Part shown: positions 1 to 64,000 of the stretch, one piece after another | Position numbering within the stretch: position 1 is the stretch's first letter | Layout of the letters: each line of letters begins with the position of its first letter | NCBI RefSeq assembly: GCF_003991155.1 | Contig: NZ_CP031293.1 | From: Escherichia coli | GTDB taxonomy: Bacteria > Pseudomonadota > Gammaproteobacteria > Enterobacterales > Enterobacteriaceae | Strand: one strand, 5' to 3' | DNA length: 64,000 nt | Translations under genes and position numbers: made by a program | The notes under the pieces: model-generated | What the model was told of the DNA's origin: nothing | Seen by the model: only the letters and a program-made list of their open reading frames with translations | Databases searched by the model: none

Positions 1-2
1 TG

Positions 3-160
3 ATAAATCCAGAATGGGTGACTTTAGCTGAATCAGGTAGAGACCATGAAATTCAAACAACCCTTAATCCACAACTTGTTCATGAATTAACCATTCCGGA
101 TAAACTATGGGATCAAATTCAGACATCGAAAGGAACTGGCTGGTTTCCGTTAATGGATTA
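3..160 (+). CDS. 3' end of an unidentified ORF entering from upstream of the window
   Basis: Frame 3 is open from the window edge to TAA at 158-160 (...LWDQIQTSKGTGWFPLMD*). No family recognised by eye. Confidence 0.25.
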
Positions 161-634
161 AATATCTATTACTCTCCCGAGAGTAAAACTATCAAACCAA
201 TGAGTAACCGATACAGCCTCACAAATTCTTTCAGATAATTAACCCGTCACTGCGGCACGTTCTCTCGTAAGGCGTGCCTGCAGTGTAATCCAGTATGTAT
301 CCGGCATAGTTGACGGTTTAATAGAACTCAATTCCTCTCCCTGGTTACCTACAACGATATCTTGTATAACACCCCAGGAGATACGACATTACGATGAGAT
401 GCGATATGCTCCTCAGCGCCAATCAACGCCAGGGCTGGGCCAATCTTGAGATCAGACTCATTCCCGGAACTGACTTCAGGCGACATATATCAATGACGTT
501 GGTGCAATAAAAGATAGCCGATGTAATACATCTATTCAAATTTGTGATACATGTCAAAAAATTGGTTGACCAAACTCGTTATTTATATAAGGGCACTTAC
601 GAAGTGCACTCTTTTTTAAAGCGAGGAAGTACCA

Positions 635-736
635 ATGAAAGAGAATAAAGTACAGCAAATCAGTCATAAACTGATTAATATCGTTGTTTTTGTCGCAATT
701 GTAGAATACGCCTATTTATTTCTCCATTTCTATTAA
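635..736 (+). CDS. ykgR: 33-aa small membrane protein YkgR
   Basis: ATG at 635 preceded by GAGGAAG. Product is MKENKVQQISHKLINIVVFVAIVEYAYLFLHFY with a hydrophobic C-terminal half. Matches my recollection of K-12 YkgR beside ykgM. Confidence 0.55.
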   Translation: MKENKVQQISHKLINIVVFVAIVEYAYLFLHFY

Positions 737-1072
737 TAACGGCAATAAACTGTTCACTTCAGTGATATTTAAAATATGCATCCTCTCCCTTTTTTGTAAG
801 TAATTATTATATCCGTGGGAGAGGAATATACGCTGTCAGGTAATCAATCAAACTGCGATAAATCATCGGCCAGTAAAGTGGAGATAGCCTCCATTCTCGA
901 AAAATCCATACTCTCAGCGAAACCATCATCAATCACTCATCCAGGCGTTTATGGGAGCGTAGCCAATGGCTGCTAACAATGCCAGACTTCCCCGTTGCGG
1001 AAATTCCACATCCCACAAATAGTCACAGGGATTGGGTGTTGAAATGATCCGGATGAGCATGTATCTTTATGG

Positions 1073-1088
1073 TTATGTTATAACATAA
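1073..1088. promoter_or_regulatory. Zur box of the ykgMO promoter
   Basis: Perfect 16-bp palindrome TTATGTTATAACATAA lies just upstream of the ykgM start. It fits the Zur-box core (TGTTATAWTATAACA), and Zur control of ykgM-ykgO is established. Confidence 0.65.
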
Positions 1089-1100
1089 CAGGTAAAAATG

Positions 1101-1364
1101 ATGAAACCCAATATCCATCCTGAGTATCGTACTGTGGTGTTCCACGACACCATTGTTGATGAGTACTTTAAAATCGGCTCGACTATCAAAACAGACCGTG
1201 AGATTGAGCTGGATGGCGTAACGTATCCGTACGTAACAATTGATGTCTCTTCGAAATCGCACCCGTTCTATACAGGGAAGCTGAGAACAGTGGCATCAGA
1301 AGGAAATGTTGCACGGTTCACCCAACGTTTTGGTCGTTTTGTTAGCACGAAAAAGGGGGCATGA
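1101..1364 (+). CDS. ykgM: ribosomal protein L31 paralog (type B, zinc-independent)
   Basis: Translation [17 protein letters not shown]...HPFYTGK...RFGRF is the L31 family. Paired with an overlapping L36 paralog and preceded by a Zur box. Confidence 0.9.
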
Positions 1365-1504
1365 TGAAAGTCCTTAACTCTCTGCGTACCGCAAAAGAAC
1401 GCCATCCAGACTGTCAGATTGTGAAGCGAAAAGGACGGCTGTATGTGATTTGTAAATCTAATCCACGTTTTAAGGCCGTTCAGGGTCGTAAGAAAAAACG
1501 TTGA
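1364..1504 (+). CDS. ykgO: ribosomal protein L36 paralog
   Basis: 46-codon [49 protein letters not shown]. Its start overlaps the ykgM stop (ATGATGA). It is below the ORF-track size cutoff and was read directly. Confidence 0.85.
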
Positions 1505-1562
1505 TTTAAAATTCGACGAATTAACGATATTTGTCTGATTAATAATCAGACCGGATTAATGT

Positions 1563-1590
1563 TGGTGTATTTATTACACCAGCATTAATT
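1563..1590 (+). terminator. putative terminator after ykgO
   Basis: Hairpin TGGTGTA-tttat-TACACCA followed by a T-rich tract (gcattaatttt). Confidence 0.4.
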
Positions 1591-2519
1591 TTCCTGGGGA
1601 TGTATCTTCCTGTTCATTTAAGGTCAACTGCCTGACGTTTCTCTCCGAATATTCCATTATATTAATGTTGACTTGTTGACCAGCTTCGCCCTGTATGCTG
1701 GCATCAACTCTATTTTAGACTGAACACGTCACTCAGTTTCCTCCCTTTGCGACGCAGCCTGCATTTACACTCAAACTGTTAAGATGATAAATGTGGTAAA
1801 TCTGTTGGTACTGACATAAAAACGTTTACGCCACAGGAACGGCCAGATCCATCGGTAACCCCATCGCCGACGTTCGAGTGCCAGTTAGAGTAACGCGCAC
1901 AGATGACTGAATGCAGTGCCCTGGCAAAGAGGCCATCGTTCCTGTGACAACTGGCAGTCTTCGTTTAACTTCACTTAATTTGGCTCTTAGGGGGCTTACC
2001 GGACATGATGACGCACTTACACCTGTTTAATTTTTCATCACTTATTGGAGTGAACACCCATAACCATTTTGTGCGGCATGTTAACCCATTAAAACACCTT
2101 ACTGATTGGCAAATCATCTTTAATTATGACTCATGATAGTTTTATATTCTATTTCTTATCATTTAAACTTGTTTTTTTACTAGTCCATTACACAACACAT
2201 TAAGACTATTCCTAACACCTCAGGGCAAAGTTCCTGGCTAATATAAAATGCAAGTAAGAATTGAACGTTATATTGCCAATAACCTTATGAAACTGAATGT
2301 CTTTTTCTTCTTATCAAAAAAGCAATATTTTCATTTTTTGTAAATATTGACTTAACCATGGAATTCATTTTCTGTTCACATATTGACACTCATCAGGAAA
2401 AAAACATAAATTTAAACCTAATCGAAATAATTAAAACTTAATCTCGTTTAACCTATATTGATATGTGCTACGTATCTTATTTACTTCCGATTTACTAAAG
2501 AAACTGAATGTACCTGTAA

Positions 2520-3131
<612 letters not shown>

Positions 3132-3205
3132 ACTCCAGGCAAGTTAGTTTTAAAAAATGACTCACCGGGACTTCATGTCCTCAATTCAACTCGGGAAGAA
3201 AAGCA

Positions 3206-3793
3206 ATGAAAAAAAAGGTTCTGGCAATAGCTCTGGTAACGGTGTTTACCGGTACAGGTGTGGCGCAGGCTGCTGACGTAACAGCTCAGGCTGTAGCGAC
3301 CTGGTCAGCAACAGCCAAAAAAGACACCACCAGTAAGCTGGTTGTGACGCCACTCGGTAGCCTGGCGTTCCAGTATGCCGAAGGCATTAAAGGTTTTAAC
3401 TCACAGAAAGGTCTATTTGACGTGGCTATCGAGGGTGACTCAACGGCTACCGCCTTTAAACTGACCTCACGTCTTATCACCAACACCTTAACCCAGTTGG
3501 ATACCTCAGGTTCCACACTGAATGTGGGCGTGGATTATAACGGCGCGGCAGTCGAAAAAACTGGCGATACCGTGATGATCGATACCGCCAACGGCGTACT
3601 GGGCGGCAACCTTAGCCCGCTGGCTAACGGTTACAATGCCAGCAATCGTACCACCGCACAGGATGGTTTCACTTTCTCCATCATCAGCGGCACCACCAAT
3701 GGTACCACCGCAGTAACCGATTACAGCACTCTACCGGAAGGCATCTGGAGCGGCGACGTTAGCGTACAGTTCGACGCGACCTGGACCAGTTAA
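3206..3793 (+). CDS. ecpA: E. coli common pilus major subunit (MatB/EcpA)
   Basis: 195 aa with signal peptide [22 protein letters not shown] and a Thr/Ser/Gly-rich pilin-like body. First structural gene of the ecp operon. Confidence 0.9.
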
Positions 3794-3850
3794 TCTCTCT
3801 GATGTACCAGCAGGGGTAGCCCCCCTGCTTTATTCCTGGACGGAATTGTT

Positions 3851-4519
3851 ATGAAAAAGCACCTTCTGCCTCTCGCTTTGCTGTTATCCGGAATATCTCC
3901 GGCCCAGGCGCTGGATGTCGGCGATATATCATCGTTTATGAACAGTGACAGCAGCACGCTGAGCAAAACGATCAAAAACAGTACCGACAGTGGTCGCCTC
4001 ATCAATATCCGTCTCGAACGGCTCTCTTCACCGCTTGACGACGGGCAGGTTATCTCAATGGACAAGCCGGATGAGTTGCTACTCACTCCCGCTAGCTTGC
4101 TGCTACCCGCCCAAGCCAGCGAAGTGATCCGCTTCTTCTATAAGGGACCCGCAGATGAAAAAGAGCGCTACTACCGCATTGTCTGGTTTGATCAGGCCCT
4201 CAGTGATGCGCAGCGCGATAATGCCAACCGCAGCGCTGTGGCCACTGCTTCCGCCCGCATCGGCACCATTCTGGTCGTCGCACCCCGCCAGGCAAACTAC
4301 CACTTTCAGTACGCCAACGGCTCCCTGACAAATACAGGAAATGCGACGCTGCGGATCCTCGCCTACGGCCCCTGCCTGAAAGCCGCCAATGGTAAAGAGT
4401 GTAAAGAGAATTACTACCTGATGCCGGGCAAGTCGCGTCGTTTTACCCGCGTGGACACGGCGGATAACAAAGGACGGGTTGCACTTTGGCAGGGTGATAA
4501 GTTCATTCCCGTGAAATAG
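3851..4519 (+). CDS. ecpB: ECP periplasmic chaperone
   Basis: 222 aa with a signal peptide, in the operon position between ecpA and the usher. Shares motifs with the downstream paralog EcpE (ERYYRI/V, VVAPRQ/VVRPRQ). Confidence 0.85.
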
Positions 4520-4544
4520 ATAGCTGTGCAGATGGATAACGACA

Positions 4545-7070
4545 ATGCCTTTACGACGGTTCTCCCCAGGACTGAAAGCCCAGTTTGCCTTCGGCATGGT
4601 CTTTTTGTTCGTTCAGCCCGATGCCAGCGCTGCTGACATAAGTGCGCAGCAAATAGGTGGGGTGATTATTCCGCAGGCCTTCAGTCAGGCGCTCCAGGAC
4701 GGCATGAGCGTCCCGCTCTATATTCATCTCGCCGGTAGCCAGGGTCGCCAGGACGATCAGCGAATCGGCAGCGCTTTTATCTGGTTGGATGATGGACAGC
4801 TACGCATCCGGAAAATACAGCTGGAAGAGAGTGAAGATAACGCCAGTGTCAGCGAACAAACTCGACAGCAGCTGATGGCTCTGGCGAACGCCCCGTTCAA
4901 TGAGGCCCTTACCATCCCCCTGACTGACAACGCGCAGCTGGATCTCAGCTTGCGCCAACTGCTGCTGCAGCTGGTGGTCAAGCGCGAAGCGCTGGGCACT
5001 GTACTACGCTCACGTAGCGAAGACATCGGGCAGTCCAGTGTTAACACCCTCAGCAGTAATCTGAGCTATAACTTCGGCGTCTATAACAACCAGTTGCGTA
5101 ACGGCGGGAGCAACACATCCAGCTATCTGTCGCTGAATAACGTTACTGCACTGCGCGAACATCATGTGGTGCTCGACGGCTCACTGTACGGGATTGGTAG
5201 CGGTCAACAGGACAGTGAATTATATAAAGCGATGTATGAACGCGATTTTGCTGGTCACCGATTTGCCGGTGGAATGCTCGACACCTGGAACTTGCAGTCC
5301 TTAGGGCCGATGACCGCCATTTCAGCAGGGAAGATTTACGGCCTTTCCTGGGGAAACCAGGCCAGCTCCACCATCTTCGACAGCAGCCAATCGGCCACGC
5401 CAGTGATCGCCTTTTTACCGGCGGCGGGCGAAGTACATCTCACCCGTGATGGGCGACTACTAAGCGTTCAGAACTTCACCATGGGCAATCATGAAGTGGA
5501 TACCCGGGGTCTACCGTACGGTATTTACGATGTGGAAGTTGAGGTAATCGTTAACGGTCGCGTGATCAGCAAACGCACCCAGCGGGTCAATAAGCTGTTT
5601 AGCCGGGGGCGTGGTGTCGGTGCACCGCTGGCGTGGCAGATATGGGGCGGTAGCTTTCATATGGATCGCTGGTCGGAAAACGGGAAAAAGACGCGACCAG
5701 CCAAAGAGAGTTGGCTGGCAGGTGCCTCGACCTCCGGCTCACTGAGTACGTTTAGCTGGGCGGCAACGGGATATGGATACGATAATCAGGCGGTGGGTGA
5801 AACCCGTCTGACGCTGCCGCTTGGGGGGGCGATCAACGTTAACCTGCAAAACATGCTGGCCAGTGACAGCTCATGGAGCAACATCGCCAGCATCAGCGCC
5901 ACTCTACCTGGAGGCTTCAGTTCGCTGTGGGTTAACCAGGAAAAAACCCGCATTGGCAATCAATTGCGACGTAGCGATGCCGACAACCGTGCAATCGGCG
6001 GCACACTCAACCTGAACTCACTGTGGTCGAAGCTGGGTACGTTCAGCATCAGCTACAATGATGACCGCCGCTACAACAGCCATTATTACACGGCAGATTA
6101 CTATCAAAGTGTCTACAGCGGTACCTTTGGTTCGCTTGGCCTGCGGGCCGGTATTCAGCGCTATAACAACGGCGACAGCAGCGCCAATACAGGGAAATAT
6201 ATCGCTCTCGATCTCTCGCTACCACTGGGCAACTGGTTTAGCGCAGGGATGACCCATCAAAACGGCTACACCATGGCAAACCTGTCAGCACGCAAACAGT
6301 TTGATGAAGGAACCATTCGCACTGTTGGTGCCAATCTGTCACGAGCCATCTCCGGCGATACCGGTGATGACAAAACCCTCAGCGGTGGGGCGTATGCACA
6401 GTTCGACGCTCGTTACGCCAGCGGAACGCTGAACGTCAATAGCGCGGCGGACGGCTACATCAATACTAATTTGACCGCCAACGGCAGCGTCGGCTGGCAG
6501 GGTAAAAACATCGCTGCCAGCGGGCGGACCGATGGCAACGCTGGGGTGATATTCGACACTGGCCTGGAGAACGATGGTCAGATCAGCGCCAAAATCAACG
6601 GGCGGATTTTCCCGCTTAACGGCAAGCGTAACTATCTCCCGCTCTCTCCCTATGGAAGATATGAGGTGGAGTTGCAGAACAGCAAAAACTCACTCGACAG
6701 TTACGATATCGTCAGCGGTCGCAAAAGTCATCTGACTCTCTATCCAGGCAATGTCGCTGTCATTGAGCCAGAGGTGAAGCAGATGGTTACCGTCTCCGGT
6801 CGTATCCGTGCGGAAGACGGCACACTGCTGGCTAACGCACGGATTAACAACCATATCGGCCGAACCCGAACCGATGAAAACGGCGAGTTTGTCATGGACG
6901 TGGATAAGAAATACCCCACTATCGATTTTCGCTACAGTGGCAATAAAACCTGCGAAGTGGCACTGGAACTCAACCAGGCGCGCGGTGCCGTCTGGGTCGG
7001 TGATGTGGTCTGCAGCGGCCTCTCATCGTGGGCGGCGGTGACGCAGACAGGAGAAGAGAATGAGAGTTAA
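4545..7070 (+). CDS. ecpC: ECP outer-membrane usher
   Basis: 841 aa with a signal peptide and beta-rich Gly/Asn/Ser/Tyr composition. Size and position fit the ecp usher. Confidence 0.9.
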
Positions 7071-8703
7071 CCTACTGATAGCGATGATAATCTTTGCGCT
7101 AATCTGGCCTGCAACCGCGCTCAGAGCGGCAGTGAGCAAAACAACCTGGGCGGATGCTCCGGCACGCGAGTTTGTGTTTGTCGAAAACAACTCAGACGAC
7201 AACTTTTTCGTCACTCCTGGCGGGGCGCTGGATCCGCGCCTGACCGGTGCCAACCGCTGGACCGGTTTAAAATACAATGGTTCAGGAACCATCTATCAGC
7301 AAAGCCTCGGCTACATTGATAACGGTTACAACACCGGCCTTTATACCAACTGGAAGTTTGATATGTGGCTGGAAAATTCACCAGTTTCATCTCCTTTAAC
7401 TGGCTTGCGCTGCATCAACTGGTACGCAGGGTGTAATATGACCACCAGTCTTATCCTGCCGCAAACCACCGACGCCAGTGGATTTTATGGCGCGACGGTG
7501 ACCAGCGGCGGCGCGAAATGGATGCACGGCATGTTGTCAGACGCGTTTTACCAGTATCTGCAACAAATGCCCGTCGGCAGCAGCTTTACAATGACCATCA
7601 ATGCCTGCCAGACCTCTGTGAACTATGACGCCAGCAGCGGCGCACGCTGTAAGGATCAGGCCTCCGGCAACTGGTATGTTCGCAACGTCACCCATACGAA
7701 AGCAGCAAATCTACGGTTGATAAATACCCACTCGCTGGCGGAAGTATTTATCAACAGCGACGGAGTACCGACTCTGGGCGAAGGGAACGCCGACTGCCGG
7801 ACGCAAACCATCGGCAGCCGTTCAGGATTAAGTTGTAAGATGGTTAACTATACCCTGCAAACAAACGGACTCAGCAACACCTCAATCCATATATTCCCTG
7901 CGATCGCCAACTCGTCGTTAGCCTCGGCCGTCGGGGCGTACGATATGCAGTTCAGTCTGAATGGCAGTTCATGGAAACCGGTGAGCAATACCGCCTATTA
8001 CTACACCTTCAACGAGATGAAGAGCGCAGACTCGATCTATGTTTTCTTCTCGAGCAATTTCTTTAAGCAGATGGTGAACCTCGGGATCAGCGATATCAAT
8101 ACCAAAGATCTGTTCAACTTTCGCTTTCAGAACACCACATCACCGGAGTCTGGCTGGTATGAATTTTCTACCTCCAACACGCTGATTATCAAACCCCGTG
8201 ATTTCAGCATCAGTATTATCTCCGATGAATATACTCAGACACCGTCGCGGGAGGGATATGTTGGCAGCGGCGAGTCGGCACTCGATTTCGGCTATATCGT
8301 AACCACCAGCGGTAAAACAGCTGCTGACGAAGTGCTGATCAAGGTGACCGGACCCGCGCAGGTGATTGGCGGGCGCTCCTATTGTGTCTTCAGCTCCGAT
8401 GACGGTAAGGCGAAAGTACCGTTCCCGGCGACGCTTTCCTTTATTACCCGCAACGGAGCTACAAAAACCTACGATGCCGGGTGCGATGATAGCTGGCGGG
8501 ATATGACCGATGCGCTGTGGCTGACTACACCGTGGACTGATATCTCTGGCGAAGTGGGGCAGATGGATAAGACCACAGTCAAATTTTCGATTCCAATGGA
8601 TAACGCCATTTCGCTGCGTACGGTAGATGATAACGGCTGGTTTGGCGAAGTCAGCGCTTCAGGAGAGATTCATGTTCAGGCGACGTGGCGTAACATTAAC
8701 TAA
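7060..8703 (+). CDS. ecpD: ECP tip/adhesin subunit
   Basis: 547 aa with a signal peptide. Overlaps the ecpC stop by 11 nt. Position in the ecp operon. Confidence 0.85.
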
Positions 8704-9382
8704 GGCCCTGCTGACAGTGGTCTGTATGCTGGCGGCACCTTTGACACAGGCGATTTCGGTCGGCAATCTGACATTTTCGCTGCCGTCCGAGACTGACTTT
8801 GTCAGCAAACGTGTAGTGAATAACAACAAAAGCGCGCGGATATACCGTATTGCCATCAGTGCTATCGATAGCCCGGGCAGCAGTGAATTGCGCACTCGAC
8901 CGGTGGATGGTGAACTGCTTTTCGCCCCCCGCCAGCTGGCGTTGCAGGCTGGTGAGAGCGAGTATTTTAAATTTTACTATCATGGTCCACAGGATAACCG
9001 CGAGCGCTACTACCGGGTCTCATTTCGCGAGGTCCCCACTCGCAACCAGACAAGACGTAGCCCAACCGGCGGCGAGGTCAGCACAGAGCCGGTGGTGGTG
9101 ATGGATACCATTCTGGTAGTACGACCACGTCAGGTTCAGTTTAAATGGTCCTTCGACCAGGTGACAGGAACGGTAAGTAACACCGGCAACACGTGGTTTA
9201 AGCTACTGATTAAACCAGGATGTGATTCGACCGAAGAGGAAGGCGACGCCTGGTATCTACGTCCGGGAGACGTGGTTCATCAGCCTGAGTTACGTCAGCC
9301 GGGGAATCACTATCTGGTCTATAACGACAAATTCATTAAGATTAGCGATTCCTGTCCGGCTAAGCCCCCTTCGGCGGACTAA
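8672..9382 (+). CDS. ecpE: ECP second chaperone
   Basis: Internal Met of the 8627 ORF gives a 236-aa product, [27 protein letters not shown]... (signal peptide). It is a paralog of EcpB. Confidence 0.8.
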
Positions 9383-9694
9383 GACTTATCCATCAGACGA
9401 GGGAAGAATTCCACCTCAGAGACTCAAAAATCGTTTAAATGATGTGGAAGCGATCGTCAATGTCACCTGTAACGATGAGCTTTCTCATATGCACACCACA
9501 GTGTTCAGGAGACACGGAAAGGTACCAGGCGGCCTGCTAACGAGTGGTTTCTTCACGAATTAGGACGTAAAATCGGTAACGGCTGGAAATCATTCAATAC
9601 TCACACTATCGAAAGTACACCAGCCAACCGCGATACGTCCCTGCATACGACGTACCGCAGTTCTCTTTACGATTTATAGCTGTACTGGTGAATT

Positions 9695-10024
9695 ATGAGC
9701 AATCTGAATCCATGCATGACGTGTGGTGCCTGTTGTGCATTTTTCCGCGTCTCTTTTTACTGGGCCGAAGCCGACGATGCTGGCGGTACCATTCCCGCCA
9801 GGCTCACTGAACAAATATCCCCTTTTCACCGATGCATGAGCGGTACCAATCAGAAAAACCCCCGATGTATTGCCCTTGCAGGAACACCGGGCAAAAATGC
9901 CTGCTGCACGATATATAAAAATCGATCTTCCACGTGCAGAGAATTCGCCATGTCTGGTGAGAACGGAGTCGTCAATGAGGCTTGCAATCGTGCAAGAGCT
10001 AAATACGGGCTGACACCGTTATAA
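9695..10024 (+). CDS. ykgJ: Cys-rich putative Fe/Zn-binding protein YkgJ
   Basis: 109 aa with CxxCxxCC and further Cys clusters ([11 protein letters not shown]...CCTIY...C). Conserved neighbour of ecpE and yagU. Confidence 0.8.
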
Positions 10025-10047
10025 ATATGCAATAATTAATTGCACTG

Positions 10048-10080
10048 CCCCGCCAGCTATAATCGCGGGGCTTCGTTTTT
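10048..10080 (+). terminator. rho-independent terminator of ykgJ
   Basis: CCCCGC-N11-GCGGGG hairpin followed by cttcgttttt. Confidence 0.6.
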
Positions 10081-10273
10081 CAGGGATAACAAAACCCGAA
10101 ACTTCTTCCATCTGCCAGCAACAATGCCTCTTCCTCTATAGTGTTCTCCGGATCTACAGCATCCTGAAGTAGCGCGATGTACTCACTGGCTATCTGCCAT
10201 CAGAAAGTTAAAAACAATGTTTTTAACCTATAAAAATGGCGCTGTATTTGCGCCATTTTTATCATTCAATGCA

Positions 10274-10888
10274 TTATCTGTTTGAGCCTAAAGGGATCTC
10301 AGGGTCTGGCTCATGAGTAATTCTGTTTCGTAAATCTCTGCGAATAATTTCAATGGACCAGAACCAGACTAAATGTCCAAAAATTTCAGAAACATTCTCA
10401 TACCACGGGAGATCAAACAGAGGTGGCGTCAGTCCCATGAGAGGGAATGAAATCATATGAACAAAAAGTTGGGCTAAAGCACCTGCCAGTAAGCCCTGCC
10501 AGAGTTTAATTTTTGGAAATACTTCAGCGACCACACAATAACCGACAGCAAACACTATCGAAAAGATAATGTGCGTAACACCAACCCAGTTAAAGACATG
10601 CCCGGCAAAGGTATAAACAGCCGCATTGGGATCTGTCAGCCCCAGCCAGTCTCGAAGAAAAATATACGGAGGATTGAGAAAATTACGGGAGCAATCAATT
10701 TGCCCAGCAGCCCTGATTAATGATTCCGGACCACACGCTGCATTAAACATATCCACCGGGCTACGTGGCGGCAATGGAACTTCAGCCCCCCACTTCACAA
10801 ATGCGGAAACAACGCCAGCAATCAGCCCAATGAATGCAGCAAGACCATAACGTCTGCGGTTCGGTGGAGTTTGTTCAAATATATTCAT
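10274..10888 (-). CDS. yagU: inner-membrane protein YagU (DUF1440)
   Basis: 204 aa with several hydrophobic helices. The sequence matches my memory of K-12 YagU. A GC hairpin with flanking A/T runs at 10233-10262 acts as its terminator. Confidence 0.85.
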
Positions 10889-11095
10889 ATTTACCCTGTT
10901 TGTTTAATTATGTTGTACACCTCTTCAGGAGTATTCATAAAACAAGACAAATGTAAAGAACTGTATTGTTTTGTATAACCACATGGTTACCTAATCGCCA
11001 ATTAATATAAGCTCCATTATTTCTCCATATTTTTATGTTAGAAGTGACAAGGAGAAATGTAATGTTTCTCTCAGAGAATATAAATCATTCCTTTT

Positions 11096-11120
11096 GCCCA
11101 CCTTAATGGTGGGCTTTTTT
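11096..11120 (+). terminator. rho-independent terminator overlapping the stop of a 14-codon mini-ORF
   Basis: GCCCACC-ttaat-GGTGGGC followed by TTTTTT. The mini-ORF at 11062-11106 (MFLSENINHSFCPP*) has an AAGGAG RBS. Confidence 0.5.
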
Positions 11121-11282
11121 ATGCAAAACCTGAACGTCCTGTGGTATTCCTCTGGCATAATGATTTTCGCGATTAACCAACAACCAGACCAGCAAAGACG
11201 CCACCACAAGCACAGCAACATCCTTCAGGCTTGCCACACCCCATACGTGCGGCTCAAAGCCGCCATGGCATATTAATCCGCT

Positions 11283-11474
11283 TGCCATTTTCGAACAGCT
11301 GATTGGTTTAGTCCGGTGTTTCCCTGCTTGCACTTAAAAATGAGCGGATGGGAAACTCTCGAAATGGTTCGTCGATATGCTCACCTTTCAGTCAGGCATT
11401 TCACCGCGCACGCGAGCAAAATCAAAGGCACAAGAGGAGAACGTAGTTTACTGAAATGTGAGGTAACTTATTGA
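11283..11474 (+). pseudogene. C-terminal fragment of a tyrosine integrase (lambda/P22-like), outside the island
   Basis: The frame reads ...LKMSGWETLEMVRRYAHLSVRHFTAHASKI...*, containing the conserved C-terminal RYAHL (catalytic Tyr) box. No upstream catalytic domains are present. It ends 4 nt before the att repeat. Confidence 0.55.
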
Positions 11475-11478
11475 TTTA

Positions 11479-11497
11479 AATGGTGCGATAATAGGAA
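11479..11497. repeat. attR: distal copy of the thrW 3' end
   Basis: AATGGTGCGATAATAGGA matches AATGGTGCCGATAATAGGA at 31059-31077, with one C missing. Confidence 0.75.
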
Positions 11498-11558
11498 CAA
11501 TACACATAGGCGATAAGCTTTGTTTTTGTTGCCTTTTTTATTGTTCATTTTTTATAGA

Positions 11559-11578
11559 TACCCCCAAAAGTACCCCCA
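11559..11578. repeat. tandem TACCCCCA arm-type repeats (attR arm)
   Basis: TACCCCCAaaagTACCCCCA sits about 60 bp inside attR. The same pair with the same 12-bp period occurs at 30928-30947 next to int. Confidence 0.6.
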
Positions 11579-11697
11579 TATCTTTTTCCGCCCCTGAAAT
11601 TTGGTTGTTATTCATACAGCATATCAGGCGGTAACGCTCTCCCTTTAACCCACTTATTGTATGATAGTGCTATCCCACAATAAGGAATCAGCCAGCC

Positions 11698-12057
11698 ATG
11701 AGAATGACCAGTCGCAAAAAAGAGATACTTAGCTACTTTGAACCGGATAACCTCGAATGGGTGACTGGTGAGATTGGTGCGCCGCCGTTCGATGTGTCGG
11801 GTGTGGCCTACCTGCTTCATGGCATGGTGTCGTTCGATAAGCGTCACCAGCTCGAATCAACCCGGCGAACACTGGAAAGCATGGTTGCTGGTGGACTGCT
11901 TGAGCGGGTGACAGTGTATGAATCGCGCCAGATACGGCGCGGCGGTGATACTAACGCAACGGTCGTGCGCTACGGTTTACCCGGTCAGTGCGCTGTTATG
12001 CGCGATACTGGCGGCGCTGACAACGCAATATCAGGTGAATACATGCGGGTCAGTTAA
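11698..12057 (+). CDS. hypothetical 119-aa protein (possible winged-helix)
   Basis: ORF preceded by an 8-bp inverted repeat, CTTATTGT-N16-ACAATAAG. Its 3' end overlaps the convergent pRiA4b-ORF3-like gene by 8 nt. No family recognised. Confidence 0.45.
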   Translation: MRMTSRKKEILSYFEPDNLEWVTGEIGAPPFDVSGVAYLLHGMVSFDKRHQLESTRRTLESMVAGGLLERVTVYESRQIRRGGDTNATVVRYGLPGQCAVMRDTGGADNAISGEYMRVS

Positions 12058-12592
12058 TAGCCTGCAATCTGTCGTTGATGCGGCTCAGGTCGTAAACCCG
12101 GCGTTCAATATCCAGCATCAGGAAATTGTGGATCTCGGCCTGCTCAGGATTATCAGACTCTCTGGCCTGTAATAGCAATTCATTGTAACCATGCAAGCCG
12201 CCTGAGTTTTCCGCCGGGGTGGTGCCTTTCCCACGCAGGCAGCTAATGGGCTGATTACTCGTATCGTGTGTTTGCTTCTCCAGCACAATGACGCAATCCC
12301 ACCAGTCGCCAAAGTCATACGTGTAAACCAGCTTGTCACCCTCATTCTGGAGCGCCGCCCATAGTGGCGTGATTGCCGCGTTACCCATGCTTTCATCCTC
12401 ACCCCATACGCGATACTCGCTACCTGGATCACCTTTACGCCCTTTCTCGAACATATACAGGTGTTCGTCATTCCAGCCAAAAGCTAACTGGATCACGGCA
12501 TGAAGTTTACTAAAGGGGATTTGCTCTGGAACCAGCACACGCCGCCATATAGGTGGTTTGCTGTCTCGGATGGTTATCTTTAGCTGGTACAT
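12050..12592 (-). CDS. plasmid pRiA4b ORF-3 family (MM3350-like) protein
   Basis: N-terminus MYQLKITIRDSKPPIWRRVLVPEQIPFSKLHAVIQLAFGWNDEHLYMF plus DFGDWW and GGLHGYNELL motifs, typical of this family as I remember it. Confidence 0.7.
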   Translation of the reverse strand: MYQLKITIRDSKPPIWRRVLVPEQIPFSKLHAVIQLAFGWNDEHLYMFEKGRKGDPGSEYRVWGEDESMGNAAITPLWAALQNEGDKLVYTYDFGDWWDCVIVLEKQTHDTSNQPISCLRGKGTTPAENSGGLHGYNELLLQARESDNPEQAEIHNFLMLDIERRVYDLSRINDRLQAIN

Positions 12593-12712
12593 GCAAATCC
12601 TGAATAAATGCGAATCGGAAGGATAACGATACTGACGTACTCACAATTCTGTAAAGGTGAATAAAGGAAATTTGCTTAATACGCATAAGTTACATGTGGA
12701 ATAATCCCATAT

Positions 12713-12898
12713 CTACCTGCGCGGCGCTGGCTTCTTCCACTGGTAGGCAGGTGCTCGCATCATTTCGCGGAACCTGTCGCGCCGGGCTATATCGGCATTA
12801 ACTGATCGTTCTATCTCCCGTTGATCTGCCTGTGTAAGCTGGTGGCCTCCGTGCTCAAGTTTGGCGATGGTCAATAAGGCTATTTCGCGTGGTGTCAT
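12713..12898 (-). CDS. hypothetical 61-aa basic protein
   Basis: ORF with GAGGG about 10 nt upstream of the ATG. No homology recognised. Confidence 0.4.
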   Translation of the reverse strand: MTPREIALLTIAKLEHGGHQLTQADQREIERSVNADIARRDRFREMMRAPAYQWKKPAPRR

Positions 12899-13127
12899 AC
12901 GTCATACCCTCTGGAAGGATGAAACACGCCCGGATTAAATTTCATTTTTCGCGGGTATAAAAAAACGATGGGGCGGGCAGTCCCGGATAGTCAGGGCTGT
13001 AGAGATTTGACTACCCCCTCCCCACTGGATTCAGGTTACTGCTATTCCGTTAAGCGCTGCTTACGGGGATAGCTGCGTTGTGATTTTGACCATTCAGGTC
13101 GCCGCTATTTCCTCACCGATTGGGTGC

Positions 13128-13147
13128 TACGCGCGCGCGTACTTGTC
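13128..13147. repeat. GC-palindrome repeat R1 (TACGCGCGCGCGTACTTGTC)
   Basis: First of four related copies (see 14520, 14754, 14807). R1 and R2 align over about 45 bp. Confidence 0.6.
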
Positions 13148-13195
13148 CCGAAATACCAGAAACCGCCAGCCAGAGGATGATTTCCCTCTGGTGGT

Positions 13196-13477
13196 CTACC
13201 TTTGCCTCTTGCCGCCATTTAACCGGAAGGCGTTACCGTTCGGTTGCGCTATCCCCATGCGGTGTTGCGTTTCGGTAACAGCTTTATGCAGGTCGCCAAA
13301 TTCCTCAACCTTCACGGGCGGGCGCTTCACGTTCTCCAGACACGTTTCACGGCGGCGCTTTATCCATTCCCGATCATCGTCCTCGGTGCATAACAGCATG
13401 ACTTCCATCCATCGTGCGGCAGCTCTCCGGTATAGCCCTTTTGACTCCAGCTCTTCAGCTTTCCTGTCCCTTATCAT
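13196..13477 (-). CDS. PerC/Pch-family transcriptional activator-like protein
   Basis: 93 aa. MIRDRKAEELESKGLYRRAAARWMEVML...RRRETCL matches the PerC-family signature (LE-KGL-RRAA-RW) as I recall it. Confidence 0.6.
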   Translation of the reverse strand: MIRDRKAEELESKGLYRRAAARWMEVMLLCTEDDDREWIKRRRETCLENVKRPPVKVEEFGDLHKAVTETQHRMGIAQPNGNAFRLNGGKRQR

Positions 13478-13506
13478 TTCTGCCTCTCAGATTATATAGA
13501 TAAGCA

Positions 13507-13634
13507 AAAAGGTGTTGGTTCAGTTGGTTCAGTTGGTTCAATTTGTAAAGATCGTTGTTTTTATTGTGTTTTTTCTGAAATGTTGAACCAACATCAACTC
13601 ATTTTGAACCAACACAGCCCAGCTCTGAACCAAC
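13507..13634. repeat. iteron-type origin-like element (ori-prime / crr-like)
   Basis: Three contiguous GTTGGTTCA (13514-13540), a 43-bp AT-rich spacer, then three inverted TGAACCAAC at 13584, 13605 and 13626 (21-bp phasing). Confidence 0.7.
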
Positions 13635-13686
13635 AACACAGCGATAGCTTTGTGATTGGTCCGTTATTTTCTGGCTGATATTTGAG

Positions 13687-13717
13687 CGTATAACAGTGTT
13701 ATACAGTGGTATACTGT
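13687..13717. promoter_or_regulatory. two adjacent palindromic operator-like sites upstream of the RHH gene
   Basis: TATAACAgTGTTATA (13687-13701) and ATACAGTggtatACTGTAT (13699-13717). They overlap a TATACT -10-like hexamer. Confidence 0.4.
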
Positions 13718-13736
13718 ATGGATATTACTCACTGAT

Positions 13737-14192
13737 ATGGTCTTTGCAATGAGCAAATCTAATCTGATCGCGTTCCGCATCCCATCTGAATTGCAGGATG
13801 AGTTTAATCGGTCTGTTCTCGCTTCTGGAGGGGATAAAACCTCCTGGCTTGTTGATGCGATTCGCATGAAGCTGGGACAGCCGGAAAAGTCTATTGATTC
13901 ACGAATGCTTGGGCTGGTGGAGCGCATGGAAAAAGCCGCTGCGTCGCTTATTGCCGGAAAGCCGAACATCCCACCAAAGCCATATAACGAAACGGCAGTT
14001 ATAAAGATCATTGCCGATACCATCCAACAGGGATTTGATAATGGGCGTGTGATAGCTGAACGGATCAATGAAGCAGGCTATCAAACAAAAGCTGGTAAAG
14101 CGTGGGATAAAGATATTTACAGCGCGTGGAAGCGTCAGGGAAGCAATGCTGAAAAGTTAAAAGCGGTGATTGATTGTAAGGTCAGCGTATAA
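13737..14192 (+). CDS. ribbon-helix-helix (Arc/Mnt/CopG-like) DNA-binding protein with an extra C-terminal domain
   Basis: N-terminus SNLIAFRIPSELQDEFNRSVLASGGDKTSWLVDAIRMKL fits the RHH strand-helix-helix pattern. The alternative start is 13749. The remaining ~100 aa are unassigned. Confidence 0.55.
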   Translation: MVFAMSKSNLIAFRIPSELQDEFNRSVLASGGDKTSWLVDAIRMKLGQPEKSIDSRMLGLVERMEKAAASLIAGKPNIPPKPYNETAVIKIIADTIQQGFDNGRVIAERINEAGYQTKAGKAWDKDIYSAWKRQGSNAEKLKAVIDCKVSV

Positions 14193-14271
14193 ACATGAGT
14201 GCCCATTGGAAAGCTGCTTGGGCCAATACCTTTATACACCAGCAGGTGGTGACGATAGGTGAGGATTAGGC

Positions 14272-14493
14272 ATGAAAGGCAGAACGCCACACATTGAACA
14301 TCAAGCCAACCACTTCTCGGATGTTCGCAATGAGATGATTGCCATTCGCGGTGATATGCACGGCTTGGAGCGTCGAATTATTGATAAGATTGATGAAAAT
14401 AGAGATAAGGCCAGTGAAAATCAAAAGTGGATCATCGGCCTGTTGATTTTATCAATTCTTATCCCGCTACTTATCGCATTGGTCACAAAATGA
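14272..14493 (+). CDS. 73-aa protein with coiled-coil N-terminus and a single C-terminal TM helix
   Basis: GAGG RBS 9 nt upstream. The C-terminus is WIIGLLILSILIPLLIALVTK. The architecture resembles XhlA/holin-like small membrane proteins (inference only). Confidence 0.5.
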   Translation: MKGRTPHIEHQANHFSDVRNEMIAIRGDMHGLERRIIDKIDENRDKASENQKWIIGLLILSILIPLLIALVTK

Positions 14494-14519
14494 ATATCCA
14501 ATGTGTATGCTGTCGATGC

Positions 14520-14537
14520 TACGCGCGCGTACTTGTC
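14520..14537. repeat. GC-palindrome repeat R2 (TACGCGCGCGTACTTGTC)
   Basis: See R1. Located 27 nt after the stop of the 73-aa gene. Confidence 0.6.
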
Positions 14538-14753
14538 GCAAAATATCAGGCAAAGGCCAGATTCAGAAATTCGTGATAACCACCAGCACAACATGAGAGG
14601 TCATGTAACGCGATTTATCACACCAGATACATGTGATTGGTGTACCCGCATAAAACATCGTCATAGCGCGTCCTGTGCGCATATACGCCGATAATCAACA
14701 CATCACCACCACTCTGTCTCATGTAGAGAACAGTTTTATGGTACTCCCCTCCA

Positions 14754-14770
14754 TCGTGCGCGTACTGGTC
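14754..14770. repeat. GC-palindrome repeat R3 (TCGTGCGCGTACTGGTC)
   Basis: Degenerate copy, same orientation as R1, R2 and R4. Confidence 0.5.
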
Positions 14771-14776
14771 GGACGT

Positions 14777-14798
14777 AGTTGCAAAATTTTTTGCAACT
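14777..14798. repeat. inverted repeat AGTTGCAA-N6-TTGCAACT between R3 and R4
   Basis: 8-bp perfect arms read directly from the sequence. Confidence 0.5.
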
Positions 14799-14806
14799 GA
14801 TACCCC

Positions 14807-14823
14807 TCGCGCGCGTACTGGTC
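14807..14823. repeat. GC-palindrome repeat R4 (TCGCGCGCGTACTGGTC)
   Basis: See R1. Confidence 0.55.
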
Positions 14824-15036
14824 ACGAAATTGGTGTTTTGCTGTGGCAGTGATATCAGAAAAATCTTCCTGTTTCACATAAAGCGGATATGCGCGTAATG
14901 TAACGGCCCCATCAACTGGGAGCGGATTTGAGCCCGAATGTGTAGGCAATGTCACTTAACGTTTGTCGCATACCTTCCAGAAAAAGCGATTCATGAATAA
15001 TAGGGGCATGAATGCCCGGCGTACCGGGCTTATTAG

Positions 15037-15735
15037 TTAATTTGGTGCTTTAGGGTCAACATTAAAAGTTATATCACCTTCTGTATTTTTCCCGGCATAG
15101 CTAGCGGCTATTCTCGCCAACCCTTTGTAATCAGCAATTCCATCAGACTGTTGCGAGACGACTGAGCTACCAACTTTCCATAACATATTAATCTGCCGAT
15201 TATTGAGATAAGCCTTGGCATCAAACGACTGGAGTATCACCCCTGCGCCGTAGAACGTGTCCGTCACAGTTGTGTTATACGCGCCAGTAATTCCATAAGT
15301 AGGCGTATAAACTGTTGTTGCCGTTCCAGTGGTATTAGCTGTACCGTAGCCACCACCATAACTATTGAACGTGGTGTTCGAGTTTCCGTACGTTGTTGCT
15401 GAGCTCACACCAGTTTGCCCGTATATTGGGATGGTTACATTACGAGTATTTGAAATGGCCCCGCTTCTCAAAAAGTTCAAGAGAATTACCTGGTCAGCCA
15501 ATTTTTCATCTTTAACTTGTGTATATCCTTGGCTTGATAAACTGGCGGCTACTACCGTAGCTATTTGAGTGTATTCAATCTGTTTGGTGTTCCAAAGTTC
15601 TTGGCTTGCGGGGATGATCAAGAACTTCTTACCGACAGATTGCCCGGAAGATAAAGCATTGACCGTTACTAACGGTTTTTGTACGCATCCAGCCAATAAT
15701 GACAGGGATAATATTAAAAGAAGATTTTTAATCAT
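15037..15735 (-). CDS. lipoprotein (moron-like)
   Basis: 232 aa. Signal peptide with lipobox MIKNLLLILSLSLLAGC. The central region is Thr/Gly/Tyr/Asn-rich. AGGTGAG RBS. It has its own 150-bp upstream spacer after the 908-aa gene. Confidence 0.75.
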   Translation of the reverse strand: MIKNLLLILSLSLLAGCVQKPLVTVNALSSGQSVGKKFLIIPASQELWNTKQIEYTQIATVVAASLSSQGYTQVKDEKLADQVILLNFLRSGAISNTRNVTIPIYGQTGVSSATTYGNSNTTFNSYGGGYGTANTTGTATTVYTPTYGITGAYNTTVTDTFYGAGVILQSFDAKAYLNNRQINMLWKVGSSVVSQQSDGIADYKGLARIAASYAGKNTEGDITFNVDPKAPN

Positions 15736-15885
15736 GATAATCTCACCTAAGAATTGCGTGGTTATAAATTATCATCACTGTAAGCGAATGTAAGCCACAG
15801 GCTCGTAATGTGATATGGAATTTTGATAGTTGGCTCAATATCAGTATGCCGTCCTTGGCTATTATGGTTTTGTTAGTTAGAGCGT

Positions 15886-18612
15886 CTATTCCCATTCGCT
15901 AACATCTTTCATGCCACTGAGGGTAGCTACAATCCCGGCCCTTGTCAGTTTCACGAATTCTTCAGCCCCAACGGCATCACGAATTGCTTTCATGGCAATT
16001 TTATTGGCCGAAAATCGTTTCTCTGCTGCGGCGATCGCTGCTGGTGATGCCCCTGCGCGCACTGCTTTTGTAGCTTCCTGAACGGCTTTCTCTATCGCAT
16101 ATCGACCACTTCTTGTCGCCCCAATCTTAGCCACAGCATTTCTTAGCGCGCCACCAGCAACCAAACCACTAATCGAACCAATTACACCACCGCCAAAGCC
16201 TCCAGCGATCGCACCTGACTGTTGAACTCCGTTCATAATCACGCCGACGATCTTTGGAAGGCCTGAATCGAGCGTTTTGAGAGCCTCAGTTGTTCTTCCC
16301 GTGCGCTCTACGTATCGCTGCGGTCTGGTACTGGCTTTAGCGAGTACACCGAACTCTTTCATCATTCTACCGAGATCTGGCGCATGACGACTGATGGCGT
16401 TTACATTCTGCTGGGTCATGAGCTTGGCAAAATACTGGATACCTGACTCTTCACCGATTCCTCCCTTCTCTCCCTGCGCCACAGCATGCTGAAGAATAGA
16501 TGCTATTGCAGGTTGGCGTTCTGCTTCCGGCAGCGCGGAGATAAGACGGTGAAAAGCTCCCGTTCCAGTGTTTGCGGATGCCTTAAGCGTATCGGCACCT
16601 TTTCTTACCATAGCGTCTGATGCGAGATCTCGACCAAAAACAGATTCGGCATTTTGTTTGGCGATAATGTAACTTTTAGAGAGATCGTTAGCTTTCTGCC
16701 ATTCTGTGAGGAAGTTTCCTTTTTCAGCCATGATGCGCATGTCATCAGTGATAGCTCTGCGCATTTCTCCGGCAATCCGGGCGGCATTGGCCTTACCTGC
16801 CCGGGTGTTTGCTTGTTCAGCATCAGCAAACTTAGCACGCCATGCCTTCATCCCGTCGAAGGTTATGCCGCCACCTTGGTTGTTGGCAGCCTGAAACTGT
16901 TTCATCTCCGGGCTGAGTGGAACATTGGCTGCTTTTTCTGCTTGGACGACAGCCATCCCATTACTCATTTTCATCCTTTCGCGTGGCATCGTGCTTCGCA
17001 GTTCTGCCCATGCCATATTCTCTGCTGTTTTCATATCACTGAGGCTCGCGATGATGCGCTCTTTAATTGCTGCGCTTTTTTCTGATGCGCTTCCAGACTC
17101 AGCACCGAAATCAGACAACTGCTTATTCAACTTTGAGGATATTTCATTGAAGGCCGTAAGGTGAGCATCCTGAACATTCCCAGGAGTTGATGCCAGAACA
17201 CCTTCTGCTTGGGCAATTCCACGACTACCTGAGCGCATTCCAGGCGTCAGGGTGTTGATATTAATACCAGTGATTTTCGCCGCCTTAGCGACATCATCTC
17301 TGACGTTTGATGCCTGCGATGCGATATGCTCTCGGCCTACGGCAGAACGCGCTGCTTTCGATACATCATTGGCGGTTTCCAGAGTATTTGCTGCCCCTAA
17401 CACATGGCCTGATTGATTTGTATTACTCCGCAATACATCTCGCATTACGTCACTGGCTGTCTGTCCGCTCTTTATTAAAGCGCGTGCTCCTAGCGATCCT
17501 GCTAGGCCAATACCTGTCTCTTTTGCTAGGTCTTCTGGGCTGATCTGCCCGTTCTTTTGGGCGTTCACCAATGTACCTGGCAGGTTTTCTGCCAACATAC
17601 TAGCCACCTTTGTGGCCGCACGTTCAGCACGTGGAGCGTTGGCAACTGAAGAAGCTGCGGTAGCTGCCTTTCCTGCACCTAATCCTGTAATAAGGTAAGG
17701 TGCTAGCTGCTCACCAGCCTGCGCGTATGGATCTGTAGGTTGGTCTACTGGGCGAAAGACAGGTGATATGGGCGTGTATGTGCCATCACCCACACCAAGC
17801 TTCTGAGCTGCCCATGCTCCGGCTGATTGCGCCGCATTGACTACCCCCACGCCTGCGTCCATTACATCAAACGGTATATTAGCAATCCCTCTGGCCATCT
17901 GCTCTGGCGCAGCTTTCAGTCCTGGCGAAAGATATTCCATCTCAGGATTAAGGTTAGACTTGGCTACTTGCTGCTGCGGTTCCCCGGCATTTTCATCGGC
18001 GAGAAACTGAGCTCTTTTCTGCTCCCATGAACTGGCTGTTGGTAGTCCTGCTTCTATGTTCTTAAATTGCTGACGTTTTGCTTCCCATGCAGAAATATCT
18101 CCCACCTGAGAGATTTCTTTATCAAGCTCTGAGTAGTCAGGCTGCTGAAGATTGCGATGTTGACTGGTTTGTGCAAACTGCAAGATTTCACTGTCATCAG
18201 GGATTATTCCGGCATCTGCAAATTTACTTACGTAATTAGCCGTTTCATCTGGCAGTGTAGATTTACCGTTTCTGACGGCATTAATACGAGCATAGCCAGA
18301 ATTATACCCAGCCAATGCCATACCTATATCACCAAATCGCTTCATTCCTTTATTGAGATGGTTTGCTGCGATATCCATTTGCTTTTCAAATGGCAGTGAG
18401 CGCGGATCTGTTCCACGATAACCAGCATCACTCATTACTGAGGGCATCAGTTGAGCAAATCCTCTAGCTCCTTTCGGTGACTCGGCACTTCCGTTACCAC
18501 TAGATTCATTGCCAACTAATGTTTCCATCGTCCCTGATGGGAAACCATATTTTTCATCGAGATGACGGGAATAGGCTTTCTGTTTTTCTGTCAGTTGTGC
18601 CATCATTGCCAT
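15886..18612 (-). CDS. 908-aa protein with N-terminal soluble lytic transglycosylase domain (ejection / internal virion protein-like)
   Basis: SLT motifs near the N-terminus: NESSGN...GARGFAQLMPSV...ALAGYNSGYARI. The remainder is Ala-rich and helical with a Gly-rich hydrophobic segment near the C-terminus. The start overlaps the upstream ORF by 10 nt. Confidence 0.75.
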   Translation of the reverse strand: MAMMAQLTEKQKAYSRHLDEKYGFPSGTMETLVGNESSGNGSAESPKGARGFAQLMPSVMSDAGYRGTDPRSLPFEKQMDIAANHLNKGMKRFGDIGMALAGYNSGYARINAVRNGKSTLPDETANYVSKFADAGIIPDDSEILQFAQTSQHRNLQQPDYSELDKEISQVGDISAWEAKRQQFKNIEAGLPTASSWEQKRAQFLADENAGEPQQQVAKSNLNPEMEYLSPGLKAAPEQMARGIANIPFDVMDAGVGVVNAAQSAGAWAAQKLGVGDGTYTPISPVFRPVDQPTDPYAQAGEQLAPYLITGLGAGKAATAASSVANAPRAERAATKVASMLAENLPGTLVNAQKNGQISPEDLAKETGIGLAGSLGARALIKSGQTASDVMRDVLRSNTNQSGHVLGAANTLETANDVSKAARSAVGREHIASQASNVRDDVAKAAKITGININTLTPGMRSGSRGIAQAEGVLASTPGNVQDAHLTAFNEISSKLNKQLSDFGAESGSASEKSAAIKERIIASLSDMKTAENMAWAELRSTMPRERMKMSNGMAVVQAEKAANVPLSPEMKQFQAANNQGGGITFDGMKAWRAKFADAEQANTRAGKANAARIAGEMRRAITDDMRIMAEKGNFLTEWQKANDLSKSYIIAKQNAESVFGRDLASDAMVRKGADTLKASANTGTGAFHRLISALPEAERQPAIASILQHAVAQGEKGGIGEESGIQYFAKLMTQQNVNAISRHAPDLGRMMKEFGVLAKASTRPQRYVERTGRTTEALKTLDSGLPKIVGVIMNGVQQSGAIAGGFGGGVIGSISGLVAGGALRNAVAKIGATRSGRYAIEKAVQEATKAVRAGASPAAIAAAEKRFSANKIAMKAIRDAVGAEEFVKLTRAGIVATLSGMKDVSEWE

Positions 18613-19922
18613 CCCTTAAGTTTTGCCTGATAGTAACTTTCCGGCAGATAGCCATGTGCGGTCACATAATCCTTAACCAGTGAAGGATCCTGCAACAGCA
18701 TTTTGGTATCAGTTTCTTCGTCCTTAGATTTGGTTACAGGAATACCGAGCCCGGCAATCTGTCGTTTCTGCATTCGAATAATTACGTCCTGCGCTTTATT
18801 CAACTCTCGCAAAAATGCCTCATTGCTGGTTGCTGACTTAATGCCATTTTGAGATTGCATAAGGGCAGCCCTTTCCCCTTCGGTTGGGTTAGAGCCAAAA
18901 GTCCCTTTGAGGCTAGGCAGAATAACCTTTAGGTTGTATTCATCAGCTTTGGCGCGTAGGCTTCGTGTGTCTTCTGCTACATCAGGAAGGAATCCAAACC
19001 CCAGCGTCAGGGGGTTATAGTTCTGCGAGCGGGTAACGGCCGAAGGATGTTTCCCTACAATTCCCGCCAGTTCATGACCCACTTCAAGCGCAGAGTTCAA
19101 GGAGTCGATGTTACCTACAACAGTATTAATTTTATCGTTCATCTTCTCCACTTTCGCCTGCTGTACCTTGCTCAGTTCAGCATTGAGCTTGTCTCTCTCG
19201 ATGTCATTTTGAGCACGTCCAAGTCGTGCTTTCAGAACCATTTCTCTCGTGCGTAGTTGGTTATCGGATAGGACTTTGAACTGCTCCATATCGAGACGTC
19301 GATTACCCTGTTCCGCATTAACCTGAGCATTATATGCGGATGTATCTGCGTTCTGCTGTGCAATGCTCTGCCCTTGCTGCTTCTCTTGAACACTAAAGTA
19401 ACTATTTGGATCAGCATGGAGGTGGATGAGGTCAGTGATTCTGTTGAATTCCTGTGGGTCATTCTGCCAAGACTGATAAACCTCTTCAGCAGGAAGACCA
19501 AATCGCTGTAATACTGGATTTGCCTGCTGAATGGCCTTCTGCATGGTCAGTGGATCTCCAGTTTGTGACGCAAGACGCAGATTCATGGCAGCGTCAGCGG
19601 TCTGTCGATTTTGCTCAGCATCAATGAATCCCATCTGTTTTTGAGAATCAGCCATAAACTGGGGATACTGGGCCATTAACTTCTGCACGCCAACACGATC
19701 ATTATTAGCTACCGCACTACCCAACCGTGCCTGATATTCTTTTAACTGCTGGGAAATTTGCGCCTGCTGATTAATCTCAGCAACGCCTCTTAGCCCCTGT
19801 AGCGCCATTAAACCTACGTTTGGCTGCTGCTGATACTGCACAGGCTGAGGAACGGAAGAACGAGGAGCATTATCATTTTGCGGTGCCATGCTAGGCAGCC
19901 CGCCAAGTTGCCATGTCGCCAT
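18603..19922 (-). CDS. 439-aa Gln-rich coiled-coil protein (ejection protein-like, P22 gp20-sized)
   Basis: Long uninterrupted ORF. Its start overlaps the upstream stop by 1 nt. Composition and position inside the cassette are the only evidence. Confidence 0.6.
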   Translation of the reverse strand: MATWQLGGLPSMAPQNDNAPRSSVPQPVQYQQQPNVGLMALQGLRGVAEINQQAQISQQLKEYQARLGSAVANNDRVGVQKLMAQYPQFMADSQKQMGFIDAEQNRQTADAAMNLRLASQTGDPLTMQKAIQQANPVLQRFGLPAEEVYQSWQNDPQEFNRITDLIHLHADPNSYFSVQEKQQGQSIAQQNADTSAYNAQVNAEQGNRRLDMEQFKVLSDNQLRTREMVLKARLGRAQNDIERDKLNAELSKVQQAKVEKMNDKINTVVGNIDSLNSALEVGHELAGIVGKHPSAVTRSQNYNPLTLGFGFLPDVAEDTRSLRAKADEYNLKVILPSLKGTFGSNPTEGERAALMQSQNGIKSATSNEAFLRELNKAQDVIIRMQKRQIAGLGIPVTKSKDEETDTKMLLQDPSLVKDYVTAHGYLPESYYQAKLKGWQ

Positions 19923-20599
19923 TAGAATCCAAGCCCCCCAACAAGACCAATAAGCCCACCACCAATAGCGCCGGCCGCAGTTCCTATTCCAGGAACAACG
20001 GAACCAAGTTGCGCACCCGCTAAAGCGCCTGATGCTGCCCCACCAATACCACGCGCAAGACTGGATGGCTGCTGCGCCTGACCTGCACGAATAGCGCCAA
20101 GCCCCTGCAAGAGTTGTCCGGTATTATTGGCGTAGTTTTGCCCTGCCGTTGCCTGCCCTGATGCCGCATTCATCCCGACATTTAGCAGGTTTCCATAATT
20201 TTGCATTTGCCCACTAAGCCAATTGTTATAAAGCATGGGCGCAATGGAAGATAACTGGTTACTGGTAGCTGTTGAGCCAAGCCCCCCGGTAGCTTCTGCT
20301 GAGACAAGGTTCTGATAACGGGCCTGATCTGCCTGTGTTTTATATAAACCAGAACCAAAGAAATCATTCGCGGCTTTATTCTGCCCTTCCAGAGTCATCA
20401 GTCCTTGCAGTTGTTGTAAAGCAGGCAATCCGACTTCTGCATACGGCTTGAGATTATTCATCACCGTATTCCACTGCTCGCGCTGCAAATCAATTGCCTG
20501 CTGCTGGGCCTTCGCCTGAGCTTTAGAGGCACCACCATCACCGCCTTTTTCGTATACGGCACGATTGAGATGTTTATGAGCTATATGGGTAATTAACAT
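19922..20599 (-). CDS. 225-aa Gly/Ala/Gln-rich protein with hydrophobic Gly-zipper C-terminus (ejection protein-like, P22 gp7-sized)
   Basis: ATGTTAA start/stop overlap with the upstream ORF. C-terminus is GSVVPGIGTAAGAIGGGLIGLVGGLGF. Confidence 0.55.
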   Translation of the reverse strand: MLITHIAHKHLNRAVYEKGGDGGASKAQAKAQQQAIDLQREQWNTVMNNLKPYAEVGLPALQQLQGLMTLEGQNKAANDFFGSGLYKTQADQARYQNLVSAEATGGLGSTATSNQLSSIAPMLYNNWLSGQMQNYGNLLNVGMNAASGQATAGQNYANNTGQLLQGLGAIRAGQAQQPSSLARGIGGAASGALAGAQLGSVVPGIGTAAGAIGGGLIGLVGGLGF

Positions 20600-21054
20600 T
20601 CGCTGAATTCCTTATATTGTTGCCGAGTTAACTGATAAAGCGTTACGCCGACGGGTTTACCACATCTGATATAAGCATCATCAAGGTGACCAACACGGGT
20701 AGCGCCAAGCAAACGGATAATTGCCCGTCCATATTTTGTGGTGTCAGGAACCATAGTGATGCTGTTAAGGAATGGTGAGTTTTCGAGAAGCCATTTGCAG
20801 AATAATCGATGCCCTTGCAGTGCATATTCACCACGGAATCCGGGGTCGTACACCGCATGGCATTCAACAACGCTATGCCAGAAGTTACGCACTTCATGAA
20901 CGCCAGCCAGCACTAATCCTTCGTAGATGCCGAGATATACCGCATCAGGCTTGATGTAGTACGTGTGCCCCGGCTCAACAATATTTTCGGTATTGCCTGG
21001 CTCGTTAAGAAAGGCCTGTAATCGCACAGGGTTATCAATAAATTTTAGTTCCAT
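20593..21054 (-). CDS. 153-aa protein, possible acetyltransferase-like fold (P22 gp14-sized)
   Basis: ORF contains DPGFRGEYALQGHRLFCKWLL, which resembles GNAT motif A. First large gene of the cassette. Assignment is tentative. Confidence 0.5.
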   Translation of the reverse strand: MELKFIDNPVRLQAFLNEPGNTENIVEPGHTYYIKPDAVYLGIYEGLVLAGVHEVRNFWHSVVECHAVYDPGFRGEYALQGHRLFCKWLLENSPFLNSITMVPDTTKYGRAIIRLLGATRVGHLDDAYIRCGKPVGVTLYQLTRQQYKEFSEC

Positions 21055-21070
21055 GCGATGCCATCCATTT

Positions 21071-21232
21071 TCACATACAGCCTGCCAGCGCCTTATCTAT
21101 TAACCCTCGTGCAATTTCATGCAGAGTTGGCGCTACTCCAATTCCTGATTTTTTACGCTGCTCTTCCTGAATTTTCTTTATCGCTTCCATTTGCTTCTCA
21201 CTTATCAATACCGGCTTTACTGAAATAGCCAT
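21071..21232 (-). CDS. 53-aa possible ribbon-helix-helix protein
   Basis: AAGGGGGG RBS before ATG 21232 (MAISVKPVLISEKQMEAIKKI...). The longer 96-aa ORF-track version would include an intrinsic terminator, so the internal start is preferred. Confidence 0.45.
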   Translation of the reverse strand: MAISVKPVLISEKQMEAIKKIQEEQRKKSGIGVAPTLHEIARGLIDKALAGCM

Positions 21233-21328
21233 AACGCCCCCCTTAGAACTGTATAAAACAACAGTTATTATAGTTTCACAAATCGCAATATTCATCATCG
21301 TAATTGCAAAATATGAAACAAATAGCAC

Positions 21329-21361
21329 AAAAAAATGCCACCGCTCAGTAGCTGGTGGCAT
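21329..21361 (-). terminator. rho-independent terminator ending the primase operon
   Basis: On the minus strand: ATGCCACC-N11-GGTGGCAT followed by TTTTTTT. Confidence 0.7.
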
Positions 21362-21681
21362 CGTTCTGTGTGTCAGGTTTTGACAGGTTTTTTATGGACT
21401 CTAAAAACTATATTTATGGTATCGCATTACTCTTCACGGCAGGTGCTTTTCAGTTCTGCCCTTGCTTCTGGCTCCATTGGTAATTTGATTCGCGATCAGC
21501 TATGCGGATGGTTTGCTGAACAGGCATAACAACTTCTCAGAGGCTGTTTTTTGAACTACGAAAATTTCGTAGTGCTCACTTTCAAAAACGTCACGCCCTT
21601 GTACACAGGATTTTACGAAAGTCTCGTAAAACACTCTCTGATGCCAGCCAGGTGTTGTGCGCATCAATTCAGTCACATTGT

Positions 21682-21799
21682 GTCGGTTCAAAATACCGTG
21701 TTGTTGGTTCAGTGTTGGTTCAATAAAAAGAATAAAATCCTTATAAAACAATACACTTTACAAATTGAACCAACTGAACCAACTGAACCAACACCTTTT
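21682..21799. repeat. iteron-type replication origin adjacent to the primase gene
   Basis: GTCGGTTCA and two GTTGGTTCA (21682, 21703, 21714), a 43-bp AT-rich spacer, then three contiguous TGAACCAAC (21766-21792). 21756-21799 is the exact reverse complement of 13507-13550. Confidence 0.75.
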
Positions 21800-21817
21800 C
21801 TACGCACATGAAGAAGC

Positions 21818-24577
21818 TCATTCTTCAGATGAGTTATAATCTCCTGGCTGGTAATTGAGTACATAAACGTTTATTTGTCGTCCCTGAATACGTGGTGATT
21901 TTCTTTGGTATCCACGACCGCTGTTTGGTGGGGTTAGCATCCCGGCTTTTTTCAACACTTCAGCAAACTGTTTTGCGTTGAAACCACATGCGATCTCCTT
22001 TTCAAATGTGGCCGGGAATGTGTAGAAAATCATTGGGCTTTCGTCATGTTCTCCACGCTGACGGTATCCGGCTAAATCTTTGATGGGCAAATCTGCCGGG
22101 CTGTATGGAAATGGTGCAAAACGGCTAAGCCCATAGGCATTAAGAAATGCCTCCGTTTGTTCAATAATCTGCTGATGCTCTTTGTTACCTGTGCCGAACT
22201 CGCGCAACCATGCGTTATAGCTGTGCTGTATCGCATCACGGCATGTCTGAGCATCCCAGCCTGTTACAACCTCGCCTAACAACAATGCGGCCTCCAGAAT
22301 GGCAAATCGCGCGGCTACACGGTGAACCTGCTCACCATAATCGGATGGGATCAGGCTTCTCCATCTGCTTTCGCAATCACGAACGGTTTTAATAGCCTGT
22401 TGCTGGTGGTGTGCCAGCCATTTAATCCACTCACGCCCGGACGCGCCGTGGTGATGCTGGTAAGCGTCTTTCAGTGCGTCTGCGTGCTGTTTTCCGTTCT
22501 GGTAATCGTGAAAGCGTACTGCTTTACTCAACGGAATATTCAGCAGTCGCACCAGTTGCCCGGCTTTGGTTTTTCGCCCGGAAGTAGCGATAAATGTTTC
22601 TAAATCCATTTCTCCGGTGCTGATTGCCACTGTACGCCAGCGTTTTAGATCCCGGTTTCCACCATCTTTAGCGCCTTGCAGTTTCCCTACACCGTTAAAT
22701 AACGCATAGGCAGACTGTGAAACGCTGACAGGATCAGCGCCCTGACCAACTTCATCAAGCGGCATTAGTCCGTCATTGTGGGCGGCGGCCTCATTTGCCA
22801 GCCCCAGCGCGGTTCCGTACCACGTCAGCCGCAGTAAATCAGGGTTGCCGTATAAGCTGCTCGCCACGTTTGCCGTGGTGGTCTTACCTGCGCTCGACTG
22901 CTCATAGAAATGAATGCCGAACCCGTCAGCGCCCACCAGCCCAATCAATGGCGCTGCCAGTGCTGCGCCGATCCCGGTCATCATTGAATAGTTACCAAAG
23001 GCCAGACGCGCCACGTTATCACGCCAGCTTTTCGCGCTCCCTGAGACGGTATATCCGGCTGCGGCTGAGCTTCTCCCGCTGAACAGCACAGGATTTTCAG
23101 GTGTTCCGATGATTTCCCCATCAGGCATGATGTACGCTCCGCATTGCCAGCCAGTGGCATGAGCAACACGCCACAATTCACGAGAGCCACTGCGTTGTAG
23201 CCAGTCTGCCAGTATTGCTCTGAGGCTGCTTTTGGTCGTGACATTTACCCCACCAGCTTTAAGTGTGCGCCATCCTTCACGTTCACCAATATCAGCCAGT
23301 GGAATGGCAGCGGTTGTCGGCGTTTCAGAACCAAACGACAGCCAGCGAAGAATGAGATACTGGTCTTTATCGTCTCTGCCAGTACCGATAACGCTTAACG
23401 GAGAACATAACCAGCTTTCGTTATTGATGATTTCTCCACTCTGGCTGTCAGCTCTCGGAGATACCCAATAAATACCATCCTCGCGGCTTTCTATTCTTGG
23501 TTTCAGTGGGTCGGTATCCATAACCTTAAAATCGCTTCCCTCAATGGTCTGTGGCTCCTGTTTCACGCCATTACCCTGTGGTTGGTACATTGACTTATTG
23601 AACGCTTCTGTGGCGCATTTAATGCCGTGTTTTTGGTGGTAATCATTCCAGTCTGCTTTGTGATCTGTCGGGGGTAATGCCACCCATCCAGAAACAGATA
23701 AAGCTGCTTTTTCTGCTGCTATTCTCCCCGTGTTTTGTCTTCCTTCGCTGTGGTCGTTATCCGCAGCAATGATGATTTGTGCTGAAGGAAATTTATCCCG
23801 CAGTACCTGGGCGACATATAACAGGTTCCCGGCATCAATCGCCGCCACTGTCAGCGCCTCTGGACGAATTAAATGGGCAGATAATGCCGTTGCCAGACCT
23901 TCTGCGATTAAGATGCTCTGTGTTGTTTCTGGTGCGTTTATGGCGTGATATGCCCCCCGCTTTGCTGAACCTGTCAGGAGTCTTTTTTCACCATGTGAGG
24001 TAATAGTCTGTGCTGCTGTGACTGCGCCGGATTTATCCACCAGCGCCAGCAACAGAGATCCATCGGGCAACACGGGGAATGTAAAATCACCTACCCCTTT
24101 CGCAACCAGATAATCAGATTTGCCGTTTACAGCCTTTCTGCGCATGTCATCAAACTGACGGGAAAACGTATCCCGTCTTTGTTGTTCGTCCTTCTCTGCC
24201 CTTTTCAGGCGCTCCTGTTCGCGTCGCTGGCGCTCGGTTTCCAGTTGTTCCCGTTTCTGGCTGGTGGCTTCTGGTGTTTCCGTTGTCCGGTAATCAATAC
24301 CCAGAACATCAGCGGCAAGAAGCGCCGCCTCTGTTGTGTCGCAGTTATTTACGCGTTTAATTAAATCCAGCCCATCACCAGCGCCGCACTGATTACAGAT
24401 GAAGCTACCGCGCCCGTTGTCATCGAACCGGAATCGATCTTTGCCCCCACATGCAGGGCAGGGAGCATGACGGCGCGGAGAGTCAGGGACATTTATGTTC
24501 AGGCAGCCCAGCACATGAGGCCAGTTGTTTTCAGACGCACTGATAACCTGACGGATAAGATCAATGTTTCGCATCAC
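21818..24577 (-). CDS. primase-helicase (Zn-ribbon + TOPRIM + DUF927/P-loop), functional analogue of P4 alpha
   Basis: Zn ribbon CPACGGKDRFRFDD...FICNQCG; TOPRIM-like ILIAEGLATALS...IIIAADND; Walker A YEQSSAGKTT. GTG 24577 or ATG 24574 start overlapping the upstream stop. Confidence 0.85.
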   Translation of the reverse strand: MMRNIDLIRQVISASENNWPHVLGCLNINVPDSPRRHAPCPACGGKDRFRFDDNGRGSFICNQCGAGDGLDLIKRVNNCDTTEAALLAADVLGIDYRTTETPEATSQKREQLETERQRREQERLKRAEKDEQQRRDTFSRQFDDMRRKAVNGKSDYLVAKGVGDFTFPVLPDGSLLLALVDKSGAVTAAQTITSHGEKRLLTGSAKRGAYHAINAPETTQSILIAEGLATALSAHLIRPEALTVAAIDAGNLLYVAQVLRDKFPSAQIIIAADNDHSEGRQNTGRIAAEKAALSVSGWVALPPTDHKADWNDYHQKHGIKCATEAFNKSMYQPQGNGVKQEPQTIEGSDFKVMDTDPLKPRIESREDGIYWVSPRADSQSGEIINNESWLCSPLSVIGTGRDDKDQYLILRWLSFGSETPTTAAIPLADIGEREGWRTLKAGGVNVTTKSSLRAILADWLQRSGSRELWRVAHATGWQCGAYIMPDGEIIGTPENPVLFSGRSSAAAGYTVSGSAKSWRDNVARLAFGNYSMMTGIGAALAAPLIGLVGADGFGIHFYEQSSAGKTTTANVASSLYGNPDLLRLTWYGTALGLANEAAAHNDGLMPLDEVGQGADPVSVSQSAYALFNGVGKLQGAKDGGNRDLKRWRTVAISTGEMDLETFIATSGRKTKAGQLVRLLNIPLSKAVRFHDYQNGKQHADALKDAYQHHHGASGREWIKWLAHHQQQAIKTVRDCESRWRSLIPSDYGEQVHRVAARFAILEAALLLGEVVTGWDAQTCRDAIQHSYNAWLREFGTGNKEHQQIIEQTEAFLNAYGLSRFAPFPYSPADLPIKDLAGYRQRGEHDESPMIFYTFPATFEKEIACGFNAKQFAEVLKKAGMLTPPNSGRGYQRKSPRIQGRQINVYVLNYQPGDYNSSEE

Positions 24578-24932
24578 CGTACCCCACGTGGTCTATAGCG
24601 TTTGCGATATGGCTAACCAGCATCTGCCACTTGGTTATTCCGTAATCAGTCAGCATGCCATCATTGTTTAGCCACATATCAAATTCAGCGGTTGTCGCAA
24701 GTTTCCACTTATCGCCGTGGACAGTCCTCATTGCTGGGTACATGAATGCGCAAATCAGATCACAAACATCTGACGGCTTCAGAGATGTAGTAATGGTGCG
24801 TCCCTCTGGCGTCTGAATTGCCATTTTCTCTTCACCAGTAGAATGAAGGTTATGAATCCACACAGCACCAGCAATCTTTGCCACCTGCTCTCCGATTGCG
24901 GAGCTAAGCGCCATTTCTGCATTTTCACGCAT
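24561..24932 (-). CDS. hypothetical 123-aa protein (paralog family B)
   Basis: GGAGG RBS. 8-nt overlap with the upstream stop. Shares ...YP...DG-LTD-G--WQ-(M/L)V with the 113-aa ORF. Confidence 0.55.
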   Translation of the reverse strand: MRENAEMALSSAIGEQVAKIAGAVWIHNLHSTGEEKMAIQTPEGRTITTSLKPSDVCDLICAFMYPAMRTVHGDKWKLATTAEFDMWLNNDGMLTDYGITKWQMLVSHIANAIDHVGYGDAKH

Positions 24933-25266
24933 GAGAACCTCCCGCTACAGTTGCGCCCATGTCATTAACCATGCTTTGCCATATCTCACGCCCGACGTCA
25001 GTCAATCCGTCCTTAGTGACGCAACGTTCAAGAAGCTCGATCCCCACGGTTTCCCACTGCGGGTAGAACACTTTCATGGCTGCCAGTGTGTAGCTATCGA
25101 TCAGGCTGCGAACGCCTTTTACTCCATTGACGATTTCCACACGGACGGCCTCGCCGTCCGCATCAACCATGAAATAGTCCCCGCCGCTGGTGGAGGTAAT
25201 GTGGTTATACAGTGCCGACGCATACTTATTTGCCAGCGCATTCAGTCGGAAATTTTTAGTAATCAT
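24925..25266 (-). CDS. hypothetical 113-aa protein (paralog family B)
   Basis: GGAG RBS 5 nt upstream. C-terminal motif is FYPQW...KDGLTDVGREIWQSMV. Confidence 0.55.
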   Translation of the reverse strand: MITKNFRLNALANKYASALYNHITSTSGGDYFMVDADGEAVRVEIVNGVKGVRSLIDSYTLAAMKVFYPQWETVGIELLERCVTKDGLTDVGREIWQSMVNDMGATVAGGSHA

Positions 25267-25276
25267 GGCTCCATCC

Positions 25277-25879
25277 TCAGTGCGTCACTGGTTCCGCTGG
25301 CATGCCGTTTTCATTCAGTTCAGCTATAAAGCTGTTGTGAAGTTCAGCAAGCGTTTCACGCCCAAATGGAGTCAGTGCTCCTTGTTCCACATCCATCATG
25401 GCTCTGTAGAAAATAATGGCGCGTTCTGTGCCAGACTCGATGCCAAAACGTTCTATCATCGCGCCCTCAATGTTGTTTGCCATAGCGAGGCGCTCTGCTA
25501 CTGGATACAGCGGCATGGCGACGATGCCGTTGGAATAAACAGCCACTTCGGAAGGATTGCCAGTATCATCAATGATGCTGACAGTGCCGTTTTCCTCTCT
25601 CATTTCCAGCATGAATACTGTTGCGATCAGCCATCTCCACATAATGACGTTATGCTGTGATGTGTAATCGAAATATCCCTGGTTACCGCCATCGGCAATA
25701 GCGAGATGTATTGACATACCTTCATCTGGTTTATCGTCATAATCCCCGGCATCCAGACGATTTACGGCATCAATATATGAGATGGCCTCAACGCGTTCTG
25801 TCATGCCATCGTTGCTGCGGTACATGATGTTTACGCCGTCAGGCGTTGCTTCTGCATGGAAAGTTAAGAAATTATTCAT
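25277..25879 (-). CDS. hypothetical 200-aa protein (C-terminal half related to family B)
   Basis: Internal start MNNFLTF with a GAGG RBS, overlapping the upstream stop by 8 nt. The C-terminal half carries LYPVA...GALTPFGRETLAEL. Confidence 0.5.
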   Translation of the reverse strand: MNNFLTFHAEATPDGVNIMYRSNDGMTERVEAISYIDAVNRLDAGDYDDKPDEGMSIHLAIADGGNQGYFDYTSQHNVIMWRWLIATVFMLEMREENGTVSIIDDTGNPSEVAVYSNGIVAMPLYPVAERLAMANNIEGAMIERFGIESGTERAIIFYRAMMDVEQGALTPFGRETLAELHNSFIAELNENGMPAEPVTH

Positions 25880-26093
25880 GTTTCGCCTCGCCTGAATGAT
25901 TCTGTAACTCATATTTGCCCAACAATTCGTCCGCTTCCTGAATAGCTTCTGGTACGCCATTGAGCAGTGACATAACCGCGCCAATCATTAACTTGTCTCT
26001 GTTGCTGGGGCTGGCCCCTTCAAGCCAGAACCCTAAAACAGTCTGAACCTGTTCGATGCGACATTGCGCTTCAATGAGCTGGATGTTGGTCAT
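25872..26093 (-). CDS. hypothetical 73-aa helical protein (paralog family A)
   Basis: Its start overlaps the upstream ORF's stop by 4 nt. Predicted two-helix pattern. Confidence 0.45.
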   Translation of the reverse strand: MTNIQLIEAQCRIEQVQTVLGFWLEGASPSNRDKLMIGAVMSLLNGVPEAIQEADELLGKYELQNHSGEAKHE

Positions 26094-26353
26094 TTCGCAC
26101 TCTCCACATCGATTAAACCGATATCTATCAGGGAGGTAACTTTTTGTAGCCAGCTATTGATTACTGTCGCCTGTTCCCCTCCCACCGAGGGAACAATCTC
26201 ATTCATCACATGAACCAGACCTGTGCGCGCTCTGGTAAGCCGTTCAGTCGCGCAATCTGCGGGAGTGAATGTGTCTGGATATGGCTCTTCACGCCCCAGC
26301 AATGATTCAATTTCCAGCTCACACGGATGACGATAAATTAAGTTGATATTCAT
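26090..26353 (-). CDS. hypothetical 87-aa protein (paralog family A)
   Basis: Its start overlaps the upstream ORF's stop by 4 nt, and its own stop is overlapped by the downstream start in the same way. Confidence 0.45.
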   Translation of the reverse strand: MNINLIYRHPCELEIESLLGREEPYPDTFTPADCATERLTRARTGLVHVMNEIVPSVGGEQATVINSWLQKVTSLIDIGLIDVESAK

Positions 26354-26544
26354 TTTTCACCCCCAAGAATTACCAGCTCGGCACGGGCATCGTTAACCAA
26401 AGATGAGCACGCTTTAATCGCATCCACGACATCAGCAGCGTCCATTTCTTCAGCCGAAAGACTGACAGCAACCAGGACAGCCGCTGCTTGCTCGATTAAT
26501 TGAAGTGCGGACGTAAGTCGAGGGGCATTAATTGAGTTATTCAT
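26350..26544 (-). CDS. hypothetical 64-aa helical protein (paralog family A)
   Basis: Start MNNSINAPRL with a G-rich RBS. 8-nt overlap with the upstream stop. Confidence 0.45.
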   Translation of the reverse strand: MNNSINAPRLTSALQLIEQAAAVLVAVSLSAEEMDAADVVDAIKACSSLVNDARAELVILGGEK

Positions 26545-26755
26545 TGGTTGCCCCCGTTTTTCCTGGCATTTCGCCACCTTCCAGCAGGAAATGAACGTCA
26601 CGAACGGCGAGATCCAATATCGCGAGTAACGCCTTCAGTCTTTCGTCTCGTGAGGGAGAGTTGCTCACCAGAATGTCGTTAATCACTTCTGTCAGTGTGA
26701 TGATCTGGCTTGTGCGTTCGAGGGGATCCATATGCACATCGTAGGTTTTAATCAT
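26537..26755 (-). CDS. hypothetical 72-aa helical protein (paralog family A)
   Basis: ATG 26755 preceded by GGAGGTGG; it overlaps the icd-like stop. It is the C-terminal part of the 355-aa composite reading frame listed in the ORF track. Confidence 0.5.
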   Translation of the reverse strand: MIKTYDVHMDPLERTSQIITLTEVINDILVSNSPSRDERLKALLAILDLAVRDVHFLLEGGEMPGKTGATNE

Positions 26756-26942
26756 GAGCCACCTCCATGCGGATACGACCAGCAAAAAAGCAGACGTGAT
26801 CGCGCACCAGAGAACGGCGAGCATCGCGTTCAGACTCGGCAGCAATATGATGAATTTTGGCGGTAATTGTCGAGCAATCGCGGCGAACTGCGGCGATAAT
26901 CCAGATAAATTGCGGTTTTTGGGTAGGGGTAGTAGCCAGCAT
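26748..26942 (-). CDS. Icd-like (cell-division-inhibitor-like) small protein
   Basis: ATG 26942 with GGAGG 7 nt upstream. MLATTPTQKPQFIWIIAAVRR...AAESERDARRSL resembles proteins I remember as annotated Icd-like in P4-like islands. Its RBS is complementary to the upstream antisense RNA. Confidence 0.5.
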   Translation of the reverse strand: MLATTPTQKPQFIWIIAAVRRDCSTITAKIHHIAAESERDARRSLVRDHVCFFAGRIRMEVAHD

Positions 26943-26951
26943 GTGGCAGCC

Positions 26952-26991
26952 TCCATTCGATAGCATGTAACGCTACCACCGGAAACGCCAA
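26952..26991 (-). promoter_or_regulatory. downstream target pair of the CI/C4-like RNA (seqC-like), covering the icd-like RBS
   Basis: Minus strand reads TTGGCGT...TCGAATGGAGG. The two boxes are complementary to ACGCCAA and TCCATTCGA in the RNA loops. Confidence 0.55.
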
Positions 26992-26997
26992 TTTCGC

Positions 26998-27077
26998 TGG
27001 TGGTAGCCCAGACAGGGTTGGCGTAACCGGCTCGAATGGATACCGGCGCTTCCGAAGAAGCCCCTGCCTGAGCCACC
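26998..27077 (-). ncRNA. P4 CI / P1 C4-like antisense immunity RNA (tRNA-like acceptor stem + ACCA 3' end)
   Basis: 80 nt. GGUGGCUCAG pairs with CUGGGCUACC (10 bp, 2 G-U), followed by ACCA. Internal UUCG-capped hairpin GCUUC-UUCG-GAAGC. Exposed UCCAUUCGA and ACGCCAA have complements both upstream and downstream on the same strand. Confidence 0.6.
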
Positions 27078-27144
27078 ATTGATTGACAAAGGCGCTGGAT
27101 TATACACCAACGCCCAAAAAATGGGTGAGTCAGACCTACGACAT

Positions 27145-27166
27145 AAAAAAAGACGCTCGGCGCGTC
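27145..27166 (-). terminator. intrinsic terminator just after the upstream RNA target pair (immunity terminator-like)
   Basis: Minus strand: GACGC-gccga-GCGTC followed by TTTTTTT. It lies inside the 355-aa ORF-track frame. Confidence 0.55.
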
Positions 27167-27174
27167 ATATGTCG

Positions 27175-27198
27175 CCATTCGATTTACTAGGACGCCAA
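27175..27198 (-). promoter_or_regulatory. upstream target pair of the CI/C4-like RNA (seqA-like)
   Basis: Minus strand: TTGGCGT-N9-TCGAATGG. Same two boxes in the same order as the downstream pair. Confidence 0.5.
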
Positions 27199-27597
27199 TC
27201 CCGGCACCCGTTTTATGAGGTGCCTTATAACCATAAACCGTGTTGCCGCATAACGGCAAGCTCTTTTTTATGGACTCCGAAAACTCGCTATTGGAAGCAC
27301 CAGATGCACAGTACATCGCGCTCATTTCGTTAACGTCACGCGCGTGGACGAATGTTTTTGTGGAGTCACTACACGAGCGGAAGACATCATCTACGACCAG
27401 AAATTTTCTGGCGCAGCCGCTGACCTTCTCAATGCTAATATCATCGCCCGAGATTTCTGATATGGTTAAGGCATCCGTTCCGACCACCAGCAAATGATAA
27501 ACTTTGCTTGTATCTGCTGTATTAATGCCTGACTTTGCCGTCATATTGCTGGATTTTGGCGACATACCAGCCAGTGAAAATGTCTTCTTCTGGACGG

Positions 27598-27780
27598 TTA
27601 GCATTTGTTAACCTCCGCGAACTCCTTCATGAAACGCGCCAGCGGTTGTACGCATGGCGATTGATACCCGTCGCGATAAAACGTCACTCGGTTGTGAGAC
27701 ACGCTTTCGACAGTAACGAGTGCTCCGTGGGCATCTTTGTAGCGTTTTTGTGGTTGTGGTGTTCCTGTTGGCTTAGACAT
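27598..27780 (-). CDS. hypothetical 60-aa protein
   Basis: ATG 27780 with a GGAGG RBS, overlapping the antirepressor stop by 8 nt (MSKPTGTPQPQKRYKDAHGALVTVESV...). Confidence 0.5.
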   Translation of the reverse strand: MSKPTGTPQPQKRYKDAHGALVTVESVSHNRVTFYRDGYQSPCVQPLARFMKEFAEVNKC

Positions 27781-28606
27781 TGACCACCTCCAGACGCTTG
27801 GCGAGCCAGCGTTGCGACAGGCGGGTGAGTTCTCCTTTGCGCTGCTCATATTCCATGCCCATATCAATTAACGTGATATTGGTGCTTTCGAGATATGAGA
27901 GGTGCTCAAGCTGTTCTGCGTTCATATGGTCGCGAGGTTCGCCAGAATAGCCATTTATCCGCGCCCACTGCTTAGCAGTTAGCCCACCAAGAACGATACG
28001 AGAAATCATATTGCTCTCGTTTGTGTAGTGGTGTTGCTGCGTCGTTTTACCCATCTCGGCACGGGCCATATTCAGCGCATCGCACATTGGCTTAAAGTTG
28101 TTTGCGGCACTGAGACGGGCTTTTAGCTGGCGACGATAGCGGGCGGCGATTTCAGGCACGCTACGCTGTAATTCTTCCTCGCACTGGATGAAATAACGGC
28201 GGATAGCGCGACCCTGATCATTGCGTTCGATCATTGCCAGTTCTTTCGCCATTCCGACACTTAACAGATAGTCTTTGCCGGGTCTGCCAGAGTGCTTTAT
28301 CTTGCTGTAAGCCGCGCCATTCGGGCTTTTCCCCAAATTTGGGGAAATTGTTTTATGGACTGAGTAATCGTGCCCAATGGTGAAGTCATATTCAGAGATG
28401 CGATCAGTGATCCATGTAGAGAAGTCTTTTCCCACGCCCAACGCTTTGTGTAACGCTTTTGCGCTAACAATATTGGTTTCACGCCCACCGATATGACCAG
28501 GAATAACCGGGACAATTGCGGCAAATTCATTACCGTTAATTGTGCTCAGAGAGGCGTTCAGATGAGGGGCGGCCTCAGAAATTAATCTGCTTTTTTCGAT
28601 GTTCAT
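27773..28606 (-). CDS. phage antirepressor (AntA/Rha-type N-terminal domain)
   Basis: 277 aa. NIVSAKALHKALGVGKDFSTWITDRISEYDFTIGHDY is the AntA/AntB-type DNA-binding region as I recall it. Confidence 0.7.
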   Translation of the reverse strand: MNIEKSRLISEAAPHLNASLSTINGNEFAAIVPVIPGHIGGRETNIVSAKALHKALGVGKDFSTWITDRISEYDFTIGHDYSVHKTISPNLGKSPNGAAYSKIKHSGRPGKDYLLSVGMAKELAMIERNDQGRAIRRYFIQCEEELQRSVPEIAARYRRQLKARLSAANNFKPMCDALNMARAEMGKTTQQHHYTNESNMISRIVLGGLTAKQWARINGYSGEPRDHMNAEQLEHLSYLESTNITLIDMGMEYEQRKGELTRLSQRWLAKRLEVVNV

Positions 28607-28618
28607 TTTCAGTCTCCG

Positions 28619-29050
28619 TTAGGCGGCGTTAAACGCGTCCGGGTAGAGTTTCAGAATGTCGGCAATTTCCTGCTGAGAAAGTCCGTTGTGATCATTTATG
28701 TTCGCAAGATGGTTAATATGAGTGATCACTTTCAGAACATCACCACGGCAGGAGAAACGGTAGCGAAGGTGTGTTCCGATACCATCAGGATTCTTTTCGT
28801 CGATACGCTCCAGAGTGATTCCAAGCTGGCGTTCTAACTCTGTTGCATAGTTACGACCAGAAGACAGACGGCAGTAGCGAAGAATGTCATTTTCTGTCCA
28901 TCCCTCTATACCAGTACGCAGCATATAGACTCTGGCACGATGCTTTTTCGGTGTGCGCTTTGGTGCTTGAAGGGATTTTGTAAGGGGCGTAACATCAGAT
29001 ACACGAATATCTGAATTAGCCGCCTGTAATGGGCGGTTTTTCTTTTCCAT
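28619..29050 (-). CDS. hypothetical 143-aa protein of the island early region
   Basis: ORF whose start overlaps the alpA stop by 1 nt. The N-terminus is basic. No family recognised. Confidence 0.5.
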   Translation of the reverse strand: MEKKNRPLQAANSDIRVSDVTPLTKSLQAPKRTPKKHRARVYMLRTGIEGWTENDILRYCRLSSGRNYATELERQLGITLERIDEKNPDGIGTHLRYRFSCRGDVLKVITHINHLANINDHNGLSQQEIADILKLYPDAFNAA

Positions 29051-29253
29051 CAGGCCACCTCGTCTCTAGATTCTAATATACACTTCTCAATCCATTCATC
29101 TATTTCAGACTCAACAAAAGCAATTGCCCGACTTCCAATTTTTACCTGTTTAGGGAACCTCCCCTGACTAATAAGACGATAAATCCATGCTTTGCTATAA
29201 CCAGTTCGCCTTTGAACTTCAGAGAGACGAATTAATGAATTGTAATTAGCCAT
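29050..29253 (-). CDS. alpA: AlpA-family transcriptional regulator / excisionase
   Basis: 67 aa. LIRLSEVQRRTGYSKAWIYRLISQGRFPKQVKIGSRAIAFVESEIDEWI is the AlpA/MerR-type HTH signature. Located next to a P4-type int. Confidence 0.8.
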   Translation of the reverse strand: MANYNSLIRLSEVQRRTGYSKAWIYRLISQGRFPKQVKIGSRAIAFVESEIDEWIEKCILESRDEVA

Positions 29254-29342
29254 TTATTAATATCCTGTACTAATGACGCAATAACCCCCTCCTGCAACGA
29301 ATGGCGAGAGTTTTATTTGCGTCAAATGTCGAATACGCCAAA

Positions 29343-29375
29343 GACCACAATATGAAAAACATATTGCGGTCTTTT
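29343..29375. terminator. hairpin terminator between int and alpA
   Basis: 12-bp stem GACCACAATATG/CATATTGCGGTC (1 mismatch) with T runs on both sides. Confidence 0.45.
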
Positions 29376-29680
29376 ATAAAAGATAGTCAGATTGTTTTGG
29401 TTTGTTTGCTCCACAAGGGTAGAGCTACCCTGCATTTCGGCAGGATCACGCTATTAGGCGTGACATCCAGTAGTTTTAAAGAACAATTGCGCTTTGTCAG
29501 CGCCAAAGCCTGTTAAAGAACATTCCGCTTTTCAGCAGCGTAGAAGGCTCAATACACCTTCGTTTATAAAAGAGCGATTGCCCTTCTCCAGGGCTAACTG
29601 TTAAATAGCAATCCTCTGTGAGTTTTTATCAATCTACTCCCCTATACTTTAGTAAACCTCTGTATACTTGTCCAGTTGTT

Positions 29681-30895
29681 TCATGCGTGTTTTTCAAACA
29701 CCATATGCACCACATTTCCGCCATGCTCGAGAGAATCCATATAGTCGGCATACCATTGAAGCATCTCCCGCCGTCCATCCAGATATTGCGCATGGTTGTA
29801 TGTGCCACGAATTGAGTTCTTATCAACGTGAGCGAGCTGCGTTTCTATCCACGCGGTGTTATAGCCCTGCTCATGCAAAATCGTGCTCATAGTGTGTCGG
29901 AACCCATGACCAGTTACACGTCCAGCGTAGCCAATGCGCTTAAACACTTGGTTTATGCTGGCCTCACTCATTGTTTTCCTTGGATCATTGCGCCCGGGAA
30001 ACATAAGAGGGTAATTGCCTGTTATTTCTCTAATCTTCCCAATAAGCGAAAGAGCCTGCTCAGACAATGGCACAATATGAGGCCGCCGCATTTTCATACG
30101 TGAAGCGGGTATCTCCCATATAGCCTTGTTGAAATCAATTTCATCCCATAATGCGCCACGTAGTTCGCCAGTTCGCAAGCCGGTGATAATCAGTAGACGA
30201 GCCGCCATAACAACCAATGCGCTTCCTGAGTAACTGGACAATGCCTTGAAAAAATCAGGTAATTCTTTGGTCGTAAGGAAAGGGTAATGATTAGATTCAT
30301 GGCCTTGCATCGCGCTAGTAAGGTCTGGTGCAGGGTTATACTCTGCGCGACCAGTGACTATTGCATAGCGGAAAACTTCCCCGCACCGCTGCCTCACTTT
30401 TTTGGCTTTTTCTGTCGCACCGCGCCCCTCGATGCGCCGCAGCACATTCAGAAGTTCAAGTGGTTTGATTTCGGCGATTGGTTTTTTGCCAATGTAAGGG
30501 AACACATCTTTGTTGAAGGCTTCGAGGATGTCTGAAGCATAACCAGCAGACCATTTTTTTAATTTGCTGCTGTGCCACTCAAGGGCAATATCTTTGAAGG
30601 TGTTGTTTAACTGCGTTTCCCGGGCAATCTTTTCCTCTCGTTTCGCTTCCATCGGATCGATACCACCAGCGATACCTCTTTTCGCATCTTCACGTTTTGC
30701 CCGAGCATCGGCTAGAGTAACCTCAGGATACACACCTAGTGCCAATAGCTTCTCTTTACCAGCTACACGATATTTAAGTCGCCAGTATTTACCTCCATTA
30801 GGTTTTACCAAGAGATACAAACCGCCACCATCGGCCAGCTTGTAAGCCTTCTCTTTTGGCTTGGCTGTGTCTATTTGACGGGCATTGAGTTTCAC
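29681..30895 (-). CDS. int: P4-type tyrosine integrase
   Basis: 404 aa, GTG start. N-terminal MKLNARQIDTAKPKEKAYKLADGGGLYLLVKPNGGKYWRLKYR (DUF4102-type arm-binding domain). C-terminal HGFRHT...AHV...YNHAQY catalytic boxes. Adjacent to the tRNA. Confidence 0.9.
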   Translation of the reverse strand: MKLNARQIDTAKPKEKAYKLADGGGLYLLVKPNGGKYWRLKYRVAGKEKLLALGVYPEVTLADARAKREDAKRGIAGGIDPMEAKREEKIARETQLNNTFKDIALEWHSSKLKKWSAGYASDILEAFNKDVFPYIGKKPIAEIKPLELLNVLRRIEGRGATEKAKKVRQRCGEVFRYAIVTGRAEYNPAPDLTSAMQGHESNHYPFLTTKELPDFFKALSSYSGSALVVMAARLLIITGLRTGELRGALWDEIDFNKAIWEIPASRMKMRRPHIVPLSEQALSLIGKIREITGNYPLMFPGRNDPRKTMSEASINQVFKRIGYAGRVTGHGFRHTMSTILHEQGYNTAWIETQLAHVDKNSIRGTYNHAQYLDGRREMLQWYADYMDSLEHGGNVVHMVFEKHA

Positions 30896-30927
30896 TTGGG
30901 GGTACCTCCACTAAACCGAACAGCAAA

Positions 30928-30947
30928 TACCCCCATAAGTACCCCCA
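30928..30947. repeat. tandem TACCCCCA arm-type repeats (attL arm)
   Basis: TACCCCCAtaagTACCCCCA. A third, inverted copy lies at 30897-30904 over the int RBS. Confidence 0.6.
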
Positions 30948-31058
30948 TCTGACCGTAGATTTTGAGGGACTTTAGTAGACGTCAAAAGACGAACGGGGCT
31001 TTAATACGCGGATTATAAGGGGTTTTGAAAGACTTTAGTAGACTTGGGGAGATGTTTG

Positions 31059-31077
31059 AATGGTGCCGATAATAGGA
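31059..31077. repeat. attL core within the thrW 3' end
   Basis: AATGGTGCCGATAATAGGA is repeated at 11479-11497. Confidence 0.75.
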
Positions 31078-31136
31078 GTCGAACCTACGACCTTCGCATT
31101 ACGAATGCGCTGCTCTACCAACTGAGCTATATCGGC
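31061..31136 (-). tRNA. thrW: tRNA-Thr (CGU)
   Basis: The reverse complement reads GCCGATATAGCTCAGTTGGTAGAGCAGCGCATTCGTAATGCGAAGGTCGTAGGTTCGACTCCTATTATCGGCACCA. Cloverleaf with CGT anticodon. Confidence 0.95.
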
Positions 31137-31250
31137 CCTGAAAGGACATATTCACGAACGTGAATCACGGTGGACAAGGTTAAAACTAACCGGGCGATGC
31201 GTCAATGGCCTTGTGAATCAAATGGCTACTTTTGCATCACCCGGTTTTAT

Positions 31251-32504
31251 TTACGCACGAATGGTGTAATCACCGATGCCGATCCACTTGTAAGTGGTCA
31301 GTGCTTCCAGGCCCATCGGGCCACGCGCGTGGAGTTTTTGTGTGCTTACCGCCACTTCCGCTCCCAGACCAAACTGGCCGCCGTCGGTAAAACGCGTAGA
31401 GGCGTTAACGTAAACAGCGGACGAATCCACTTCGTTAACAAAACGCTGGGCGTTGCGCATATCGCGGGTCAGGATCGCATCGGAGTGTTGCGTGCCGTGT
31501 TCACGAATATGGGCGATGGCATCGTCAAGATCGCTGACGATTTTGACGTTCAAATCTAATGACAGAAACTCATCGTCATACTCTTCGGCTTTAACCGCCA
31601 CCACCTTCGCGGGGCCTGTCTGCAACTGCGCCAGCGCAGCAGCATCTGCGTGTAACGTCACGCCGCTTTCCGCCATTTGCTTGCTTAATGCGGGCAGGAA
31701 GCTATCGGCGATGTTTTTATTTACCAGCAAGGTTTCTACCGTATTACATGTGCTCGGTCGCTGAGTTTTCGCGTTGACGATCACTTTTAATGCTTCAGCG
31801 ATCTCTGCGCTTTCATCAACGTAAATATGGCATACGCCTATACCACCAGTGATCACCGGGATTGTCGACTGTTCGCGGCACAGTTTATGCAAACCAGCCC
31901 CGCCGCGCGGGATCAGCATGTCGATGTATTTATCCATACGCAGCATTTCACTGACCAGCGCACGGTCAGGATTATCAATCGCCTGCACGGCACCCGCCGG
32001 TAAGCCACAGGATTTCAGGGCGTCCTGAATCACTGCCACCGTTGCCGCGTTAGTGCGACACGTTTCTTTGCCGCCGCGCAGGATCACTGCGTTACCTGTT
32101 TTCAGGCACAGCGAAGCGACATCAACCGTCACGTTCGGGCGCGCTTCATAAATCACGCCAATAACCCCCAGCGGTACGCGACGACGCTCCAGACGCAGGC
32201 CACTGTCCAGTACGCCGCCATCGATTACCCGCCCCACCGGATCGGCGAGATTGCACACCTGGCGCACATCGTCGGCAATGCCTTTCAGCCGTGCGGGCGT
32301 CAGTGCCAGACGGTCAAGCATCGCTTCGCTAAGGCCATTGGCACGCGCGTCAGCAACATCCTGGGCGTTAGCGTTGAGGATGATTTCGCTTTGTGCTTCC
32401 AGTTCATCGGCGATTTTTTCCAGCACGCGATTTTTTTCGCGGCTGGAGAGTTGCGCTAATTTATAAGAGGCTTGCTTCGCGGCAATGCCCATTTGTTCCA
32501 GCAT
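31251..32504 (-). CDS. proA: gamma-glutamyl phosphate reductase
   Basis: 417 aa. [21 protein letters not shown]... Position downstream of proB. Confidence 0.95.
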
Positions 32505-32515
32505 CAGCCTGCTCC

Positions 32516-33619
32516 TTAACGGGTAATCATGTCATCACGGTGAACGGCAACCGGGCCGTATTCATATCCCAGTATTGCATCAATTTCTTGCGAGTGGTGT
32601 CCGGCAATACGGCGTAATGCATCGCTGTTGTAACGACTGACGCCGTGAGCGATATCGCGACCTTCGAGGTTGCAAATGCGGATGACTTCACCACGCGAGA
32701 AGTTGCCAGTCACGCTTTTAATGCCTTTCGGCAACAGGGAGCTGCCGCGTTCGAGAATGGCGGCGGTTGCCCCTTCATCTACCGTGATTTCACCCGCCGG
32801 CGGCGCACCGAAAATCCAGCGTTTGCGGTTTTCAAGCGGAGTCGCCTGGGCATGGAACAACGTACCGACGGAGATGCCTTCCATCACATCACCAATAACG
32901 CCCGGCTTGCTGCCCGCGGCAATAATGGTGTCGATACCCGCACGGCAAGCCACGTCTGCGGCCTGCAATTTGGTACTCATGCCGCCAGTTCCGAGGCCTG
33001 AAACGCTGTCACCGGCAATCGCGCGCAGTGCGTCATCAATGCCGTAAACATCTTTAATCAGTTCTGCCTGCGGATTGCTGCGCGGGTCAGCGGTATACAA
33101 ACCTTTTTGATCGGTCAGCAGCAACAGTTTATCGGCACCCGCCAGAATCGCCGCCAGCGCAGAAAGGTTATCGTTATCGCCGACCTTAATCTCTGCAGTC
33201 GCGACAGCATCGTTCTCATTGATTACCGGAACGATATTGTTATCGAGCAACGCACGCATGGTGTCGCGGGCGTTCAGGAAGCGTTCACGGTCTTCCATAT
33301 CAGCACGGGTCAGCAACATCTGCCCGACATGAATGCCGTAAATTGAAAACAGCTGTTCCCACAGTTGAATCAGTCGACTCTGCCCTACCGCCGCCAGCAG
33401 TTGTTTCGAGGCGATAGTCGCTGGCAGTTCCGGGTAACCCAGGTGCTCACGTCCGGCGGCGATCGCGCCCGACGTCACAATAACAATCCGATGCCCGGCG
33501 GCATGTAACTGCGCGCACTGGCGAACAAGTTCAACGATATGGGCACGGTTCAGGCGGCGCGATCCGCCTGTTAGCACACTGGTGCCGAGTTTTACCACCA
33601 GCGTCTGGCTGTCACTCAT
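32516..33619 (-). CDS. proB: glutamate 5-kinase
   Basis: The internal Met of the track ORF gives 367 aa, [19 protein letters not shown]... Confidence 0.95.
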
Positions 33620-33807
33620 GATTCTCTGCCATTCAATTTTAGGAAAAATGATATCAAACGAACGTTTTAGCAGGACTGTCGTCGGTTGCCAACCATCTGC
33701 AAGCAAAGCATGGCGTTTTGTTGCGCGGGATCAGCAAGCGTAGCGGCAGTTGTTTACGCTTTTATTACAGATTTAATAAATTACCACATTTTAAGAATAT
33801 CATTAAT

Positions 33808-33826
33808 CTGTAATATATCTTTAACA
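33808..33826 (+). promoter_or_regulatory. Pho box of the phoE promoter
   Basis: CTGTAATATATCTTTAACA fits the PhoB-box pattern (CTGTCATAWAWCTGTCAY), about 80 bp upstream of phoE. Confidence 0.55.
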
Positions 33827-33906
33827 ATCTCAGGTTAAAAACTTTCCTGTTTTCAACGGGGCTCTCCCGCTGAATATTCGCGCGTTAATTAAAATCAGGA
33901 ATGAAA

Positions 33907-34962
33907 ATGAAAAAGAGCACTCTGGCATTAGTGGTGATGGGCATTGTGGCATCTGCGTCCGTAAAGGCCGCAGAAATATATAACAAAGACGGTAATAAAC
34001 TGGATGTCTATGGCAAAGTTAAAGCCATGCATTATATGAGTGATAACGACAGTAAAGATGGCGACCAGAGTTATATCCGTTTTGGTTTTAAAGGCGAAAC
34101 ACAAATTAACGATCAACTGACGGGTTATGGTCGTTGGGAAGCAGAGTTTGCCGGTAATAAAGCGGAGAGTGATACTGCACAGCAAAAAACACGTCTCGCT
34201 TTTGCCGGGTTGAAATATAAAGATTTGGGTTCTTTCGATTATGGTCGTAACCTGGGCGCGCTGTATGACGTGGAAGCCTGGACCGATATGTTCCCGGAGT
34301 TTGGTGGCGACTCCTCCGCACAGACCGACAACTTTATGACCAAACGTGCCAGCGGTCTGGCGACGTATAGGAACACCGACTTCTTCGGCGTTATCGATGG
34401 TCTGAACTTAACCCTGCAATATCAAGGGAAAAACGAAAACCGCGACGTTAAAAAGCAAAACGGCGATGGCTTCGGCACGTCATTGACATATGACTTTGGT
34501 GGCAGCGATTTCGCCATCAGTGGAGCCTATACCAACTCTGATCGCACCAACGAGCAGAACCTGCAAAGCCGTGGTACAGGCAAGCGTGCAGAAGCATGGG
34601 CAACAGGTCTGAAATACGATGCCAATAATATTTATCTGGCAACTTTCTATTCTGAAACACGCAAAATGACGCCAATAACTGGCGGCTTTGCCAATAAGAC
34701 ACAGAACTTTGAAGCGGTCGCCCAATACCAGTTTGACTTTGGTCTGCGTCCGTCGCTGGGTTATGTCTTATCGAAAGGGAAAGATATTGAAGGAATCGGT
34801 GATGAAGATCTGGTCAATTATATCGATGTTGGTGCTACGTATTATTTCAACAAAAATATGTCGGCATTTGTTGATTATAAAATAAACCAACTGGATAGCG
34901 ATAATAAGCTGAACATCAATAATGATGATATTGTCGCGGTTGGCATGACCTATCAGTTTTAA
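33907..34962 (+). CDS. phoE: phosphate-starvation porin PhoE
   Basis: 351 aa. Signal peptide [35 protein letters not shown], and C-terminal ...VGMTYQF porin signature. Confidence 0.95.
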
Positions 34963-35000
34963 TGGATATTGCCGGATGTGATGCATCCGGCACATTTCAC

Positions 35001-35459
<459 letters not shown>

Positions 35460-36704
35460 TTAACACAATCGTTTTTCGATCCAGTCGGTGATTTCCTGAA
35501 GACCTTTGTCAAAATTCCGATACACCGGGTTAAATGGGATCTCTAACAATTTACCGTCAGCAGATGATGAGGTGATTAAGCGTGAGTCCTCTTCCGGGCT
35601 GAACGGATCGTTCTTCCAGTAGCCTGATAACATTGGCGTTGGGCAGCGACGTCCCAGCAATCCTTGCACTTTTAATGAATAGCGATTCAGCTCCACGCGC
35701 AACGCTTCGTCGGAAGCATCATGCATCCCCAAACGGCTCGCCAGAACGTCAAGATACATTTCCGGCACCTGTTGCTGGCACTTAAAATCACTCAACAGGG
35801 TATGAACTACCGGACCAAGACAGGCAACCGCTTTCAGACGCGGCGATTCAAGGTATGCCAGACGCACGGCAACGTTAGCGCCGAAACGGAAACCAAAGGC
35901 CGCGACGCGAGTGTGATCTACCCACGGTACGTTAGGCAGCGCCTTTAAGACGTGCTGATGCAACAGGCTGGAGTCCTGGGTGAGCTTCCATTTTGAAGAA
36001 AAGCCCACCGACGGCATATCAATAGTCAGCATCGCAATGCCGCGCGGCGCAAAATAACGTTCATACAGGCTGTAATAGTCCGTCTGCATCGCATCCAGAC
36101 CACCACACATTAATACTGTCGGGAACGGGCCATCACCTTTCGGCATATGCAAAAAGCCGGTGATGGGCGCACCGCCGGGTACGGTAAACTCCATCTGCCG
36201 CATCGTGCCCGGCAGACGCTGAGCGGCCTCTTCATAGGCGCGGTTTGACAAAGCCTGCGCTTGCTCGGCCAGGTCATCTCCTTTCAGATGAGGATAGGCA
36301 GCAATGTTGTACAACGTAGCCGCATGCAGCCAGTGTCGACCGCTGAGTTGCGGATCTTCTTCCGCACAGGCTTTTTGTTGCCACACCATCGCCTGGGTAG
36401 CCCACTCATAAATCCAGTTGCCGCCGCGGTAGCCAATCACCGTATCGTATAAATCATCGTCGGTACGTTCGGCATCGCTCATCACAATACGCGCCTGGAC
36501 GTCGAGGATTTCACGTGGGTCAATGCCGCGCCAGATCCACATCAGACGGTTAATCATGCGATACCAGTGAGGGATGGTTTTACCATCAAGGGCCGACTGC
36601 ACAGGCGGTTGTGCGCCGTGATTAAAGCGGCGGACTAGCGTCGAGGTTTCAGGATGTTTAAAGCGGGGTTTGAACAGGGTTTCGCTCAGGTTTGCCTGTG
36701 TCAT
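35460..36704 (-). CDS. frsA: fermentation-respiration switch esterase FrsA
   Basis: 414 aa, alpha/beta-hydrolase. Conserved position between crl and gpt. Confidence 0.9.
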
Positions 36705-36795
36705 GGATGCAGCCTCCAGAATACTTACTGGAAACTATTGTAACCCGCCTGAAGTTAAAAAGAACAACGCCCGGCAGTGCCAGGCGTTGAAAAGA

Positions 36796-37254
36796 TTAGC
36801 GACCGGAGATTGGCGGGACGAATACGACGCCCATATCCCACGGCTGTTCAATCCAGGTATCTTGCGGGATATCAACAACATAGTCATCAACCAGCGGACG
36901 ACCAGCCGGTTTTGCGAAGATGGTGACAAAGTGCGCTTTTGGATACATTTCACGAATCGCAACCGCAGTACCACCGGTATCCACCAGGTCATCAATAACG
37001 ATGAAGCCTTCGCCATCGCCTTCTGCGCGTTTCAGCACTTTAAGCTCGCGCTGGTTGTCGTGATCGTAGCTGGAAATACAAACGGTATCGACATGACGAA
37101 TACCCAGTTCACGCGCCAGTAACGCACCCGGTACCAGACCGCCACGGCTTACGGCAATAATGCCTTTCCATTGTTCAGAAGGCATCAGTCGGCTTGCGAG
37201 TTTACGTGCATGGATCTGCAACATGTCCCAGGTGACGATGTATTTTTCGCTCAT
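36796..37254 (-). CDS. gpt: xanthine-guanine phosphoribosyltransferase
   Basis: 152 aa, [23 protein letters not shown]..., PRPP motif [13 protein letters not shown]. Confidence 0.95.
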
Positions 37255-37514
37255 GTGAAGTGTCCCAGCCTGTTTATCTACGGCTTAAAAAGTGTTCGAG
37301 GGGAAAATAGGTTGCGCGAGATTATAGAGATCTGGCGCACTAAAAACCAGTATTTCACATGAGTCCGCGTCTTTTTACGCACTGCCTCTCCCTGACGCGG
37401 GATAAAGTGGTATTCTCAAACATATCTCGCAAGCCTGTCTTGTGTTGACAACATTTTCTGCTAACCCTGTGACCTGCAATACTGTTTTGCGGGTGATCGA
37501 CAAGGAGACTTAAC

Positions 37515-38972
37515 GTGTCTGAACTGTCTCAATTATCTCCACAGCCGCTGTGGGATATTTTTGCCAAAATCTGTTCTATTCCTCACCCGTCCTATCATGA
37601 AGAGCAACTCGCTGAATACATTGTTGGTTGGGCAAAAGAGAAAGGTTTCCATGTCGAACGCGATCAGGTAGGTAATATCCTGATTCGTAAACCTGCTACC
37701 GCAGGTATGGAAAATCGTAAACCGGTCGTCTTGCAGGCCCACCTCGATATGGTGCCGCAGAAAAATAACGACACCGTGCATGACTTCACTAAAGATCCTA
37801 TCCAGCCTTATATTGATGGCGAATGGGTTAAAGCGCGCGGCACCACGCTGGGTGCGGATAACGGCATTGGTATGGCCTCTGCACTGGCGGTTCTGGCTGA
37901 CGAAAACGTGGTTCACGGCCCGCTGGAAGTGCTGCTGACCATGACCGAAGAAGCCGGTATGGACGGTGCTTTTGGCTTACAGAGCAACTGGTTGCAGGCT
38001 GATATTCTGATTAACACCGACTCCGAAGAAGAAGGTGAAATCTACATGGGTTGTGCGGGGGGTATCGACTTCACCTCCAACCTGCATTTAGATCGTGAAG
38101 CGGTTCCAGCTGGTTTTGAAACCTTCAAGTTAACCTTAAAAGGTCTGAAAGGCGGTCACTCCGGCGGTGAAATCCACGTTGGCCTGGGTAATGCCAACAA
38201 ACTGCTGGTGCGCTTCCTGGCGGGTCATGCGGAAGAGCTGGACCTGCGCCTTATCGATTTCAACGGTGGCACACTGCGTAACGCCATCCCGCGTGAAGCC
38301 TTTGCGACGATTGCTGTCGCAGCTGATAAAGTCGACGCACTGAAATCTCTGGTGAATACCTATCAGGAGATCCTGAAAAACGAGCTGGCAGAGAAAGAGA
38401 AAAATCTGGCATTGCTGCTGGACTCTGTTGCGAACGATAAAGCTGCCCTGATTGCGAAATCTCGCGATACCTTTATTCGTCTGCTGAACGCCACCCCGAA
38501 CGGTGTGATCCGCAACTCCGACGTGGCAAAAGGCGTGGTCGAAACCTCCCTGAACGTCGGTGTGGTGACCATGACTGACAATAACGTAGAAATTCACTGC
38601 CTGATCCGTTCTCTGATCGACAGCGGTAAAGACTACGTGGTGAGCATGCTGGATTCTCTGGGTAAACTGGCTGGCGCGAAAACCGAAGCGAAAGGCGCAT
38701 ATCCTGGCTGGCAGCCGGACGCTAATTCTCCGGTGATGCATCTGGTACGTGAAACCTATCAGCGTCTGTTCAACAAGACGCCGAACATCCAGATTATCCA
38801 CGCGGGCCTGGAATGTGGTCTGTTCAAAAAACCGTATCCGGAAATGGACATGGTTTCTATCGGGCCAACCATTACCGGTCCACACTCTCCGGATGAGCAG
38901 GTTCATATCGAAAGCGTTGGTCATTACTGGACACTGCTGACTGAACTGCTGAAAGAAATTCCGGCGAAGTAA
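37515..38972 (+). CDS. pepD: aminoacyl-histidine dipeptidase PepD
   Basis: 485 aa, GTG start, M20 peptidase motifs (HLDMV, GADNGIG). Confidence 0.95.
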   Translation: MSELSQLSPQPLWDIFAKICSIPHPSYHEEQLAEYIVGWAKEKGFHVERDQVGNILIRKPATAGMENRKPVVLQAHLDMVPQKNNDTVHDFTKDPIQPYIDGEWVKARGTTLGADNGIGMASALAVLADENVVHGPLEVLLTMTEEAGMDGAFGLQSNWLQADILINTDSEEEGEIYMGCAGGIDFTSNLHLDREAVPAGFETFKLTLKGLKGGHSGGEIHVGLGNANKLLVRFLAGHAEELDLRLIDFNGGTLRNAIPREAFATIAVAADKVDALKSLVNTYQEILKNELAEKEKNLALLLDSVANDKAALIAKSRDTFIRLLNATPNGVIRNSDVAKGVVETSLNVGVVTMTDNNVEIHCLIRSLIDSGKDYVVSMLDSLGKLAGAKTEAKGAYPGWQPDANSPVMHLVRETYQRLFNKTPNIQIIHAGLECGLFKKPYPEMDMVSIGPTITGPHSPDEQVHIESVGHYWTLLTELLKEIPAK

Positions 38973-38982
38973 TAACGATAAC

Positions 38983-39010
38983 GTCCACGCCTGCGGGCGT
39001 GGACTTCTGT
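38983..39010 (+). terminator. pepD terminator
   Basis: GTCCACGCC-tgcg-GGCGTGGAC followed by ttctgttt. Confidence 0.6.
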
Positions 39011-39019
39011 TTGAAGCCA

Positions 39020-39262
39020 ATGGCTATCTATATCGAAATAACAAAACATTATGAAACTCATGAAAAGGTCGCATATTTATATAGCTGCGACCATATTTCA
39101 TGGGGGGAGTTTCTGATCACCAAAGAAAGTTTTGCGCTGGAATCCGTGAAAGAACTTAAGGGTGAAAAGCAGAATTTTTATATGTTCAGAGCCTGGGGCA
39201 AAGTCAGGAAAACATACTTAGCCACGGGAGAATTTCCCCAGGAAACATGTTACGCCGCTTAA
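39020..39262 (+). CDS. hypothetical 80-aa protein (as I recall, not present in K-12)
   Basis: Start moved to MAIYIEITKHYE..., because the track start lies inside the pepD terminator. No family recognised. Confidence 0.35.
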   Translation: MAIYIEITKHYETHEKVAYLYSCDHISWGEFLITKESFALESVKELKGEKQNFYMFRAWGKVRKTYLATGEFPQETCYAA

Positions 39263-39278
39263 AGTCAGAATTATTTTT

Positions 39279-39788
39279 TCATGCATTTACCATTTTGGCA
39301 TTACGCCTGTACCACATGGCAATGGCGGCAACCACTAATGCCAGTTCAAGTAAAAACGACCAGTGTAATAAAAAATTGAGCCACCACGGATGATGTACCG
39401 CCGTAATATGAAAGAGTGCAAAGGGTTGGTTAACGAAAGGCATCAACCACCAGATATCACCGACCAGCGTATCGAGTAATAAATGCACGATACCATTCAG
39501 GCAAAACACCACGCCCAACCACGCCGGAAGTTTATTCTTCGCAATTGCGGCCCAAACTAATGTCGCCGCCAGCAGAGCAAACCATAATAATGGCCAATGA
39601 GACGGGTAAAGATGATGATGGCGTTGCCCGTTATCAACCAGATAGCACCAGAAAAGATCAAAATCGGGCGCAATGGCCCCAACTAAGCCAATAACCATCG
39701 CCCAGCGCGCATGACGAGCAATCAGTGGCAAGCGTTTCACTAAAGTACAAGTTATTAAATAACCAGCCGGAAGATGACCGATAAACAT
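39279..39788 (-). CDS. membrane-bound metal-dependent hydrolase (YdjM/DUF457-like)
   Basis: MFIGHLPAGYLI... with several TM helices and His clusters (QRHHHLYPSHWP, HHPWW). Start uncertain (39788-39842). Sits directly downstream of prfH. Confidence 0.6.
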   Translation of the reverse strand: MFIGHLPAGYLITCTLVKRLPLIARHARWAMVIGLVGAIAPDFDLFWCYLVDNGQRHHHLYPSHWPLLWFALLAATLVWAAIAKNKLPAWLGVVFCLNGIVHLLLDTLVGDIWWLMPFVNQPFALFHITAVHHPWWLNFLLHWSFLLELALVVAAIAMWYRRNAKMVNA

Positions 39789-39849
39789 GACGATTCCTTT
39801 CGTTTTGCCCGCCGCTTTCATATAGAAAACGGCGGGAGACATTCCTCAA

Positions 39850-40464
39850 TTACACAGCAACAAAAGCCATCCCTGTAAATGTCCGTCGCGGGTTGCCACG
39901 TTCAATCTGGTGATGGAACATTCGCCGCTGCGATTTCAGCACCGCGCTATTTTCCTGTTGCTGTTGTTCCAGCTTCCATGCAATCAGCAATCGCGCCAGC
40001 CGCTTGTTAGCATGCTGACTACGCTCTGACTGAACCTTCACGCTAATTCCGGTAGCCAAATGCGTGGCGCGTACCGCCGAGTCGGTTTTATTGACATGTT
40101 GACCGCCCGGCCCCGACGAACGCAGCGTCTCATAACGGATCGCGTCGGATTGCTCCTGCTCATCAGCGGTAAAACGCCCAATGCCCAGAAACCAGTTTTT
40201 GCGCCTATGATGAGGCCGATACGGACTCGGACAAATCCACTGAATAGTGCCGCACCAACTTTCGCTTAATGCCCATGCGTTATCGCCATCCAGAGAAACC
40301 AGCGCTGAACGCAGCGTGTCAGAGTAGCGGCCCGTTTCTGTTTCCAGCACCGTTACCGCGACGTCTTGTCGGGTAGCTTCTTTAATCAGCCTGTCCAGCG
40401 CCTTTTTCACTGCCAGGCAACATTCTTCCGGCCCCTGAGCTGAGGAGAGTTGTAGCAAGATCAT
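39850..40464 (-). CDS. prfH: peptide chain release factor H (full length)
   Basis: 204 aa from [16 protein letters not shown]..., GGQ motif [20 protein letters not shown] overlap with the rtcB2 stop. Confidence 0.85.
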
Positions 40465-41612
40465 CCTTTTTTCCCTCCACTGTTTTTGAGCGTTAGCACC
40501 GGACGCAGTCGCGCGACAGGAATAATTAACCCAGCCTGCACCAGACATTGCACCACGCTTTCAGCCGATTTATAAGCTTGTGGCGCTTCTTCAAAGATGA
40601 GTTGTTTATCGCGACAAATTACCCGGCTGCCAAGTTCAGTACGTGAGAGCTGCGTCGCTGTGTATTTCGCTGCCAGACGCCCTTTACACTCAGTACGTCC
40701 CCATTTGCGCCCTGCCCCATGCGCCAGCGAGTGGAGCGTTTTTTCGTTCGCAACAGGTTTAACCAGCCAGGAGTAATCGCCGCGTGAACCGGGAATAATC
40801 ACCAGACCGTTGTCATCCGGCGTGGCGCCTTTACGATGCAACCAGCCCTGTTGATCGCCGATTTGGCACGCGCTAACAAAGTTATGCGCCACATCCAGAA
40901 CCGGACTTCCGGTGGCCTTAACTTGTTGCATTATGCGCAAAGCGATCAGCTGGCGATTAATACGCGCAAACGCCAGCGCATCATCATGTTCCACAATATA
41001 ACTTAGCGCGTCGTCACTGCCTTCAGGCAAACCATGATGCGAAAACGAGGCAATATGCCGCTGTAAAATAGACTGGCCCAAACCCCGCGAGCCGCTATGA
41101 ACCAGCAGTTGCAGATGCTGCGCATCCAGACCTGTCAGTGCAAACAGTTCAGCGTCGATAATTTGATCAACTTGTTGCAGTTCTGCGAAGTGGTTTCCGC
41201 CACCGATGGAACCCAGCGAGCTGCGCCACGGATGCTGTGCTAACGCTGACGGCAGGTTTTCCTCCAGCCAGCTTTCTTCAGCAACGTCATCCAGCGCAGA
41301 TAATCGCTTTTCAAACTTATCGGCGTTGTATTTGCGCGCGAAAATATCTGTTTGCCATAGCGCCATACCGCAGCCGATATCATTGCCGACCAGTGCCGGG
41401 TAAAAACGGCCTACGGAGAAGAACGCTGCGCCAATCGGATAGCCGCGTCCGGGGTGTAAATCTGGCATCCCTACTACGCGTTGCATGTCGGGTAAATTTG
41501 CCGTGGTGTGTAATTGTTGGATCGCTAAACTCTCGATCCACAGGTCATCAGATGCGATGGTAAATACCGCATCGGATAAGGGACGAATATATTTGCCCAT
41601 GTACCATTCCAT
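40461..41612 (-). CDS. rtcB2: RtcB-family RNA ligase paired with PrfH
   Basis: 383 aa with RtcB metal/GMP-binding motifs ([31 protein letters not shown]). The start may be MGKYIRP at 41600. Confidence 0.85.
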
Positions 41613-41790
41613 TTATGAATAAAAATCAGGAAATGGCAGACGAATCCAGGGCAAGAAAAAAAGAATTAATCCTGGAAAGGTCTGCAAAGAGTCATTGATA
41701 AAGGATTTGTCATGATTTACCTCCTTGCAGTTTGTGGAATAAGAAAACGCGCACATACTAGGCGGGCGTTATTTTCTTTGCAAGCTGGAT

Positions 41791-42243
41791 TTAATGTTGC
41801 GGTTTATATCGCATATAAAAATTAGTAAACCACGCTCCCCGGCATTCAACGCGCTGCTGCTTAACTGTCTGAAAACCATAACGTTCAAAAAAGGGTTTTG
41901 CGGTTATGCTGGCATCTACCGTTAGTTCGGATTCAGACTTAATCAAAGGTTTTAACAAAGCGCTGGCAACCCCACGGCGGGTGTATTCAGGGTCAACAAA
42001 TAACATATCGATATAGTGTTCAACGCAGGTAATAAAGCCGACCAGTTTTGCATTAATGACTGCAACCCGCACTTGTGATTTCGCGAGTTTCTCCTTCCAG
42101 CGAGATTCGTCAATCTGCGCCCAGGCGGCAATTTGTTGTGGTGAATAATGCTGACTGGCGGTCATCGTAACCGCTCTAAGGAAAATAGCGCATAGTTGCT
42201 GAAAATCGCCAGGCTGATAGTTTCTTATTTGTATGTTATTCAT
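41791..42243 (-). CDS. yafP: GNAT acetyltransferase YafP
   Basis: 150 aa, [17 protein letters not shown]... Its ATG overlaps the dinB TGA (ATGA). Confidence 0.85.
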
Positions 42244-43295
42244 AATCCCAGCACCAGTTGTCTTTCCATTTGAGGGTCAAGTAACGTCACATGCAGCCCC
42301 ACCAGACGCACACCGCGCCCGCCACGGCGTTCATTCCAGGTTTTACGCGCGGTGGCGATTAAGTCAGCTTTATTCAGCCGCGGCCAGACGTGCTCCTGAG
42401 TGGTTTGCTGAAAATCATCAAACTTTAATTTCACCCCCTGGCGAGCAATCAGTAAATCAGGTTTTACCTTTGCCAGACGGCGTTCAAGTTCAGGATACAG
42501 CCGCTCAATAATCGCTTCACATTCAGACCAGTGATGAATATCTTCCGCCATCGTGCGTTCCACGCCGACGGATTTTCGCAACCGTTCGCTGTTAACGTCG
42601 CGCTCGTCAATCCCCTGACTACGCTCCCACAAAATGCGTCCAAATTTGCCAAAACGTTTGAGCAGAGTCACCAGATCACACTTTTGCACATCACCGCAGG
42701 TCCGCAGCCCCATCGCTTCCAGTTTTGCCGCCGAGACTTTGCCGACGCCGGGAATTTTTGCCAGCGGTAAGGTTTGCAGAAATGCCGGAACTTCTGCCGG
42801 CGTAATCACAAACTGACCGTTGGGTTTATTCATGTCGGAAGCAATTTTGGCGAGAAACTTTACCGGCGCAACGCCCGCAGATGCCGTCAGTTGCAGCTCG
42901 TTAAAGATCGTCTGGCGGATTTCCTGGGCGATGAGGGTCGCGGAGCCGTGGCAATGCACACTATCGGTGACGTCGAGATAGGCTTCATCCAGTGATAACG
43001 GTTCAATGCGCGAGGTATAGCGCGAGAAAATTTCGCGGATATGATTTGAGGCTTCTTTGTAGGCGTCAAAGCGCCCTGGAAGCAGCGTGAGATGTGGGCA
43101 TAATTTGAGCGCCATCCCTGTCGGCATAGCGCTGCGTACGCCAAATTTACGCGCGGGATAATTGGCGGTGCTGATCACCCCCCGACGTTCGCGGCTGCCG
43201 CCAATAGCAATAGGGATATCGCGCAGGGCAGGATTGTCGCGCATCTCCACCGCTGCGAAAAAGCAGTCCATATCCACATGAATGATTTTACGCAT
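42240..43295 (-). CDS. dinB: DNA polymerase IV
   Basis: 351 aa, [33 protein letters not shown]... Confidence 0.95.
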
Positions 43296-43311
43296 TGCTC
43301 ACCTCTCAACA

Positions 43312-43327
43312 CTGGTAAAGTATACAG
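43312..43327. promoter_or_regulatory. LexA box of dinB
   Basis: CTGGTAAAGTATACAG (CTG-N10-CAG), 17 bp upstream of the dinB start. Confidence 0.8.
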
Positions 43328-43365
43328 TGATTTCAGGGCTTGAGAAATGCGTAAAGATTCAGCAT

Positions 43366-44127
43366 TTAACGCGTTCGCTGTGAAAGCACCTGCTGCTTAT
43401 CCAGCTTTTGCACCAGCGGCTGCACCACTTTATCCCCATGCTGACCAAAGTATTGATACAGCGTATCGGACGCGCTTTTAGTCAGCACCATAATCTCAAT
43501 GCGCCGGTTGCCCGCGCTTTGCGGATTTTTCGCGTCCAGCAGCATCTGGTCCGCCATTGCGCTCACCTGCATCACTTTATCTTCCGGCATTCCTGCCTCT
43601 TCCAGCACCCGACGAGCCGAAAGCGCGCGGTCACCCGAAAGGTTCCAGTTGTTGTAGATATTGTTTTTGTAGGCCATCGCATCGGTATGCCCGGTAATAA
43701 TAATTTTGTTATCGAGCGAGTCGAACACTGGCGCGAGCTCCACCAGCAGCGTTTTAAAGAACGGCATAATCTGCGCGCTGCCACGTTCGAACATATTGCG
43801 ATTCTGGTCGTCTTTAATCAGCACGCGTAATCCCTGCGGGACAATCTCCATCTCCAGATTCGCTTCCATATGCGCATCACGGGCAATGGTGTTGATACTG
43901 GTTGCCAGCTCACCAAGCTCGGTGGCGGATTTCTTCTTCAGCAGCGCCGTTTTCTCGTTGACGTCGCGCGCTTTTTTCTCCGTTTCTTCCGGCACCGCCA
44001 CGGTGGCAGGTTTTGACGGATGAGACGGGCTGATTTTATTTAACGGCGACAGCCCACCACCGTTAAAAATCGACTGCCCGTGCAGCGCGGCGATAATGCT
44101 TTCACGCTCGGATTTACTGACGCTGTT
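43366..44127 (-). pseudogene. lafU: lafU' (MotB-like, 5'-truncated): Flag-2 remnant
   Basis: OmpA/MotB C-terminal domain (ITGHTD...NWNLSGDRALSARRVL). The N-terminal part of the track ORF is just antisense lfhA sequence. Junction is near 44127. Confidence 0.7.
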
Positions 44128-45835
44128 GACAATCAACTTTATCGTCGTCACCAAAGGGGCCGAGCGTATTTCCGAGGTTTCTGCCCGCTTTACCCTGGAC
44201 GCGATGCCCGGCAAGCAGATGGCGATTGACGCCGATCTTAACGCCGGGTTGATCAATCAGGCGCAGGCGCAGACCCGGCGTAAAGATGTTGCCAGCGAGG
44301 CCGATTTCTACGGCGCGATGGACGGGGCATCGAAGTTTGTGCGCGGGGATGCCATCGCCGGGATGATGATTCTGGCGATCAACCTGATCGGCGGCGTCTG
44401 TATCGGGATCTTCAAATACAACCTGAGCGCCGACGCCGCCTTCCAGCAGTATGTGCTGATGACCATCGGCGACGGGCTGGTGGCGCAGATCCCTTCCCTG
44501 CTGCTCTCCACCGCGGCGGCGATTATCGTCACCCGCGTCAGCGACAACGGCGATATCGCCCATGACGTGCGCCACCAGCTGCTGGCAAGCCCGTCGGTGC
44601 TCTACACCGCCACCGGGATCATGTTTGTGCTGGCGGTGGTGCCGGGGATGCCGCATCTGCCATTTTTGCTGTTCAGCGCCCTGCTTGGCTTTACCGGCTG
44701 GCGGATGAGCAAACGCCCGCAGGCGGCGGAGGCGGAAGAGAAAAGCCTCGAAACACTGACCCGCACCATCACCGAAACCAGCGAGCAACAGGTCAGTTGG
44801 GAAACCATTCCGCTGATCGAGCCTATCAGCTTAAGTCTCGGCTACAAGCTGGTGGCGCTGGTGGACAAAGCGCAGGGGAACCCGCTCACCCAGCGGATTC
44901 GCGGCGTGCGGCAGGTGATATCCGACGGCAACGGCGTGCTGCTACCGGAGATCCGCATTCGGGAAAACTTCCGCCTCAAGCCCAGCCAGTACGCCATTTT
45001 CATCAACGGCATTAAGGCTGATGAAGCGGATATTCCGGCGGATAAACTGATGGCCCTGCCCTCCAGTGAAACCTACGGTGAGATTGACGGCGTGCTGGGG
45101 AACGACCCGGCGTATGGGATGCCGGTCACCTGGATCCAGCCCGCGCAGAAGGCGAAGGCGCTGAATATGGGGTATCAGGTGATCGACAGCGCCAGCGTAA
45201 TTGCCACACATGTGAATAAGATTGTGCGCAGCTATATTCCTGACCTCTTTAACTATGACGATATTACGCAGTTGCATAACCGCCTGTCGTCGATGGCACC
45301 GCGCCTGGCGGAGGATTTGAGCGCGGCGCTCAATTACAGTCAGTTGCTGAAAGTGTACCGGGCGCTGCTGACCGAAGGCGTTTCCCTGCGCGATATCGTC
45401 ACCATCGCCACCGTGCTGGTTGCCAGTAGCGCGGTGACCAAAGATCATATTCTGCTGGCGGCTGATGTGCGCCTGGCGCTGCGGCGCAGCATTACCCATC
45501 CGTTCGTTCGCAAACAGGAGCTGACGGTGTATACGCTGAATAATGAGCTGGAAAATCTGCTGACCAACGTAGTGAATCAGGCGCAACAGGGCGGCAAAGT
45601 GATGCTCGACAGCGTGCCGGTGGACCCGAATATGCTTAACCAGTTCCAGAACACGATGCCGCAGGTGAAGGAGCAGATGAAAGCGGCGGGGAAAGACCCT
45701 GTGCTGCTGGTGCCTCCGCAGTTGCGCCCTTTGCTGGCGCGCTACGCAAGGTTGTTTGCGCCGGGGCTGCATGTGCTGTCGTATAACGAAGTGCCGGACG
45801 AGCTGGAGTTGAAGATTATGGGGGCGTTGATGTAG
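44128..45835 (+). pseudogene. lfhA: lfhA' (FlhA-like, 5'-truncated): Flag-2 remnant
   Basis: FlhA homology starts abruptly at ...INFIVVTKGAERISEVSARFTLDAMPGKQMAIDADLNAG. The N-terminal TM region is missing. Confidence 0.7.
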
Positions 45836-45945
45836 GTATCCGGCATCTGCGCACAACCGCCGGATGCGGCGTGAACGCCTTATCCGGCCTACCGTTCAGG
45901 CACGATTCGTAGGCTAAGCGTAAGCGCATCCGGCATCGGCGCGCA
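45836..45945. repeat. REP/BIME element
   Basis: GCCGGATGCGGCGTGAACGCCTTATCCGGCCTAC plus an inverted partner. Confidence 0.8.
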
Positions 45946-45946
45946 A

Positions 45947-46444
45947 TTATACAATGATACGCTCCCCGGCACTAAAATCCGTTACGTCCCCCGCCCAATC
46001 GATGGGATATAACCCCTTCGCGACATCGCGATGAAACGTTGAGAATGGCCAATCACTCACTTGCTTTACCCAGCCATGTTTTACTGGATTTATATAAATA
46101 TAATCAACATGATGGCGATAGTCTTTGGTATTGCGGATGGCGTGCTCCCAAAAACGCGGTTGCCAGATATTTTGCAATCCACAAGCATGGGTGAACTGTT
46201 TTTTAATCTCCCGCCAGCGAGAGGAAAAATCATCATCGCTTTCGGGTAATGTCCAGATACAGTGCATATGCTCCGGCAAAACTACCCAGGCGTTAATTTC
46301 AAAAGGTCTGGCTCGCTTAACGTTAATAATGACTTTACGGAGCATCTGGAACTGAGCGGTCAGAAGATGGCTTCGACGATTTCGTAGGTTAACCGTGAAA
46401 AACCAGGTTCCCCCTTTGATGTAATAACGACGATATTCAGACAT
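45947..46444 (-). CDS. rayT: REP-associated tyrosine transposase
   Basis: 165 aa, MSEYRRYYIKGGTWFFTVNL...HVDYIYINPVKHG (HUH/Y1 type). Flanked by REPs on both sides. Confidence 0.85.
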   Translation of the reverse strand: MSEYRRYYIKGGTWFFTVNLRNRRSHLLTAQFQMLRKVIINVKRARPFEINAWVVLPEHMHCIWTLPESDDDFSSRWREIKKQFTHACGLQNIWQPRFWEHAIRNTKDYRHHVDYIYINPVKHGWVKQVSDWPFSTFHRDVAKGLYPIDWAGDVTDFSAGERIIV

Positions 46445-46538
46445 GGCGACTCCTTTTTCTCAACGGTAAGAAGAAAAGGAAAGGTCGGCAATGAGGTGAT
46501 GGAATAACGGGAAAGCGGCTCGCATAAACGCACAGATT

Positions 46539-46623
46539 TGTAGGCATGATAAGACGCGCCAGCGTCGCATCAGGCATCGGTGCACAATTGCCGAATCCGG
46601 CGTGAACGCCCTCTCCGTCCTAC
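46539..46623. repeat. REP element pair
   Basis: GTAGGCATGATAAGACGCGCCAGCGTCGCATCAGGC and a second REP that ends over the yafL stop. Confidence 0.75.
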
Positions 46624-47369
46624 AAAATCGTCTCTTCCGTCAAAATCCGCCGCGCGCCTAAAAAATGATCCTGCCAGAAAGGTTCAGCTAACCGGCTTAT
46701 CCGAATGGTTTCGCCGGTACGTGGTGACTCGATAAACTGACCGTCTCCCAGATACACCCCCATATGATCGGCTATCTCGCGGCTGTGAATATGGAAAAAC
46801 AGCAAATCTCCCCGGCGCAGGTCGTTGTTCGCCACAATCGTTGCCCGATGGTAGTGATACATCTCATTGGCTGTGCGCGGGAGCTTCGCCTCAAGGATCT
46901 TGTTGTAGGCATAAAAAACCAACCCGCTACAGTCGAAGCCTTTATCGGGCCGCGTGCCGCCCCAGACATAAGGCTTGCCAAGCTGCTGCTCCAGGCGGTG
47001 AATCGCCACTTCGGTGATGTTATGCAGGTGATCGCTGCTTAAAAAGTGGTTGTTTTCCGCCAGCGCCTGCCAGCGTCTGTCACTCGCCTTGAGCGGCGCA
47101 GGAAACCATTCTGGATGCTGTTTTATCTGCTCCCGGTTGTGCTGGCGTAGCGCCCTTCTGCTTTCGGCATTGCCTTCCACAATATAGCTGGCCTGTTTTT
47201 TCAGATGGGTTTGGTACTGTTTTAATAAACGCGCACGGTTTTGCATCCGCTGGCGGGCGGCGTAGCTGAAAGAGATATGTGATGTGGTGGCGCTGGCAAA
47301 TGAAGAAAACGGCAAGCAAAGCAACAGTAATCCCGACAACACAAAAGAGGGAATCGACGGCAAAGACAT
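46620..47369 (-). CDS. yafL: NlpC/P60-family lipoprotein YafL
   Basis: 249 aa from MSLPSIPSFVLSGLLLLCLPFSS... NlpC/P60 core GFDCSGLV...H. Confidence 0.8.
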   Translation of the reverse strand: MSLPSIPSFVLSGLLLLCLPFSSFASATTSHISFSYAARQRMQNRARLLKQYQTHLKKQASYIVEGNAESRRALRQHNREQIKQHPEWFPAPLKASDRRWQALAENNHFLSSDHLHNITEVAIHRLEQQLGKPYVWGGTRPDKGFDCSGLVFYAYNKILEAKLPRTANEMYHYHRATIVANNDLRRGDLLFFHIHSREIADHMGVYLGDGQFIESPRTGETIRISRLAEPFWQDHFLGARRILTEETIL

Positions 47370-47546
47370 TCTCAATAATGGCTGGTCATGCATTGATGTT
47401 GCAGTGTATCCCGGCCCGTACCTGAACAAACTTAATAAACCATTATTATAAAATTAATAAATATATTTCAGTTAATTATGTAAAAACATCCGTTTATTAA
47501 ATTACTCATGGATTGTCGCTGTTGCTCATTTGAGCTACAATTCAAG

Positions 47547-47562
47547 CTGAATAAATATACAG
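47547..47562. promoter_or_regulatory. LexA box in the dinJ-yafQ promoter
   Basis: CTGAATAAATATACAG (CTG-N10-CAG), 17 bp upstream of dinJ. Confidence 0.7.
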
Positions 47563-47578
47563 CACAGGAGATATCCCA

Positions 47579-47839
47579 ATGGCTGCTAACGCGTTTGTTC
47601 GCGCCCGAATCGATGAAGATCTGAAGAATCAGGCGGCGGACGTACTGGCCGGGATGGGGCTGACCATCTCTGACCTGGTTCGCATAACCCTCACAAAGGT
47701 CGCGCGTGAAAAGGCATTGCCGTTTGATTTACGCGAGCCTAATCAATTAACTATTCAATCAATCAAAAACAGCGAAGCTGGCGTTGGTATTCATAAGGCC
47801 AAAGACGCCGATGATTTATTTGATAAATTAGGAATTTAA
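47579..47839 (+). CDS. dinJ: antitoxin DinJ
   Basis: 86 aa, MAANAFVRARIDEDLKNQAADVLAGMGLTISDLVRI... (RHH). Confidence 0.9.
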   Translation: MAANAFVRARIDEDLKNQAADVLAGMGLTISDLVRITLTKVAREKALPFDLREPNQLTIQSIKNSEAGVGIHKAKDADDLFDKLGI

Positions 47840-47841
47840 AT

Positions 47842-48119
47842 ATGATTCAAAGGGATATTGAATACTCGGGACAATTTTCAAAGGATGTAAAACTTGCACA
47901 AAAGCGTCATAAGGATATGAATAAATTGAAATATCTTATGACGCTCTTATCAATAATACTTTACTGCTTCCAGCTGTTTATAAAGACCACCCGCTGCAAG
48001 GTTCATGGAAAGGTTATCGCGATGCTCATGTCGAACCGGACTGGATCCTGATTTACAAACTTACCGATAAACTTTTACGATTTGAGAGAACTGGAACTCA
48101 CGCGGCGCTATTTGGGTAA
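47842..48119 (+). pseudogene. yafQ: yafQ toxin gene with a -1 frameshift
   Basis: Codons 1-36 read MIQRDIEYSGQFSKDVKLAQKRHKDMNKLKYLMTLL. The YafQ continuation INNTL...YKDHPLQGSWKGYRDAHVEPDWILIYK...HAALFG* is in the +1 frame from about 47950. The in-frame product stops early at 48051. Confidence 0.7.
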
Positions 48120-48274
48120 AGCCCGCTGCCGATGAAATTTGTAAACCCTGCGCCGACAGGCTTGCGTAAAACTCTTTTGGTGATAATGTGAGCCTTCCAA
48201 ATCCAGACTATTCCGATTTGGGATCCATTTTGCCGTCCTGGCGTGTGTAACCGTTTTATCAAGGAATAAGCAGT

Positions 48275-49015
48275 ATGCGTAAAATCGCATTAATTCTTGC
48301 GATGTTGTTGATCCCGTGCGTTTCGTTTGCCGGTTTGCTGGGCAGCAGTAGCTCGACCACGCCAGTGAGCAAAGAGTATAAGCAGCAGTTGATGGGATCC
48401 CCTGTCTACATCCAGATCTTCAAGGAAGAACGTACGCTCGATCTCTACGTCAAAATGGGCGAGCAATATCAACTGCTCGACAGCTATAAAATCTGTAAAT
48501 ATTCCGGCGGCTTAGGGCCAAAACAGCGTCAGGGCGATTTCAAAAGCCCGGAAGGGTTTTATAGCGTCCAGCGTAATCAGTTAAAACCAGACAGCCGTTA
48601 CTACAAAGCGATTAATATTGGATTCCCCAATGCCTATGACCGTGCGCATGGTTATGAAGGGAAATATCTGATGATCCACGGCGATTGTGTTTCCATCGGC
48701 TGCTACGCGATGACCAATCAGGGTATTGATGAGATCTTCCAGTTCGTTACTGGTGCGCTGGTGTTTGGTCAGCCGAGCGTGCAAGTGAGTATTTACCCGT
48801 TCCGCATGACCGACGCCAATATGAAGCGCCATAAATATTCCAACTTTAAGGACTTCTGGGAGCAACTGAAGCCGGGCTACGACTACTTTGAGCAAACCCG
48901 TAAGCCACCGACCGTTTCTGTGGTCAATGGCCGTTACGTGGTCAGCAAGCCGTTAAGCCACGAAGTTGTGCAGCCACAGCTGGCATCAAACTACACGCTC
49001 CCCGAGGCAAAATAA
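48275..49015 (+). CDS. yafK: YkuD-fold periplasmic protein YafK (DpaA/LdtF)
   Basis: 246 aa with a signal peptide. YkuD catalytic region IHG...SIGCYAM. Confidence 0.85.
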
Positions 49016-49753
49016 GCGCCATTCGCCTGGCATAATCTTTTGCCAGGTTTCATTGCCCGTCAGCGGCTGTGTTGCAATCACCGTGACCACATCATTCGGT
49101 GTGGTCTGCGAGCTGAAGTCGATTTCCACATCCTGATCCAGCAACGTTGCCACGCCAAACGGCGCGCGGCGGGTGATCCAGTGTAAATTAGTCGAGCAAT
49201 ACGCCATTACATAGCGTCCGTCAGAAAGCAGCATGTTGAAAACGCCCTTCTGCCGCAGTTCATCCGCCAGTGAGGCGATATATTTAAACACTGCCGCCAT
49301 ATTGCCCGGTGTGCGCGGGTAACGCTGCGTTAATTTATGCAGGAGCCAGCAGAAGGCTTTTTCGCTGTCGGTTTCACCGACCGGGCGGAAGTTGCCGGTT
49401 TCCAGTGATTTGTACCCCGTCAGTTGCCCGTTATGGGCATAAGTCCAGTTACGTCCCCATAACTCGCGGGTAAACGGGTGAGTATTTTCCAGCGCCACCT
49501 CGCCCCGATTGGCCTGGCGAATATGAGCCACAACCGAACAGGATTTTATCGGGTAGTCCTGGACAAGTTTGGCGATGGGGGAATTAAAGCTGGGTTGTGG
49601 ATCTTTAAATGTGCGACAGCCTTTACCTTCGTAAAAGGTGATGCCCCAGCCATCTTTATGTGGCCCGGTTCCACCACCACGCTGTACAAGCCCGGTGAAA
49701 CTAAAGCAGATATCAGTAGGGACGTTGGCGCTCATCCCGAGCAATTCGCACAT
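48986..49753 (-). CDS. yafJ: class II glutamine amidotransferase YafJ
   Basis: 255 aa starting [14 protein letters not shown] (N-terminal Cys nucleophile). Confidence 0.85.
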
Positions 49754-49868
49754 GGGTAACCTCCACAACAGCGGGAGCGCATGGCCCCCGGCGAAGATTG
49801 ATTAAAAAGTACAAAGGTGCAGGCTGTTACCCTCACCCCGGCCCTCTCCCTGAAAGGGAGAAAAGACC

Positions 49869-50447
49869 TTACTTAACCATCTCTTTTTCAATTAACTGGA
49901 TCAGGATATGGATCACTTTAATGTGGATCTCCTGAATGCGGTCGGCATAACCAAAGTGCGGAACGCGAATTTCAATATCCGCCGTGCCAGCCATTTTGCC
50001 GCCATCTTTACCGGTCAGGGTGATCACTTTCATCCCCTTCTCACGCGCCGCTGCGATCGCTTTGATCACGTTTGCAGAGTTACCGGAGGTAGAGATCCCC
50101 AGCAGTACATCGCCTTCGCGACCTACCGCTTCAACGTAACGGGAGAAAATATCATTGAAACCAAAATCGTTACCGACGCAGGAAATATGACTAACGTCAG
50201 AAATGGCAATCGCCGGGTAGCCCGGACGGTTTTCACGGTAGCGCCCCGTCAACTCTTCAGCAAAGTGCATAGCGTCGCAATGGGAGCCGCCGTTGCCGCA
50301 AGAAAGCACTTTGCCACCGCCTTTAAAGCTGTCTGCTAACAGGACCGCCGCGCGCTGAATGGCGTGAATATTGGCGTCATCTTTTAAAAAATTAGCCAGC
50401 GTTTCCGCCGCTTCGTTCAGTTCGTTACAAATAAGATCCTGGTACAT
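49869..50447 (-). CDS. gmhA: phosphoheptose isomerase
   Basis: 192 aa from [19 protein letters not shown]..., SIS domain. Confidence 0.9.
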
Positions 50448-50686
50448 GAGGATATCCTTCAGCATAAATGTAATAGACAAAATGCAGTGTACCGGATACC
50501 GCCAAAAGCGAGAAGTACGGGCAGATGCTATGACCAGGACTTTTTGACCTGAAGTGCGGATAAAAACAGCAACAATGTGAGCTTCGTTGTAATTATATTG
50601 TAAACACATTGCTAAATGTTTTTACATCCACTACAACCATATCATCACAAGTGGTCAGACCTCCTACAAGTAAGGGGCTTTTCGTT

Positions 50687-53131
50687 ATGATGATTTTGAG
50701 TATTCTCGCTACGGTTGTCCTGCTCGGCGCGTTGTTCTATCACCGCGTGAGCTTATTTATCAGCAGTCTGATTTTGCTCGCCTGGACAGCCGCACTCGGC
50801 GTTGCTGGTCTGTGGTCGGCGTGGGTACTGGTGCCTCTGGCCATTATCCTCGTGCCATTTAACTTTGCGCCTATGCGTAAGTCGATGATTTCCGCGCCGG
50901 TATTTCGCGGTTTCCGTAAGGTAATGCCGCCGATGTCGCGCACTGAGAAAGAAGCGATTGATGCGGGCACCACCTGGTGGGAGGGCGACTTGTTCCAGGG
51001 CAAGCCGGACTGGAAAAAGCTGCATAACTATCCGCAGCCGCGCCTGACCGCTGAAGAGCAAGCGTTTCTCGACGGTCCGGTAGAAGAAGCCTGCCGGATG
51101 GCGAATGATTTCCAGATTACCCATGAGCTGGCGGATTTGCCGCCGGAGCTGTGGGCGTATCTTAAAGAGCATCGCTTCTTCGCGATGATCATCAAAAAAG
51201 AGTACGGCGGGCTGGAGTTCTCGGCTTATGCCCAGTCTCGCGTGCTGCAAAAACTCTCCGGCGTGAGCGGGATCCTGGCGATTACCGTCGGCGTGCCAAA
51301 CTCATTAGGCCCGGGTGAGCTACTGCAACATTACGGCACTGACGAGCAGAAAGATCACTATCTGCCGCGTCTGGCGCGTGGTCAGGAGATCCCTTGCTTT
51401 GCACTGACCAGCCCCGAAGCGGGTTCCGATGCGGGCGCGATTCCGGATACCGGGATTGTTTGCATGGGCGAGTGGCAGGGCCAGCAGGTGCTGGGGATGC
51501 GACTGACCTGGAACAAACGTTACATTACGCTGGCACCGATTGCGACCGTGCTTGGTCTGGCGTTTAAACTCTCCGACCCGGAAAAACTGCTGGGTGGCGC
51601 AGAAGATTTAGGTATTACCTGTGCGCTGATCCCGACCACCACGCCGGGCGTGGAAATTGGTCGTCGCCACTTCCCGCTGAACGTACCGTTCCAGAACGGA
51701 CCGACGCGCGGTAAAGATGTCTTCGTGCCGATCGATTACATCATCGGCGGGCCGAAAATGGCCGGGCAAGGCTGGCGGATGCTGGTGGAGTGCCTCTCGG
51801 TAGGCCGCGGTATCACCCTGCCTTCCAACTCAACCGGCGGCGTGAAATCGGTAGCGCTGGCAACGGGTGCGTATGCGCACATCCGCCGTCAGTTCAAAAT
51901 CTCTATTGGTAAGATGGAAGGGATTGAAGAGCCGCTGGCGCGTATTGCCGGAAACGCTTATGTAATGGATGCTGCGGCATCGCTGATTACCTACGGCATT
52001 ATGCTCGGTGAAAAACCTGCCGTGCTGTCGGCTATCGTTAAGTATCACTGTACCCACCGTGGGCAGCAGTCGATTATTGATGCGATGGATATCACTGGTG
52101 GCAAAGGCATTATGCTCGGGCAAAGCAACTTCCTGGCCCGTGCTTACCAGGGCGCACCGATTGCCATCACCGTTGAAGGGGCTAACATTCTGACCCGCAG
52201 CATGATGATCTTCGGACAAGGAGCGATTCGTTGCCATCCGTACGTGCTGGAAGAGATGGAAGCGGCGAAGAACAATGACGTAAATGCGTTCGATAAACTG
52301 CTGTTCAAACATATCGGTCACGTCGGTAGCAACAAAGTTCGCAGCTTCTGGCTGGGCCTGACGCGCGGTTTAACCAGCAGCACGCCAACCGGCGATGCCA
52401 CTAAACGCTACTATCAGCACCTGAACCGCCTGAGCGCCAACCTCGCCCTGCTTTCTGATGTCTCGATGGCGGTGCTGGGCGGCAGCCTGAAACGTCGCGA
52501 GCGTATCTCGGCCCGTCTGGGGGATATTTTAAGTCAGCTTTACCTCGCCTCTGCCGTTCTGAAGCGTTATGACGACGAAGGCCGTAATGAAGCCGACCTG
52601 CCGCTGGTGCACTGGGGCGTACAGGATGCGCTGTATCAGGCTGAACAGGCGATGGATGATTTACTGCAAAACTTCCCGAGCCGCGTGGTTGCCGGGCTGC
52701 TGAATGTGGTGATCTTCCCGACCGGACGTCATTATCTGGCACCTTCTGATAAGCTGGATCATAAGGTGGCGAAGATTTTACAAGTGCCGAACGCCACCCG
52801 TTCACGTATTGGTCGCGGTCAGTACCTGACGCCGAGCGAGCATAACCCGGTTGGTTTACTGGAAGAGGCGCTGGTGGATGTGATTGCCGCCGACCCAATT
52901 CATCAGCGGATCTGTAAAGAGCTGGGTAAAAACCTGCCGTTTACCCGTCTGGATGAACTGGCGCATAACGCGCTGGCGAAGGGGCTGATTGATAAAGATG
53001 AAGCCGCTATTCTTGTGAAAGCTGAAGAAAGCCGTCTGCGCAGTATTAATGTTGATGACTTTGATCCGGAAGAGCTTGCGACGAAGCCGGTAAAGTTGCC
53101 GGAGAAAGTGCGAAAAGTTGAAGCCGCGTAA
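50687..53131 (+). CDS. fadE: acyl-CoA dehydrogenase FadE
   Basis: 814 aa from [21 protein letters not shown]... Confidence 0.95.
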
Positions 53132-53173
53132 TTGAATAACGGAGCCGAAAGGCTCCGTTTCTTTATCCGCTAA

Positions 53174-53647
53174 TTATTTAAAATTAAAGCCATCCGGATG
53201 GTTTTCCAGGCTGCCGGTCAACGCCGCGAACAGCACCGTTTTACCATCAATAGAAAGCGCATCGTTCACATTCAACCAGGTGAGTTTCTCTTGCGACGTT
53301 TTCTCATCAATGGTCGAGAACAGCCCCGTCATCTGATTAGATTTCTCGGACCACATCACAGCGATACGTTGCGAGCCACAGTCATGCGGTTTGCACGCGC
53401 TCATCACCTGATACGTCTCATCTCCCAACGTTACGGTTTGTGCAGGGGTATAAGTACCGCCTTTCATCACCCAGGCAGGCAGCTTATGCCCTTGCACCAT
53501 CTGATTAAACGCAGCTTTGGTGGTTTCGCCCTTTGCAAGGCTGCTAATGGTTAAATCATCCTGCGCCATTGCACTGGTGGCGATGACCAGAGCGGCGACT
53601 GTCGTTATTGCCTTAAACATCATTCCTCCCGAGCTTATCCTGCCCAT
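53174..53647 (-). CDS. ivy: inhibitor of vertebrate lysozyme
   Basis: 157 aa with a signal peptide and the CKPHDC loop motif. Confidence 0.9.
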   Translation of the reverse strand: MGRISSGGMMFKAITTVAALVIATSAMAQDDLTISSLAKGETTKAAFNQMVQGHKLPAWVMKGGTYTPAQTVTLGDETYQVMSACKPHDCGSQRIAVMWSEKSNQMTGLFSTIDEKTSQEKLTWLNVNDALSIDGKTVLFAALTGSLENHPDGFNFK

Positions 53648-53800
53648 GTTATTAACCTCCTAAAGCCTGGCGATAACACGATAATTTGCAAATCAGATAT
53701 TTCCAATATCAGCATTTGTTATCAATTTATTCTGCGCTAAGGCAACTGCCTGATAAGGTGTTAGAGTTATAAAACCCTTCGCATAAAGGAGTTGTACACC

Positions 53801-54571
53801 GTGCCTGGTTTGAAGATTACGCTTTTGCAGCAACCACTGGTGTGGATGGATGGCCCTGCCAACCTGCGCCATTTTGATCGTCAACTGGAAGGTATTACCG
53901 GGCGCGATGTGATCGTTCTACCGGAGATGTTTACCAGCGGCTTTGCCATGGAAGCGGCAGCTTCGTCGCTAGCACAAAATGACGTAGTGAACTGGATGAC
54001 AGCTAAGGCGCAGCAGTGCAATGCGCTGATTGCAGGCAGTGTTGCATTACAAACGGAGTCTGGTTCGGTTAACCGCTTTTTGCTGGTTGAGCCGGGCGGC
54101 ACGGTACATTTTTATGATAAGCGTCATCTGTTCCGCATGGCAGATGAGCATCTGCATTATAAAGCGGGCAATGCGCGAGTGATTGTGGAATGGCGCGGCT
54201 GGCGTATTTTGCCGCTGGTGTGCTACGACTTACGTTTTCCTGTGTGGTCGCGCAATCTCAACGATTATGACCTCGCCCTGTACGTCGCCAACTGGCCTGC
54301 TCCGCGCTCTCTGCACTGGCAGGCATTGCTGACAGCCCGCGCGATTGAGAATCAGGCGTATGTGGCGGGATGCAATCGCGTCGGCAGCGATGGCAACGGC
54401 TGCCATTATCGTGGTGACAGCAGGGTGATTAATCCACAGGGCGAGATTATCGCTACTGCCGACGCGCATCAGGCAACGCGCATTGATGCGGAGCTGTCGA
54501 TGGTGGCATTGCGGGAATATAGAGAAAAGTTTCCGGCATGGCGGGATGCGGATGAATTCACATTTCGTTAG
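53801..54571 (+). CDS. yafV: nitrilase-family omega-amidase YafV
   Basis: GTG start giving (M)PGLKITLLQQPLVWMDG... CN-hydrolase motifs (LPEMF, CYDLRFP). Confidence 0.85.
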   Translation: MPGLKITLLQQPLVWMDGPANLRHFDRQLEGITGRDVIVLPEMFTSGFAMEAAASSLAQNDVVNWMTAKAQQCNALIAGSVALQTESGSVNRFLLVEPGGTVHFYDKRHLFRMADEHLHYKAGNARVIVEWRGWRILPLVCYDLRFPVWSRNLNDYDLALYVANWPAPRSLHWQALLTARAIENQAYVAGCNRVGSDGNGCHYRGDSRVINPQGEIIATADAHQATRIDAELSMVALREYREKFPAWRDADEFTFR

Positions 54572-54630
54572 AGGGTGAATATGGCTACGAGATAAGTTTC
54601 GTGGCTATTTTTCTCTGGAACTTAAACGAC

Positions 54631-54662
54631 GAAAGCCCGAATCAGTAATGATTCGGGCTTTC
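54631..54662. terminator. hairpin between yafV and aspV
   Basis: GAAAGCCCGAATC-N6-GATTCGGGCTTTC, 13-bp perfect stem. Confidence 0.55.
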
Positions 54663-54669
54663 TGAATAT

Positions 54670-54746
54670 TGGCGGAACGGACGGGACTCGAACCCGCGAC
54701 CCCCTGCGTGACAGGCAGGTATTCTAACCGACTGAACTACCGCTCC
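54670..54746 (-). tRNA. aspV: tRNA-Asp (GUC)
   Basis: The reverse complement is GGAGCGGTAGTTCAGTCGGTTAGAATACCTGCCTGTCACGCAGGGGGTCGCGGGTTCGAGTCCCGTCCGTTCCGCCA. Confidence 0.95.
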
Positions 54747-54878
54747 GCGTTGTGTTCCGTTGGGAACGAGGCGAATATTACGGATTGCCTCACCCTTCGT
54801 CAACGGTTTTTCTCATCTTTTGAATCGTTTGCTGCAAAAATCGCCCAAGTCGCTATTTTTAGCGCCTTTTACAGGTAT

Positions 54879-55610
54879 TTATGCCCGCCAGAGGCAGCTT
54901 CCGCCTTTCTTCTGCACCAGATCGAGACGGGCTTCATGTGCCGCAAGCTCTTCATCTGTCGCAAAAACAACGCGTAACTTACTTGCCTGACGCACAATGC
55001 GCTGAATTGTTGCTTCACCTTGTTGCTGTTGTGTCTCTCCTTCCATCGCAAAAGCCATCGACGTTTGACCACCGGTCATCGCCAGATAAACTTCCGCAAG
55101 GATCTGTGCATCGAGTAATGCCCCGTGTAGCGTTCGTTTACTGTTATCTATTTCGTAGCGGGCACATAACGCATCGAGGCTGTTGCGCTTACCAGGAAAC
55201 ATTTTCCTCGCCACCGCAAGGCTATCGGTGACCTTACAGAAGGTATTGGTCTTCGGAATATCGCGCTTAAGCAACGAAAACTCGTAGTCCATAAAGCCGA
55301 TATCGAACGCTGCGTTATGGATCACCAACTCCGCGCCGCGGATATAGTCCATGAACTCATCGGCTACCTCGGCAAACGTGGGCTTATCGAGCAAAAATTC
55401 ATCGGCAATACCATGTACGCCAAAGGCTTCCGGATCCACCAGCCGATCGGGTTTGAGATAAACATGGAAGTTATTGCCCGTCAGGCGACGGTTCACCACT
55501 TCAACGGCACCAATCTCAATGATCTTGTGGCCTTCATAGTGCGCACCAATCTGGTTCATACCGGTGGTTTCGGTATCGAGAACGATCTGGCGTGTAATTG
55601 CAGTGCTCAT
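54879..55610 (-). CDS. dnaQ: DNA polymerase III epsilon (proofreading) subunit
   Basis: 243 aa from [20 protein letters not shown]... Confidence 0.95.
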
Positions 55611-55674
55611 AGCGGTCATTTATGTCAGACTTGTCGTTTTACAGTTCGATTCAATTACAGGAAGTCTACCAGAG

Positions 55675-56142
55675 ATGCTTAAACAGGTAGAAATTTTCAC
55701 CGATGGTTCGTGTCTGGGTAATCCTGGACCTGGGGGTTACGGCGCTATTTTACGCTATCGCGGACGCGAGAAAACCTTTAGCGCAGGCTACACCCGCACC
55801 ACCAACAACCGTATGGAGTTGATGGCCGCTATTGTCGCGCTGGAGGCGTTAAAAGAACATTGCGAAGTCATTTTGAGTACCGACAGCCAGTATGTCCGCC
55901 AGGGGATCACTCAGTGGATCCATAACTGGAAAAAACGTGGCTGGAAAACAGCAGACAAAAAACCAGTAAAAAATGTCGATCTCTGGCAACGTCTTGATGC
56001 TGCATTGGGGCAGCATCAAATCAAATGGGAATGGGTTAAAGGCCATGCCGGACACCCGGAAAACGAACGTTGCGATGAACTGGCTCGTGCCGCAGCGATG
56101 AATCCCACACTGGAAGATACGGGCTATCAAGTCGAAGTTTAA
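55675..56142 (+). CDS. rnhA: ribonuclease HI
   Basis: 155 aa from [23 protein letters not shown]... Divergent from dnaQ. Confidence 0.95.
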
Positions 56143-56861
56143 GCCTGTGGTTTACGACATTGCCGGGTGGCTCCAACCGCCTGGCGAATTCGTGGCTTGT
56201 TTTTACTCTGTTTCATCGGGTTTAGCGTTAAAGGAATAGTCCGTTTCCGGGCAACAATAAGTTGTAAGCAACCAAGCGCAGGAATATGCGCATTCAATAG
56301 TTTTCCTCCGTGTTTGTTCCACGGGAGAACGTGGAAACGGCTGGCGTGCAGCACTTCAAAATTCAACAAAGAGAGCCAGTCCAGTTGCCGCATCAGAGTA
56401 AACATCCGGCTGTTATAGGGCGAGGTTTTTCGCAATACCGGCACAAGTTTGCGTAATCCCATTAAACTGATGGGATTGAAGCCACTAATCACCAGCCAGC
56501 CATCATCAATCAGTACCCGATCGGCTTCACGCAATAAACGATGCGGATCGGTGCACCACGGCAAGGTATGTGCCAGTAGACAAACATCAACGGATTTATC
56601 GGCAAAAGGAAGATGAAGTGGATCTGCCTGCACCTGGACGGGCATTCCTTGCGCAGAAACATTCACTTGATGAGAAACCGCGCACGCTTCGCAATTGATT
56701 TCTGCGCTTAAATTGCCAATCTTAAGCAGATGAAAACCATACATTTTAGTGAACCACGGGTTGAGCTGGCGCTCCAGCGCCTTGCGATAAAGCTCTCCCC
56801 AGGGCAAATCGCCCCAGCAATCAGGAGCCACGACAGTTTGAGGGACTCTTGCCGGTTTCAT
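56139..56861 (-). CDS. yafS: SAM-dependent methyltransferase YafS
   Basis: 240 aa from [22 protein letters not shown]... Confidence 0.8.
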
Positions 56862-56891
56862 CACAACCTTCCGTTTCACACTGAGAGGTAA

Positions 56892-57650
<759 letters not shown>

Positions 57651-57721
57651 TAAAACTTTCTTGTCATCGGCTCCGTTCGCCGTTATGATCGGTCGTCTTT
57701 TAAGCAACTATTGACACACAC

Positions 57722-59080
57722 ATGAAGGCAAAAGCGATATTACTCGCCTCTGTCCTGCTCGTGGGTTGCCAGAGTACCGGCAACGTTCAACAGCACGCAC
57801 AGAGCCTTTCTGCAGCTGGTCAAGGGGAAGCAGCAAAGTTTACAAGTCAGGCACGATGGATGGACGATGGGACGTCTATCGCGCCAGATGGTGACTTGTG
57901 GGCTTTCATTGGCGACGAGCTAAAGATGGGAATTCCGGAAAATGACCGGATTCGCGAACAGAAACAGAAATATTTACGCAATAAGAGCTATCTCCACGAT
58001 GTAACTTTACGGGCAGAGCCGTATATGTACTGGATAGCAGGGCAAGTTAAAAAACGTAACATGCCTATGGAACTGGTACTACTACCCATAGTGGAGAGCG
58101 CTTTTGATCCTCACGCAACGTCTGGCGCCAATGCCGCAGGCATCTGGCAGATCATTCCGAGCACGGGGCGCAATTATGGTTTGAAACAGACCCGCAATTA
58201 TGACGCGCGTCGCGATGTTGTTGCTTCAACAACTGCCGCGCTGAATATGATGCAGCGTCTGAACAAAATGTTTGACGGCGACTGGCTTCTGACCGTAGCG
58301 GCTTATAACAGCGGCGAAGGTCGGGTCATGAAGGCAATTAAAACGAACAAAGCGCGTGGGAAATCCACGGACTTCTGGTCGTTACCGTTGCCGCAGGAAA
58401 CGAAGCAGTACGTGCCTAAAATGCTGGCATTGAGTGATATTCTCAAAAACAGCAAGCGTTATGGCGTACGTCTGCCAACGACCGATGAAAGCCGTGCTCT
58501 GGCGCGTGTGCACCTGAGTAGCCCGGTTGAAATGGCGAAGGTTGCAGATATGGCGGGGATTTCCGTCAGCAAGCTGAAGACATTCAACGCTGGCGTGAAA
58601 GGCTCCACGCTGGGCGCAAGTGGGCCGCAGTACGTGATGGTGCCAAAGAAGCATGCAGATCAACTGCGTGAATCTCTGGCTTCAGGCGAAATTGCTGCTG
58701 TACAGTCGACGCTGGTTGCCGACAATACGCCGCTTAACAGCCGTGTTTACACCGTACGCTCTGGCGACACGCTTTCAAGTATCGCTTCACGTCTCGGCGT
58801 AAGCACCAAAGATTTGCAGCAGTGGAACAAACTGCGCGGATCTAAGCTGAAGCCAGGCCAAAGTTTGACGATTGGCGCAGGCAGTAGCGCACAGCGACTG
58901 GCAAACAACAGCGATAGCATTACTTATCGTGTGCGCAAAGGCGATTCGCTTTCAAGCATTGCTAAACGCCACGGCGTGAACATCAAAGATGTGATGCGCT
59001 GGAACAGCGACACTGCGAATCTGCAACCAGGCGATAAGCTGACGTTGTTTGTGAAAAACAACAACATGCCAGATTCCTGA
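57722..59080 (+). CDS. mltD: membrane-bound lytic murein transglycosylase D
   Basis: 452 aa. Lipobox LLVGC, SLT domain, two C-terminal LysM repeats (YTVRSGDTLSSIA, YRVRKGDSLSSIA). Confidence 0.95.
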   Translation: MKAKAILLASVLLVGCQSTGNVQQHAQSLSAAGQGEAAKFTSQARWMDDGTSIAPDGDLWAFIGDELKMGIPENDRIREQKQKYLRNKSYLHDVTLRAEPYMYWIAGQVKKRNMPMELVLLPIVESAFDPHATSGANAAGIWQIIPSTGRNYGLKQTRNYDARRDVVASTTAALNMMQRLNKMFDGDWLLTVAAYNSGEGRVMKAIKTNKARGKSTDFWSLPLPQETKQYVPKMLALSDILKNSKRYGVRLPTTDESRALARVHLSSPVEMAKVADMAGISVSKLKTFNAGVKGSTLGASGPQYVMVPKKHADQLRESLASGEIAAVQSTLVADNTPLNSRVYTVRSGDTLSSIASRLGVSTKDLQQWNKLRGSKLKPGQSLTIGAGSSAQRLANNSDSITYRVRKGDSLSSIAKRHGVNIKDVMRWNSDTANLQPGDKLTLFVKNNNMPDS

Positions 59081-59127
59081 CAAATCAGATAATCAAAAGG
59101 CACCGATTCCCCCGGTGCCTTTTTTAT

Positions 59128-59898
59128 TTATGCCGCTTTATGTGCTTCTACCATGATGATATCACTGGTGAAAGAGCCGTCATTCTGCAAGGCAAAATAC
59201 GTTCTCACCTCTGTCGATGCGCTCTGTTGGTAAATGCGAATAGCGTCTACTAACGCTTCTGGCGTACGCATTCTCGCGACCCATGAAGAAAATTCCAGCG
59301 GTAACTTATCTGTAATTAAATTATCAACTATCAGATTGGCTTCATTGATTAACGTCAACCACTCACCGCTGGCGTAGTTTCGTACGTGAGAGGTATCGCG
59401 TAATGCTTCTACCGTCTGTAACCAGACGTCGCGCACTGGGTGACCCGGAGACATTACGTCCATCACAATCAGCCTACCGCCAGGTTTCAATATCCTATTC
59501 ACTTCTCGCAGTGCTGCACCAACATCATGCCAGTGATGGGCAGAATAACGGCTGATAACAATATCAAATGCGTTATCGGCAAATGGCAGACTTTCGGCAT
59601 ATCCCTGGCGGGTGGCGATATTTTTCAGGTGCCCGGCTTCGGCAGCTTGTGCCACGACATCCAGCATTTGGGCAGATAAGTCATACGCCACCACCGCGCT
59701 CACGTTTTGCGCAGCGACAAAGCTGGCATGCCCTGCTCCGCAGCCCATATCAAGTACGCTTGCATCAGGATAATCAGCCAGACGCACCGCCAGGCGCTGT
59801 AAATCTCGCCCGGATGCATGTACGGTACTGGTTAAATACTCACTGGCCTGCGAGCTAAACTGCTTTTCTACGTGGTCATGGTGGGATTGTGTTGTCAT
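59128..59898 (-). CDS. yafE: class I SAM-dependent methyltransferase YafE
   Basis: SAM motif VLDMGCGAGH. Position between mltD and yafD. Confidence 0.8.
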   Translation of the reverse strand: MTTQSHHDHVEKQFSSQASEYLTSTVHASGRDLQRLAVRLADYPDASVLDMGCGAGHASFVAAQNVSAVVAYDLSAQMLDVVAQAAEAGHLKNIATRQGYAESLPFADNAFDIVISRYSAHHWHDVGAALREVNRILKPGGRLIVMDVMSPGHPVRDVWLQTVEALRDTSHVRNYASGEWLTLINEANLIVDNLITDKLPLEFSSWVARMRTPEALVDAIRIYQQSASTEVRTYFALQNDGSFTSDIIMVEAHKAA

Positions 59899-59974
59899 TG
59901 CGCTGTCCTTTTATTGTTTGATTAAAAAGGGCAGCGCCAAACGTTGGTCTGCCCTGTGGCAGACTTGACATACC

Positions 59975-60826
<852 letters not shown>

Positions 60827-61015
60827 CTACTGTTATAGGGATTTTAGCTCACTCTTTCAACGAGCAATTGTATATTGCTATGTAAGCAAGTGCTTACACC
60901 GGTCAGAAATTTGCTCATTATTGAGAACATTAAATCGGATGACATATCTCGCATCCTGATGGTTTAATGACAATTAAATTCAAAATATCTCTTCTATTTT
61001 GCAACAGGAGCAAAA

Positions 61016-61930
61016 ATGAAAGCCACGTCGGAAGAACTCGCCATTTTTGTTTCAGTCGTCGAAAGCGGCAGCTTTAGCCGGGCAGCGGAACAATTAGGGC
61101 AAGCAAACTCAGCGGTAAGCCGGGCGGTGAAAAAGCTGGAGATGAAACTTGGCGTTAGCCTGCTTAATCGGACCACGCGGCAACTTAGCCTGACGGAAGA
61201 AGGCGAGCGTTATTTTCGTCGCGTACAGTCAATTTTGCAGGAGATGGCAGCGGCAGAATCAGAAATTATGGAGACGCGTAATACACCGCGTGGACTGTTA
61301 CGGATCGATGCCGCAACTCCAGTGGTGCTGCACTTTCTGATGCCGTTGATTAAGCCTTTTCGTGAACGCTATCCGGAAGTCACTTTATCGCTAGTCTCCT
61401 CCGAAACGATTATTAATTTGATCGAAAGAAAAGTGGATGTCGCGATACGCGCCGGTACGTTAACGGATTCCAGCTTACGTGCCAGGCCGTTATTTAACAG
61501 TTATCGAAAAATTATCGCCTCCCCCGATTATATTTCCCGCTACGGGAAGCCAGAAACGATCGACGATTTAAAGCAACATATTTGCCTGGGATTCACTGAA
61601 CCCGCTTCCCTCAATACCTGGCCGATAGCCTGTAGCGATGGACAATTACATGAGGTGAAGTACGGTTTGTCATCCAATAGTGGGGAAACACTGAAACAGC
61701 TTTGCCTGAGTGGCAACGGGATTGCGTGTTTGTCCGACTACATGATCGACAGAGAAATCGCTCGCGGAGAATTGGTGGAGTTAATGGCAGATAAAGTATT
61801 GCCAGTGGAAATGCCATTCAGTGCCGTATATTACAGCGACCGTGCGGTAAGTACACGCATCCGGGCTTTTATCGATTTCCTTAGCGAGCATGTAAAAACA
61901 GCTCCCGGAGGAGCTGTCAGAGAGGCTTAA
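61016..61930 (+). CDS. yafC: LysR-family regulator YafC
   Basis: 304 aa with N-terminal [38 protein letters not shown]. Confidence 0.85.
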
Positions 61931-62730
61931 TCCCATTCAGGAGCCAGACCTTCCGGGCTAACCAGGCGGTCGTTGCAATCCAGTGCGGCGATCGCTTTTT
62001 TATCTTCGGCATCAAGCTGTAAATTTTGTGCCTTAAGATTACTTTCCAGGTTTTTACGTTTAGTAGAAGAAGGAATTACGGAGTAACCTTCCCCCATAGC
62101 CCACGCCAGAATCACTTGTGCCGGAGTCGCATTGTGTTTAGCTGCGATACGAGCAATAACCTCATCTTTCAGGGCCTTACCATACGCCAGCGTCATATAG
62201 GAAGTAATATGGATGCCGTGCTGTTTAGCCCAGGCGACCACTTTACGGTTTTGCAGATAAGGTGAGAGTTCAATCTGGTTAGTAGCGATGTTTTCAGCGC
62301 CAACAGCAGCAATCGCCTTTTCCATCAATGGGATCGTGAAGTTGGAAATACCGATCTCACGCGTCAGCCCTTGTTTTTTGGCTTCCAGCAGCGCCTGCAT
62401 AAACTCTTCAACAGAGACTTCATCGTTTGGTGACGGCCAGTGGATTAGCGTCAGATCAACATAATCGATACGCAATTTTTGCAGGCTCTCTTTCAGACTC
62501 GGGATCAATTTGTCTTTGCTGAGATTTTCAATCCAGATTTTAGTGGTGATGTAGAGTTCATGACGTGGCACGCCACTTTCTGCAATCGCCTGACCTACTG
62601 CGGCTTCGTTATCATAGATTTGTGCGGTATCAATTACGCGATAACCAAGTTCAAGCGCCGTTTTCACAGATGAAATAACAACGTCGTCTTTCAGACGGAA
62701 AGTACCTAAACCAAATGCAGGGATAGCCAT
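61927..62730 (-). CDS. dkgB: 2,5-diketo-D-gluconate reductase B (aldo-keto reductase)
   Basis: 267 aa, [22 protein letters not shown]..., AKR motifs. Confidence 0.9.
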
Positions 62731-62852
62731 AATATGCCTCTTTTAATGCTATTTTCGTTAACTGAAGTGATTATGGGCTTTAGAATGTTGCGGAAAAAGG
62801 GCGTAAAACGCAGAGGATTTTTGCGATTTAAGCAATAATAGAAATATAGACG

Positions 62853-62881
62853 AAAAAAAACCTCGAGCGTTAACTCGAGGC
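62853..62881 (-). terminator. rrnH operon terminator after aspU
   Basis: Minus strand: CCTCGAG-ttaacg-CTCGAGG followed by TTTTTTTT. Confidence 0.75.
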
Positions 62882-62892
62882 TTCTTAATAAG

Positions 62893-62969
62893 TGGCGGAA
62901 CGGACGGGACTCGAACCCGCGACCCCCTGCGTGACAGGCAGGTATTCTAACCGACTGAACTACCGCTCC
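62893..62969 (-). tRNA. aspU: tRNA-Asp (GUC)
   Basis: Identical in sequence to the aspV copy at 54670-54746. Distal gene of the rrn operon. Confidence 0.95.
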
Positions 62970-63021
62970 ACCGAATTCTTTTACAACCACCGGTTTTATG
63001 ACCGGCTTACTGCTTAATTTG

Positions 63022-63141
63022 ATGCCTGGCAGTTCCCTACTCTCGCATGGGGAGACCCCACACTACCATCGGCGCTACGGCGTTTCACTTCTGAGTTCGG
63101 CATGGGGTCAGGTGGGACCACCGCGCTAAGGCCGCCAGGCA
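63022..63141 (-). rRNA. rrfH: 5S ribosomal RNA
   Basis: The reverse complement begins TGCCTGGCGGCC and ends ...GGGAACTGCCAGGCAT. 120 nt. Confidence 0.95.
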
Positions 63142-63240
63142 AATTCTGTTTTATCAACACGTCCTGTTCTGACCTGTCGATTTAATCTGTATCAAGCTTA
63201 CTTGTCGATGTCTCTTCCGCCAAAACACCTTCGGCGTTGT

Positions 63241-64000
<760 letters not shown>

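Follow-up and report, generated by a model that had tools for sequence, protein, structure and literature searches.

The closest described relative of the locus analyzed here is EcCIMP1, a phage-inducible chromosomal island (PICI) of E. coli MP1 (Pick, Stadel & Raivio, ISME J 2025; PMC11773190; GenBank OR778291). In MP1, its excision requires both the integrase (IntS_1) and AlpA. Excision and circularization of the element take place only with the P22-like helper phage Kapi1; circular forms were detected in a Kapi1 lysogen only, and transduction by Kapi1 occurs at a low rate (PMC11773190). AlpA of EcCIMP1 autoregulates, and mitomycin C elicited no response from an alpA reporter in a non-lysogen (PMC11773190). 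The authors recognized no capsid-redirection or terminase genes, hypothesized that strand exchange takes place in TCCTATTATC, and placed EcCIMP1 phylogenetically distant from the Gram-negative PICIs EcCICFT073 and EcCIEDL933; arm-type sites are not mentioned (PMC11773190).

Lambda Int and IntS of KplE1 represent heterobivalent integrases with arm-type sites and an int promoter that overlaps attL. Precedents for autoregulation of int have been described for tRNA-adjacent integrase genes (PMC2951348) and in PMC7286903, and autoregulation of P4 Int has been reported according to a citation in PMC2951348.

An EcCIMP1-type satellite at thrW

The analyzed DNA is a stretch of 64,000 nt from E. coli (the window). 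Its thrW interval is one discrete mobile element, a phage satellite (PICI) of the EcCIMP1 type. By the published EcCIMP1 convention the island extends from 11487 to 31067 and thus comprises 19,581 bp, in contrast to 19,963 bp in MP1. The integration target, thrW, encodes tRNA-Thr(CGT) (31061–31136, minus strand; ARAGORN and the Rfam tRNA model), and the island lies between proA and yagU, as in MP1. Nucleotide identity to EcCIMP1 is about 98% over about 95% of the queried interval, all 13 compared island proteins are 97–100% identical to their MP1 counterparts, and at least 80% of the queried interval is present in 48 genomes. The two elements share the thrW site, the TCCTATTATC flanking repeats, the end sequences including a missing C, and the gene order int, alpA, antirepressor, Ash, primase, DNA-transfer genes, PerC. 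They differ in a distal xis-like gene, alpA_1, which MP1 carries and the window copy lacks, and in a 7-kb Vat/MarR island that precedes the yagU-side flank in MP1, whereas the island in the window adjoins this flank directly. EcCICFT073 and EcCIEDL933 have the int-alpA-primase backbone and the size of 10–20 kb in common with the island, and their induction, like that of EcCIMP1, is AlpA-dependent and helper-dependent, but the island additionally has an ejection-protein module and a P4-type RNA immunity region. As in Gram-negative PICIs generally, int, alpA and the primase gene follow one another in this order, and att repeats flank the island.

An earlier note on this DNA had placed the boundaries of the island in the region of 11479 and 31077. 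Both ends match the EcCIMP1 ends that were confirmed by Sanger sequencing in MP1, and the breakpoints of homology coincide with the direct repeat. In E. coli 201609 the site is empty, with an identical left flank joined straight to an intact thrW, and in genomes without the island homology begins at 31051–31060. Furthermore, other genomes show the left end of the element next to unrelated flanks of at least four kinds. Comparative genomics of thrW occupancy thus bears out the boundaries, and the view of the island as a satellite rather than a prophage likewise holds, as EcCIMP1 was experimentally shown to be a phage-inducible chromosomal island mobilized by Kapi1. It was also confirmed that K-12 carries an unrelated element, CP4-6, at thrW. 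A helper phage was not found in the annotated flanks around the island.

The near-identity to EcCIMP1 and the empty site support the boundaries, the satellite nature and the likely excision competence, yet these were already published; the proposed arm-type sites, which appear genuine, are an incremental detail. Taken jointly, an EcCIMP1-type satellite together with the readings of arm-type sites, crossover, replication, immunity and ejection proteins given below is very probably the correct explanation of the locus.

The direct repeats and the position of strand exchange

The tRNA-proximal att core, AATGGTGCCGATAATAGGA (31059–31077), overlaps the 3′ end of thrW, and the distal att repeat, AATGGTGCGATAATAGGA (11479–11496), is this 3′ end minus one C. 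Both copies were read directly in the sequence, as the earlier note had described them, but its left repeat, ending at 11497, was one base too long; the repeat has 18 nt and ends at 11496. The block GATAATAGGA is found at 11487–11496 and 31068–31077. By arithmetic, about 2e-6 adjacent matches of an 8-mer and a 10-mer are expected by chance in 64 kb. A mismatch search missed the distal repeat because its difference from the thrW end is an indel.

The left junction was found in 267 E. coli genomes, and a 65-nt span with the missing C was present in 38 of the 40 that were listed. The 18-nt repeat without the C occurs beside at least four different flanks. In addition, at identical flanks some element lineages have CC, yet in others the C is missing. 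The missing C therefore moves together with the element, so that the crossover would fall in AATGGTG. We infer that CGATAATAGGA in the distal repeat is element-borne, and that the missing C would be carried on the element's own attP, with strand exchange in the 7 bp AATGGTG (the CACCA of the tRNA plus TT). The argument for this crossover segment is one of parsimony, and it is weakened by the awkward positioning of the core site that a 1-nt deletion next to the overlap region entails.

Strand exchange in TCCTATTATC, with the missing C due to mutation at the left chromosomal junction instead of belonging to attP, is the alternative that has to be taken most seriously, although we regard it as rather unlikely. 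Among the perfect identities shared by the two ends, this 10-bp block is the longest, the sole P′-core-P junction found in public contigs carries CC, and the core site would be displaced by 1 bp if a deletion lay directly next to the overlap. However, that junction stems from a tandem array, and its CC therefore fits both crossover models. One of the unrelated flanks beside the missing C is the P′ arm of a neighboring island, which has CC when it is alone next to thrW. Together with the various flanks and the lineage-specific state of the C run, this means that under strand exchange in TCCTATTATC the deletion would need many independent origins. Excision of EcCIMP1 in MP1 with the same missing C indicates that the deletion is no bar to excision.

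Candidate arm-type sites of the integrase

The integrase gene (29681–30895, minus strand) encodes a tyrosine integrase of 404 aa with Arm DNA-binding, central and catalytic domains (Pfam). The Arm domain (PF13356, E = 1.4e-28) comprises residues 3–88, and the protein is identical to MP1 IntS_1 at 403 of 404 positions.

The motif TACCCCCA has six matches in the window versus 1.10 expected, and none of 100 shuffles reached six. Five of the copies are situated at the island ends, and one stray copy is at 17842, inside a gene. The candidate P-arm pair, TACCCCCA-N4-TACCCCCA on the plus strand, occupies 11559–11578 (11559–11566 and 11571–11578), 62 bp from the core. The candidate P′-arm pair, also on the plus strand, has the same 12-bp period and occupies 30928–30947 (30928–30935 and 30940–30947), 111 bp from the core. 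A single inverted copy (30897–30904, minus strand) lies between the GGAGG Shine-Dalgarno (SD) motif (30905–30909) and the GTG start of int at 30895. All copies are exact matches, and the pairs, the inverted third copy and the distances of about 110 and 60 bp that the earlier note had given were thus recovered.

The exact layout, i.e., 7-mers in a 12-bp pair plus an inverted copy, was found in 52 of 79 related loci from many Enterobacterales genera, compared to 0 of 1580 shuffles, and in these 52 loci one motif copy ends 0–3 nt before the int start codon. Distal pairs are present in ten further elements, 56–62 bp inside the distal repeat, and in each of them the motif of the distal pair equals the int-proximal motif, including one element of the CTATACA class. 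In an unrelated 49-kb thrW island, each of the five equivalent positions reads TGCCCCC. The sites accompany the integrase across islands of unrelated cargo, and in a decayed island they are lost.

The motif falls into four classes, with at least eight class changes on the integrase tree, and within an element all site copies change together. Int residues 29, 50 and 53 separate the TA class (40 sequences) perfectly from the TG class (20 sequences), a covariation that is confounded by shared ancestry and by a potential exchange of whole modules. Ten of the 12 most discriminating Int columns fall within the Arm domain.

The conserved geometry, the concerted switching of the motif and the covariation with the Arm domain strongly support the copies of TACCCCCA as putative arm-type Int sites and a predicted autoregulation of int. 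The integrase would be heterobivalent, with its N-terminal Arm domain binding T(A/G)CCCCC sites. Of these, one pair would be on the P arm (62 bp from the core) and one on the P′ arm (111 bp), with a single inverted copy situated between the SD motif and the int start. Because candidate sites cover the int start, negative autoregulation is predicted; int would be repressed when the inverted copy and the pair some 23 bp upstream of it are occupied, as in other tRNA-adjacent integrases. By analogy, such a control would fit the paradigm of autoregulated tRNA-adjacent integrase genes (PMC2951348). A sigma-70-like promoter was not found upstream of int. The Arm domain and the candidate sites on both arms, about 60 and 110 bp from the core, resemble lambda Int and KplE1 IntS, whereas the site sequence T(A/G)CCCCC and the strict layout, with a 12-bp pair and an inverted copy next to the start codon, are traits of the clade of the island's integrase.

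The T(A/G)CCCCC repeats could instead be bound by AlpA or by some other regulator or accessory protein, or represent promoter elements. AlpA is required for excision and autoregulates, and the repeats lie upstream of int, a place at which regulators are expected to act. Nevertheless, we judge this improbable: the repeats follow the integrase and not the cargo, they are found on both arms at lambda-like distances, and their class tracks Arm-domain residues. Moreover, a separate conserved motif, GTAGAC/GTAGAT, is available for an accessory factor. Its three copies lie at 30955–31043 on the plus strand, GACTTTAGTAGAC at 30968–30980 and 31031–31043, and GTAGAT at 30955–30960. These blocks are kept across genera, even with a different target tRNA, and are candidate sites for AlpA/RDF or a core-proximal protein.

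AlpA and probable excision competence

The gene for the AlpA regulator (29050–29253, minus strand; Pfam Phage_AlpA, E = 7e-20) encodes a protein identical to MP1 AlpA at all 67 positions. Both proteins that excision requires in MP1 are thus present in nearly or fully identical form, and MP1 shares the missing C, in agreement with the excision competence that had been proposed. The suggestion of SOS as an inducer did not hold for MP1, where a helper phage is needed and the alpA reporter of a non-lysogen is unresponsive to mitomycin C.

The segment 13614–14513 differs from MP1 and appears as a BLAST gap. It contains unrelated small ORFs at the place where MP1 carries alpA_1, and Pfam detected no AlpA-family ORF in it, but only in the MP1 ORF. 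The authors of the EcCIMP1 study found alpA_1 to be dispensable for the PICI cycle in MP1 and counted variants without it as EcCIMP1-like (PMC11773190).

An immobile relic, with excision in this strain blocked by the imperfection of the left repeat or by the lack of some function, would be suggested by that repeat, by the absence of alpA_1 and by the low transduction rate in MP1. We consider it very improbable, since MP1 excises with the identical imperfect repeat and without a need for alpA_1, the two arms as well as Int and AlpA match those of MP1 almost completely, and none of the 13 compared proteins has an internal stop codon.

Replication, immunity and regulatory genes

Int, AlpA, RNA immunity, a primase-helicase and iterons had all been named in the earlier note, and each was verified by Pfam, Rfam or motif matches. 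The primase-helicase (21818–24577, minus strand) has Zn ribbon, Toprim and DUF927 domains (Pfam). Its residues 8–362 are 33% identical to P4 alpha, and beyond residue 362 there was no P4 match among those listed. Directly 3′ of its gene is an iteron cluster of TGGTTCA with two direct and three inverted copies (21705–21790), a candidate ori. A second cluster with three direct and three inverted copies (13516–13632) cross-matches the first in BLAST and is a possible counterpart of P4 crr; two separated clusters presumably resemble P4 ori and crr. Replication would probably involve the primase-helicase acting on the two clusters.

The P4-type RNA immunity region (26996–27223, minus strand; Rfam) consists of a C4 antisense RNA (26996–27083; 79.5 bits, gathering threshold 45) and isrK (27146–27223; 60.5 bits, gathering threshold 50), and is located inside an ORF annotated as Ash (Ash family match). 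Silence in the lysogenic state would probably be maintained through the P4-type C4 RNA. An AntA/AntB-family antirepressor is encoded at 27773–28606 (minus strand; Pfam), and a PerC-family regulator, identical to the MP1 protein at all 93 positions, at 13196–13477 (minus strand; Pfam). The MP1 orthologue of the latter represses LEE1 (PMC11773190).

The island thus resembles P4 in its tRNA-targeting Arm-domain integrase, the AlpA/Vis-type HTH protein, the C4-type immunity RNA, Ash, Icd-like ORFs and the N-domain of the primase. In contrast to P4, the helicase part is of the DUF927 type, the helper of EcCIMP1 is a P22-like podovirus and not P2, and P22-type ejection-protein genes are present, which to our knowledge P4 lacks.

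The core set of P4-like satellites used by SatelliteFinder consists of int, alpA, alpha, epsilon, delta, psu and sid. Assignment of the island to this group was rejected: of this set it has int, alpA and an alpha-like primase N-domain, and psu, sid, delta and epsilon had no Pfam match in the island.

A P22-type virion module

The earlier note had listed no morphogenesis genes, but the island carries a P22-type module of four genes for internal virion proteins (15886–21054, minus strand; Pfam and PHROGs). All are on the minus strand and encode a gp14-like protein (DUF2824; 20593–21054), gp7 (19922–20599), gp20 (18603–19922) and an SLT-gp16 fusion (15886–18612). Gram-negative PICIs are characterized by packaging-redirection functions and by a lack of phage structural and lysis genes. 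Capsid, terminase, tail and holin genes had no Pfam or PHROGs match in the island, and a packaging-redirection gene was not recognized in it. A defective P22-like prophage was rejected as a classification, as only the gp14–gp16 module is phage-like and the repeat has 18–19 nt and is not the 46-nt thrW att.

That the interval is a composite, in which a P4-like island adjoins what is left of the distal part of a P22-like prophage (gp14–gp16), is hardly credible. P22-like and lambdoid phages do integrate at thrW, a lambdoid int fragment is found just outside the left end, and the ejection genes are oriented as in the late operon of a P22-type prophage (P22 map). However, the sequenced circular junction of MP1 joins exactly these two ends, so that all 20 kb move together, at least 80% of the queried interval recurs in 48 genomes, the iteron clusters bracket the ejection module, no P22-type 46-nt thrW fragment exists inside the island, and comparison with the empty site reveals one clean insertion.

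As part of one satellite, the module would enable the element to supply its own P22-type ejection proteins. The gp14 gene and the 5′ part of gp7 have 81% DNA identity to the helper phage Kapi1, and for the gp16-like protein, identity to phage proteins does not exceed 52%.

A copy of the satellite EcCIMP1 at thrW

The tRNA-Thr(CGT) gene thrW was located by ARAGORN at 31061-31136 on the minus strand, and both copies of the att repeat were read directly in the sequence: AATGGTGCCGATAATAGGA at 31059-31077 on the thrW side, and the 18-nt AATGGTGCGATAATAGGA, which lacks one C of the CC, at 11479-11496 on the left. A mismatch search for the repeat missed the left copy, the difference being an indel, and this copy was read by eye. 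The repeat and the island described in the earlier note were thereby both recovered. According to the RefSeq annotation of near-identical genomes, the island lies between yagU and thrW-proA, and in K-12 thrW is occupied by CP4-6, an unrelated element of 34 kb. The queried interval (11000-31500) is covered to 80% or more in 48 complete E. coli genomes.

The empty site was found in E. coli 201609, which joins the exact left flank of the window, including a pseudogenised integrase fragment, to an intact thrW. The same island end adjoins a Vat/MarR island in MP1, an HNH/methyltransferase island in O111 11128, and a yagP remnant in STEC383. The empty site and the varied flanks argue against a left boundary lying elsewhere. 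The integrase fragment is a C-terminus (11312-11466) situated outside the island and reading toward the att repeat. Its identity to integrases of lambdoid phages that integrate at thrW, such as HK75, mEpX2 and SfX, is about 75%, and the fragment is therefore regarded as debris of an earlier thrW occupant. Also outside the island, between ykgJ and yagU, the Rfam family IS009 gave a strong match (191.7 bits, 10067-10268).

E. coli MP1 was among the BLAST matches, with 95% coverage and 98% identity. This strain carries EcCIMP1, a 19,963-bp PICI that is integrated in a tRNA-Thr gene between proA and yagU and has TCCTATTATC at both ends (PMC11773190). Its boundaries were confirmed by Sanger sequencing of the junction PCR product, circles were detected by PCR in lysogens of the P22-like helper phage Kapi1 only, and mitomycin C raised circularisation (PMC11773190). 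The genes intS_1 and alpA are required, alpA_1, which is xis-like and helps Kapi1 excise, is dispensable, and Kapi1 transduces the element at a low rate (PMC11773190). EcCIMP1 further represses LEE1 via its PerC homologue and contributes to superinfection immunity, a phenotype left without explanation (PMC11773190).

By the convention of that paper the window copy comprises 19,581 bp (11487-31067). Comparison with MP1 revealed 403 of 404 identical residues for Int and 67 of 67 for AlpA, 97-100% identity for the other eleven compared proteins, and essentially identical att arms on both sides. The main difference is found at 13614-14513, where MP1 has alpA_1, whereas the window has small unassigned ORFs. 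For a 98%-identical element, the site, the ends, the dependence on a helper and the satellite nature had all been published in 2025. The island is therefore an ordinary one: it is a known, experimentally characterised satellite, of which the window provides a further copy rather than a new type. The earlier proposal of an excision-competent thrW island concerned a real element and was largely right in its interpretation. What is added to the 2025 paper is a family-wide layout of arm-type sites with a candidate recognition code, a probable relocation of the crossover, P4-type RNA immunity together with iterons, and the recognition of an ejection protein set. These additions are incremental and address specialists for site-specific recombination and phage satellites.

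The missing C and the position of strand exchange

The 18-nt left repeat is shared by the MP1 element, which nevertheless excises, and therefore the missing C is not disabling. The junction at the P arm, the distal (left) end of the island, was found in 267 E. coli genomes. Among the 40 junctions listed, 38 span 65 nt and lack the C, whereas those of CP53 and Z1323CEC0013 span 66 nt and contain CC. The single-C form occurs beside at least four unrelated flanks, one of which is the P' arm of the Vat island, which has CC when it stands alone beside thrW. Elements with CC and with a single C share identical flanks (CP53/Z1323 versus STEC383, and the retrieved contigs L095 versus L094). The state of the C run varies with the element and not with the flank, and therefore the C run belongs to the element. 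With an element-borne C run, the strands would have to be exchanged on the left side of that run, in AATGGTG, which is the CACCA of the tRNA plus TT. From these junctions, the crossover probably occurs in AATGGTG rather than in TCCTATTATC, the core hypothesised for EcCIMP1 (PMC11773190). If this is true, excision would restore an intact thrW with CC, and attP would read GTTTGAATGGTGCGATAATAGGAACAA with a single C.

Public contigs were scanned with exact patterns for the P'-core-P junction of a free circle. This junction, with CC, was found in one IMG/VR contig, L088 (IMGVR_UViG_2617270975_000009, 9554-11084). Past int it carries the DUF6387 cargo seen in O111 strains, and this different cargo marks the junction as that of a tandem array, which is no proof of a circle. 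In L088 the DUF6387 island comes after an EcCIMP1-like element, from which it barely differs in integrase and P' arm. One and the same integration module therefore serves several unrelated cargos. In metagenome contigs the strict attP pattern had no match, and the relaxed pattern retrieved only ordinary left junctions. The public assemblies neither strengthen nor weaken the published PCR evidence for circles.

Candidate arm-type sites and their conserved layout

The motif TACCCCCA occurs six times in the 64 kb, compared with 1.10 expected occurrences, and six copies were reached in none of 100 shuffles. Five copies are situated where the earlier note had placed them. Two form a direct pair (11559-11578) that begins 62 bp inward of the left repeat, two more form the direct pair at 30928-30947, which is separated from the right repeat by 111 bp, and the fifth, at 30897-30904, is inverted and falls between GGAGG (Shine-Dalgarno) and the GTG start codon of int. 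The stray sixth copy, at 17842 within the gp16-like gene, was taken as chance. The EcCIMP1 paper makes no mention of arm sites (PMC11773190), and no prior description of TACCCCCA/TGGGGGTA with an integrase was found in a literature search whose scope took in few subscription journals and none of the P4 Int/Vis papers.

An unrelated 49-kb thrW island of E. coli 2020N08-094 shares about 78% DNA identity in the att-int junction region. It has all five sites at equal positions, including the pair about 62 bp inside the distal repeat, but they read TGCCCCC. In the Vat island, the int of which is a pseudogene, one unit of the pair is lost and the other is mutated.

The layout was then quantified at 79 loci from one-genome-per-species contigs, with integrases that are 61-98% identical and genera ranging from Escherichia through Yersinia, Photorhabdus, Xenorhabdus, Serratia and Morganella to Pantoea. 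The triple was defined as a pair at exactly 12 bp spacing, located 20-25 bp (in a few loci 53-56 bp) upstream of a single inverted copy. Exact 7-mer triples were present in 52 of the 79 loci and in none of 1580 shuffled controls, and in these 52 loci the inverted copy ends 0-3 nt before the start codon of int. When up to one mismatch per site was allowed, 67 of the 79 loci had the layout. The motif classes were TACCCCC (40), TGCCCCC (20), CTATACA (6) and GGCCCCC (1), and a neighbour-joining integrase tree shows at least eight changes of class. Distal pairs were found 56-62 bp from the core in ten further elements, some of them at another tRNA and one of the CTATACA class.

In the alignment, residues 29 (L versus E/Q), 50 (L versus R) and 53 (L/I/V versus F) are the columns that best tell integrases of the TA class from those of the TG class, and each of them separates the two perfectly. 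The Arm domain (residues 3-88) holds 10 of the 12 best class-separating columns. That an arginine accompanies the change of A to G would make chemical sense. The five sites switch in concert, and their class tracks these three Arm residues. Together they offer a candidate recognition code, open to direct testing, for a very widespread clade of island integrases that target tRNA genes. By our reading of the Yersinia pestis locus, this clade includes relatives of the integrase of the Yersinia high-pathogenicity island.

On this comparative evidence and the precedents, the earlier proposal of arm-type sites and autoregulation of int is very likely correct, but it exemplifies a principle that is already known. 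Negative autoregulation is an established paradigm for int genes that lie beside a tRNA gene and whose regulatory region overlaps attL, and it has been demonstrated for IntS, for IntF of CP4-6 (at thrW), for P4 Int and for the integrase of PAI I536 (PMC2951348, PMC7286903). A sigma-70 consensus scan of 30800-31200 yielded no int promoter whose -10 and -35 elements could serve as reference for the sites. The int-proximal arm has a second conserved repeat, GTAGAC/GTAGAT, in three copies at 30955-31043, with GACTTTAGTAGAC occurring twice, 63 bp apart, in addition to GTAGAT. It is kept across genera even when the target tRNA differs, and the copies are candidate sites for AlpA/RDF or another accessory factor.

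Gene content and the ejection module

Moving away from thrW, Pfam identified a tyrosine integrase with an Arm DNA-binding domain (29681-30895) and AlpA (29050-29253), which are followed by an AntA/B antirepressor and DUF4222. Next are an 'Ash' ORF, which encloses a C4 antisense RNA (26996-27083) and isrK (27146-27223), and an Icd-like ORF (Pfam, Rfam). RefSeq annotates the former as a 355-aa 'Ash family protein' over these two RNAs of P4-type RNA immunity, and it is probably an over-call. C4 RNA and isrK are absent from the text of the EcCIMP1 paper (PMC11773190). Further on lie a Zn-ribbon/Toprim/DUF927 primase-helicase (21818-24577, Pfam) and a P22-type module (15886-21054; Pfam, PHROGs), and the last in order are a PerC-family regulator and a pRiA4b-ORF3 protein. 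Many small ORFs of the island had no Pfam or PHROGs assignment, and PADLOC found no defence functions in eight cargo ORFs.

The N-domain of the primase is 33% identical to P4 alpha; among the matches listed, none to P4 extends past residue 362. Two clusters of TGGTTCA iterons, each with direct and inverted copies, are located just 3' of the primase gene (21705-21790) and 8 kb away (13516-13632). They resemble P4 ori and crr. Both clusters, which are not mentioned in the EcCIMP1 paper (PMC11773190), bracket the P22-type module.

This module encodes a gp14-like DUF2824 protein, gp7, gp20 and a 908-aa SLT-gp16 fusion, and thus a complete P22-type set of virion internal proteins. The statement of the earlier note that morphogenesis genes are lacking was therefore wrong in detail, as four virion internal-protein genes are present; capsid, terminase, tail and holin genes were not recognised in the island by Pfam or PHROGs. 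The EcCIMP1 paper lists the module only as 'DNA transfer/DUF2824' packaging candidates (PMC11773190). The gp14 gene and the 5' part of gp7 have 81% DNA identity to the helper Kapi1, and no phage protein matches the gp16-like protein at more than 52% identity. A composite of a P4-like island and a P22 prophage remnant was considered and rejected. Tentatively, EcCIMP1-type elements might represent a distinct design, in which a P4-like core (C4 RNA, Ash/Icd, an alpha-like primase and two iteron clusters) would be combined with an ejection set of its own. Such a satellite might parasitise P22-like podoviruses by means of its own delivery proteins in helper capsids, or by interference with those of the helper, and not by capsid remodelling.

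Elsewhere in the window, two tRNA-Asp(GTC) genes are encoded on the minus strand at 54670-54746 and 62893-62969, 8.2 kb apart. From the K-12 map, they are presumably aspV and aspU, and aspV is another known hotspot of island integration.

Follow-up and report, generated by a model that had tools for sequence, protein, structure and literature searches.

An exchangeable PF07929 gene between conserved genes at the integrase-distal end of an EcCIMP1-like PICI of Escherichia coli

The element and its terminal genes

Three short genes, designated p119, p180, and p61 after the lengths of their products, lie side by side at one end of an integrated element in the window, the stretch of 64,000 nucleotides of E. 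coli DNA that was analysed (contig NZ_CP031293.1). The relevant features are listed below, with positions counted from the first nucleotide of the window.

11487-31077: whole element, a 19.6-kb EcCIMP1-like PICI in tRNA-Thr(cgt), between yagU and proA
11487-11496: att core TCCTATTATC, integrase-distal copy, attR by prophage convention; the core reported for EcCIMP1 (PMC11773190)
11508-11534, plus strand: terminator-like hairpin and T-run between att core and p119 (consensus scan)
11653-11684, plus strand: 32-bp imperfect palindrome CTTATTGTATGATAG-TG-CTATCCCACAATAAG, 15+15-nt arms and a 2-nt centre; putative p119 operator
11698-12057, plus strand: p119 (119 aa), from the ORF list; PICI backbone gene, winged-helix topology in the model
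12050-12592, minus strand: p180 (180 aa), single-domain PF07929 protein (pRiA4b ORF-3 / MM3350-like); optional cargo
12051-12712, minus strand: cargo cassette as an indel (p180 and its 120-bp 5' spacer), 662 bp; 27 bp instead in Shimwellia (locus L009)
12626-12655, minus strand: sigma-70-like promoter match TTTACA-18-TATCGT upstream of p180 (consensus scan); candidate promoter
12713-12898, minus strand: p61 (61 aa), small basic protein, backbone-like
13196-13477, minus strand: PerC/ANR-like regulator, PF06069 at E 3.7e-30, the next backbone gene; WP_000617443.1
21818-24577, minus strand: primase (Toprim, DUF927, and Zn-ribbon)
29050-29253, minus strand: AlpA, PF05930 at E 7e-20, downstream of int
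29681-30895, minus strand: integrase with tyrosine integrase domains, adjoining tRNA-Thr
31068-31077: att core TCCTATTATC, integrase-end copy, a direct repeat

The element is a PICI. The integrase gene is located at one end by an att site, direct repeats flank the element, AlpA and a primase are encoded, and the size is within the range of about 10-20 kb of PICIs, which lack a full structural and lysis set. The only phage structural genes are homologs of the P22 injectosome; no capsid, tail, or lysis genes are present in the RefSeq annotation of a near-identical locus (99.8% over 11400-13100). The three genes had been placed near attR, at the accessory end of a satellite, in a first-pass annotation of this DNA, and this placement holds: att cores are found at both ends, the integrase lies beside tRNA-Thr at the other one, and the genes occupy the integrase-distal end of an EcCIMP1-type PICI.

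EcCIMP1 is the PICI of E. coli MP1 (Pick, Stadel & Raivio 2025, ISME J; PMC11773190), for which induction by a helper phage, excision, and packaging were shown experimentally with Kapi1, a P22-like helper. Both elements share the integration site in tRNA-Thr between proA and yagU, the att core, and the gene order int, AlpA, antirepressor, Ash, primase, P22-type ejection-protein homologs, PerC, p61, p180, and p119. Between the two, the p180 and p61 proteins show 100% identity and p119 shows 99%. Differences were also found. MP1 has an adjacent 7-kb Vat/MarR island, of which the window keeps only an integrase fragment, and between PerC and the ejection genes the MP1 record shows a 52-aa HTH protein, whereas the window has ORFs of 151 aa and 73 aa. 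Moreover, mobilisation was seen in the MP1 experiments, while the copy in the window is known from its sequence. The three terminal genes are not mentioned in the EcCIMP1 paper or its supplements.

The coordinates of the three ORFs and the convergent overlap of p119 and p180 agree with the first-pass annotation. The overlap comprises 8 nt (12050-12057, TCAGTTAA) and contains both stop codons, the TGA of p180 on the minus strand (12050-12052) and the TAA of p119 on the plus strand (12055-12057). All three ORFs are under purifying selection, as comparisons with homologs gave dN/dS values of 0.06-0.18 for p119, 0.07-0.12 for p180, and 0.10-0.36 for p61. Small ORFs without assigned function at the end of an island, adjoining an integrase fragment (11316-11474), could be taken for dead relics or annotation artefacts. 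For p180 and p119, this explanation is hardly credible and is refuted by the selection analysis, in which dN/dS remained at 0.06-0.18 across dS up to 2.0; in addition, both genes are conserved at full length across genera and the fold of p180 is predicted with confidence. The reservation that p119 might not be conserved as a coding sequence can likewise be dropped, considering its dN/dS and the number of its homologs, which fall into 542 clusters across Enterobacterales.

p61 is basic, as had been noted before, with a pI of 10.8. It matches phrog_7271 (E 2e-6) and phrog_1561 (E 0.012), and both families are also matched by a 93-aa protein encoded at the right end of EcCICFT073, to which p61 is similar in BLASTP (E 3e-4). 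By these similarities, p61 appears to be a short relative of the 93-aa phrog_1561 protein and a backbone-like gene. The adjoining PerC-like protein, WP_000617443.1, is the same RefSeq protein as in the MP1 locus and matches EcCIMP1_025, for which LEE repression has been reported (PMC11773190). Another LEE regulator, RgdR (ECs_1581), is said to occur in all E. coli PICIs. Identification of p119 or p61 with RgdR was rejected: it is a different gene, found immediately ahead of the primase gene in Sakai Sp7, and BLASTP revealed no similarity of ECs_1581 to p119, p180, or p61. The window contains a single relative of ECs_1581, at about 27610-27741 on the minus strand.

p119 and the palindrome preceding it

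The p119 gene is part of the PICI backbone. It is present in 149 informative loci and was also detected in PICIs at other att sites, combined with other primases or capsid modules. It is nearly absent from phages, and among its few matches on plasmids some are circular PICIs. At the right end of EcCICFT073 no p119 homolog was found, only the 93-aa relative of p61. p119 is the sole gene pointing inward from the att site; once the element is excised and circular, p119 and int lie on either side of attP and diverge. The hairpin at 11508-11534 may insulate it from chromosomal read-through.

The predicted structure of p119 has a winged-helix topology in a model of low confidence. The most conserved segment, LESTRRTLE, is placed by the model in the helix preceding the beta-hairpin. 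Single-sequence and profile searches of the PDB yielded no relatives, so that none of the solved proteins is related to p119 in sequence; presumably the PDB copy searched includes the PICI packaging factor RppA. Pfam and PADLOC searches with p119 gave no match.

An inverted repeat ahead of p119, CTTATTGT-N16-ACAATAAG, had been noticed before and is indeed present at 11653-11684. Its 8-bp arms are the outer part of the 15+15-nt imperfect palindrome listed above. The left arm holds a -10-like hexamer, TATGAT, and the right arm continues into a Shine-Dalgarno sequence, AAGGA, 11 nt ahead of the p119 ATG. The pattern TTATTGT-N(10-22)-ACAATAA occurs once in the window compared to 0.01 expected occurrences, and no second copy of the palindrome was found there. 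The palindrome is near-invariant upstream of every p119 homolog examined, and this holds for loci in which p119 identity is as low as 51-53% and the sequence farther upstream is unrelated; homology to the p119 loci of other genera starts exactly at 11653. When 23 distinct sequences were aligned, 95% of the cells were paired, and symmetric changes in the arms were observed (GATAG/CTATC to GACAG/CTGTC). The repeat belongs to p119 and not to the p119/p180 pair.

As RNA, the palindrome folds weakly (-10.6 kcal/mol, z -1.1), which speaks against a stable RNA hairpin and therefore favours a DNA operator. No Rfam families were detected in 11300-13700. By inspection, a LexA box does not fit, its consensus having a different spacing. 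Alternatively, the palindrome could form a hairpin in the 5' UTR or be bound by another protein. From the arrangement and the modelled fold we infer that p119 is a putative autoregulated DNA-binding protein, a dimer of which would bind the 32-bp palindrome over its own -10-like hexamer and ribosome-binding site.

Winged-helix regulators of the BrxR/CapW type, which adjoin defence islands, offer a comparison. Like these, p119 is a small protein, winged-helix-like in its low-confidence model, with a palindrome in its own putative promoter, and adjoins variable cargo that includes defence genes. Unlike these, it has no WYL or other sensor domain, is convergent to the cargo rather than upstream of it, and shows no sequence similarity to them, with no Pfam or PADLOC match; its DNA binding is putative.

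p180 as a cassette in a cargo hotspot

The assignment of p180 to Pfam family PF07929 (PRiA4_ORF3) in the first-pass annotation was correct (E 1.1e-42; 146.2 bits with a cut-off of 26.6), residues 2-170 aligning to profile positions 3-167 of 173. p180 also matches a solved member of the family, MM3350 (PDB 2i1s, E 3e-21), and a confident fold model (pLDDT 90) with a beta-grasp-like core was obtained, which agrees with the fold of 2i1s. Invariant residues are R16, R17, H30, H43, D92, D95, C117, E127, and Y135. The protein is mildly acidic (pI 5.1), and no DNA-binding motif was identified in it. No recognisable enzyme or catalytic relative of the fold was found, and a search of BFVD viral structures with it gave no significant viral relatives. 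Within the PF07929/MM3350 family, the clade of enterobacterial PICIs is only about 40% identical to the nearest stand-alone relatives and about 23% identical to the common passenger of ISKpn19.

p119 and p61 are backbone genes, and p180 is swappable cargo. Of the 149 informative p119 loci, 74 contain p180 and 75 do not; this ratio is not a population frequency because the metagenome loci were the 80 most similar ones. One further locus (L026), with an apparent p180 of 61% identity, was set aside because its neighbouring genes are called in several fragments, suggesting poor assembly. Presence of p180 follows the p119 allele: with p119 of at least 88% identity it is found in 73 of 84 loci, below 88% in one of 65 (L013), the other 64 being devoid of it. 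In 11 close p119 alleles p180 has been cleanly lost. Homology to the Shimwellia locus without p180 ends at 12050 and resumes at 12713, and the indel is therefore limited to p180 and its 5' spacer. Three different 5' versions but a single invariant 3' junction flank p180. The 5' spacer is conserved where p61 directly follows, including both hexamers of the candidate promoter in this standard version, and replaced in loci with an insertion, be it a Panacea toxin-antitoxin pair or other DNA.

In the first-pass annotation the three ORFs had been proposed to form a compact two- or three-gene anti-phage module. Such a module could be coupled by the antisense overlap, or p119 could be the regulator or antidote of p180. 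Consistent with this proposal, the overlap geometry is identical in all 74 loci with both genes, even in L013 with its protein identities of only 71% and 74%; most close p119 alleles carry p180; no terminator was detected between the two genes by consensus scan; and the p180-p119 junction is stabler than the p180-p61 junction. The overlap, however, is a junction that came unchanged with the cassette and is therefore not independent evidence of regulation; antisense coupling of the transcripts is not supported. Linkage accounts for the co-occurrence inside a single clade. Against a module, p119 and its palindrome are conserved, under purifying selection, in the p180-less loci and in other PICI lineages, and the 11 clean losses count against it too. 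Conversely, in Serratia (L025) a p180 of 76% identity stands without p119, adjoining Phd-Doc, and no p119-like gene adjoins the more distant PF07929 genes. Many PICIs contain p61, whether or not they have p180. Type II toxin-antitoxin pairs are co-directional operons of co-occurring partners, whereas p119 and p180 are convergent, a layout unusual for toxin-antitoxin or regulator-effector pairs. The co-occurrence data have thus weakened the module proposal, which we now consider improbable.

The notion of a variable accessory slot, in contrast, was borne out. At the same position beside the p119 gene, relatives contain ShosT (E 4e-49) and ShosA (E 2e-100), SoFic (E 2e-46), two Panacea clusters (toxin-antitoxin pairs), a PemK-like toxin, an ImmA/CapP (CapP/RmrA)-like peptidase, and IS256 and IS3 transposases. 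As relatives carry ShosTA, SoFic, Panacea pairs, or IS elements there, the slot is a real cargo/defence hotspot. Only about 5-6 of 66 non-redundant neighbour proteins matched PADLOC models, so that the cargo is mixed and not purely defence.

Hotspots for defence and cargo genes in P4-like satellites were reportedly described by Rousset and colleagues in 2022, and accessory regions of PICIs by Fillol-Salom and colleagues in the same year. The slot resembles these satellite hotspots in that it stays in one place, close to an end of the element and flanked by conserved backbone genes, and in contents swapped between relatives, including ShosTA, SoFic, and toxin-antitoxin pairs. It differs in its flanking markers, p119 and p61/PerC instead of psu and int, in its occupant in the window, which matches no known system, and in that other PICI lineages hold packaging or capsid genes at the same position.

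Possible roles of p180

No match to the defence or defence-candidate models of PADLOC-DB 2.0 was obtained with p180, p119, or p61 at E <= 1, and searches of NCBIfam and PHROG revealed no known function for any of them. A literature search found neither functional work on PF07929 or MM3350 nor a paper naming the three RefSeq protein accessions. The earlier statement that p180 has no known function therefore stands, with no function or defence model fitting in the PADLOC and NCBIfam searches. Of the anti-phage idea, the slot with defence cargo in relatives remains, while the three-gene module and a match of p180 to a defence model do not.

The region is the integrase-distal end of an EcCIMP1-type PICI in which two backbone genes flank one swappable cargo gene, and on balance we lean towards the following roles. 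p61 would be a small basic backbone protein and p119 the autoregulated DNA-binding protein described above. p180 would be a self-contained single-gene cassette in the variable slot, its 662 bp including a spacer that resembles a promoter. It would act on its own, by binding and not by catalysis, to the benefit of the mobile element. Because of its position, it is most likely involved in conflict between phage, satellite, and host, possibly in interference, superinfection immunity, or counter-defence. An anti-phage role is suggested by location only; PADLOC, NCBIfam, and PHROGs gave no homology linking p180 to phage defence.

Alternatively, p180 could be a general accessory factor of mobile elements unrelated to phage defence, a hitch-hiking passenger of the PICI possibly delivered by an IS; it would then, for example, bind DNA or proteins and so assist in recombination, transposition, or establishment. 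Outside PICIs, PF07929 genes are mainly IS or plasmid passengers and are also found beside housekeeping genes, a distribution that a general function in mobile elements would explain no less well than defence would. A PF07929 gene is the passenger of ISKpn19, beside a serine recombinase and an ISKra4-like transposase, and tblastn with p180 gave matches in 2794 plasmid records, mostly conjugative, most of these matches being distant and, as sampled, of the ISKpn19-passenger kind. Further PF07929 passengers occur in ISAzba1-group transposons (PMC3942029), in an IS66 copy in Pseudomonas phage Marin, and in an IS1096-like unit annotated TnpA/'TnpR' in a mycobacteriophage. In L013, an IS256-family transposase adjoins p180. 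In the window, however, neither a transposase nor a terminal repeat lies beside p180, and the indel is confined to the gene and its 5' spacer. p180 is also dispensable for the PICI backbone, as the 75 loci without it demonstrate, conflict genes are its neighbours at the same position, and its acidic pI and lack of an identified DNA-binding motif do not suggest a DNA-binding helper. We regard the accessory-factor explanation as possible, yet rather unlikely.

Regarding the preferred conflict role, EcCIMP1 confers superinfection immunity against its helper Kapi1, and known defence systems were not detected in this PICI by its authors with PADLOC and DefenseFinder (PMC11773190). If p180 acted in such conflicts, this unexplained phenotype of a characterised PICI would be explained; other candidates exist, such as the P22 injectosome homologs. 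An effect of p180 on infection or defence would also be the first function for PF07929, a family that ISKpn19 has spread to thousands of plasmids and that is found on PICIs, insertion sequences, and thousands of resistance plasmids.

In the main, the analysis re-identifies a known type of element, an EcCIMP1-like PICI. It is doubtful, but conceivable, that the PF07929 protein is a single-gene determinant of phage-satellite conflict (anti-phage/superinfection immunity or counter-defence) and that p119 and its palindrome act as a widely conserved regulatory switch, undescribed until now, at the end of enterobacterial PICIs that lies away from int. p119 and the 32-bp palindrome mark this end and the adjacent cargo slot in many enterobacterial PICIs, and could serve to mine satellites for new defence genes.

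Terminal genes of an EcCIMP1-type island

A 19.6-kb island carries the three ORFs at its integrase-distal end. Copies of the direct repeat TCCTATTATC delimit it on both sides, one at 11487-11496 and the other, within tRNA-Thr(cgt), at 31068-31077. Genes for a tyrosine integrase, an AlpA regulator, a Toprim/DUF927 primase, P22 injectosome homologs, and a PerC-family protein are present. Gene organisation, integration site, and att core are all the same as in EcCIMP1, the phage-inducible chromosomal island (PICI) of E. coli MP1. In the MP1 chromosome the terminal genes have the identical order, with p180 and p61 being 100% and p119 99% identical. The element is therefore of a known kind, an EcCIMP1-type PICI, and the attR-proximal satellite setting proposed in the first-pass annotation was right, judged from the repeats, the integrase, AlpA and primase genes, and this match. 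The ORFs were also placed exactly in coordinates, strand, and length:

11698-12057, plus strand: p119, ORF of 119 aa
12050-12592, minus strand: p180, ORF of 180 aa, a full-length single-domain PF07929 (PRiA4_ORF3) protein, E 1.1e-42, in agreement with the pRiA4b-ORF3 family first named for it
12713-12898, minus strand: p61, ORF of 61 aa, basic as described (pI 10.8)

Comparisons with homologs of other genera (dS up to ~2) revealed purifying selection on all three ORFs, with dN/dS values of 0.06-0.18 for p119, 0.07-0.12 for p180, and 0.10-0.36 for p61. Homologs of p119 form 542 clusters across Enterobacterales, and the ORF is thus conserved as a coding sequence.

EcCIMP1 excises and circularises, and is transduced only with its P22-like helper phage Kapi1 (Pick et al., PMC11773190). 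In lysogens it confers added superinfection immunity against Kapi1, and PADLOC and DefenseFinder, as applied by its authors, detected no known system (PMC11773190). The terminal genes are not discussed in that paper or its supplements (PMC11773190). An unusual satellite cargo is found at 15886-21054 (minus strand), where P22 injectosome/ejection homologs are encoded: an SLT-domain protein of 908 aa, an Inj_translocase protein of 439 aa, and DUF2824. The EcCIMP1 authors flagged these homologs as possible packaging genes (PMC11773190); alternatively, the helper-specific immunity of EcCIMP1 to superinfection, or an adaptation of packaging, could be due to them.

Several smaller features were noted. 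An integrase C-terminal fragment just outside the att core (11316-11474, plus strand) is a remnant of a neighbouring island, which in MP1 is the 7-kb Vat/MarR island. On the inner side of the att core, upstream of p119, a terminator-like hairpin is present (11508-11534, plus strand). The sole relative in the window of the LEE regulator RgdR (ECs_1581; 39% identity over 44 residues) is located at ~27610-27741 (minus strand), where locus L001, which is near-identical, has a gene annotated DUF4222. RgdR would thus seem to be part of the block of small genes that separates antirepressor and primase, and not of the PICI end.

Backbone and cargo at the PICI end

Homologs of p119 and their flanks were collected from one genome per species, metagenome contigs, and IMG/VR contigs, yielding 149 loci with enough sequence downstream of p119. 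In 74 of these 149 loci a p180 gene likewise converges on p119 with the 8-nt overlap; the other 75 lack it. Where p119 is at least 88% identical to that of the window, p180 is present in 73 of 84 loci; below 88%, it is present in one of 65. These counts are not population frequencies, since the metagenome loci were the 80 most similar ones. Among 5426 complete E. coli genomes, 374 contain p180 and 535 contain p119-like DNA; 152 of the 535 matches are divergent alleles with 60-80% nucleotide identity, and p180 was absent from the four such loci examined. In Serratia, a p180 homolog (76% identical) occurs without p119, adjoining a Phd-Doc pair, and no p119-like neighbour was found for more distant PF07929 genes. 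Compared with the Shimwellia locus L009, the window shows a clean indel, 12051-12712, comprising p180 and the 120-bp spacer upstream of it, in place of which L009 has 27 bp. Homologs of p61 recur both with and without p180; p61 itself is related to, but shorter than, the 93-aa phrog_1561 protein encoded at the EcCICFT073 right end. From these counts and arrangements, the three ORFs consist of a cargo cassette of one gene with a backbone gene on either side; the co-evolving two- or three-gene module first proposed is not supported.

Other PICIs, with different integrases, att sites, and primases and even with capsid modules, also have p119 at the int-distal end; phage genomes almost never contain it. 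The few matches in plasmid entries include circles of 17-23 kb; the single one examined, L044 (NZ_CP033626.1, a 22.9-kb K. pneumoniae "plasmid"), is an excised PICI in which p119 and int point away from each other on either side of the attP junction. By appearance, circular excised PICIs of this p119-bearing kind account for some of the small "non-mobilizable plasmids" recorded for Klebsiella and Raoultella.

The final codons and stops of p119 and p180 do share 8 nt, TCAGTTAA, at 12050-12057, as had been reported. A scan detected no intrinsic terminator between the genes, so the two transcripts must overlap unless terminated by other means, and the antisense coupling read from this layout is possible, though not specifically supported. 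The overlap is just a fixed cassette-backbone junction, and p119 is likewise convergent to whatever cargo occupies the slot. This junction is invariant in 74 of 74 loci, including L013, in which p119 and p180 show 71% and 74% protein identity; at least three different versions exist on the p180-p61 side. A one-time ancient acquisition, with linkage thereafter and clean loss in some cases, would fit this contrast, and a functional tie between p119 and p180 within the p119+p180 clade is possible. In two loci without p180, L012 and L019, an integrase follows p119, and the 10 nt after the p119 stop, TAAGAGCCTG, match exactly those at the 3' junction of p180 in other loci, which suggests a deletion scar left by loss of p180.

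The palindrome upstream of p119

The 8-bp inverted repeat noticed before p119 is present at 11653-11684 and constitutes the outer part of an imperfect palindrome of 15+15 nt, CTTATTGTATGATAG-TG-CTATCCCACAATAAG. Such a repeat occurs once in the window versus 0.01 expected. Position 11653 is precisely where homology among distant p119 loci begins, and the distance to the start codon is fixed. Among 29 distinct upstream sequences the palindrome hardly varies, and it is kept even when p119 is only 51-53% identical and the DNA farther upstream is unrelated. At 12 arm positions, 95% of cells are paired, and a small number of double changes are symmetric, for example GATAG/CTATC to GACAG/CTGTC. The two conserved mismatches lie in the left arm, within a TATGAT that resembles a -10 hexamer, and the right arm abuts an AAGGA Shine-Dalgarno sequence. 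As an RNA hairpin the palindrome is unremarkable (-10.6 kcal/mol, z -1.1), and no Rfam family matched the region. We infer that p119, as a dimeric winged-helix protein, would bind the 32-bp palindrome as its operator and regulate its own synthesis. In the excised circle, p119 alone runs against the long direction of transcription from int to cargo, and it is divergent from int across attP; because of this orientation, a role in read-through or integration control is conceivable.

The cargo slot and the possible role of p180

What separates p119 from the backbone gene that follows differed considerably among relatives:

L009: nothing
Further related elements: p180
L006 and four others: p180 and a Panacea-domain toxin-antitoxin pair
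L013: p180 and an IS256-family transposase
L021: SoFic (PADLOC E 1.6e-46)
L022: ShosT and ShosA (E 4e-49 and 2e-100)
L011: ImmA/CapP-like peptidase and membrane protein
Other related elements: PemK-like toxin, DUF2280, CHAD protein, integrases or IS elements
Other PICI lineages: terminase and capsid genes

About 5-6 of 66 non-redundant neighbour proteins gave PADLOC matches. The slot is a genuine hotspot for cargo and defence genes, which lends real support to the accessory slot first inferred. The suggestion of an accessory anti-phage locus is partly supported: the PICI is real and its slot variable, sometimes with defence systems (SoFic, ShosTA), its occupant p180 is uncharacterised, and a defence role for p180 is guilt by location.

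PF07929 is a known family without a function; no literature on the function of PF07929 or MM3350 was found. The AF2 model of p180 is confident (pLDDT 90), and p180 matches PDB 2i1s (MM3350, a structural-genomics protein; E 3e-21). No enzyme fold was recovered, and a viral structure search (BFVD) yielded essentially no viral relatives. The residues invariant in the family (W15, R16, R17, H30, H43, C117, G130, G131, Y135) and a near-invariant YxYDFGDxW block hint at a binding surface or pocket that has been conserved. Outside PICIs, its members are in the great majority passengers of mobile elements:

L043 (NZ_MT859330.1), 5040-7722: ISKpn19 passenger ~23% identical to p180, with serine recombinase and ISKra4-like transposase, beside qnrS1
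ISAzba1-group transposons (PMC3942029)
IS66 copy in a Pseudomonas phage genome
IS1096-like unit in a mycobacteriophage genome
Agrobacterium and rhizobial plasmids
Stand-alone chromosomal copies: near antitoxins, IS elements or a restriction-modification-like gene, also beside housekeeping genes

Matches to p180 were obtained by tblastn in 2794 plasmid records (PLSDB), mostly distant and of the ISKpn19-type kind sampled; copies with the same score and identity as L043 turned up repeatedly among the plasmids sampled, which span many sizes and genera. On this evidence, p180 is taken to be a stand-alone, probably non-enzymatic binding protein benefiting its mobile carrier. Because of its slot position, phage-satellite-host conflict is the likeliest arena, a tentative and rather doubtful assignment. 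Its main rival, a general accessory factor of mobile elements, is about equally doubtful. Of modest novelty are the dissection of the PICI end into backbone and cargo, the conserved p119-palindrome unit marking enterobacterial PICI ends, and the occurrence of PF07929 in a defence-type slot here and chiefly as an IS passenger elsewhere.

Two further proteins, both without Pfam or PADLOC match, were encountered in these loci. A conserved Cys-rich ORF of 189-203 aa (MRDRTRSYTTDLPRIGL..., CxxC motifs), absent from the window, lies between p61 and PerC in loci of other genera: L004 (7271-7882), L005, L007-L009, L021, and L022, and this interval looks like a second variable position. Seven loci (including L010 6516-6893, L016 7207-7653, L006 8730-9107, and L074 6280-6678) encode, close to p119 or p61, a protein of 125-148 aa with the motif GGKRxGAGAPxGNxNAVKHG, which may be packaging-related.

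Follow-up and report, generated by a model that had tools for sequence, protein, structure and literature searches.

Two mirror-image iteron units on either side of a phage-gene cargo in an EcCIMP1-like island of Escherichia coli: a candidate split replication origin

In a 64,000-nt stretch of an Escherichia coli chromosome (contig NZ_CP031293.1 of assembly GCF_003991155.1; hereafter the window), two clusters of short repeats, or iterons, lie in inverted orientation 8.2 kb apart, share a perfect 44-bp inverted repeat and enclose a group of phage-like genes. What are these clusters for, and why should such a long identical sequence be kept at both? An earlier note, made from the sequence alone, had called them iteron origins, likened them to the ori/crr pair of phage P4 and proposed that the repeat could support inversion of the enclosed segment. 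We examined these proposals by comparing the locus with 42 related genome loci, with IMG/VR contigs and with E. coli genomes, a second unit being sought within 10 kb.

The island and its two iteron units

Judged by its sequence, the element carrying the clusters is an EcCIMP1-like Gram-negative phage-inducible chromosomal island (PICI), a phage satellite integrated at tRNA-Thr in the E. coli chromosome. It measures approximately 20 kb, well under phage size, and is limited by the yagU-side genes and tRNA-Thr. A tyrosine integrase gene (29681-30895, minus strand) lies beside tRNA-Thr(cgt) (31061-31136), followed by the gene of an AlpA-family regulator (29050-29253, minus strand) and by that of the primase-helicase; a PerC-family regulator (13196-13477, minus strand) is the first gene outside the distal cluster. 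Pfam searches confirm int, AlpA, AntA, Ash, primase and PerC. With int, alpA and the primase gene all on the minus strand, and the origin region downstream of pri followed by accessory and late genes, the layout is that of a Gram-negative PICI.

In E. coli MP1, the P22-like phage Kapi1 mobilises the PICI EcCIMP1 (Pick et al. 2025, PMC11773190), whose induction and transfer by this helper have been reported (PMC11773190). The window island has the gene content and order of the islands in E. coli NGF1 and MP1, and the MP1 match (H42) falls within the published EcCIMP1 coordinates (PMC11773190). Integration region and gene order are shared and the genes are near-identical: relative to the NGF1/MP1-type island L003, identity reaches 99% for the primase and 100% for both PerC and a 908-aa protein, and L003 carries both iteron units, as does the window. 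Differences are seen beside the distal unit, where the window has an RHH/TM gene pair and NGF1 a different gene, and in the spacing of the primase-proximal iterons (11/21 in the window versus 21/21 in NGF1). A second, oppositely oriented alpA was placed at that far end of the EcCIMP1 island; origin or repeats are not described in the same paper (PMC11773190).

The primase-proximal cluster, U1 (21682-21799, minus strand), begins 18 nt beyond the primase stop codon (21818-21820, minus strand), and the same unit directly follows the primase stop in 40 of the 42 related loci. It consists of three contiguous iterons starting at 21766, 21775 and 21784 (span 21766-21792), a 43-nt spacer of 84% A+T (21723-21765) and, on the opposite strand, three spaced iterons which, in minus-strand order, start at 21714, 21703 and 21682, with spacings of 11 and 21 nt. 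The distal cluster, U2 (13507-13634, plus strand), is its mirror image: contiguous iterons at 13514, 13523 and 13532 (span 13514-13540) are followed by a 43-nt spacer of 77% A+T (13541-13583) and by opposite-strand iterons at 13584, 13605 and 13626, phased at exactly 21 nt. Thus the strand pattern is +++--- in both units, and the coordinates and the three-plus-three arrangement around a 43-nt AT-rich spacer, as first described, proved correct on rechecking. Spacers and iteron spacing differ between the two units.

The window contains 12 copies of the 9-mer GTTGGTTCA, where 0.53 would be expected, and none of 100 shuffled sequences reached this count. Eleven of the 12 copies fall inside the two clusters, where the U1 copy at 21682, GTCGGTTCA, differs by one mismatch and comes in addition. 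Family-wide conservation extends beyond these 9 nt, which indicates a longer recognised unit, approximately TTTTGAACCAACA. A lone copy of GTTGGTTCA at position 3119 is consistent with chance.

The arms of the inverted repeat contain the contiguous iterons. The left arm (13507-13550), made of AAAAGGT, three iterons and ATTTGTAAAG, is indeed the exact reverse complement of the right arm (21756-21799). Identity ends one base past either end, yet at 93% complementarity the arms reach 55 nt (13507-13561 and 21745-21799). In random sequence of 64 kb, a perfect 44-nt inverted pair would be expected about 7e-18 times. The identical stretch is longer in NGF1, at 48 bp including spacer bases that match, perhaps as a result of gene conversion between U1 and U2.

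Origins of SaPIs and Gram-negative PICIs are found directly 3' of rep and have an AT-rich region between two sets of iterons (PMC6092414), which point in opposite directions on the two sides (PMC9371898). For EcCICFT073, which was tested functionally, as for SaPIs, Rep plus ori has been shown to drive autonomous replication (PMC6092414). Both window clusters have this architecture, opposed iterons around an AT-rich spacer, and U1 occupies the usual place of a PICI origin 3' of pri-rep, so that the designation iteron origins, in the sense of origin-like sites, is well taken. The likeness extends to the putative self-loading initiator helicase and to the island context (int-alpA-...-pri-ori-late/accessory genes). 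PICI and SaPI origins as published have one unit (PMC6092414, PMC9371898), whereas the window family normally has two, mirrored, and here 8.2 kb apart with cargo between them. On inspection, the tested EcCICFT073 origin contains at least four iteron sets. We consider it likely, from these sequence comparisons, that U1 and U2 are the two units of a two-part, mirror-symmetric PICI replication origin that has been split by about 8 kb of cargo.

Compact and split forms of the origin region

The cargo spans roughly 8.0 kb (13651-21641; the edges are approximate and derive from comparison with the compact islands L084, L030 and L009). On the primase strand it begins with a 96-aa ORF (21071-21361, minus strand), homologues of which run in the same direction as the primase throughout the relatives. 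There follow, all on the minus strand, a DUF2824 protein (20593-21054; phrog_651, head morphogenesis) resembling genes of P22-like phages, a P22 gp7-like ejection protein (19922-20599), a P22 gp20-like ejection protein (18603-19922; Inj_translocase), the 908-aa protein (15886-18612), which joins an N-terminal SLT lytic transglycosylase domain to a gp16-like DNA-transfer part (phrog_770), and a 232-aa lipoprotein (15037-15735) having a signal peptide with a LAGC lipobox and no family match. The ejection cassette is 90% identical to Kapi1 over 0.4 kb. Two genes lie on the plus strand, opposite to the primase: one for a 73-aa protein with a C-terminal transmembrane segment (14272-14493) and one for a 151-aa RHH-like protein (13737-14192) transcribed away from U2. 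The latter is always anti-oriented to the primase and adjoins U2 in five genera. Thus, the ejection-protein cassette, the lipoprotein and the RHH/TM pair are enclosed as originally described.

In most relatives no such cargo separates the units. U1 and U2 are direct neighbours, both within about 300 bp, in approximately 27 of the 42 related islands from other genera, so U2 abuts U1 within ~300 nt of the primase stop rather than standing 8.2 kb away as in the window. The compact loci have primases 44-81% identical to that of the window and at least seven different iteron sequences, and across relatives the iteron sequence shifts jointly in both units. Where the primase is less than 62% identical, every two-unit locus (11 of 11) is compact; about 26 IMG/VR contigs and 39 E. 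coli genomes also have the compact form. In one such locus, L084, the order int-alpA-ant-ash-primase-[U1U2]-SSB-PerC-hyp-pRiA4b ORF3 is that of the window island minus the cargo. The split form was found in E. coli and in at least five other genera (Leclercia, Cedecea, Lonsdalea, Chimaeribacter and Pantoea) as well as in IMG/VR contigs, with gaps of 5.9-10.4 kb between the units and the contiguous iterons always outermost. On the question raised by the earlier note, whether one or two clusters are the norm in related islands, the answer is two in most. The note would also have counted relatives that replicate normally with only the primase-proximal cluster against its reading; loci with that cluster alone exist to some extent, 6 of the 42 having U1 and no second unit within 10 kb, and U2 is therefore probably not universally required and may be dispensable.

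This distribution suggests that the compact arrangement, with both units within about 300 bp 3' of pri-rep, is the ancestral and widespread form, and that evolution probably ran from compact to split; in this lineage the P22-like ejection cassette, the lipoprotein and the RHH/TM pair would have come to lie between the units. The inserted segment is delimited on its U1 side by a CCTGGCTGGCA motif (21642-21652, minus strand). This motif, which compact relatives have in the short spacer between U1 and U2, has stayed with U1 in the window; it is found in L005, L007, L009, L022, L030, L034, L039 and the window. As the U1-side junction differs among split lineages, a single clean insertion event is too simple an account.

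The same comparisons bear on whether U2 might be a relic, either the origin of a decayed second island integrated in tandem or a functionless, decaying duplicate. The thrW region does accumulate islands, an adjacent unclassified one being present in MP1 (PMC11773190), and U1 and U2 differ in spacers and iteron spacing. However, U2 adjoins U1 in most relatives and hence belongs regularly to a single island; its iterons have stayed perfect where the intervening bases have diverged; the sequence next to it holds no remnant of a primase, integrase or att site; and tandem integration would have produced direct, not inverted, repeats. We regard a relic as very improbable.

Initiator recognition and the comparison with P4

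The Pri-Rep primase-helicase (21818-24577, minus strand; 919 aa) combines Zn_Ribbon_Prim, Toprim_3 and DUF927 with a C-terminal domain. Its helicase part (DUF927) matches PDB entry 8tch, 'Pathogenicity island protein' (E 1.8e-11). The C-terminal 130 aa gave no match to PDB sequences, and the predicted model of this domain (pLDDT 45) is too poor for a fold test. Alignment columns separating primases of the GTTGGTTCA class from those of the GTTGTCTCA class are confined to residues 824, 892, 893, 894 and 911 of 919, with the iteron type tracked by residues 892-894. Along the same lines, the Morganella primase of L030, whose iteron is that of the window, is most similar to the window primase in its last segment. 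Across relatives, the iteron and the C-terminal end of the primase covary, a pattern in keeping with binding by the primase-helicase, and these sequence data support the view that it may recognise the iterons through its C-terminal domain.

Upon helper-phage induction and excision, this domain would bind the iterons, approximately 10 nt long (TGAACCAACA), and the primase-helicase would assemble at both flanks of the 43-nt AT-rich spacer, leading to melting, self-loading and priming. U1 would act as the canonical origin, and firing might occur at either unit; U2, a second site of the same kind for the same protein, could be a second origin or an auxiliary Rep-binding site.

How far does the resemblance to P4 go? 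The N-terminal module of the primase is 33% identical to that of P4 alpha (E 2e-41), the homology being limited to the N-terminal 340 residues. Both proteins are multi-domain primase-helicases with a homologous Zn-ribbon/TOPRIM module, and both elements have an iteron cluster right behind the gene and a second one, with the same iteron, kilobases off; in the P4 record, crr is a cis-required region directly behind alpha, and ori lies 4.5 kb away with the same type-1 repeats. This much of the proposed likeness stands. It fails for site architecture, placement and helicase family: the P4 sites differ from each other (crr consists of two direct 120-bp repeats) whereas those of the window are mirror copies; they bracket the alpha operon while the window sites bracket cargo and both lie downstream of the primase; and the helicase/C-terminal part is D5_N/DUF5906/Pox_D5 in P4 alpha versus DUF927 in the window primase. 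The analogy thus appears to hold only loosely, and an ori/crr-type system is not supported, the window having neither the alpha-type domain set nor sites of two architectures. Obligate cooperation of the P4 kind, with U1 and U2 functionally distinct, both needed in cis, and Rep looping the 8 kb between them, would accord with the retention and conservation of both separated units, with the N-terminal homology and with the P4 precedent of a cis-required site behind alpha sharing its repeats with a distant ori. Yet U1 by itself already shows every architectural element of a tested PICI origin, the six relatives lacking a second unit within 10 kb argue against a general cis requirement, and the direct repeats of crr, the position of the P4 sites around alpha instead of cargo, and helicase and C-terminal domains from other families all point away from P4. 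Such cooperation seems to us improbable.

Iteron plasmids offer another precedent, as their initiators also bind a second locus (P1 incA, R6K origins, F incB/incC) and pairing or titration controls replication. They differ from the window, whose loci both have full origin architecture, are mirrored, and are adjacent in most relatives. U2 might be mainly a regulatory or copy-control site, at which bound Rep controls outward transcription or is titrated without origin firing. Its contiguous iterons lie 30 nt upstream of the perC start codon, beside a TATAAT sequence; in every form they directly precede the next operon (PerC or SSB), and they are followed by a conserved TTATaTATA-like element. 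Moreover, the U2 spacer is G+C-rich in many compact relatives, hence ill-suited to melting, which suggests that U2 may have started out as a site for binding and not for melting. In the window, however, the U2 spacer is 77% A+T and 43 nt long as in U1, and a strict sigma-70 scan found no promoter there. A chiefly regulatory U2 is an unlikely reading.

The inverted repeat and the meaning of the split

Could the 44-bp repeat instead drive RecA-dependent or site-specific inversion of the 8.2-kb cargo, switching which genes follow the primase operon? A perfect inverted repeat of this length is long enough for occasional homologous recombination. Nevertheless, none of 5,426 E. coli genomes matched a synthetic inverted junction over its full length, the best coverage being 62%; 549 of these genomes hold the pieces, none of them inverted. 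In all loci, from genomes and IMG/VR alike, homologues of the 96-aa and 151-aa ORFs keep a constant orientation to the primase, and the segment encodes neither an invertase nor another recombinase. The RecA-mediated inversion put forward in the earlier note thus finds no counterpart among the 549 genomes or at any related locus, and we hold inversion to be exceedingly improbable. A transposon with terminal inverted repeats was also considered and rejected: the repeats are the island's own iteron arrays, no recombinase or transposase domain was detected in the nine ORFs scanned between them, and the flanks differ from the first base outside the repeat.

Conserved binding sites would account for the repeat. 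Among isolated split units of two classes (21 and 16 unique sequences), iteron columns are at least 90% conserved while columns between iterons vary freely, and the block conserved at 90% or more in the 16 units of the window's class is the 44-bp repeat. On this sequence evidence, the repeat is probably a conserved protein-binding array and not a recombination device. Its identity at the two ends probably reflects selection on the binding array, possibly with occasional gene conversion.

The split itself might be functional, Rep pairing the half-origins across 8 kb or firing both, with the ejection cassette preferentially amplified or switched on upon induction of the satellite. We think this doubtful; if true, it would represent an origin-bracketed cargo design kept in several genera, with a helper-derived cassette.

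PICI satellites, common in enterobacteria, influence both the regulation of virulence genes and resistance to phages, and those of the EcCIMP1 type are widespread in E. coli. Beyond the single pair of iteron sets so far described, the present data suggest that this large primase family normally has two mirror-image units, that 6-10 kb of captured phage genes can part the units with the binding sites kept, and that iteron specificity is tracked by three consecutive primase residues (892-894). They also remove a false lead, since a perfect inverted repeat of this kind is not evidence of a genetic switch, and provide handles for experiments on the loading of satellite initiators, the reason for a second unit and the capture of late-gene cassettes.

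Two iteron units and the genes around them

An earlier note described two iteron clusters in inverted orientation, sharing a perfect inverted repeat, and this architecture was borne out: coordinates, iteron sets, spacers and inverted repeat were all re-found in the window. The right-hand unit, U1 (21682-21799), starts 18 nt past the stop codon of the 919-aa minus-strand ORF that encodes the island's primase-helicase (21818-24577). It consists of three contiguous iterons, a 43-nt spacer (21723-21765; 84% A+T) and three opposite-strand iterons at 11/21-nt spacing. The left-hand unit, U2 (13507-13634), has the same three contiguous copies, a 43-nt spacer (13541-13583; 77% A+T) and three opposite-strand copies at 21/21-nt spacing. 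Positions 13507-13550 are the exact reverse complement of 21756-21799, the match ending one base past either end; the arms reach 55 nt when 93% complementarity is allowed. The 64-kb window has 12 copies of the iteron GTTGGTTCA, where 0.53 would be expected; no shuffle gave as many, and the two clusters are made of 11 such copies plus one with a single mismatch. The lone further copy, at 3119-3127, is remote from the island, within the ecp fimbrial region, and fits the chance expectation for one window.

Composition profiles gave no informative skew change at U1 or at U2, and a sigma-70 promoter scan around both units returned no site passing a strict rule. The idea that iterons overlap a promoter has as its sole basis a TATAAT spotted by eye near 13488-13493. 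A palindrome resembling an operator, ATACAGTGGTATACTGTAT within TATAACAGTGTTATACAGTGGTATACTGTATGG, stands at 13688-13722, in the gap that separates U2 from the beginning of the gene for a 151-aa RHH-like protein; a different direct repeat, GTAAGACAnTGTAAGACA, occupies the corresponding position in Cedecea, Lonsdalea, Chimaeribacter and Pantoea.

The window comes from an E. coli chromosome, 12.5 kb of it being identical to several complete genomes, and the island, of about 20 kb, occupies the interval from yagU to tRNA-Thr(cgt)/proA. A search of 9-31 kb for repeats of the tRNA region yielded a single one, of 13 nt, adjoining the tRNA, and the left end of the island was not located by this means. 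The minus strand of the island carries the genes for a tyrosine integrase, AlpA, an AntA antirepressor, an Ash-family protein, small ORFs and then the primase-helicase (Zn_Ribbon_Prim, Toprim_3 and DUF927 domains). After U1 come the cargo genes: a 96-aa ORF, a DUF2824 protein, P22 gp7-like and gp20-like ejection proteins, a 908-aa protein combining an SLT transglycosylase domain with a gp16-like DNA-transfer part, and a lipoprotein. A small TM protein and the 151-aa RHH-like protein, both oppositely oriented, end the cargo by U2; beyond U2 lie PerC, a 61-aa ORF and a pRiA4b ORF3 protein. A 28-nt repeat, CGCGCGCGTACTTGTC..., is present just downstream of perC (13132-13159) and twice inside the cargo (14522-14549 and 14808-14835), near the convergence of the two gene orientations. 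A perC-like duplication in the cargo was considered and rejected, the similarity being merely a short 23-35-nt repeat.

The satellite thus carries its own P22-like ejection set (DUF2824, gp7-like, gp20-like and gp16-like; 15886-21361). The gp16-like protein with its fused N-terminal SLT lytic transglycosylase is intact in the window and in E. coli NGF1, and is annotated as frameshifted in E. coli LF4-1. The island shares its gene order with EcCIMP1, a PICI of E. coli MP1 mobilised by the P22-like phage Kapi1 (PMC11773190). Primase, PerC and the 908-aa protein of the NGF1 island are 99-100% identical to those of the window, and Kapi1 DNA is 90% identical to part of the ejection cassette. The EcCIMP1 paper did not identify phage-like structural genes, naming these CDS DNA-transfer or hypothetical proteins, and does not discuss an origin or repeats (PMC11773190). 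It reports superinfection immunity for EcCIMP1 (PMC11773190); one might speculate that a candidate for this function is the 232-aa lipoprotein (MIKNLLLILSLSLLAGC...; 15037-15735) that closes the ejection cassette and has no Pfam or PHROG match.

PICI origins sit directly 3' of the initiator gene and take the form of an AT-rich region flanked by two iteron sets in opposite orientation, their function having been shown for SaPIs and EcCICFT073 (PMC9371898; PMC6092414). U1 matches these origins in position and form, U2 in form. The proposed analogy with the ori/crr arrangement of P4 was examined against the annotated P4 record, in which crr comprises two direct 120-bp repeats, with five type-1 repeats apiece, immediately behind the alpha gene, and ori lies 4.5 kb off, beyond the other end of the alpha operon. 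There is a genuine, though loose, resemblance. It holds for a homologous primase module in the initiator (33% identity between the first 340 residues of the window's primase and P4 alpha) and for the presence of two clusters of initiator sites, putative in the window. It breaks down for the sites, which in P4 are unlike one another, otherwise arranged and flank the replication genes, and for the helicase and C-terminal families, alpha having D5_N/DUF5906/Pox_D5 where the window's primase has DUF927.

Compact and split arrangements among relatives

On sequence grounds, comparison with relatives is decisive for the identity of the clusters. Repeats were mapped past the primase stop codon in 80 loci encoding primase relatives, taken from one genome per species, and 42 loci were classified, with primases 44-99% identical to that of the window. 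About 27 of the 42 are compact, the two units standing side by side over 250-330 nt; in five they are split, 5.9-9.0 kb apart. Six loci have only U1 within 10 kb, and a sensitive search for a second unit found none within their 10-kb flanks; in two the flank is too short for judgement and two are devoid of clear repeats. To the question of whether one cluster or two are the norm in related islands, the answer is two in the majority. Reading both clusters as iteron origins is supported by this comparison and by the published form of PICI origins.

In the compact form the contiguous iterons are outermost and the short central spacer often contains CCTGGCTGGCA, a motif conserved there in many genera and kept beside U1 in the window (21642-21652). 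Iterons vary by lineage (GTTGGTTCA, GTTGTCTCA, GTTGTACCA, AGTGTGTCA, TTGGGATAA and others), both units changing together. Among two-unit loci with a primase below 62% identity, all 11 are compact, and the compact form recurs in about 26 IMG/VR loci and 39 E. coli genomes. One compact E. coli island, at the yicC/dinD site, has the order int-alpA-ant-ash-primase-[U1U2]-SSB-PerC-hyp-pRiA4b ORF3 and reads as the window's island minus its cargo.

Split units occur in E. coli (the window, LF4-1, EC476 and NGF1), Leclercia, Cedecea, Lonsdalea, Chimaeribacter and Pantoea, as well as in IMG/VR contigs, where they stand 7.4-10.4 kb apart. Homology of the window to compact forms restarts about 15 nt ahead of the first spaced iteron of U2; since CCTGGCTGGCA stays with U1, the inserted segment would be roughly 13651-21641. 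The junction on the U1 side varies by lineage: the central motif is kept in E. coli and Cedecea, SSB adjoins in Leclercia, and PerC adjoins in Lonsdalea, Chimaeribacter and Pantoea. The cargo may have come between the units in several events, or in a single event followed by module exchange.

The 44-bp identity had also been taken as possible support for inversion of the whole 8.2-kb segment. We built the synthetic right-hand junction expected after inversion (one junction suffices, as inversion alters both) and searched 5,426 complete E. coli genomes. Parts of the query matched in 549, typically in two separate places, and were joined in none, with a best coverage of 62%; the MP1 chromosome was among the matches, inside the published EcCIMP1 coordinates. 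In all genome and IMG/VR loci examined, the primase shares its orientation with homologues of the 96-aa ORF and of the ejection genes, and homologues of the 151-aa ORF point the other way. The inversion is thus not supported, related assemblies displaying a single orientation throughout; a rare inversion inside a population would be compatible with them. A transposon or invertase reading was rejected, the segment between the repeats having no transposase or recombinase domains, as was the relic of a tandem second island, primase and att remnants being absent near U2.

Some loci in the collection deserve separate mention. The primase of Leclercia adecarboxylata NCTC13032 (locus L037, 10001-12746) is in four reading-frame pieces, either a recent pseudogene or assembly errors; its iterons are perfect in both units, 8.4 kb apart. 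Some IMG/VR contigs have 6-7 contiguous iterons (at least 54 bp) rather than three (L087, 2-55; L133, 9843-9896; L105, 3930-3983; L126, 3338-3391). Two loci labelled Chryseobacterium sp. 18061, L006 and L047, have primases of the Enterobacteriaceae type, with 78% and 68% identity to that of the window, the former also having the window's iterons and island genes; this assembly is probably contaminated or mislabelled.

Constraint on the units and a putative iteron reader

Isolated units were collected (n = 47; 24 of the U1-like 11/21 class and 23 of the U2-like 21/21 class). Iteron columns are at least 90% conserved in them and inter-iteron columns vary freely. The conserved core, made up of AAAagGt, three iterons and ATTTGTAAAG in that order, coincides with the 44-bp perfect repeat. 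Likewise, U2 of the window and of NGF1 have all iterons and the 21-nt phasing in common and differ at most inter-iteron positions. As iterons are conserved and the bases in between are free, the perfect repeat can be explained by constraint on a putative binding array. In NGF1 the units are identical over 48 bp, matching spacer bases among them, which may reflect an occasional conversion of one unit by the other.

When 32 primases were aligned, the sole columns splitting 15 of the GTTGGTTCA class from 8 of the GTTGTCTCA class were residues 824, 892, 893, 894 and 911 of 919. The classes contrast as GYQRKS-PRI against GYQGRV-RE or WQ(N/G)RT-PRI, with further variants in other iteron classes. A Morganella primase associated with the window's iteron has 47-63% identity in the first three of the segments compared and 69% in the last. 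These patterns point to the primase C-terminal domain as the putative iteron reader. Residues 892-894 (RKS in GYQRKSPRI; residues 824-919 are encoded by 21821-22100) vary with iteron sequence across relatives and are the predicted determinant of iteron specificity; if so, changing RKS to GRV would move specificity to TGAGACAACA. For the helicase part the PDB gave a match to 8tch ('Pathogenicity island protein'; E 1.8e-11); a sequence search of the PDB with the last 130 residues gave no meaningful match. In an AlphaFold2 model of residues 740-919 (12 close homologues; mean pLDDT 45), a helix-helix-hairpin pattern is merely suggestive.

Proposed mechanism and role of U2

From the PICI/SaPI literature and the anatomy of the region, helper induction would lead to excision of the island, after which the C-terminal domain of the primase would bind the iterons (TGAACCAACA arrays) of U1, and probably those of U2. 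The protein would then melt the 43-nt AT-rich spacer, load and prime. U2 might serve as a second origin, act as an enhancer or pairing partner, or place perC under the control of Rep from an upstream site. That six relatives have U1 as their sole unit within 10 kb argues that U2 is non-essential. In many compact forms the U2 spacer is G+C-rich, so U2 may originally have served for binding and not for melting.

The tested origin region of EcCICFT073 (E. coli CFT073; L148, 11996-12285) has at least four GGTAGAYA iteron sets of alternating orientation in about 230 bp, so that here as well there is more than a single pair of sets flanking a single AT-rich region. Origins with several units may thus be frequent and under-described. 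In conclusion, the two clusters are best read as a PICI origin of two units that has been split, within a known island family.

Follow-up and report, generated by a model that had tools for sequence, protein, structure and literature searches.

In P22 (Lederbergvirus), genes 14-7-20-16 are convergent with mnt-orf59a-sieA, and the mnt operon of the immI region is expressed in lysogens. The operator-binding form of Mnt is a tetramer held by a C-terminal coiled coil. In Bacillus PBSX, xhlA sits in a lysis cassette together with a holin and an amidase. EcCIMP1, the closest described relative of the island analyzed here, is a phage-inducible chromosomal island (PICI) of E. coli MP1 that acts as a satellite of Kapi1, a P22-like phage (Pick, Stadel and Raivio, 2025; PMC11773190). 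Its excision, circularisation and helper-dependent transduction by Kapi1 have been demonstrated, with a low transduction rate, and superinfection immunity has been reported for it (PMC11773190). The two genes that are the subject of this work, which we call ORF A and ORF B, are absent from the descriptions in that paper (PMC11773190).

The window, i.e. the whole 64-kb stretch of E. coli DNA that we analyzed, contains an island with the same gene order, size, att core and site of insertion as EcCIMP1 (Table 1). A 10-bp att core, GATAATAGGA, marks both island bounds and is the reverse complement of the published EcCIMP1 core TCCTATTATC. The island carries int, alpA, antA/B, ash, a gene for a TOPRIM-DUF927 primase and PerC, as well as a P1-type C4 antisense RNA. 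Like PICIs of the EcCIMP1 type it is about 20 kb long, has its att site at a tRNA gene, encodes int, alpA and a primase, and is devoid of capsid, terminase and lysis genes. By these sequence features the element is a PICI of the EcCIMP1 type; helper-dependent transfer has been demonstrated for the near-identical EcCIMP1 (PMC11773190). A block of DUF2824, gp7-like, gp20-like and gp16-like genes lies on the minus strand of the island, and ORF A and ORF B run in the opposite direction. This block matches the P22 layout, in keeping with the preliminary description of the locus, which had placed the pair at the position of immI (mnt/arc) after gene 16. As in P22 immI, the gene of a ribbon-helix-helix (RHH) repressor reads toward 14-7-20-16 from the opposite strand and has small or membrane-protein genes downstream.

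Table 1. Coordinates of the island and of the features of the ORF A-ORF B region (positions in the window)
Feature	Position	Strand	Remarks
EcCIMP1-like PICI	11487..31077	-	at tRNA-Thr, yagU/pao on one side, proA on the other; 19.6 kb
att cores	11487 and 31068		island bounds
tRNA gene at island end	31064..31136
near-identical flanks of the cassette site	13470..13635 and 14513..15040		alignment with EcCIMP1
iteron array it1	13509..13640		GTTGGTTCA x3 in tandem, AT-rich spacer, TGAACCAAC x3 at 21-nt spacing
exchangeable cassette	13636..14512	+	operator/promoter, ORF A and ORF B; window aligned with EcCIMP1
ORF A operator and promoter (putative)	13688..13715	+	upstream-region alignments
half-sites	13688..13694, 13698..13704, 13709..13714		GTATAAC, GTTATAC, inverted GTATAC
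palindrome TATAACAgTGTTATA	13689..13703		exact; 8-nt arms at 13688..13704
palindrome ATACAGTggtatACTGTAT	13701..13719		exact
extended -10 TGgTATACT	13707..13715		TATACT at 13710..13715
ORF A	13749..14192	+	147 aa, begins MSKS; longer ORF form 13737..14192, 151 aa
homology with P22-like prophage immI region	14234..14491		80% at the DNA level, exactly this segment
ORF B Shine-Dalgarno AGGTGAGGA	14257..14265	+	sequence
ORF B	14272..14493	+	73 aa; divergent XhlA family, PF10779-related, phrog_6324
terminator-like hairpin	15014..15029		sole one downstream of the ORF A promoter; common to the convergent lipoprotein gene
second iteron array	21680..21800		it1 is its inverted duplicate; adjoins primase gene

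Alignment of the window with EcCIMP1 showed that the two islands differ in the content of one discrete segment, whose limits nearly coincide with those given in the preliminary description. The flanks of this segment are near-identical, and EcCIMP1 has at the same site another cassette of about 1.2 kb, with a paralogue of a 61-aa gene and the Xis-like alpA_1, an aid to excision of the helper, and without ORF A or ORF B. Because EcCIMP1 carries a different cassette there yet transfers, ORF A and ORF B are dispensable for transfer, and because its immunity occurs without this cassette, the immunity of EcCIMP1 is not creditable to ORF B. The idea that ORF A is the master repressor of the island, or is indispensable for replication or packaging, was rejected, since EcCIMP1 was induced, excised and transduced without it (PMC11773190).

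We favor, at a probability of roughly 0.55, the reading that the locus encodes an autorepressing satellite RHH protein and an XhlA-like cargo protein on an exchangeable cassette of an EcCIMP1-like PICI that exploits P22-like phages. At its own promoter, the N-domain of ORF A would bind three half-sites, phased at 10 bp and overlapping the extended -10, in the form of a dimer of dimers held together by a conserved central helix. The resulting autorepression would keep a low, steady transcript in the lysogen phase. Because the 79-nt gap between the genes contains no terminator (terminator scan), ORF B would ride on the ORF A transcript, with translation from its own strong ribosome binding site (RBS). 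Its product would be a tail-anchored inner-membrane protein of the XhlA family acting against incoming phage by superinfection exclusion or defence, a step that we propose from the position of the gene only. An Rfam scan of 13000-15100 returned no RNA family, and megablast of the region against phages gave no match.

ORF B is under purifying selection (dN/dS of about 0.24, with in-frame indels only), as expected from the earlier assignment of the small ORF as coding, and both the RBS and the C-terminal transmembrane (TM) helix assigned to it previously are present. The protein consists of a charged helix (residues 1-51) and a TM anchor (53-71) followed by two residues, with a predicted N-in, tail-anchored topology. 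AlphaFold modeled it as one long helix (6-72, pLDDT 81) in which the last ~20 residues are hydrophobic; the hydrophobic stretch, WIIGLLILSILIPLLIALV, reaches a maximal 19-residue Kyte-Doolittle mean of 2.95. ORF B itself did not match PF10779 at E<=1. Its homologues scored 7.8e-7 (a Klebsiella phage homologue; 29.6 bits, cut-off 34.7), 4.3e-4 and 0.013 against this family, and relatives with ~50% identity have PF10779 on record and are called 'hemolysin XhlA family protein' at NCBI. Membership of ORF B in the XhlA family is thus transitive, through its homologues. The protein also has the architecture of this family, whose members, ~70-110 aa long, begin with a coiled-coil helix and end in a single TM helix. 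In PHROGs both ORFs matched families of unknown function, and ORF B gave in addition a weak match to phrog_689, which is annotated as holin (E=0.0037; 1.4e-8 for a Klebsiella phage homologue).

The genomic setting of ORF B and its homologues differs from that of PBSX xhlA in its lysis cassette, since they occupy immI-type or cargo positions and are presumably expressed in lysogens. In P22-like prophages of E. coli and Citrobacter, the homologues reside in the mnt operon, where mnt comes first, then a gene for 121-123 aa, the XhlA-like gene and another small gene, convergent with gene 16. Some Klebsiella prophages have the XhlA-like gene near an Arc/Arc/Ant module, and homologues in Klebsiella prophages lie among tail and immI-like genes. 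By this account, the XhlA fold known from Gram-positive bacteria is common in enterobacterial prophage immunity regions. The translations of P22 orf59a and SieA show, by eye, no resemblance to ORF B, and we discarded the idea that they are related to it. We conclude that ORF B is probably a lysogen-expressed membrane protein for superinfection exclusion or defence, as judged from position only; by analogy, the lysis-cassette role of XhlA in PBSX would point away from an exclusion role.

The earlier suggestion of an XhlA-like lysis protein therefore survives in its first half, the likeness to XhlA, and loses its second, there being no endolysin or holin gene among the neighboring ORFs or the annotated island genes. 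Holins usually have two or more TM helices or a dual start and are encoded beside an endolysin; an assignment of ORF B as a holin is not supported, given its single TM helix, the lack of a second in-frame start near the N-terminus and the lack of a nearby endolysin gene. We also consider it unlikely that ORF B is a lysis accessory which, like Bacillus XhlA or a holin, permeabilises the inner membrane late in the helper/satellite cycle and is silenced by ORF A until induction. The remote likeness to XhlA and to the phrog_689 holin, the small size with one TM helix and a tight autorepression fitting a dangerous product would all agree with such a role, but the neighborhood of ORF B (ORF A, a non-coding stretch and the lipoprotein gene) offers no spanin gene either, the prophage homologues in the mnt operon are far from the gene 13/19/15 lysis cassette or, in Klebsiella, sit with the tail and immI-like genes, no route to derepression of ORF A is apparent, and most of the island family does without ORF B.

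The start of ORF A annotated by PGAP is the ATG at 13749, and 19 of 19 aligned homologues begin at the equivalent methionine, one of them with a 4-residue N-terminal extension; in Klebsiella and Raoultella loci the ATG matching 13737 is out of frame. Of the two plus-strand ORFs first described as encoding 151 and 73 aa and lying 79 nt apart, both are retained, as is the gap, which the downstream start leaves unchanged, and ORF A is shortened to 147 aa. It comprises an RHH domain (residues 1-45), a conserved helix (49-68), possibly for oligomerisation, which parallels the C-terminal coiled coil of P22 Mnt, and a nearly invariant recombinase-type helix-turn-helix (HTH) bundle (80-130). This C-terminal domain, to which the preliminary description had given no assignment, is the larger and best-conserved part in the alignment of homologues. 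From about residue 133 onward the sequence varies, and the breakpoints of cargo exchange fall in this tail. With a dN/dS of 0.08-0.10 and in-frame indels only, ORF A is under purifying selection.

A profile of the whole protein retrieved a spurious match to ribosomal L14 as its sole PDB result, and the search became informative only once it was limited to the N-domain and distant homologues were added. The profile of 15 N-domains matched CopG (7ak7, E=6.7e-5), VapB26 (4.4e-4), Mnt (0.011), CopG (6xrw, 0.024) and MazE6 (0.085), all aligned in register over residues ~7-45. Distant ORF A homologues gave sub-threshold Pfam matches to RHH_1, TacA1, NikA-like and Arc models. The AlphaFold monomer has helices at 13-25 and 30-42, positions that suit an RHH domain, and no beta-strand (N-domain pLDDT ~70); a Foldseek search of viral structures found no match at E<0.8. 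The sequence matches, with the signature of strand, helix A, G-x-S/T turn and helix B, place the N-domain in the ribbon-helix-helix (CopG/Arc/MetJ) superfamily. ORF A shares with autorepressors of this superfamily the N-terminal beta-alpha-alpha arrangement, phased repeats over the promoter and the co-variation of beta-strand and operator, and differs from them in its restriction to PICI-like islands and in having a central helix and an HTH of the recombinase type fused to the RHH domain, a combination covered by no Pfam or NCBIfam model. The Arc/Mnt/CopG-type N-terminus of the preliminary description hence holds for the RHH fold and not for the Pfam family PF03869 (Arc/Mnt), for which ORF A gave no match at E<=1 and to which true Mnt from P22-like prophages scored 3.3e-10. 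Membership of the P22 Arc/Mnt family was ruled out on this result and on the absence of an adjacent arc/ant; the divergent neighbor of ORF A, past the iteron array, is PerC. ORF A had no match of its own in Pfam or NCBIfam, where ORF B likewise gave no usable match, and the ORF A family is without an annotated function in these databases and in PHROGs.

We found 365 clusters of ORF A homologues, and every named record belongs to the Enterobacterales; tblastn against 50,697 phage genomes gave no match. The islands of the homologues share genes with the present one: about half of the stretches examined have the primase, and others have int, alpA, PerC or small hypothetical genes. ORF A homologues are at the int-distal island end wherever int was captured. 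Related islands without the P22-type gene block carry ORF A too. On this distribution, ORF A belongs to the core genes of a phage-parasitic island family across the Enterobacterales, and, being widespread in such islands and in no phage genome searched, a possible marker for PICI-like satellites.

The iteron array it1, which is probably origin-related, forms the left edge of the exchangeable cassette. It is found directly 5' of ORF A in 13 other-species loci and no more than ~700 bp away in another three; the repeats keep their sequence between genera. One could hence imagine that the recombinase/TerS-like HTH of ORF A binds the iterons or another satellite site, in control of replication or packaging, with the RHH domain setting its dosage and ORF B being incidental. 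The conservation of the C-domain, the place of the array in E. coli and the other species, and the low rate at which EcCIMP1 was transduced without ORF A (PMC11773190) would fit this idea, which we nevertheless regard as improbable, given that about two thirds of the ORF A loci have no adjoining iteron array, that the C-domain is invariant though the primases have diverged to ~45-55% identity, and that EcCIMP1 excises, circularises and transfers in the absence of ORF A (PMC11773190).

Outside E. coli, ORF A and ORF B do not travel together: none of 48 other-species loci carrying ORF A has ORF B (0/48), and the gene 3' of ORF A changes in nearly every species. Among 5426 E. coli genomes, 360 have ORF A and 168 have ORF B, thus at most 168 of the 360 carry both, and there are prophages that have ORF B and lack ORF A. 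Abi family genes lie 3' of ORF A on other islands of E. coli, and the contents of the site elsewhere range from these to DUF4065/SocA-like pairs, lipoproteins and membrane proteins. The comparisons indicate that ORF B is interchangeable cargo (a moron) in a hotspot beginning at the ORF A 3' end, and that within E. coli, as seen against EcCIMP1, ORF A is swapped together with ORF B as a single cassette. We dropped the notion, suggested by the downstream variability, that the module is an illusion, since EcCIMP1 shows joint exchange in E. coli; the variability stands too. A fixed toxin-antitoxin or lysis pair was rejected, as the genes are not co-conserved in either direction.

The site shares with the defence hotspots of satellites (P4-like elements and PICIs) a core gene flanking a segment that varies between close relatives. 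It differs from them in the PADLOC result, with no match in PADLOC-DB at E<=1 for ORF A, ORF B or five neighboring proteins, and an anti-phage role of its occupants, ORF B included, is putative. The cassette content likely shapes the interactions of satellite, helper and host, close relatives carrying Abi genes or the helper-aiding excisionase. In a more far-reaching and doubtful version, ORF A would be a 'cargo driver', an autoregulated lysogen-phase promoter-repressor that PICIs of the Enterobacterales retain at the hotspot edge and that expresses any cargo, its C-terminal HTH would couple it to a conserved satellite or helper signal, for instance the iteron arrays or a helper protein, and ORF B would be a new XhlA-fold exclusion protein common to P22-like phages and their satellites. 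Current views stand, and we see the cassette as a moderately interesting, well-delimited lead.

The two overlapping palindromes that had been noted across the TATACT -10 upstream of ORF A are exact, and their half-sites, in 10-bp phase, overlap the extended -10. When the 271-nt intergenic region was shuffled 2000 times with its dinucleotides preserved, at least three such palindrome matches arose by chance in 0.65% of the shuffles and two within 20 nt in 2.3%. Conservation is a far stronger argument for an operator than these statistics: it stands in front of the homologous gene in 90 loci, spread over many genera and present in every genus examined, which lends weight to the proposal that the palindromes form an operator across the -10, and a conserved TGnTAnAnT extended -10 abuts it across genera. 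The promoter was defined as an extended -10 from the alignment of 45 upstream regions, with a predicted transcription start near 13722; a scan for consensus -35/-10 promoters found none.

Two operator classes go with two beta-strands of the RHH domain. Operators of the type GTATAACnnnGTTATAC always accompany the strand KSNL[IV]AFR (69 loci) and those of the type TGTCTTACnnTGTCTTAC always accompany KSLSVTFR (21 loci), with no discordant case in the 90 loci and with both types inside the genus Buttiauxella; the alternative to the GTATAAC/GTTATAC half-sites of ORF A is TGTCTTAC/TGTCTTAC. This co-variation splits two clades and may go back to a single evolutionary switch, which makes it weaker than 90 independent observations. 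The arrangement suggests that ORF A represses its own transcription, and the two classes are a ready-made test case for RHH recognition rules.

The operator is unique within the window, and in the 2.9 million viral contigs of IMG/VR, 47 of 47 readable copies of the operator joined to the extended -10 lay ~35 nt 5' of a homologue of ORF A and never in other phage DNA. These results bear on the view of ORF A as a functional analogue of Mnt, repressing an antirepressor or helper promoter in trans and so stabilising helper lysogeny or island quiescence. We hold this to be very unlikely: ORF A does occupy the mnt position beside the 14-7-20-16 block, Mnt is among its PDB matches, and antA/B and the C4 RNA are on the island, but the single operator in the window is at its own promoter, no Arc/Mnt model of Pfam matches it, and related islands without the P22-type block have it too. 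It also departs from P22 immI in its extra HTH domain, in the lack of a divergent arc/ant and in an operator over its own promoter only.

The least probable reading is the one raised earlier as a toxin-antitoxin-like or abortive-infection module, in which ORF A as an RHH antitoxin would neutralise or silence a membrane-toxic ORF B that is freed on phage infection: RHH domains are common in antitoxins, VapB26 is the second-best PDB match, the order of regulator and small membrane protein would suit, and Abi family genes occupy the hotspot elsewhere, but the lack of ORF B in the 48 other-species loci and the prophage copies without ORF A, which there follow Mnt and an unrelated 121-123-aa protein, speak against it, as do the 79-nt gap with a separate RBS, untypical of type II pairs, an HTH domain instead of a toxin-binding tail as the largest and best-conserved part of ORF A, and the PADLOC result for both proteins.

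For the favored reading of an autorepressing satellite protein with XhlA-like cargo, the EcCIMP1 system, with its Kapi1 helper, mutants and transduction assay, makes the questions about ORF A and ORF B directly testable. On a sister island a 139-aa membrane protein, which is not SieA-like, replaces the lipoprotein.

The window is E. coli chromosome, and its island (see the table), judged by sequence, corresponds to the published PICI EcCIMP1, an element of 19,963 bp with the att core TCCTATTATC in tRNA-Thr between proA and yagU, which the P22-like phage Kapi1 induces and transduces (PMC11773190). In an alignment with EcCIMP1 of strain MP1 both flanks were near-identical and window positions 13636-14512 were wholly replaced, the occupant in EcCIMP1 being a paralogue of the 61-aa gene and an Xis-like alpA_1. 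The segment 13664-14493, picked out preliminarily as a module of a ribbon-helix-helix (RHH) repressor and a small membrane protein, thus delimits a swappable cassette almost exactly. EcCIMP1 does without this cassette, and excision, circularisation and transfer do not require it. The 61-aa gene belongs to phrog_7271 (unknown function), and the alternative cassette of EcCIMP1 holds a second, diverged copy of it (10048-10266 of comparison locus L051, against 12713-12898 of the window); in most other genera this gene is found 3' of ORF A and oppositely oriented, in several loci as its immediate neighbour.

Features of the island and of the ORF A/ORF B cassette (window coordinates)
Feature	Position	Strand	Remarks
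Island ends, 10-bp core GATAATAGGA	11487 and 31068		second copy inside tRNA-Thr, adjoining proA
Island genes		minus	integrase, AlpA-type regulator, antA/B antirepressor, Ash protein, TOPRIM-DUF927 primase
Further island genes		minus	homologues of P22 genes 14, 7, 20, 16; lipoprotein
Genes beyond ORF A/ORF B, far side			PerC, 61-aa gene, PRiA4_ORF3 gene
Iteron array, two inverted copies	13509-13640 and 21680-21800		45 nt identical, holding GTTGGTTCA x3; then AT-rich stretch and TGAACCAAC x3
Palindrome, 8-nt arms	13688-13704
Palindrome, 7-nt arms	13701-13719
Extended -10, TGgTATACT	13707-13715
ORF A, open frame	13737-14192	plus	conserved ATG at 13749, 147 aa
ORF B	14272-14493	plus	73 aa
23-nt motif CGCGCGCGTACTTGTCGCAAAAT and variants, three direct copies	14522-14544, 14755-14777, 14808-14830
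First terminator-like hairpin	15014-15029
Predicted lipoprotein, 232 aa	15037-15735	minus	lipobox LLAGC
Block of homologues of P22 virion genes 14, 7, 20, 16	15886-21054	minus
ash gene	26537-27604	minus
C4 antisense RNA (Rfam)	26996-27083	minus	79.5 bits
isrK Hfq-binding RNA (Rfam)	27146-27223	minus	60.5 bits
antA/B	27773-28606	minus

Both plus-strand genes of the preliminary description are present, and both evolve as coding sequence. The start of ORF A, the gene for the putative two-domain DNA-binding protein, is that of the PGAP annotation; the equivalent Met (MSKS/MNKS) is the start in 19 of 19 aligned homologues, one of which has a 4-residue N-terminal extension, and in Klebsiella/Raoultella loci the ATG further upstream is in another frame. 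Its dN/dS is 0.08-0.10 against homologues from other genera. For ORF B, the gene for the coiled-coil/TM protein, dN/dS is ~0.24 against two variants, which differ by in-frame indels of 4 and 7 codons.

ORF A has 365 homologue clusters (90% identity), all named records being from Enterobacterales, and tblastn against 50,697 phage genomes gave no match. In 48 loci of other species it lies on islands that share genes with that of the window (the primase in about half of the stretches; int, alpA, PerC or small hypothetical genes elsewhere), at the end far from int, in those that include int, and reading inward. The alignment falls into the N-terminal 45 residues, a conserved helix (R52-L67) and a nearly invariant block, DNGRIIAERLNEAGYQTKAGKAWDKDIYSAWKRQ, with a variable tail. 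In the AlphaFold model residues 80-145 are a helical bundle of high confidence (pLDDT ~90), and helices 13-25 and 30-42 are predicted less confidently. That the N-terminus is of the RHH type was borne out by an N-domain profile including distant homologues, which matches the solved CopG, VapB26, Mnt and MazE6 in register. Distant homologues from exhaustive HMMER searches keep the architecture, with sub-threshold Pfam matches N-terminally to RHH_1, TacA1 and NikA-like, and C-terminally to Recombinase and HTH_62. The element itself and the kinds of part it carries (RHH autorepressor, XhlA-family protein, moron) are already known; the ORF A family and its RHH-plus-recombinase-HTH architecture have no earlier description and are confined to these islands.

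The two upstream palindromes proposed as operators are exact. When the 271-nt intergenic region was shuffled 2000 times with its dinucleotides preserved, 0.65% of the shuffles reached the observed palindrome count and 2.3% had two such palindromes within 20 nt. Alignment of the upstream regions of 45 loci revealed a conserved element, which reads GTATAAC-agt-GTTATAC-agtg-GTATACT in the window: two half-sites 10 bp apart and a third, inverted, that coincides with the extended -10. No -35 element is recognisable upstream of ORF A, which fits an extended -10 promoter and explains why a consensus promoter scan came out empty. In a second operator class, TGTCTTAC-nn-TGTCTTAC-nnTGnTAAAAT, the first palindrome is a direct repeat, so that the common denominator is phased TGTnnnAC units, not a palindrome per se. 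The first class goes with the beta-strand KSNL[IV]AFR (69 loci) and the second, TGTCTTAC, with KSLSVTFR (21 loci); no locus is discordant between operator class and predicted recognition strand, and both classes occur within Buttiauxella, the unbiased part of this sample being only 43 genome loci (23 and 20), because the viral loci were collected by means of the operator pattern. A single ancestral switch may account for the split. The operator occurs once in the 64-kb window. Together with the adjoining extended -10 it has 48 exact matches in 2.9 million viral contigs, 47 of them followed ~35 nt further on by an ORF A homologue, and the 48th being cut off by the end of its stretch. Taken together, the RHH domain of ORF A would appear to recognise its own promoter and nothing else detectable, from which repression of that promoter through this domain would follow (probability about 0.8).

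A functional, toxin-antitoxin-like pairing of the two genes did not hold up across species, since ORF B is found in none of the 48 other-species loci and the gene following ORF A is a different one in nearly every species (for example Abi-like, DUF4065/SocA-like, lipoproteins, membrane proteins, or the convergent 61-aa gene). Among 5426 complete E. coli genomes, 360 have ORF A and 168 have ORF B. Many of the E. coli ORF A matches end at nt 399 or 411, pointing to exchange breakpoints in its variable tail, and there the very next gene codes for an 'Abi family protein'. With no terminator between ORF A and ORF B, a strong RBS of ORF B's own and the first hairpin well downstream, the layout supports ORF B as cargo rather than as a TA-like dependency, and fits a cargo gene co-transcribed from the ORF A promoter. 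A homologue of 175 aa (P0192), which joins the ORF A RHH domain with the type-2 beta-strand MTKSLSVTFRVPAEL to an unrelated C-terminal region ending in hydrophobic TM-like segments, is probably a recombination product of the hotspot at the ORF A 3' end.

ORF B is predicted to form a single long helix with the last ~20 residues hydrophobic and followed by Thr-Lys only; lacking a signal sequence, it should keep its coiled-coil part in the cytoplasm. Direct searches found only 24 E. coli-type relatives, and a profile search 177 in Klebsiella, Serratia, Citrobacter, Yersinia, Pectobacterium and others. The preliminary likening to XhlA/holin proteins was half right. Many profile relatives are assigned PF10779 and named 'hemolysin XhlA family protein', and the E-values of homologues against PF10779 range from 7.8e-7 to 0.013, short of the gathering score; for ORF B itself there is no Pfam match, and no endolysin adjoins the XhlA-like gene in the contexts examined (the island, P22-like and Klebsiella prophages). 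In PHROGs it matches phrog_6324 (3e-11, unknown function) and, weakly, phrog_689 'holin'. The homologue in P22-like prophages of E. coli and Citrobacter is an immI-region gene: one strand carries arc-ant, and the other, convergent with gene 16, carries in order mnt, a gene of 121-123 aa, the XhlA-like gene and another small coiled-coil/TM gene. P22 itself has mnt, orf59a and sieA there. DNA homology of the window to these prophages (80%) covers exactly 14234-14491, the RBS and ORF B. Klebsiella siphovirus-type prophages carry the XhlA-like gene in the tail region, some of them next to an Arc/Arc/antirepressor module. The gene thus recurs beside RHH immunity modules, at positions that would be expressed from lysogenic promoters; we found no discussion in the literature of XhlA-like genes associated with enterobacterial immI regions. 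In one K. pneumoniae prophage (L113, 6001-9267) an immI-like block (an Arc-family gene, Arc and a Bro-N/P22_AR_C antirepressor) is inserted with KilA-N and an XhlA-like gene among the clustered tail genes, immediately ahead of the tape measure gene; its siblings L114 and L115 keep the XhlA-like gene and lack the Arc/Ant block.

It is fairly likely that ORF B would be co-transcribed with ORF A and then inserted in the inner membrane. That it would act against incoming phage, by exclusion or defence, is a doubtful suggestion drawn from location only. EcCIMP1 confers superinfection immunity (PMC11773190) but has no ORF B, which therefore cannot be responsible; the predicted lipoprotein common to both islands is a better candidate. 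The lipoprotein shows very weak TraT and DUF4136 similarity (E ~0.06-0.09) and occupies a sieA-like position after the gene-16 homologue; sister islands have a 129-139-aa multi-pass membrane protein in its place.

The iterons beside ORF A are a candidate target of its invariant C-domain; against this, about two-thirds of ORF A loci have no array adjoining the gene. One array lies upstream of ORF A and the other immediately 3' of the primase gene, where an origin would be expected, and the pair brackets the accessory half of the island. Loci of Klebsiella, Serratia, Rosenbergiella, Chimaeribacter, Cedecea, Pantoea and Erwinia show this two-array layout as well; in some other islands the two arrays lie next to each other close to the primase. 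The 23-nt motif, which may be a recombination or protein-binding site, falls within the 540 nt of non-coding DNA that separate ORF B from the lipoprotein gene, its first copy lying at the right boundary of the exchangeable cassette; it also precedes ORF A in the Serratia locus L005 and the Buttiauxella locus L015.

The gene-16 homologue (908 aa) carries an SLT lytic transglycosylase domain at its N-terminus; in LF4-1, a 100%-identical strain, it is frameshifted. In some related islands of other genera, ORFs in the stretch following ORF A resemble by eye tape-measure genes (L029, L032) or minor-tail genes (L003, L032), and the virion-protein cargo may match the helper type. Finally, the C4 and isrK RNAs lie within ash, a few hundred bp from antA/B, which suggests that the satellite carries a P1/P7-type immI (c4-icd-ant) control unit.
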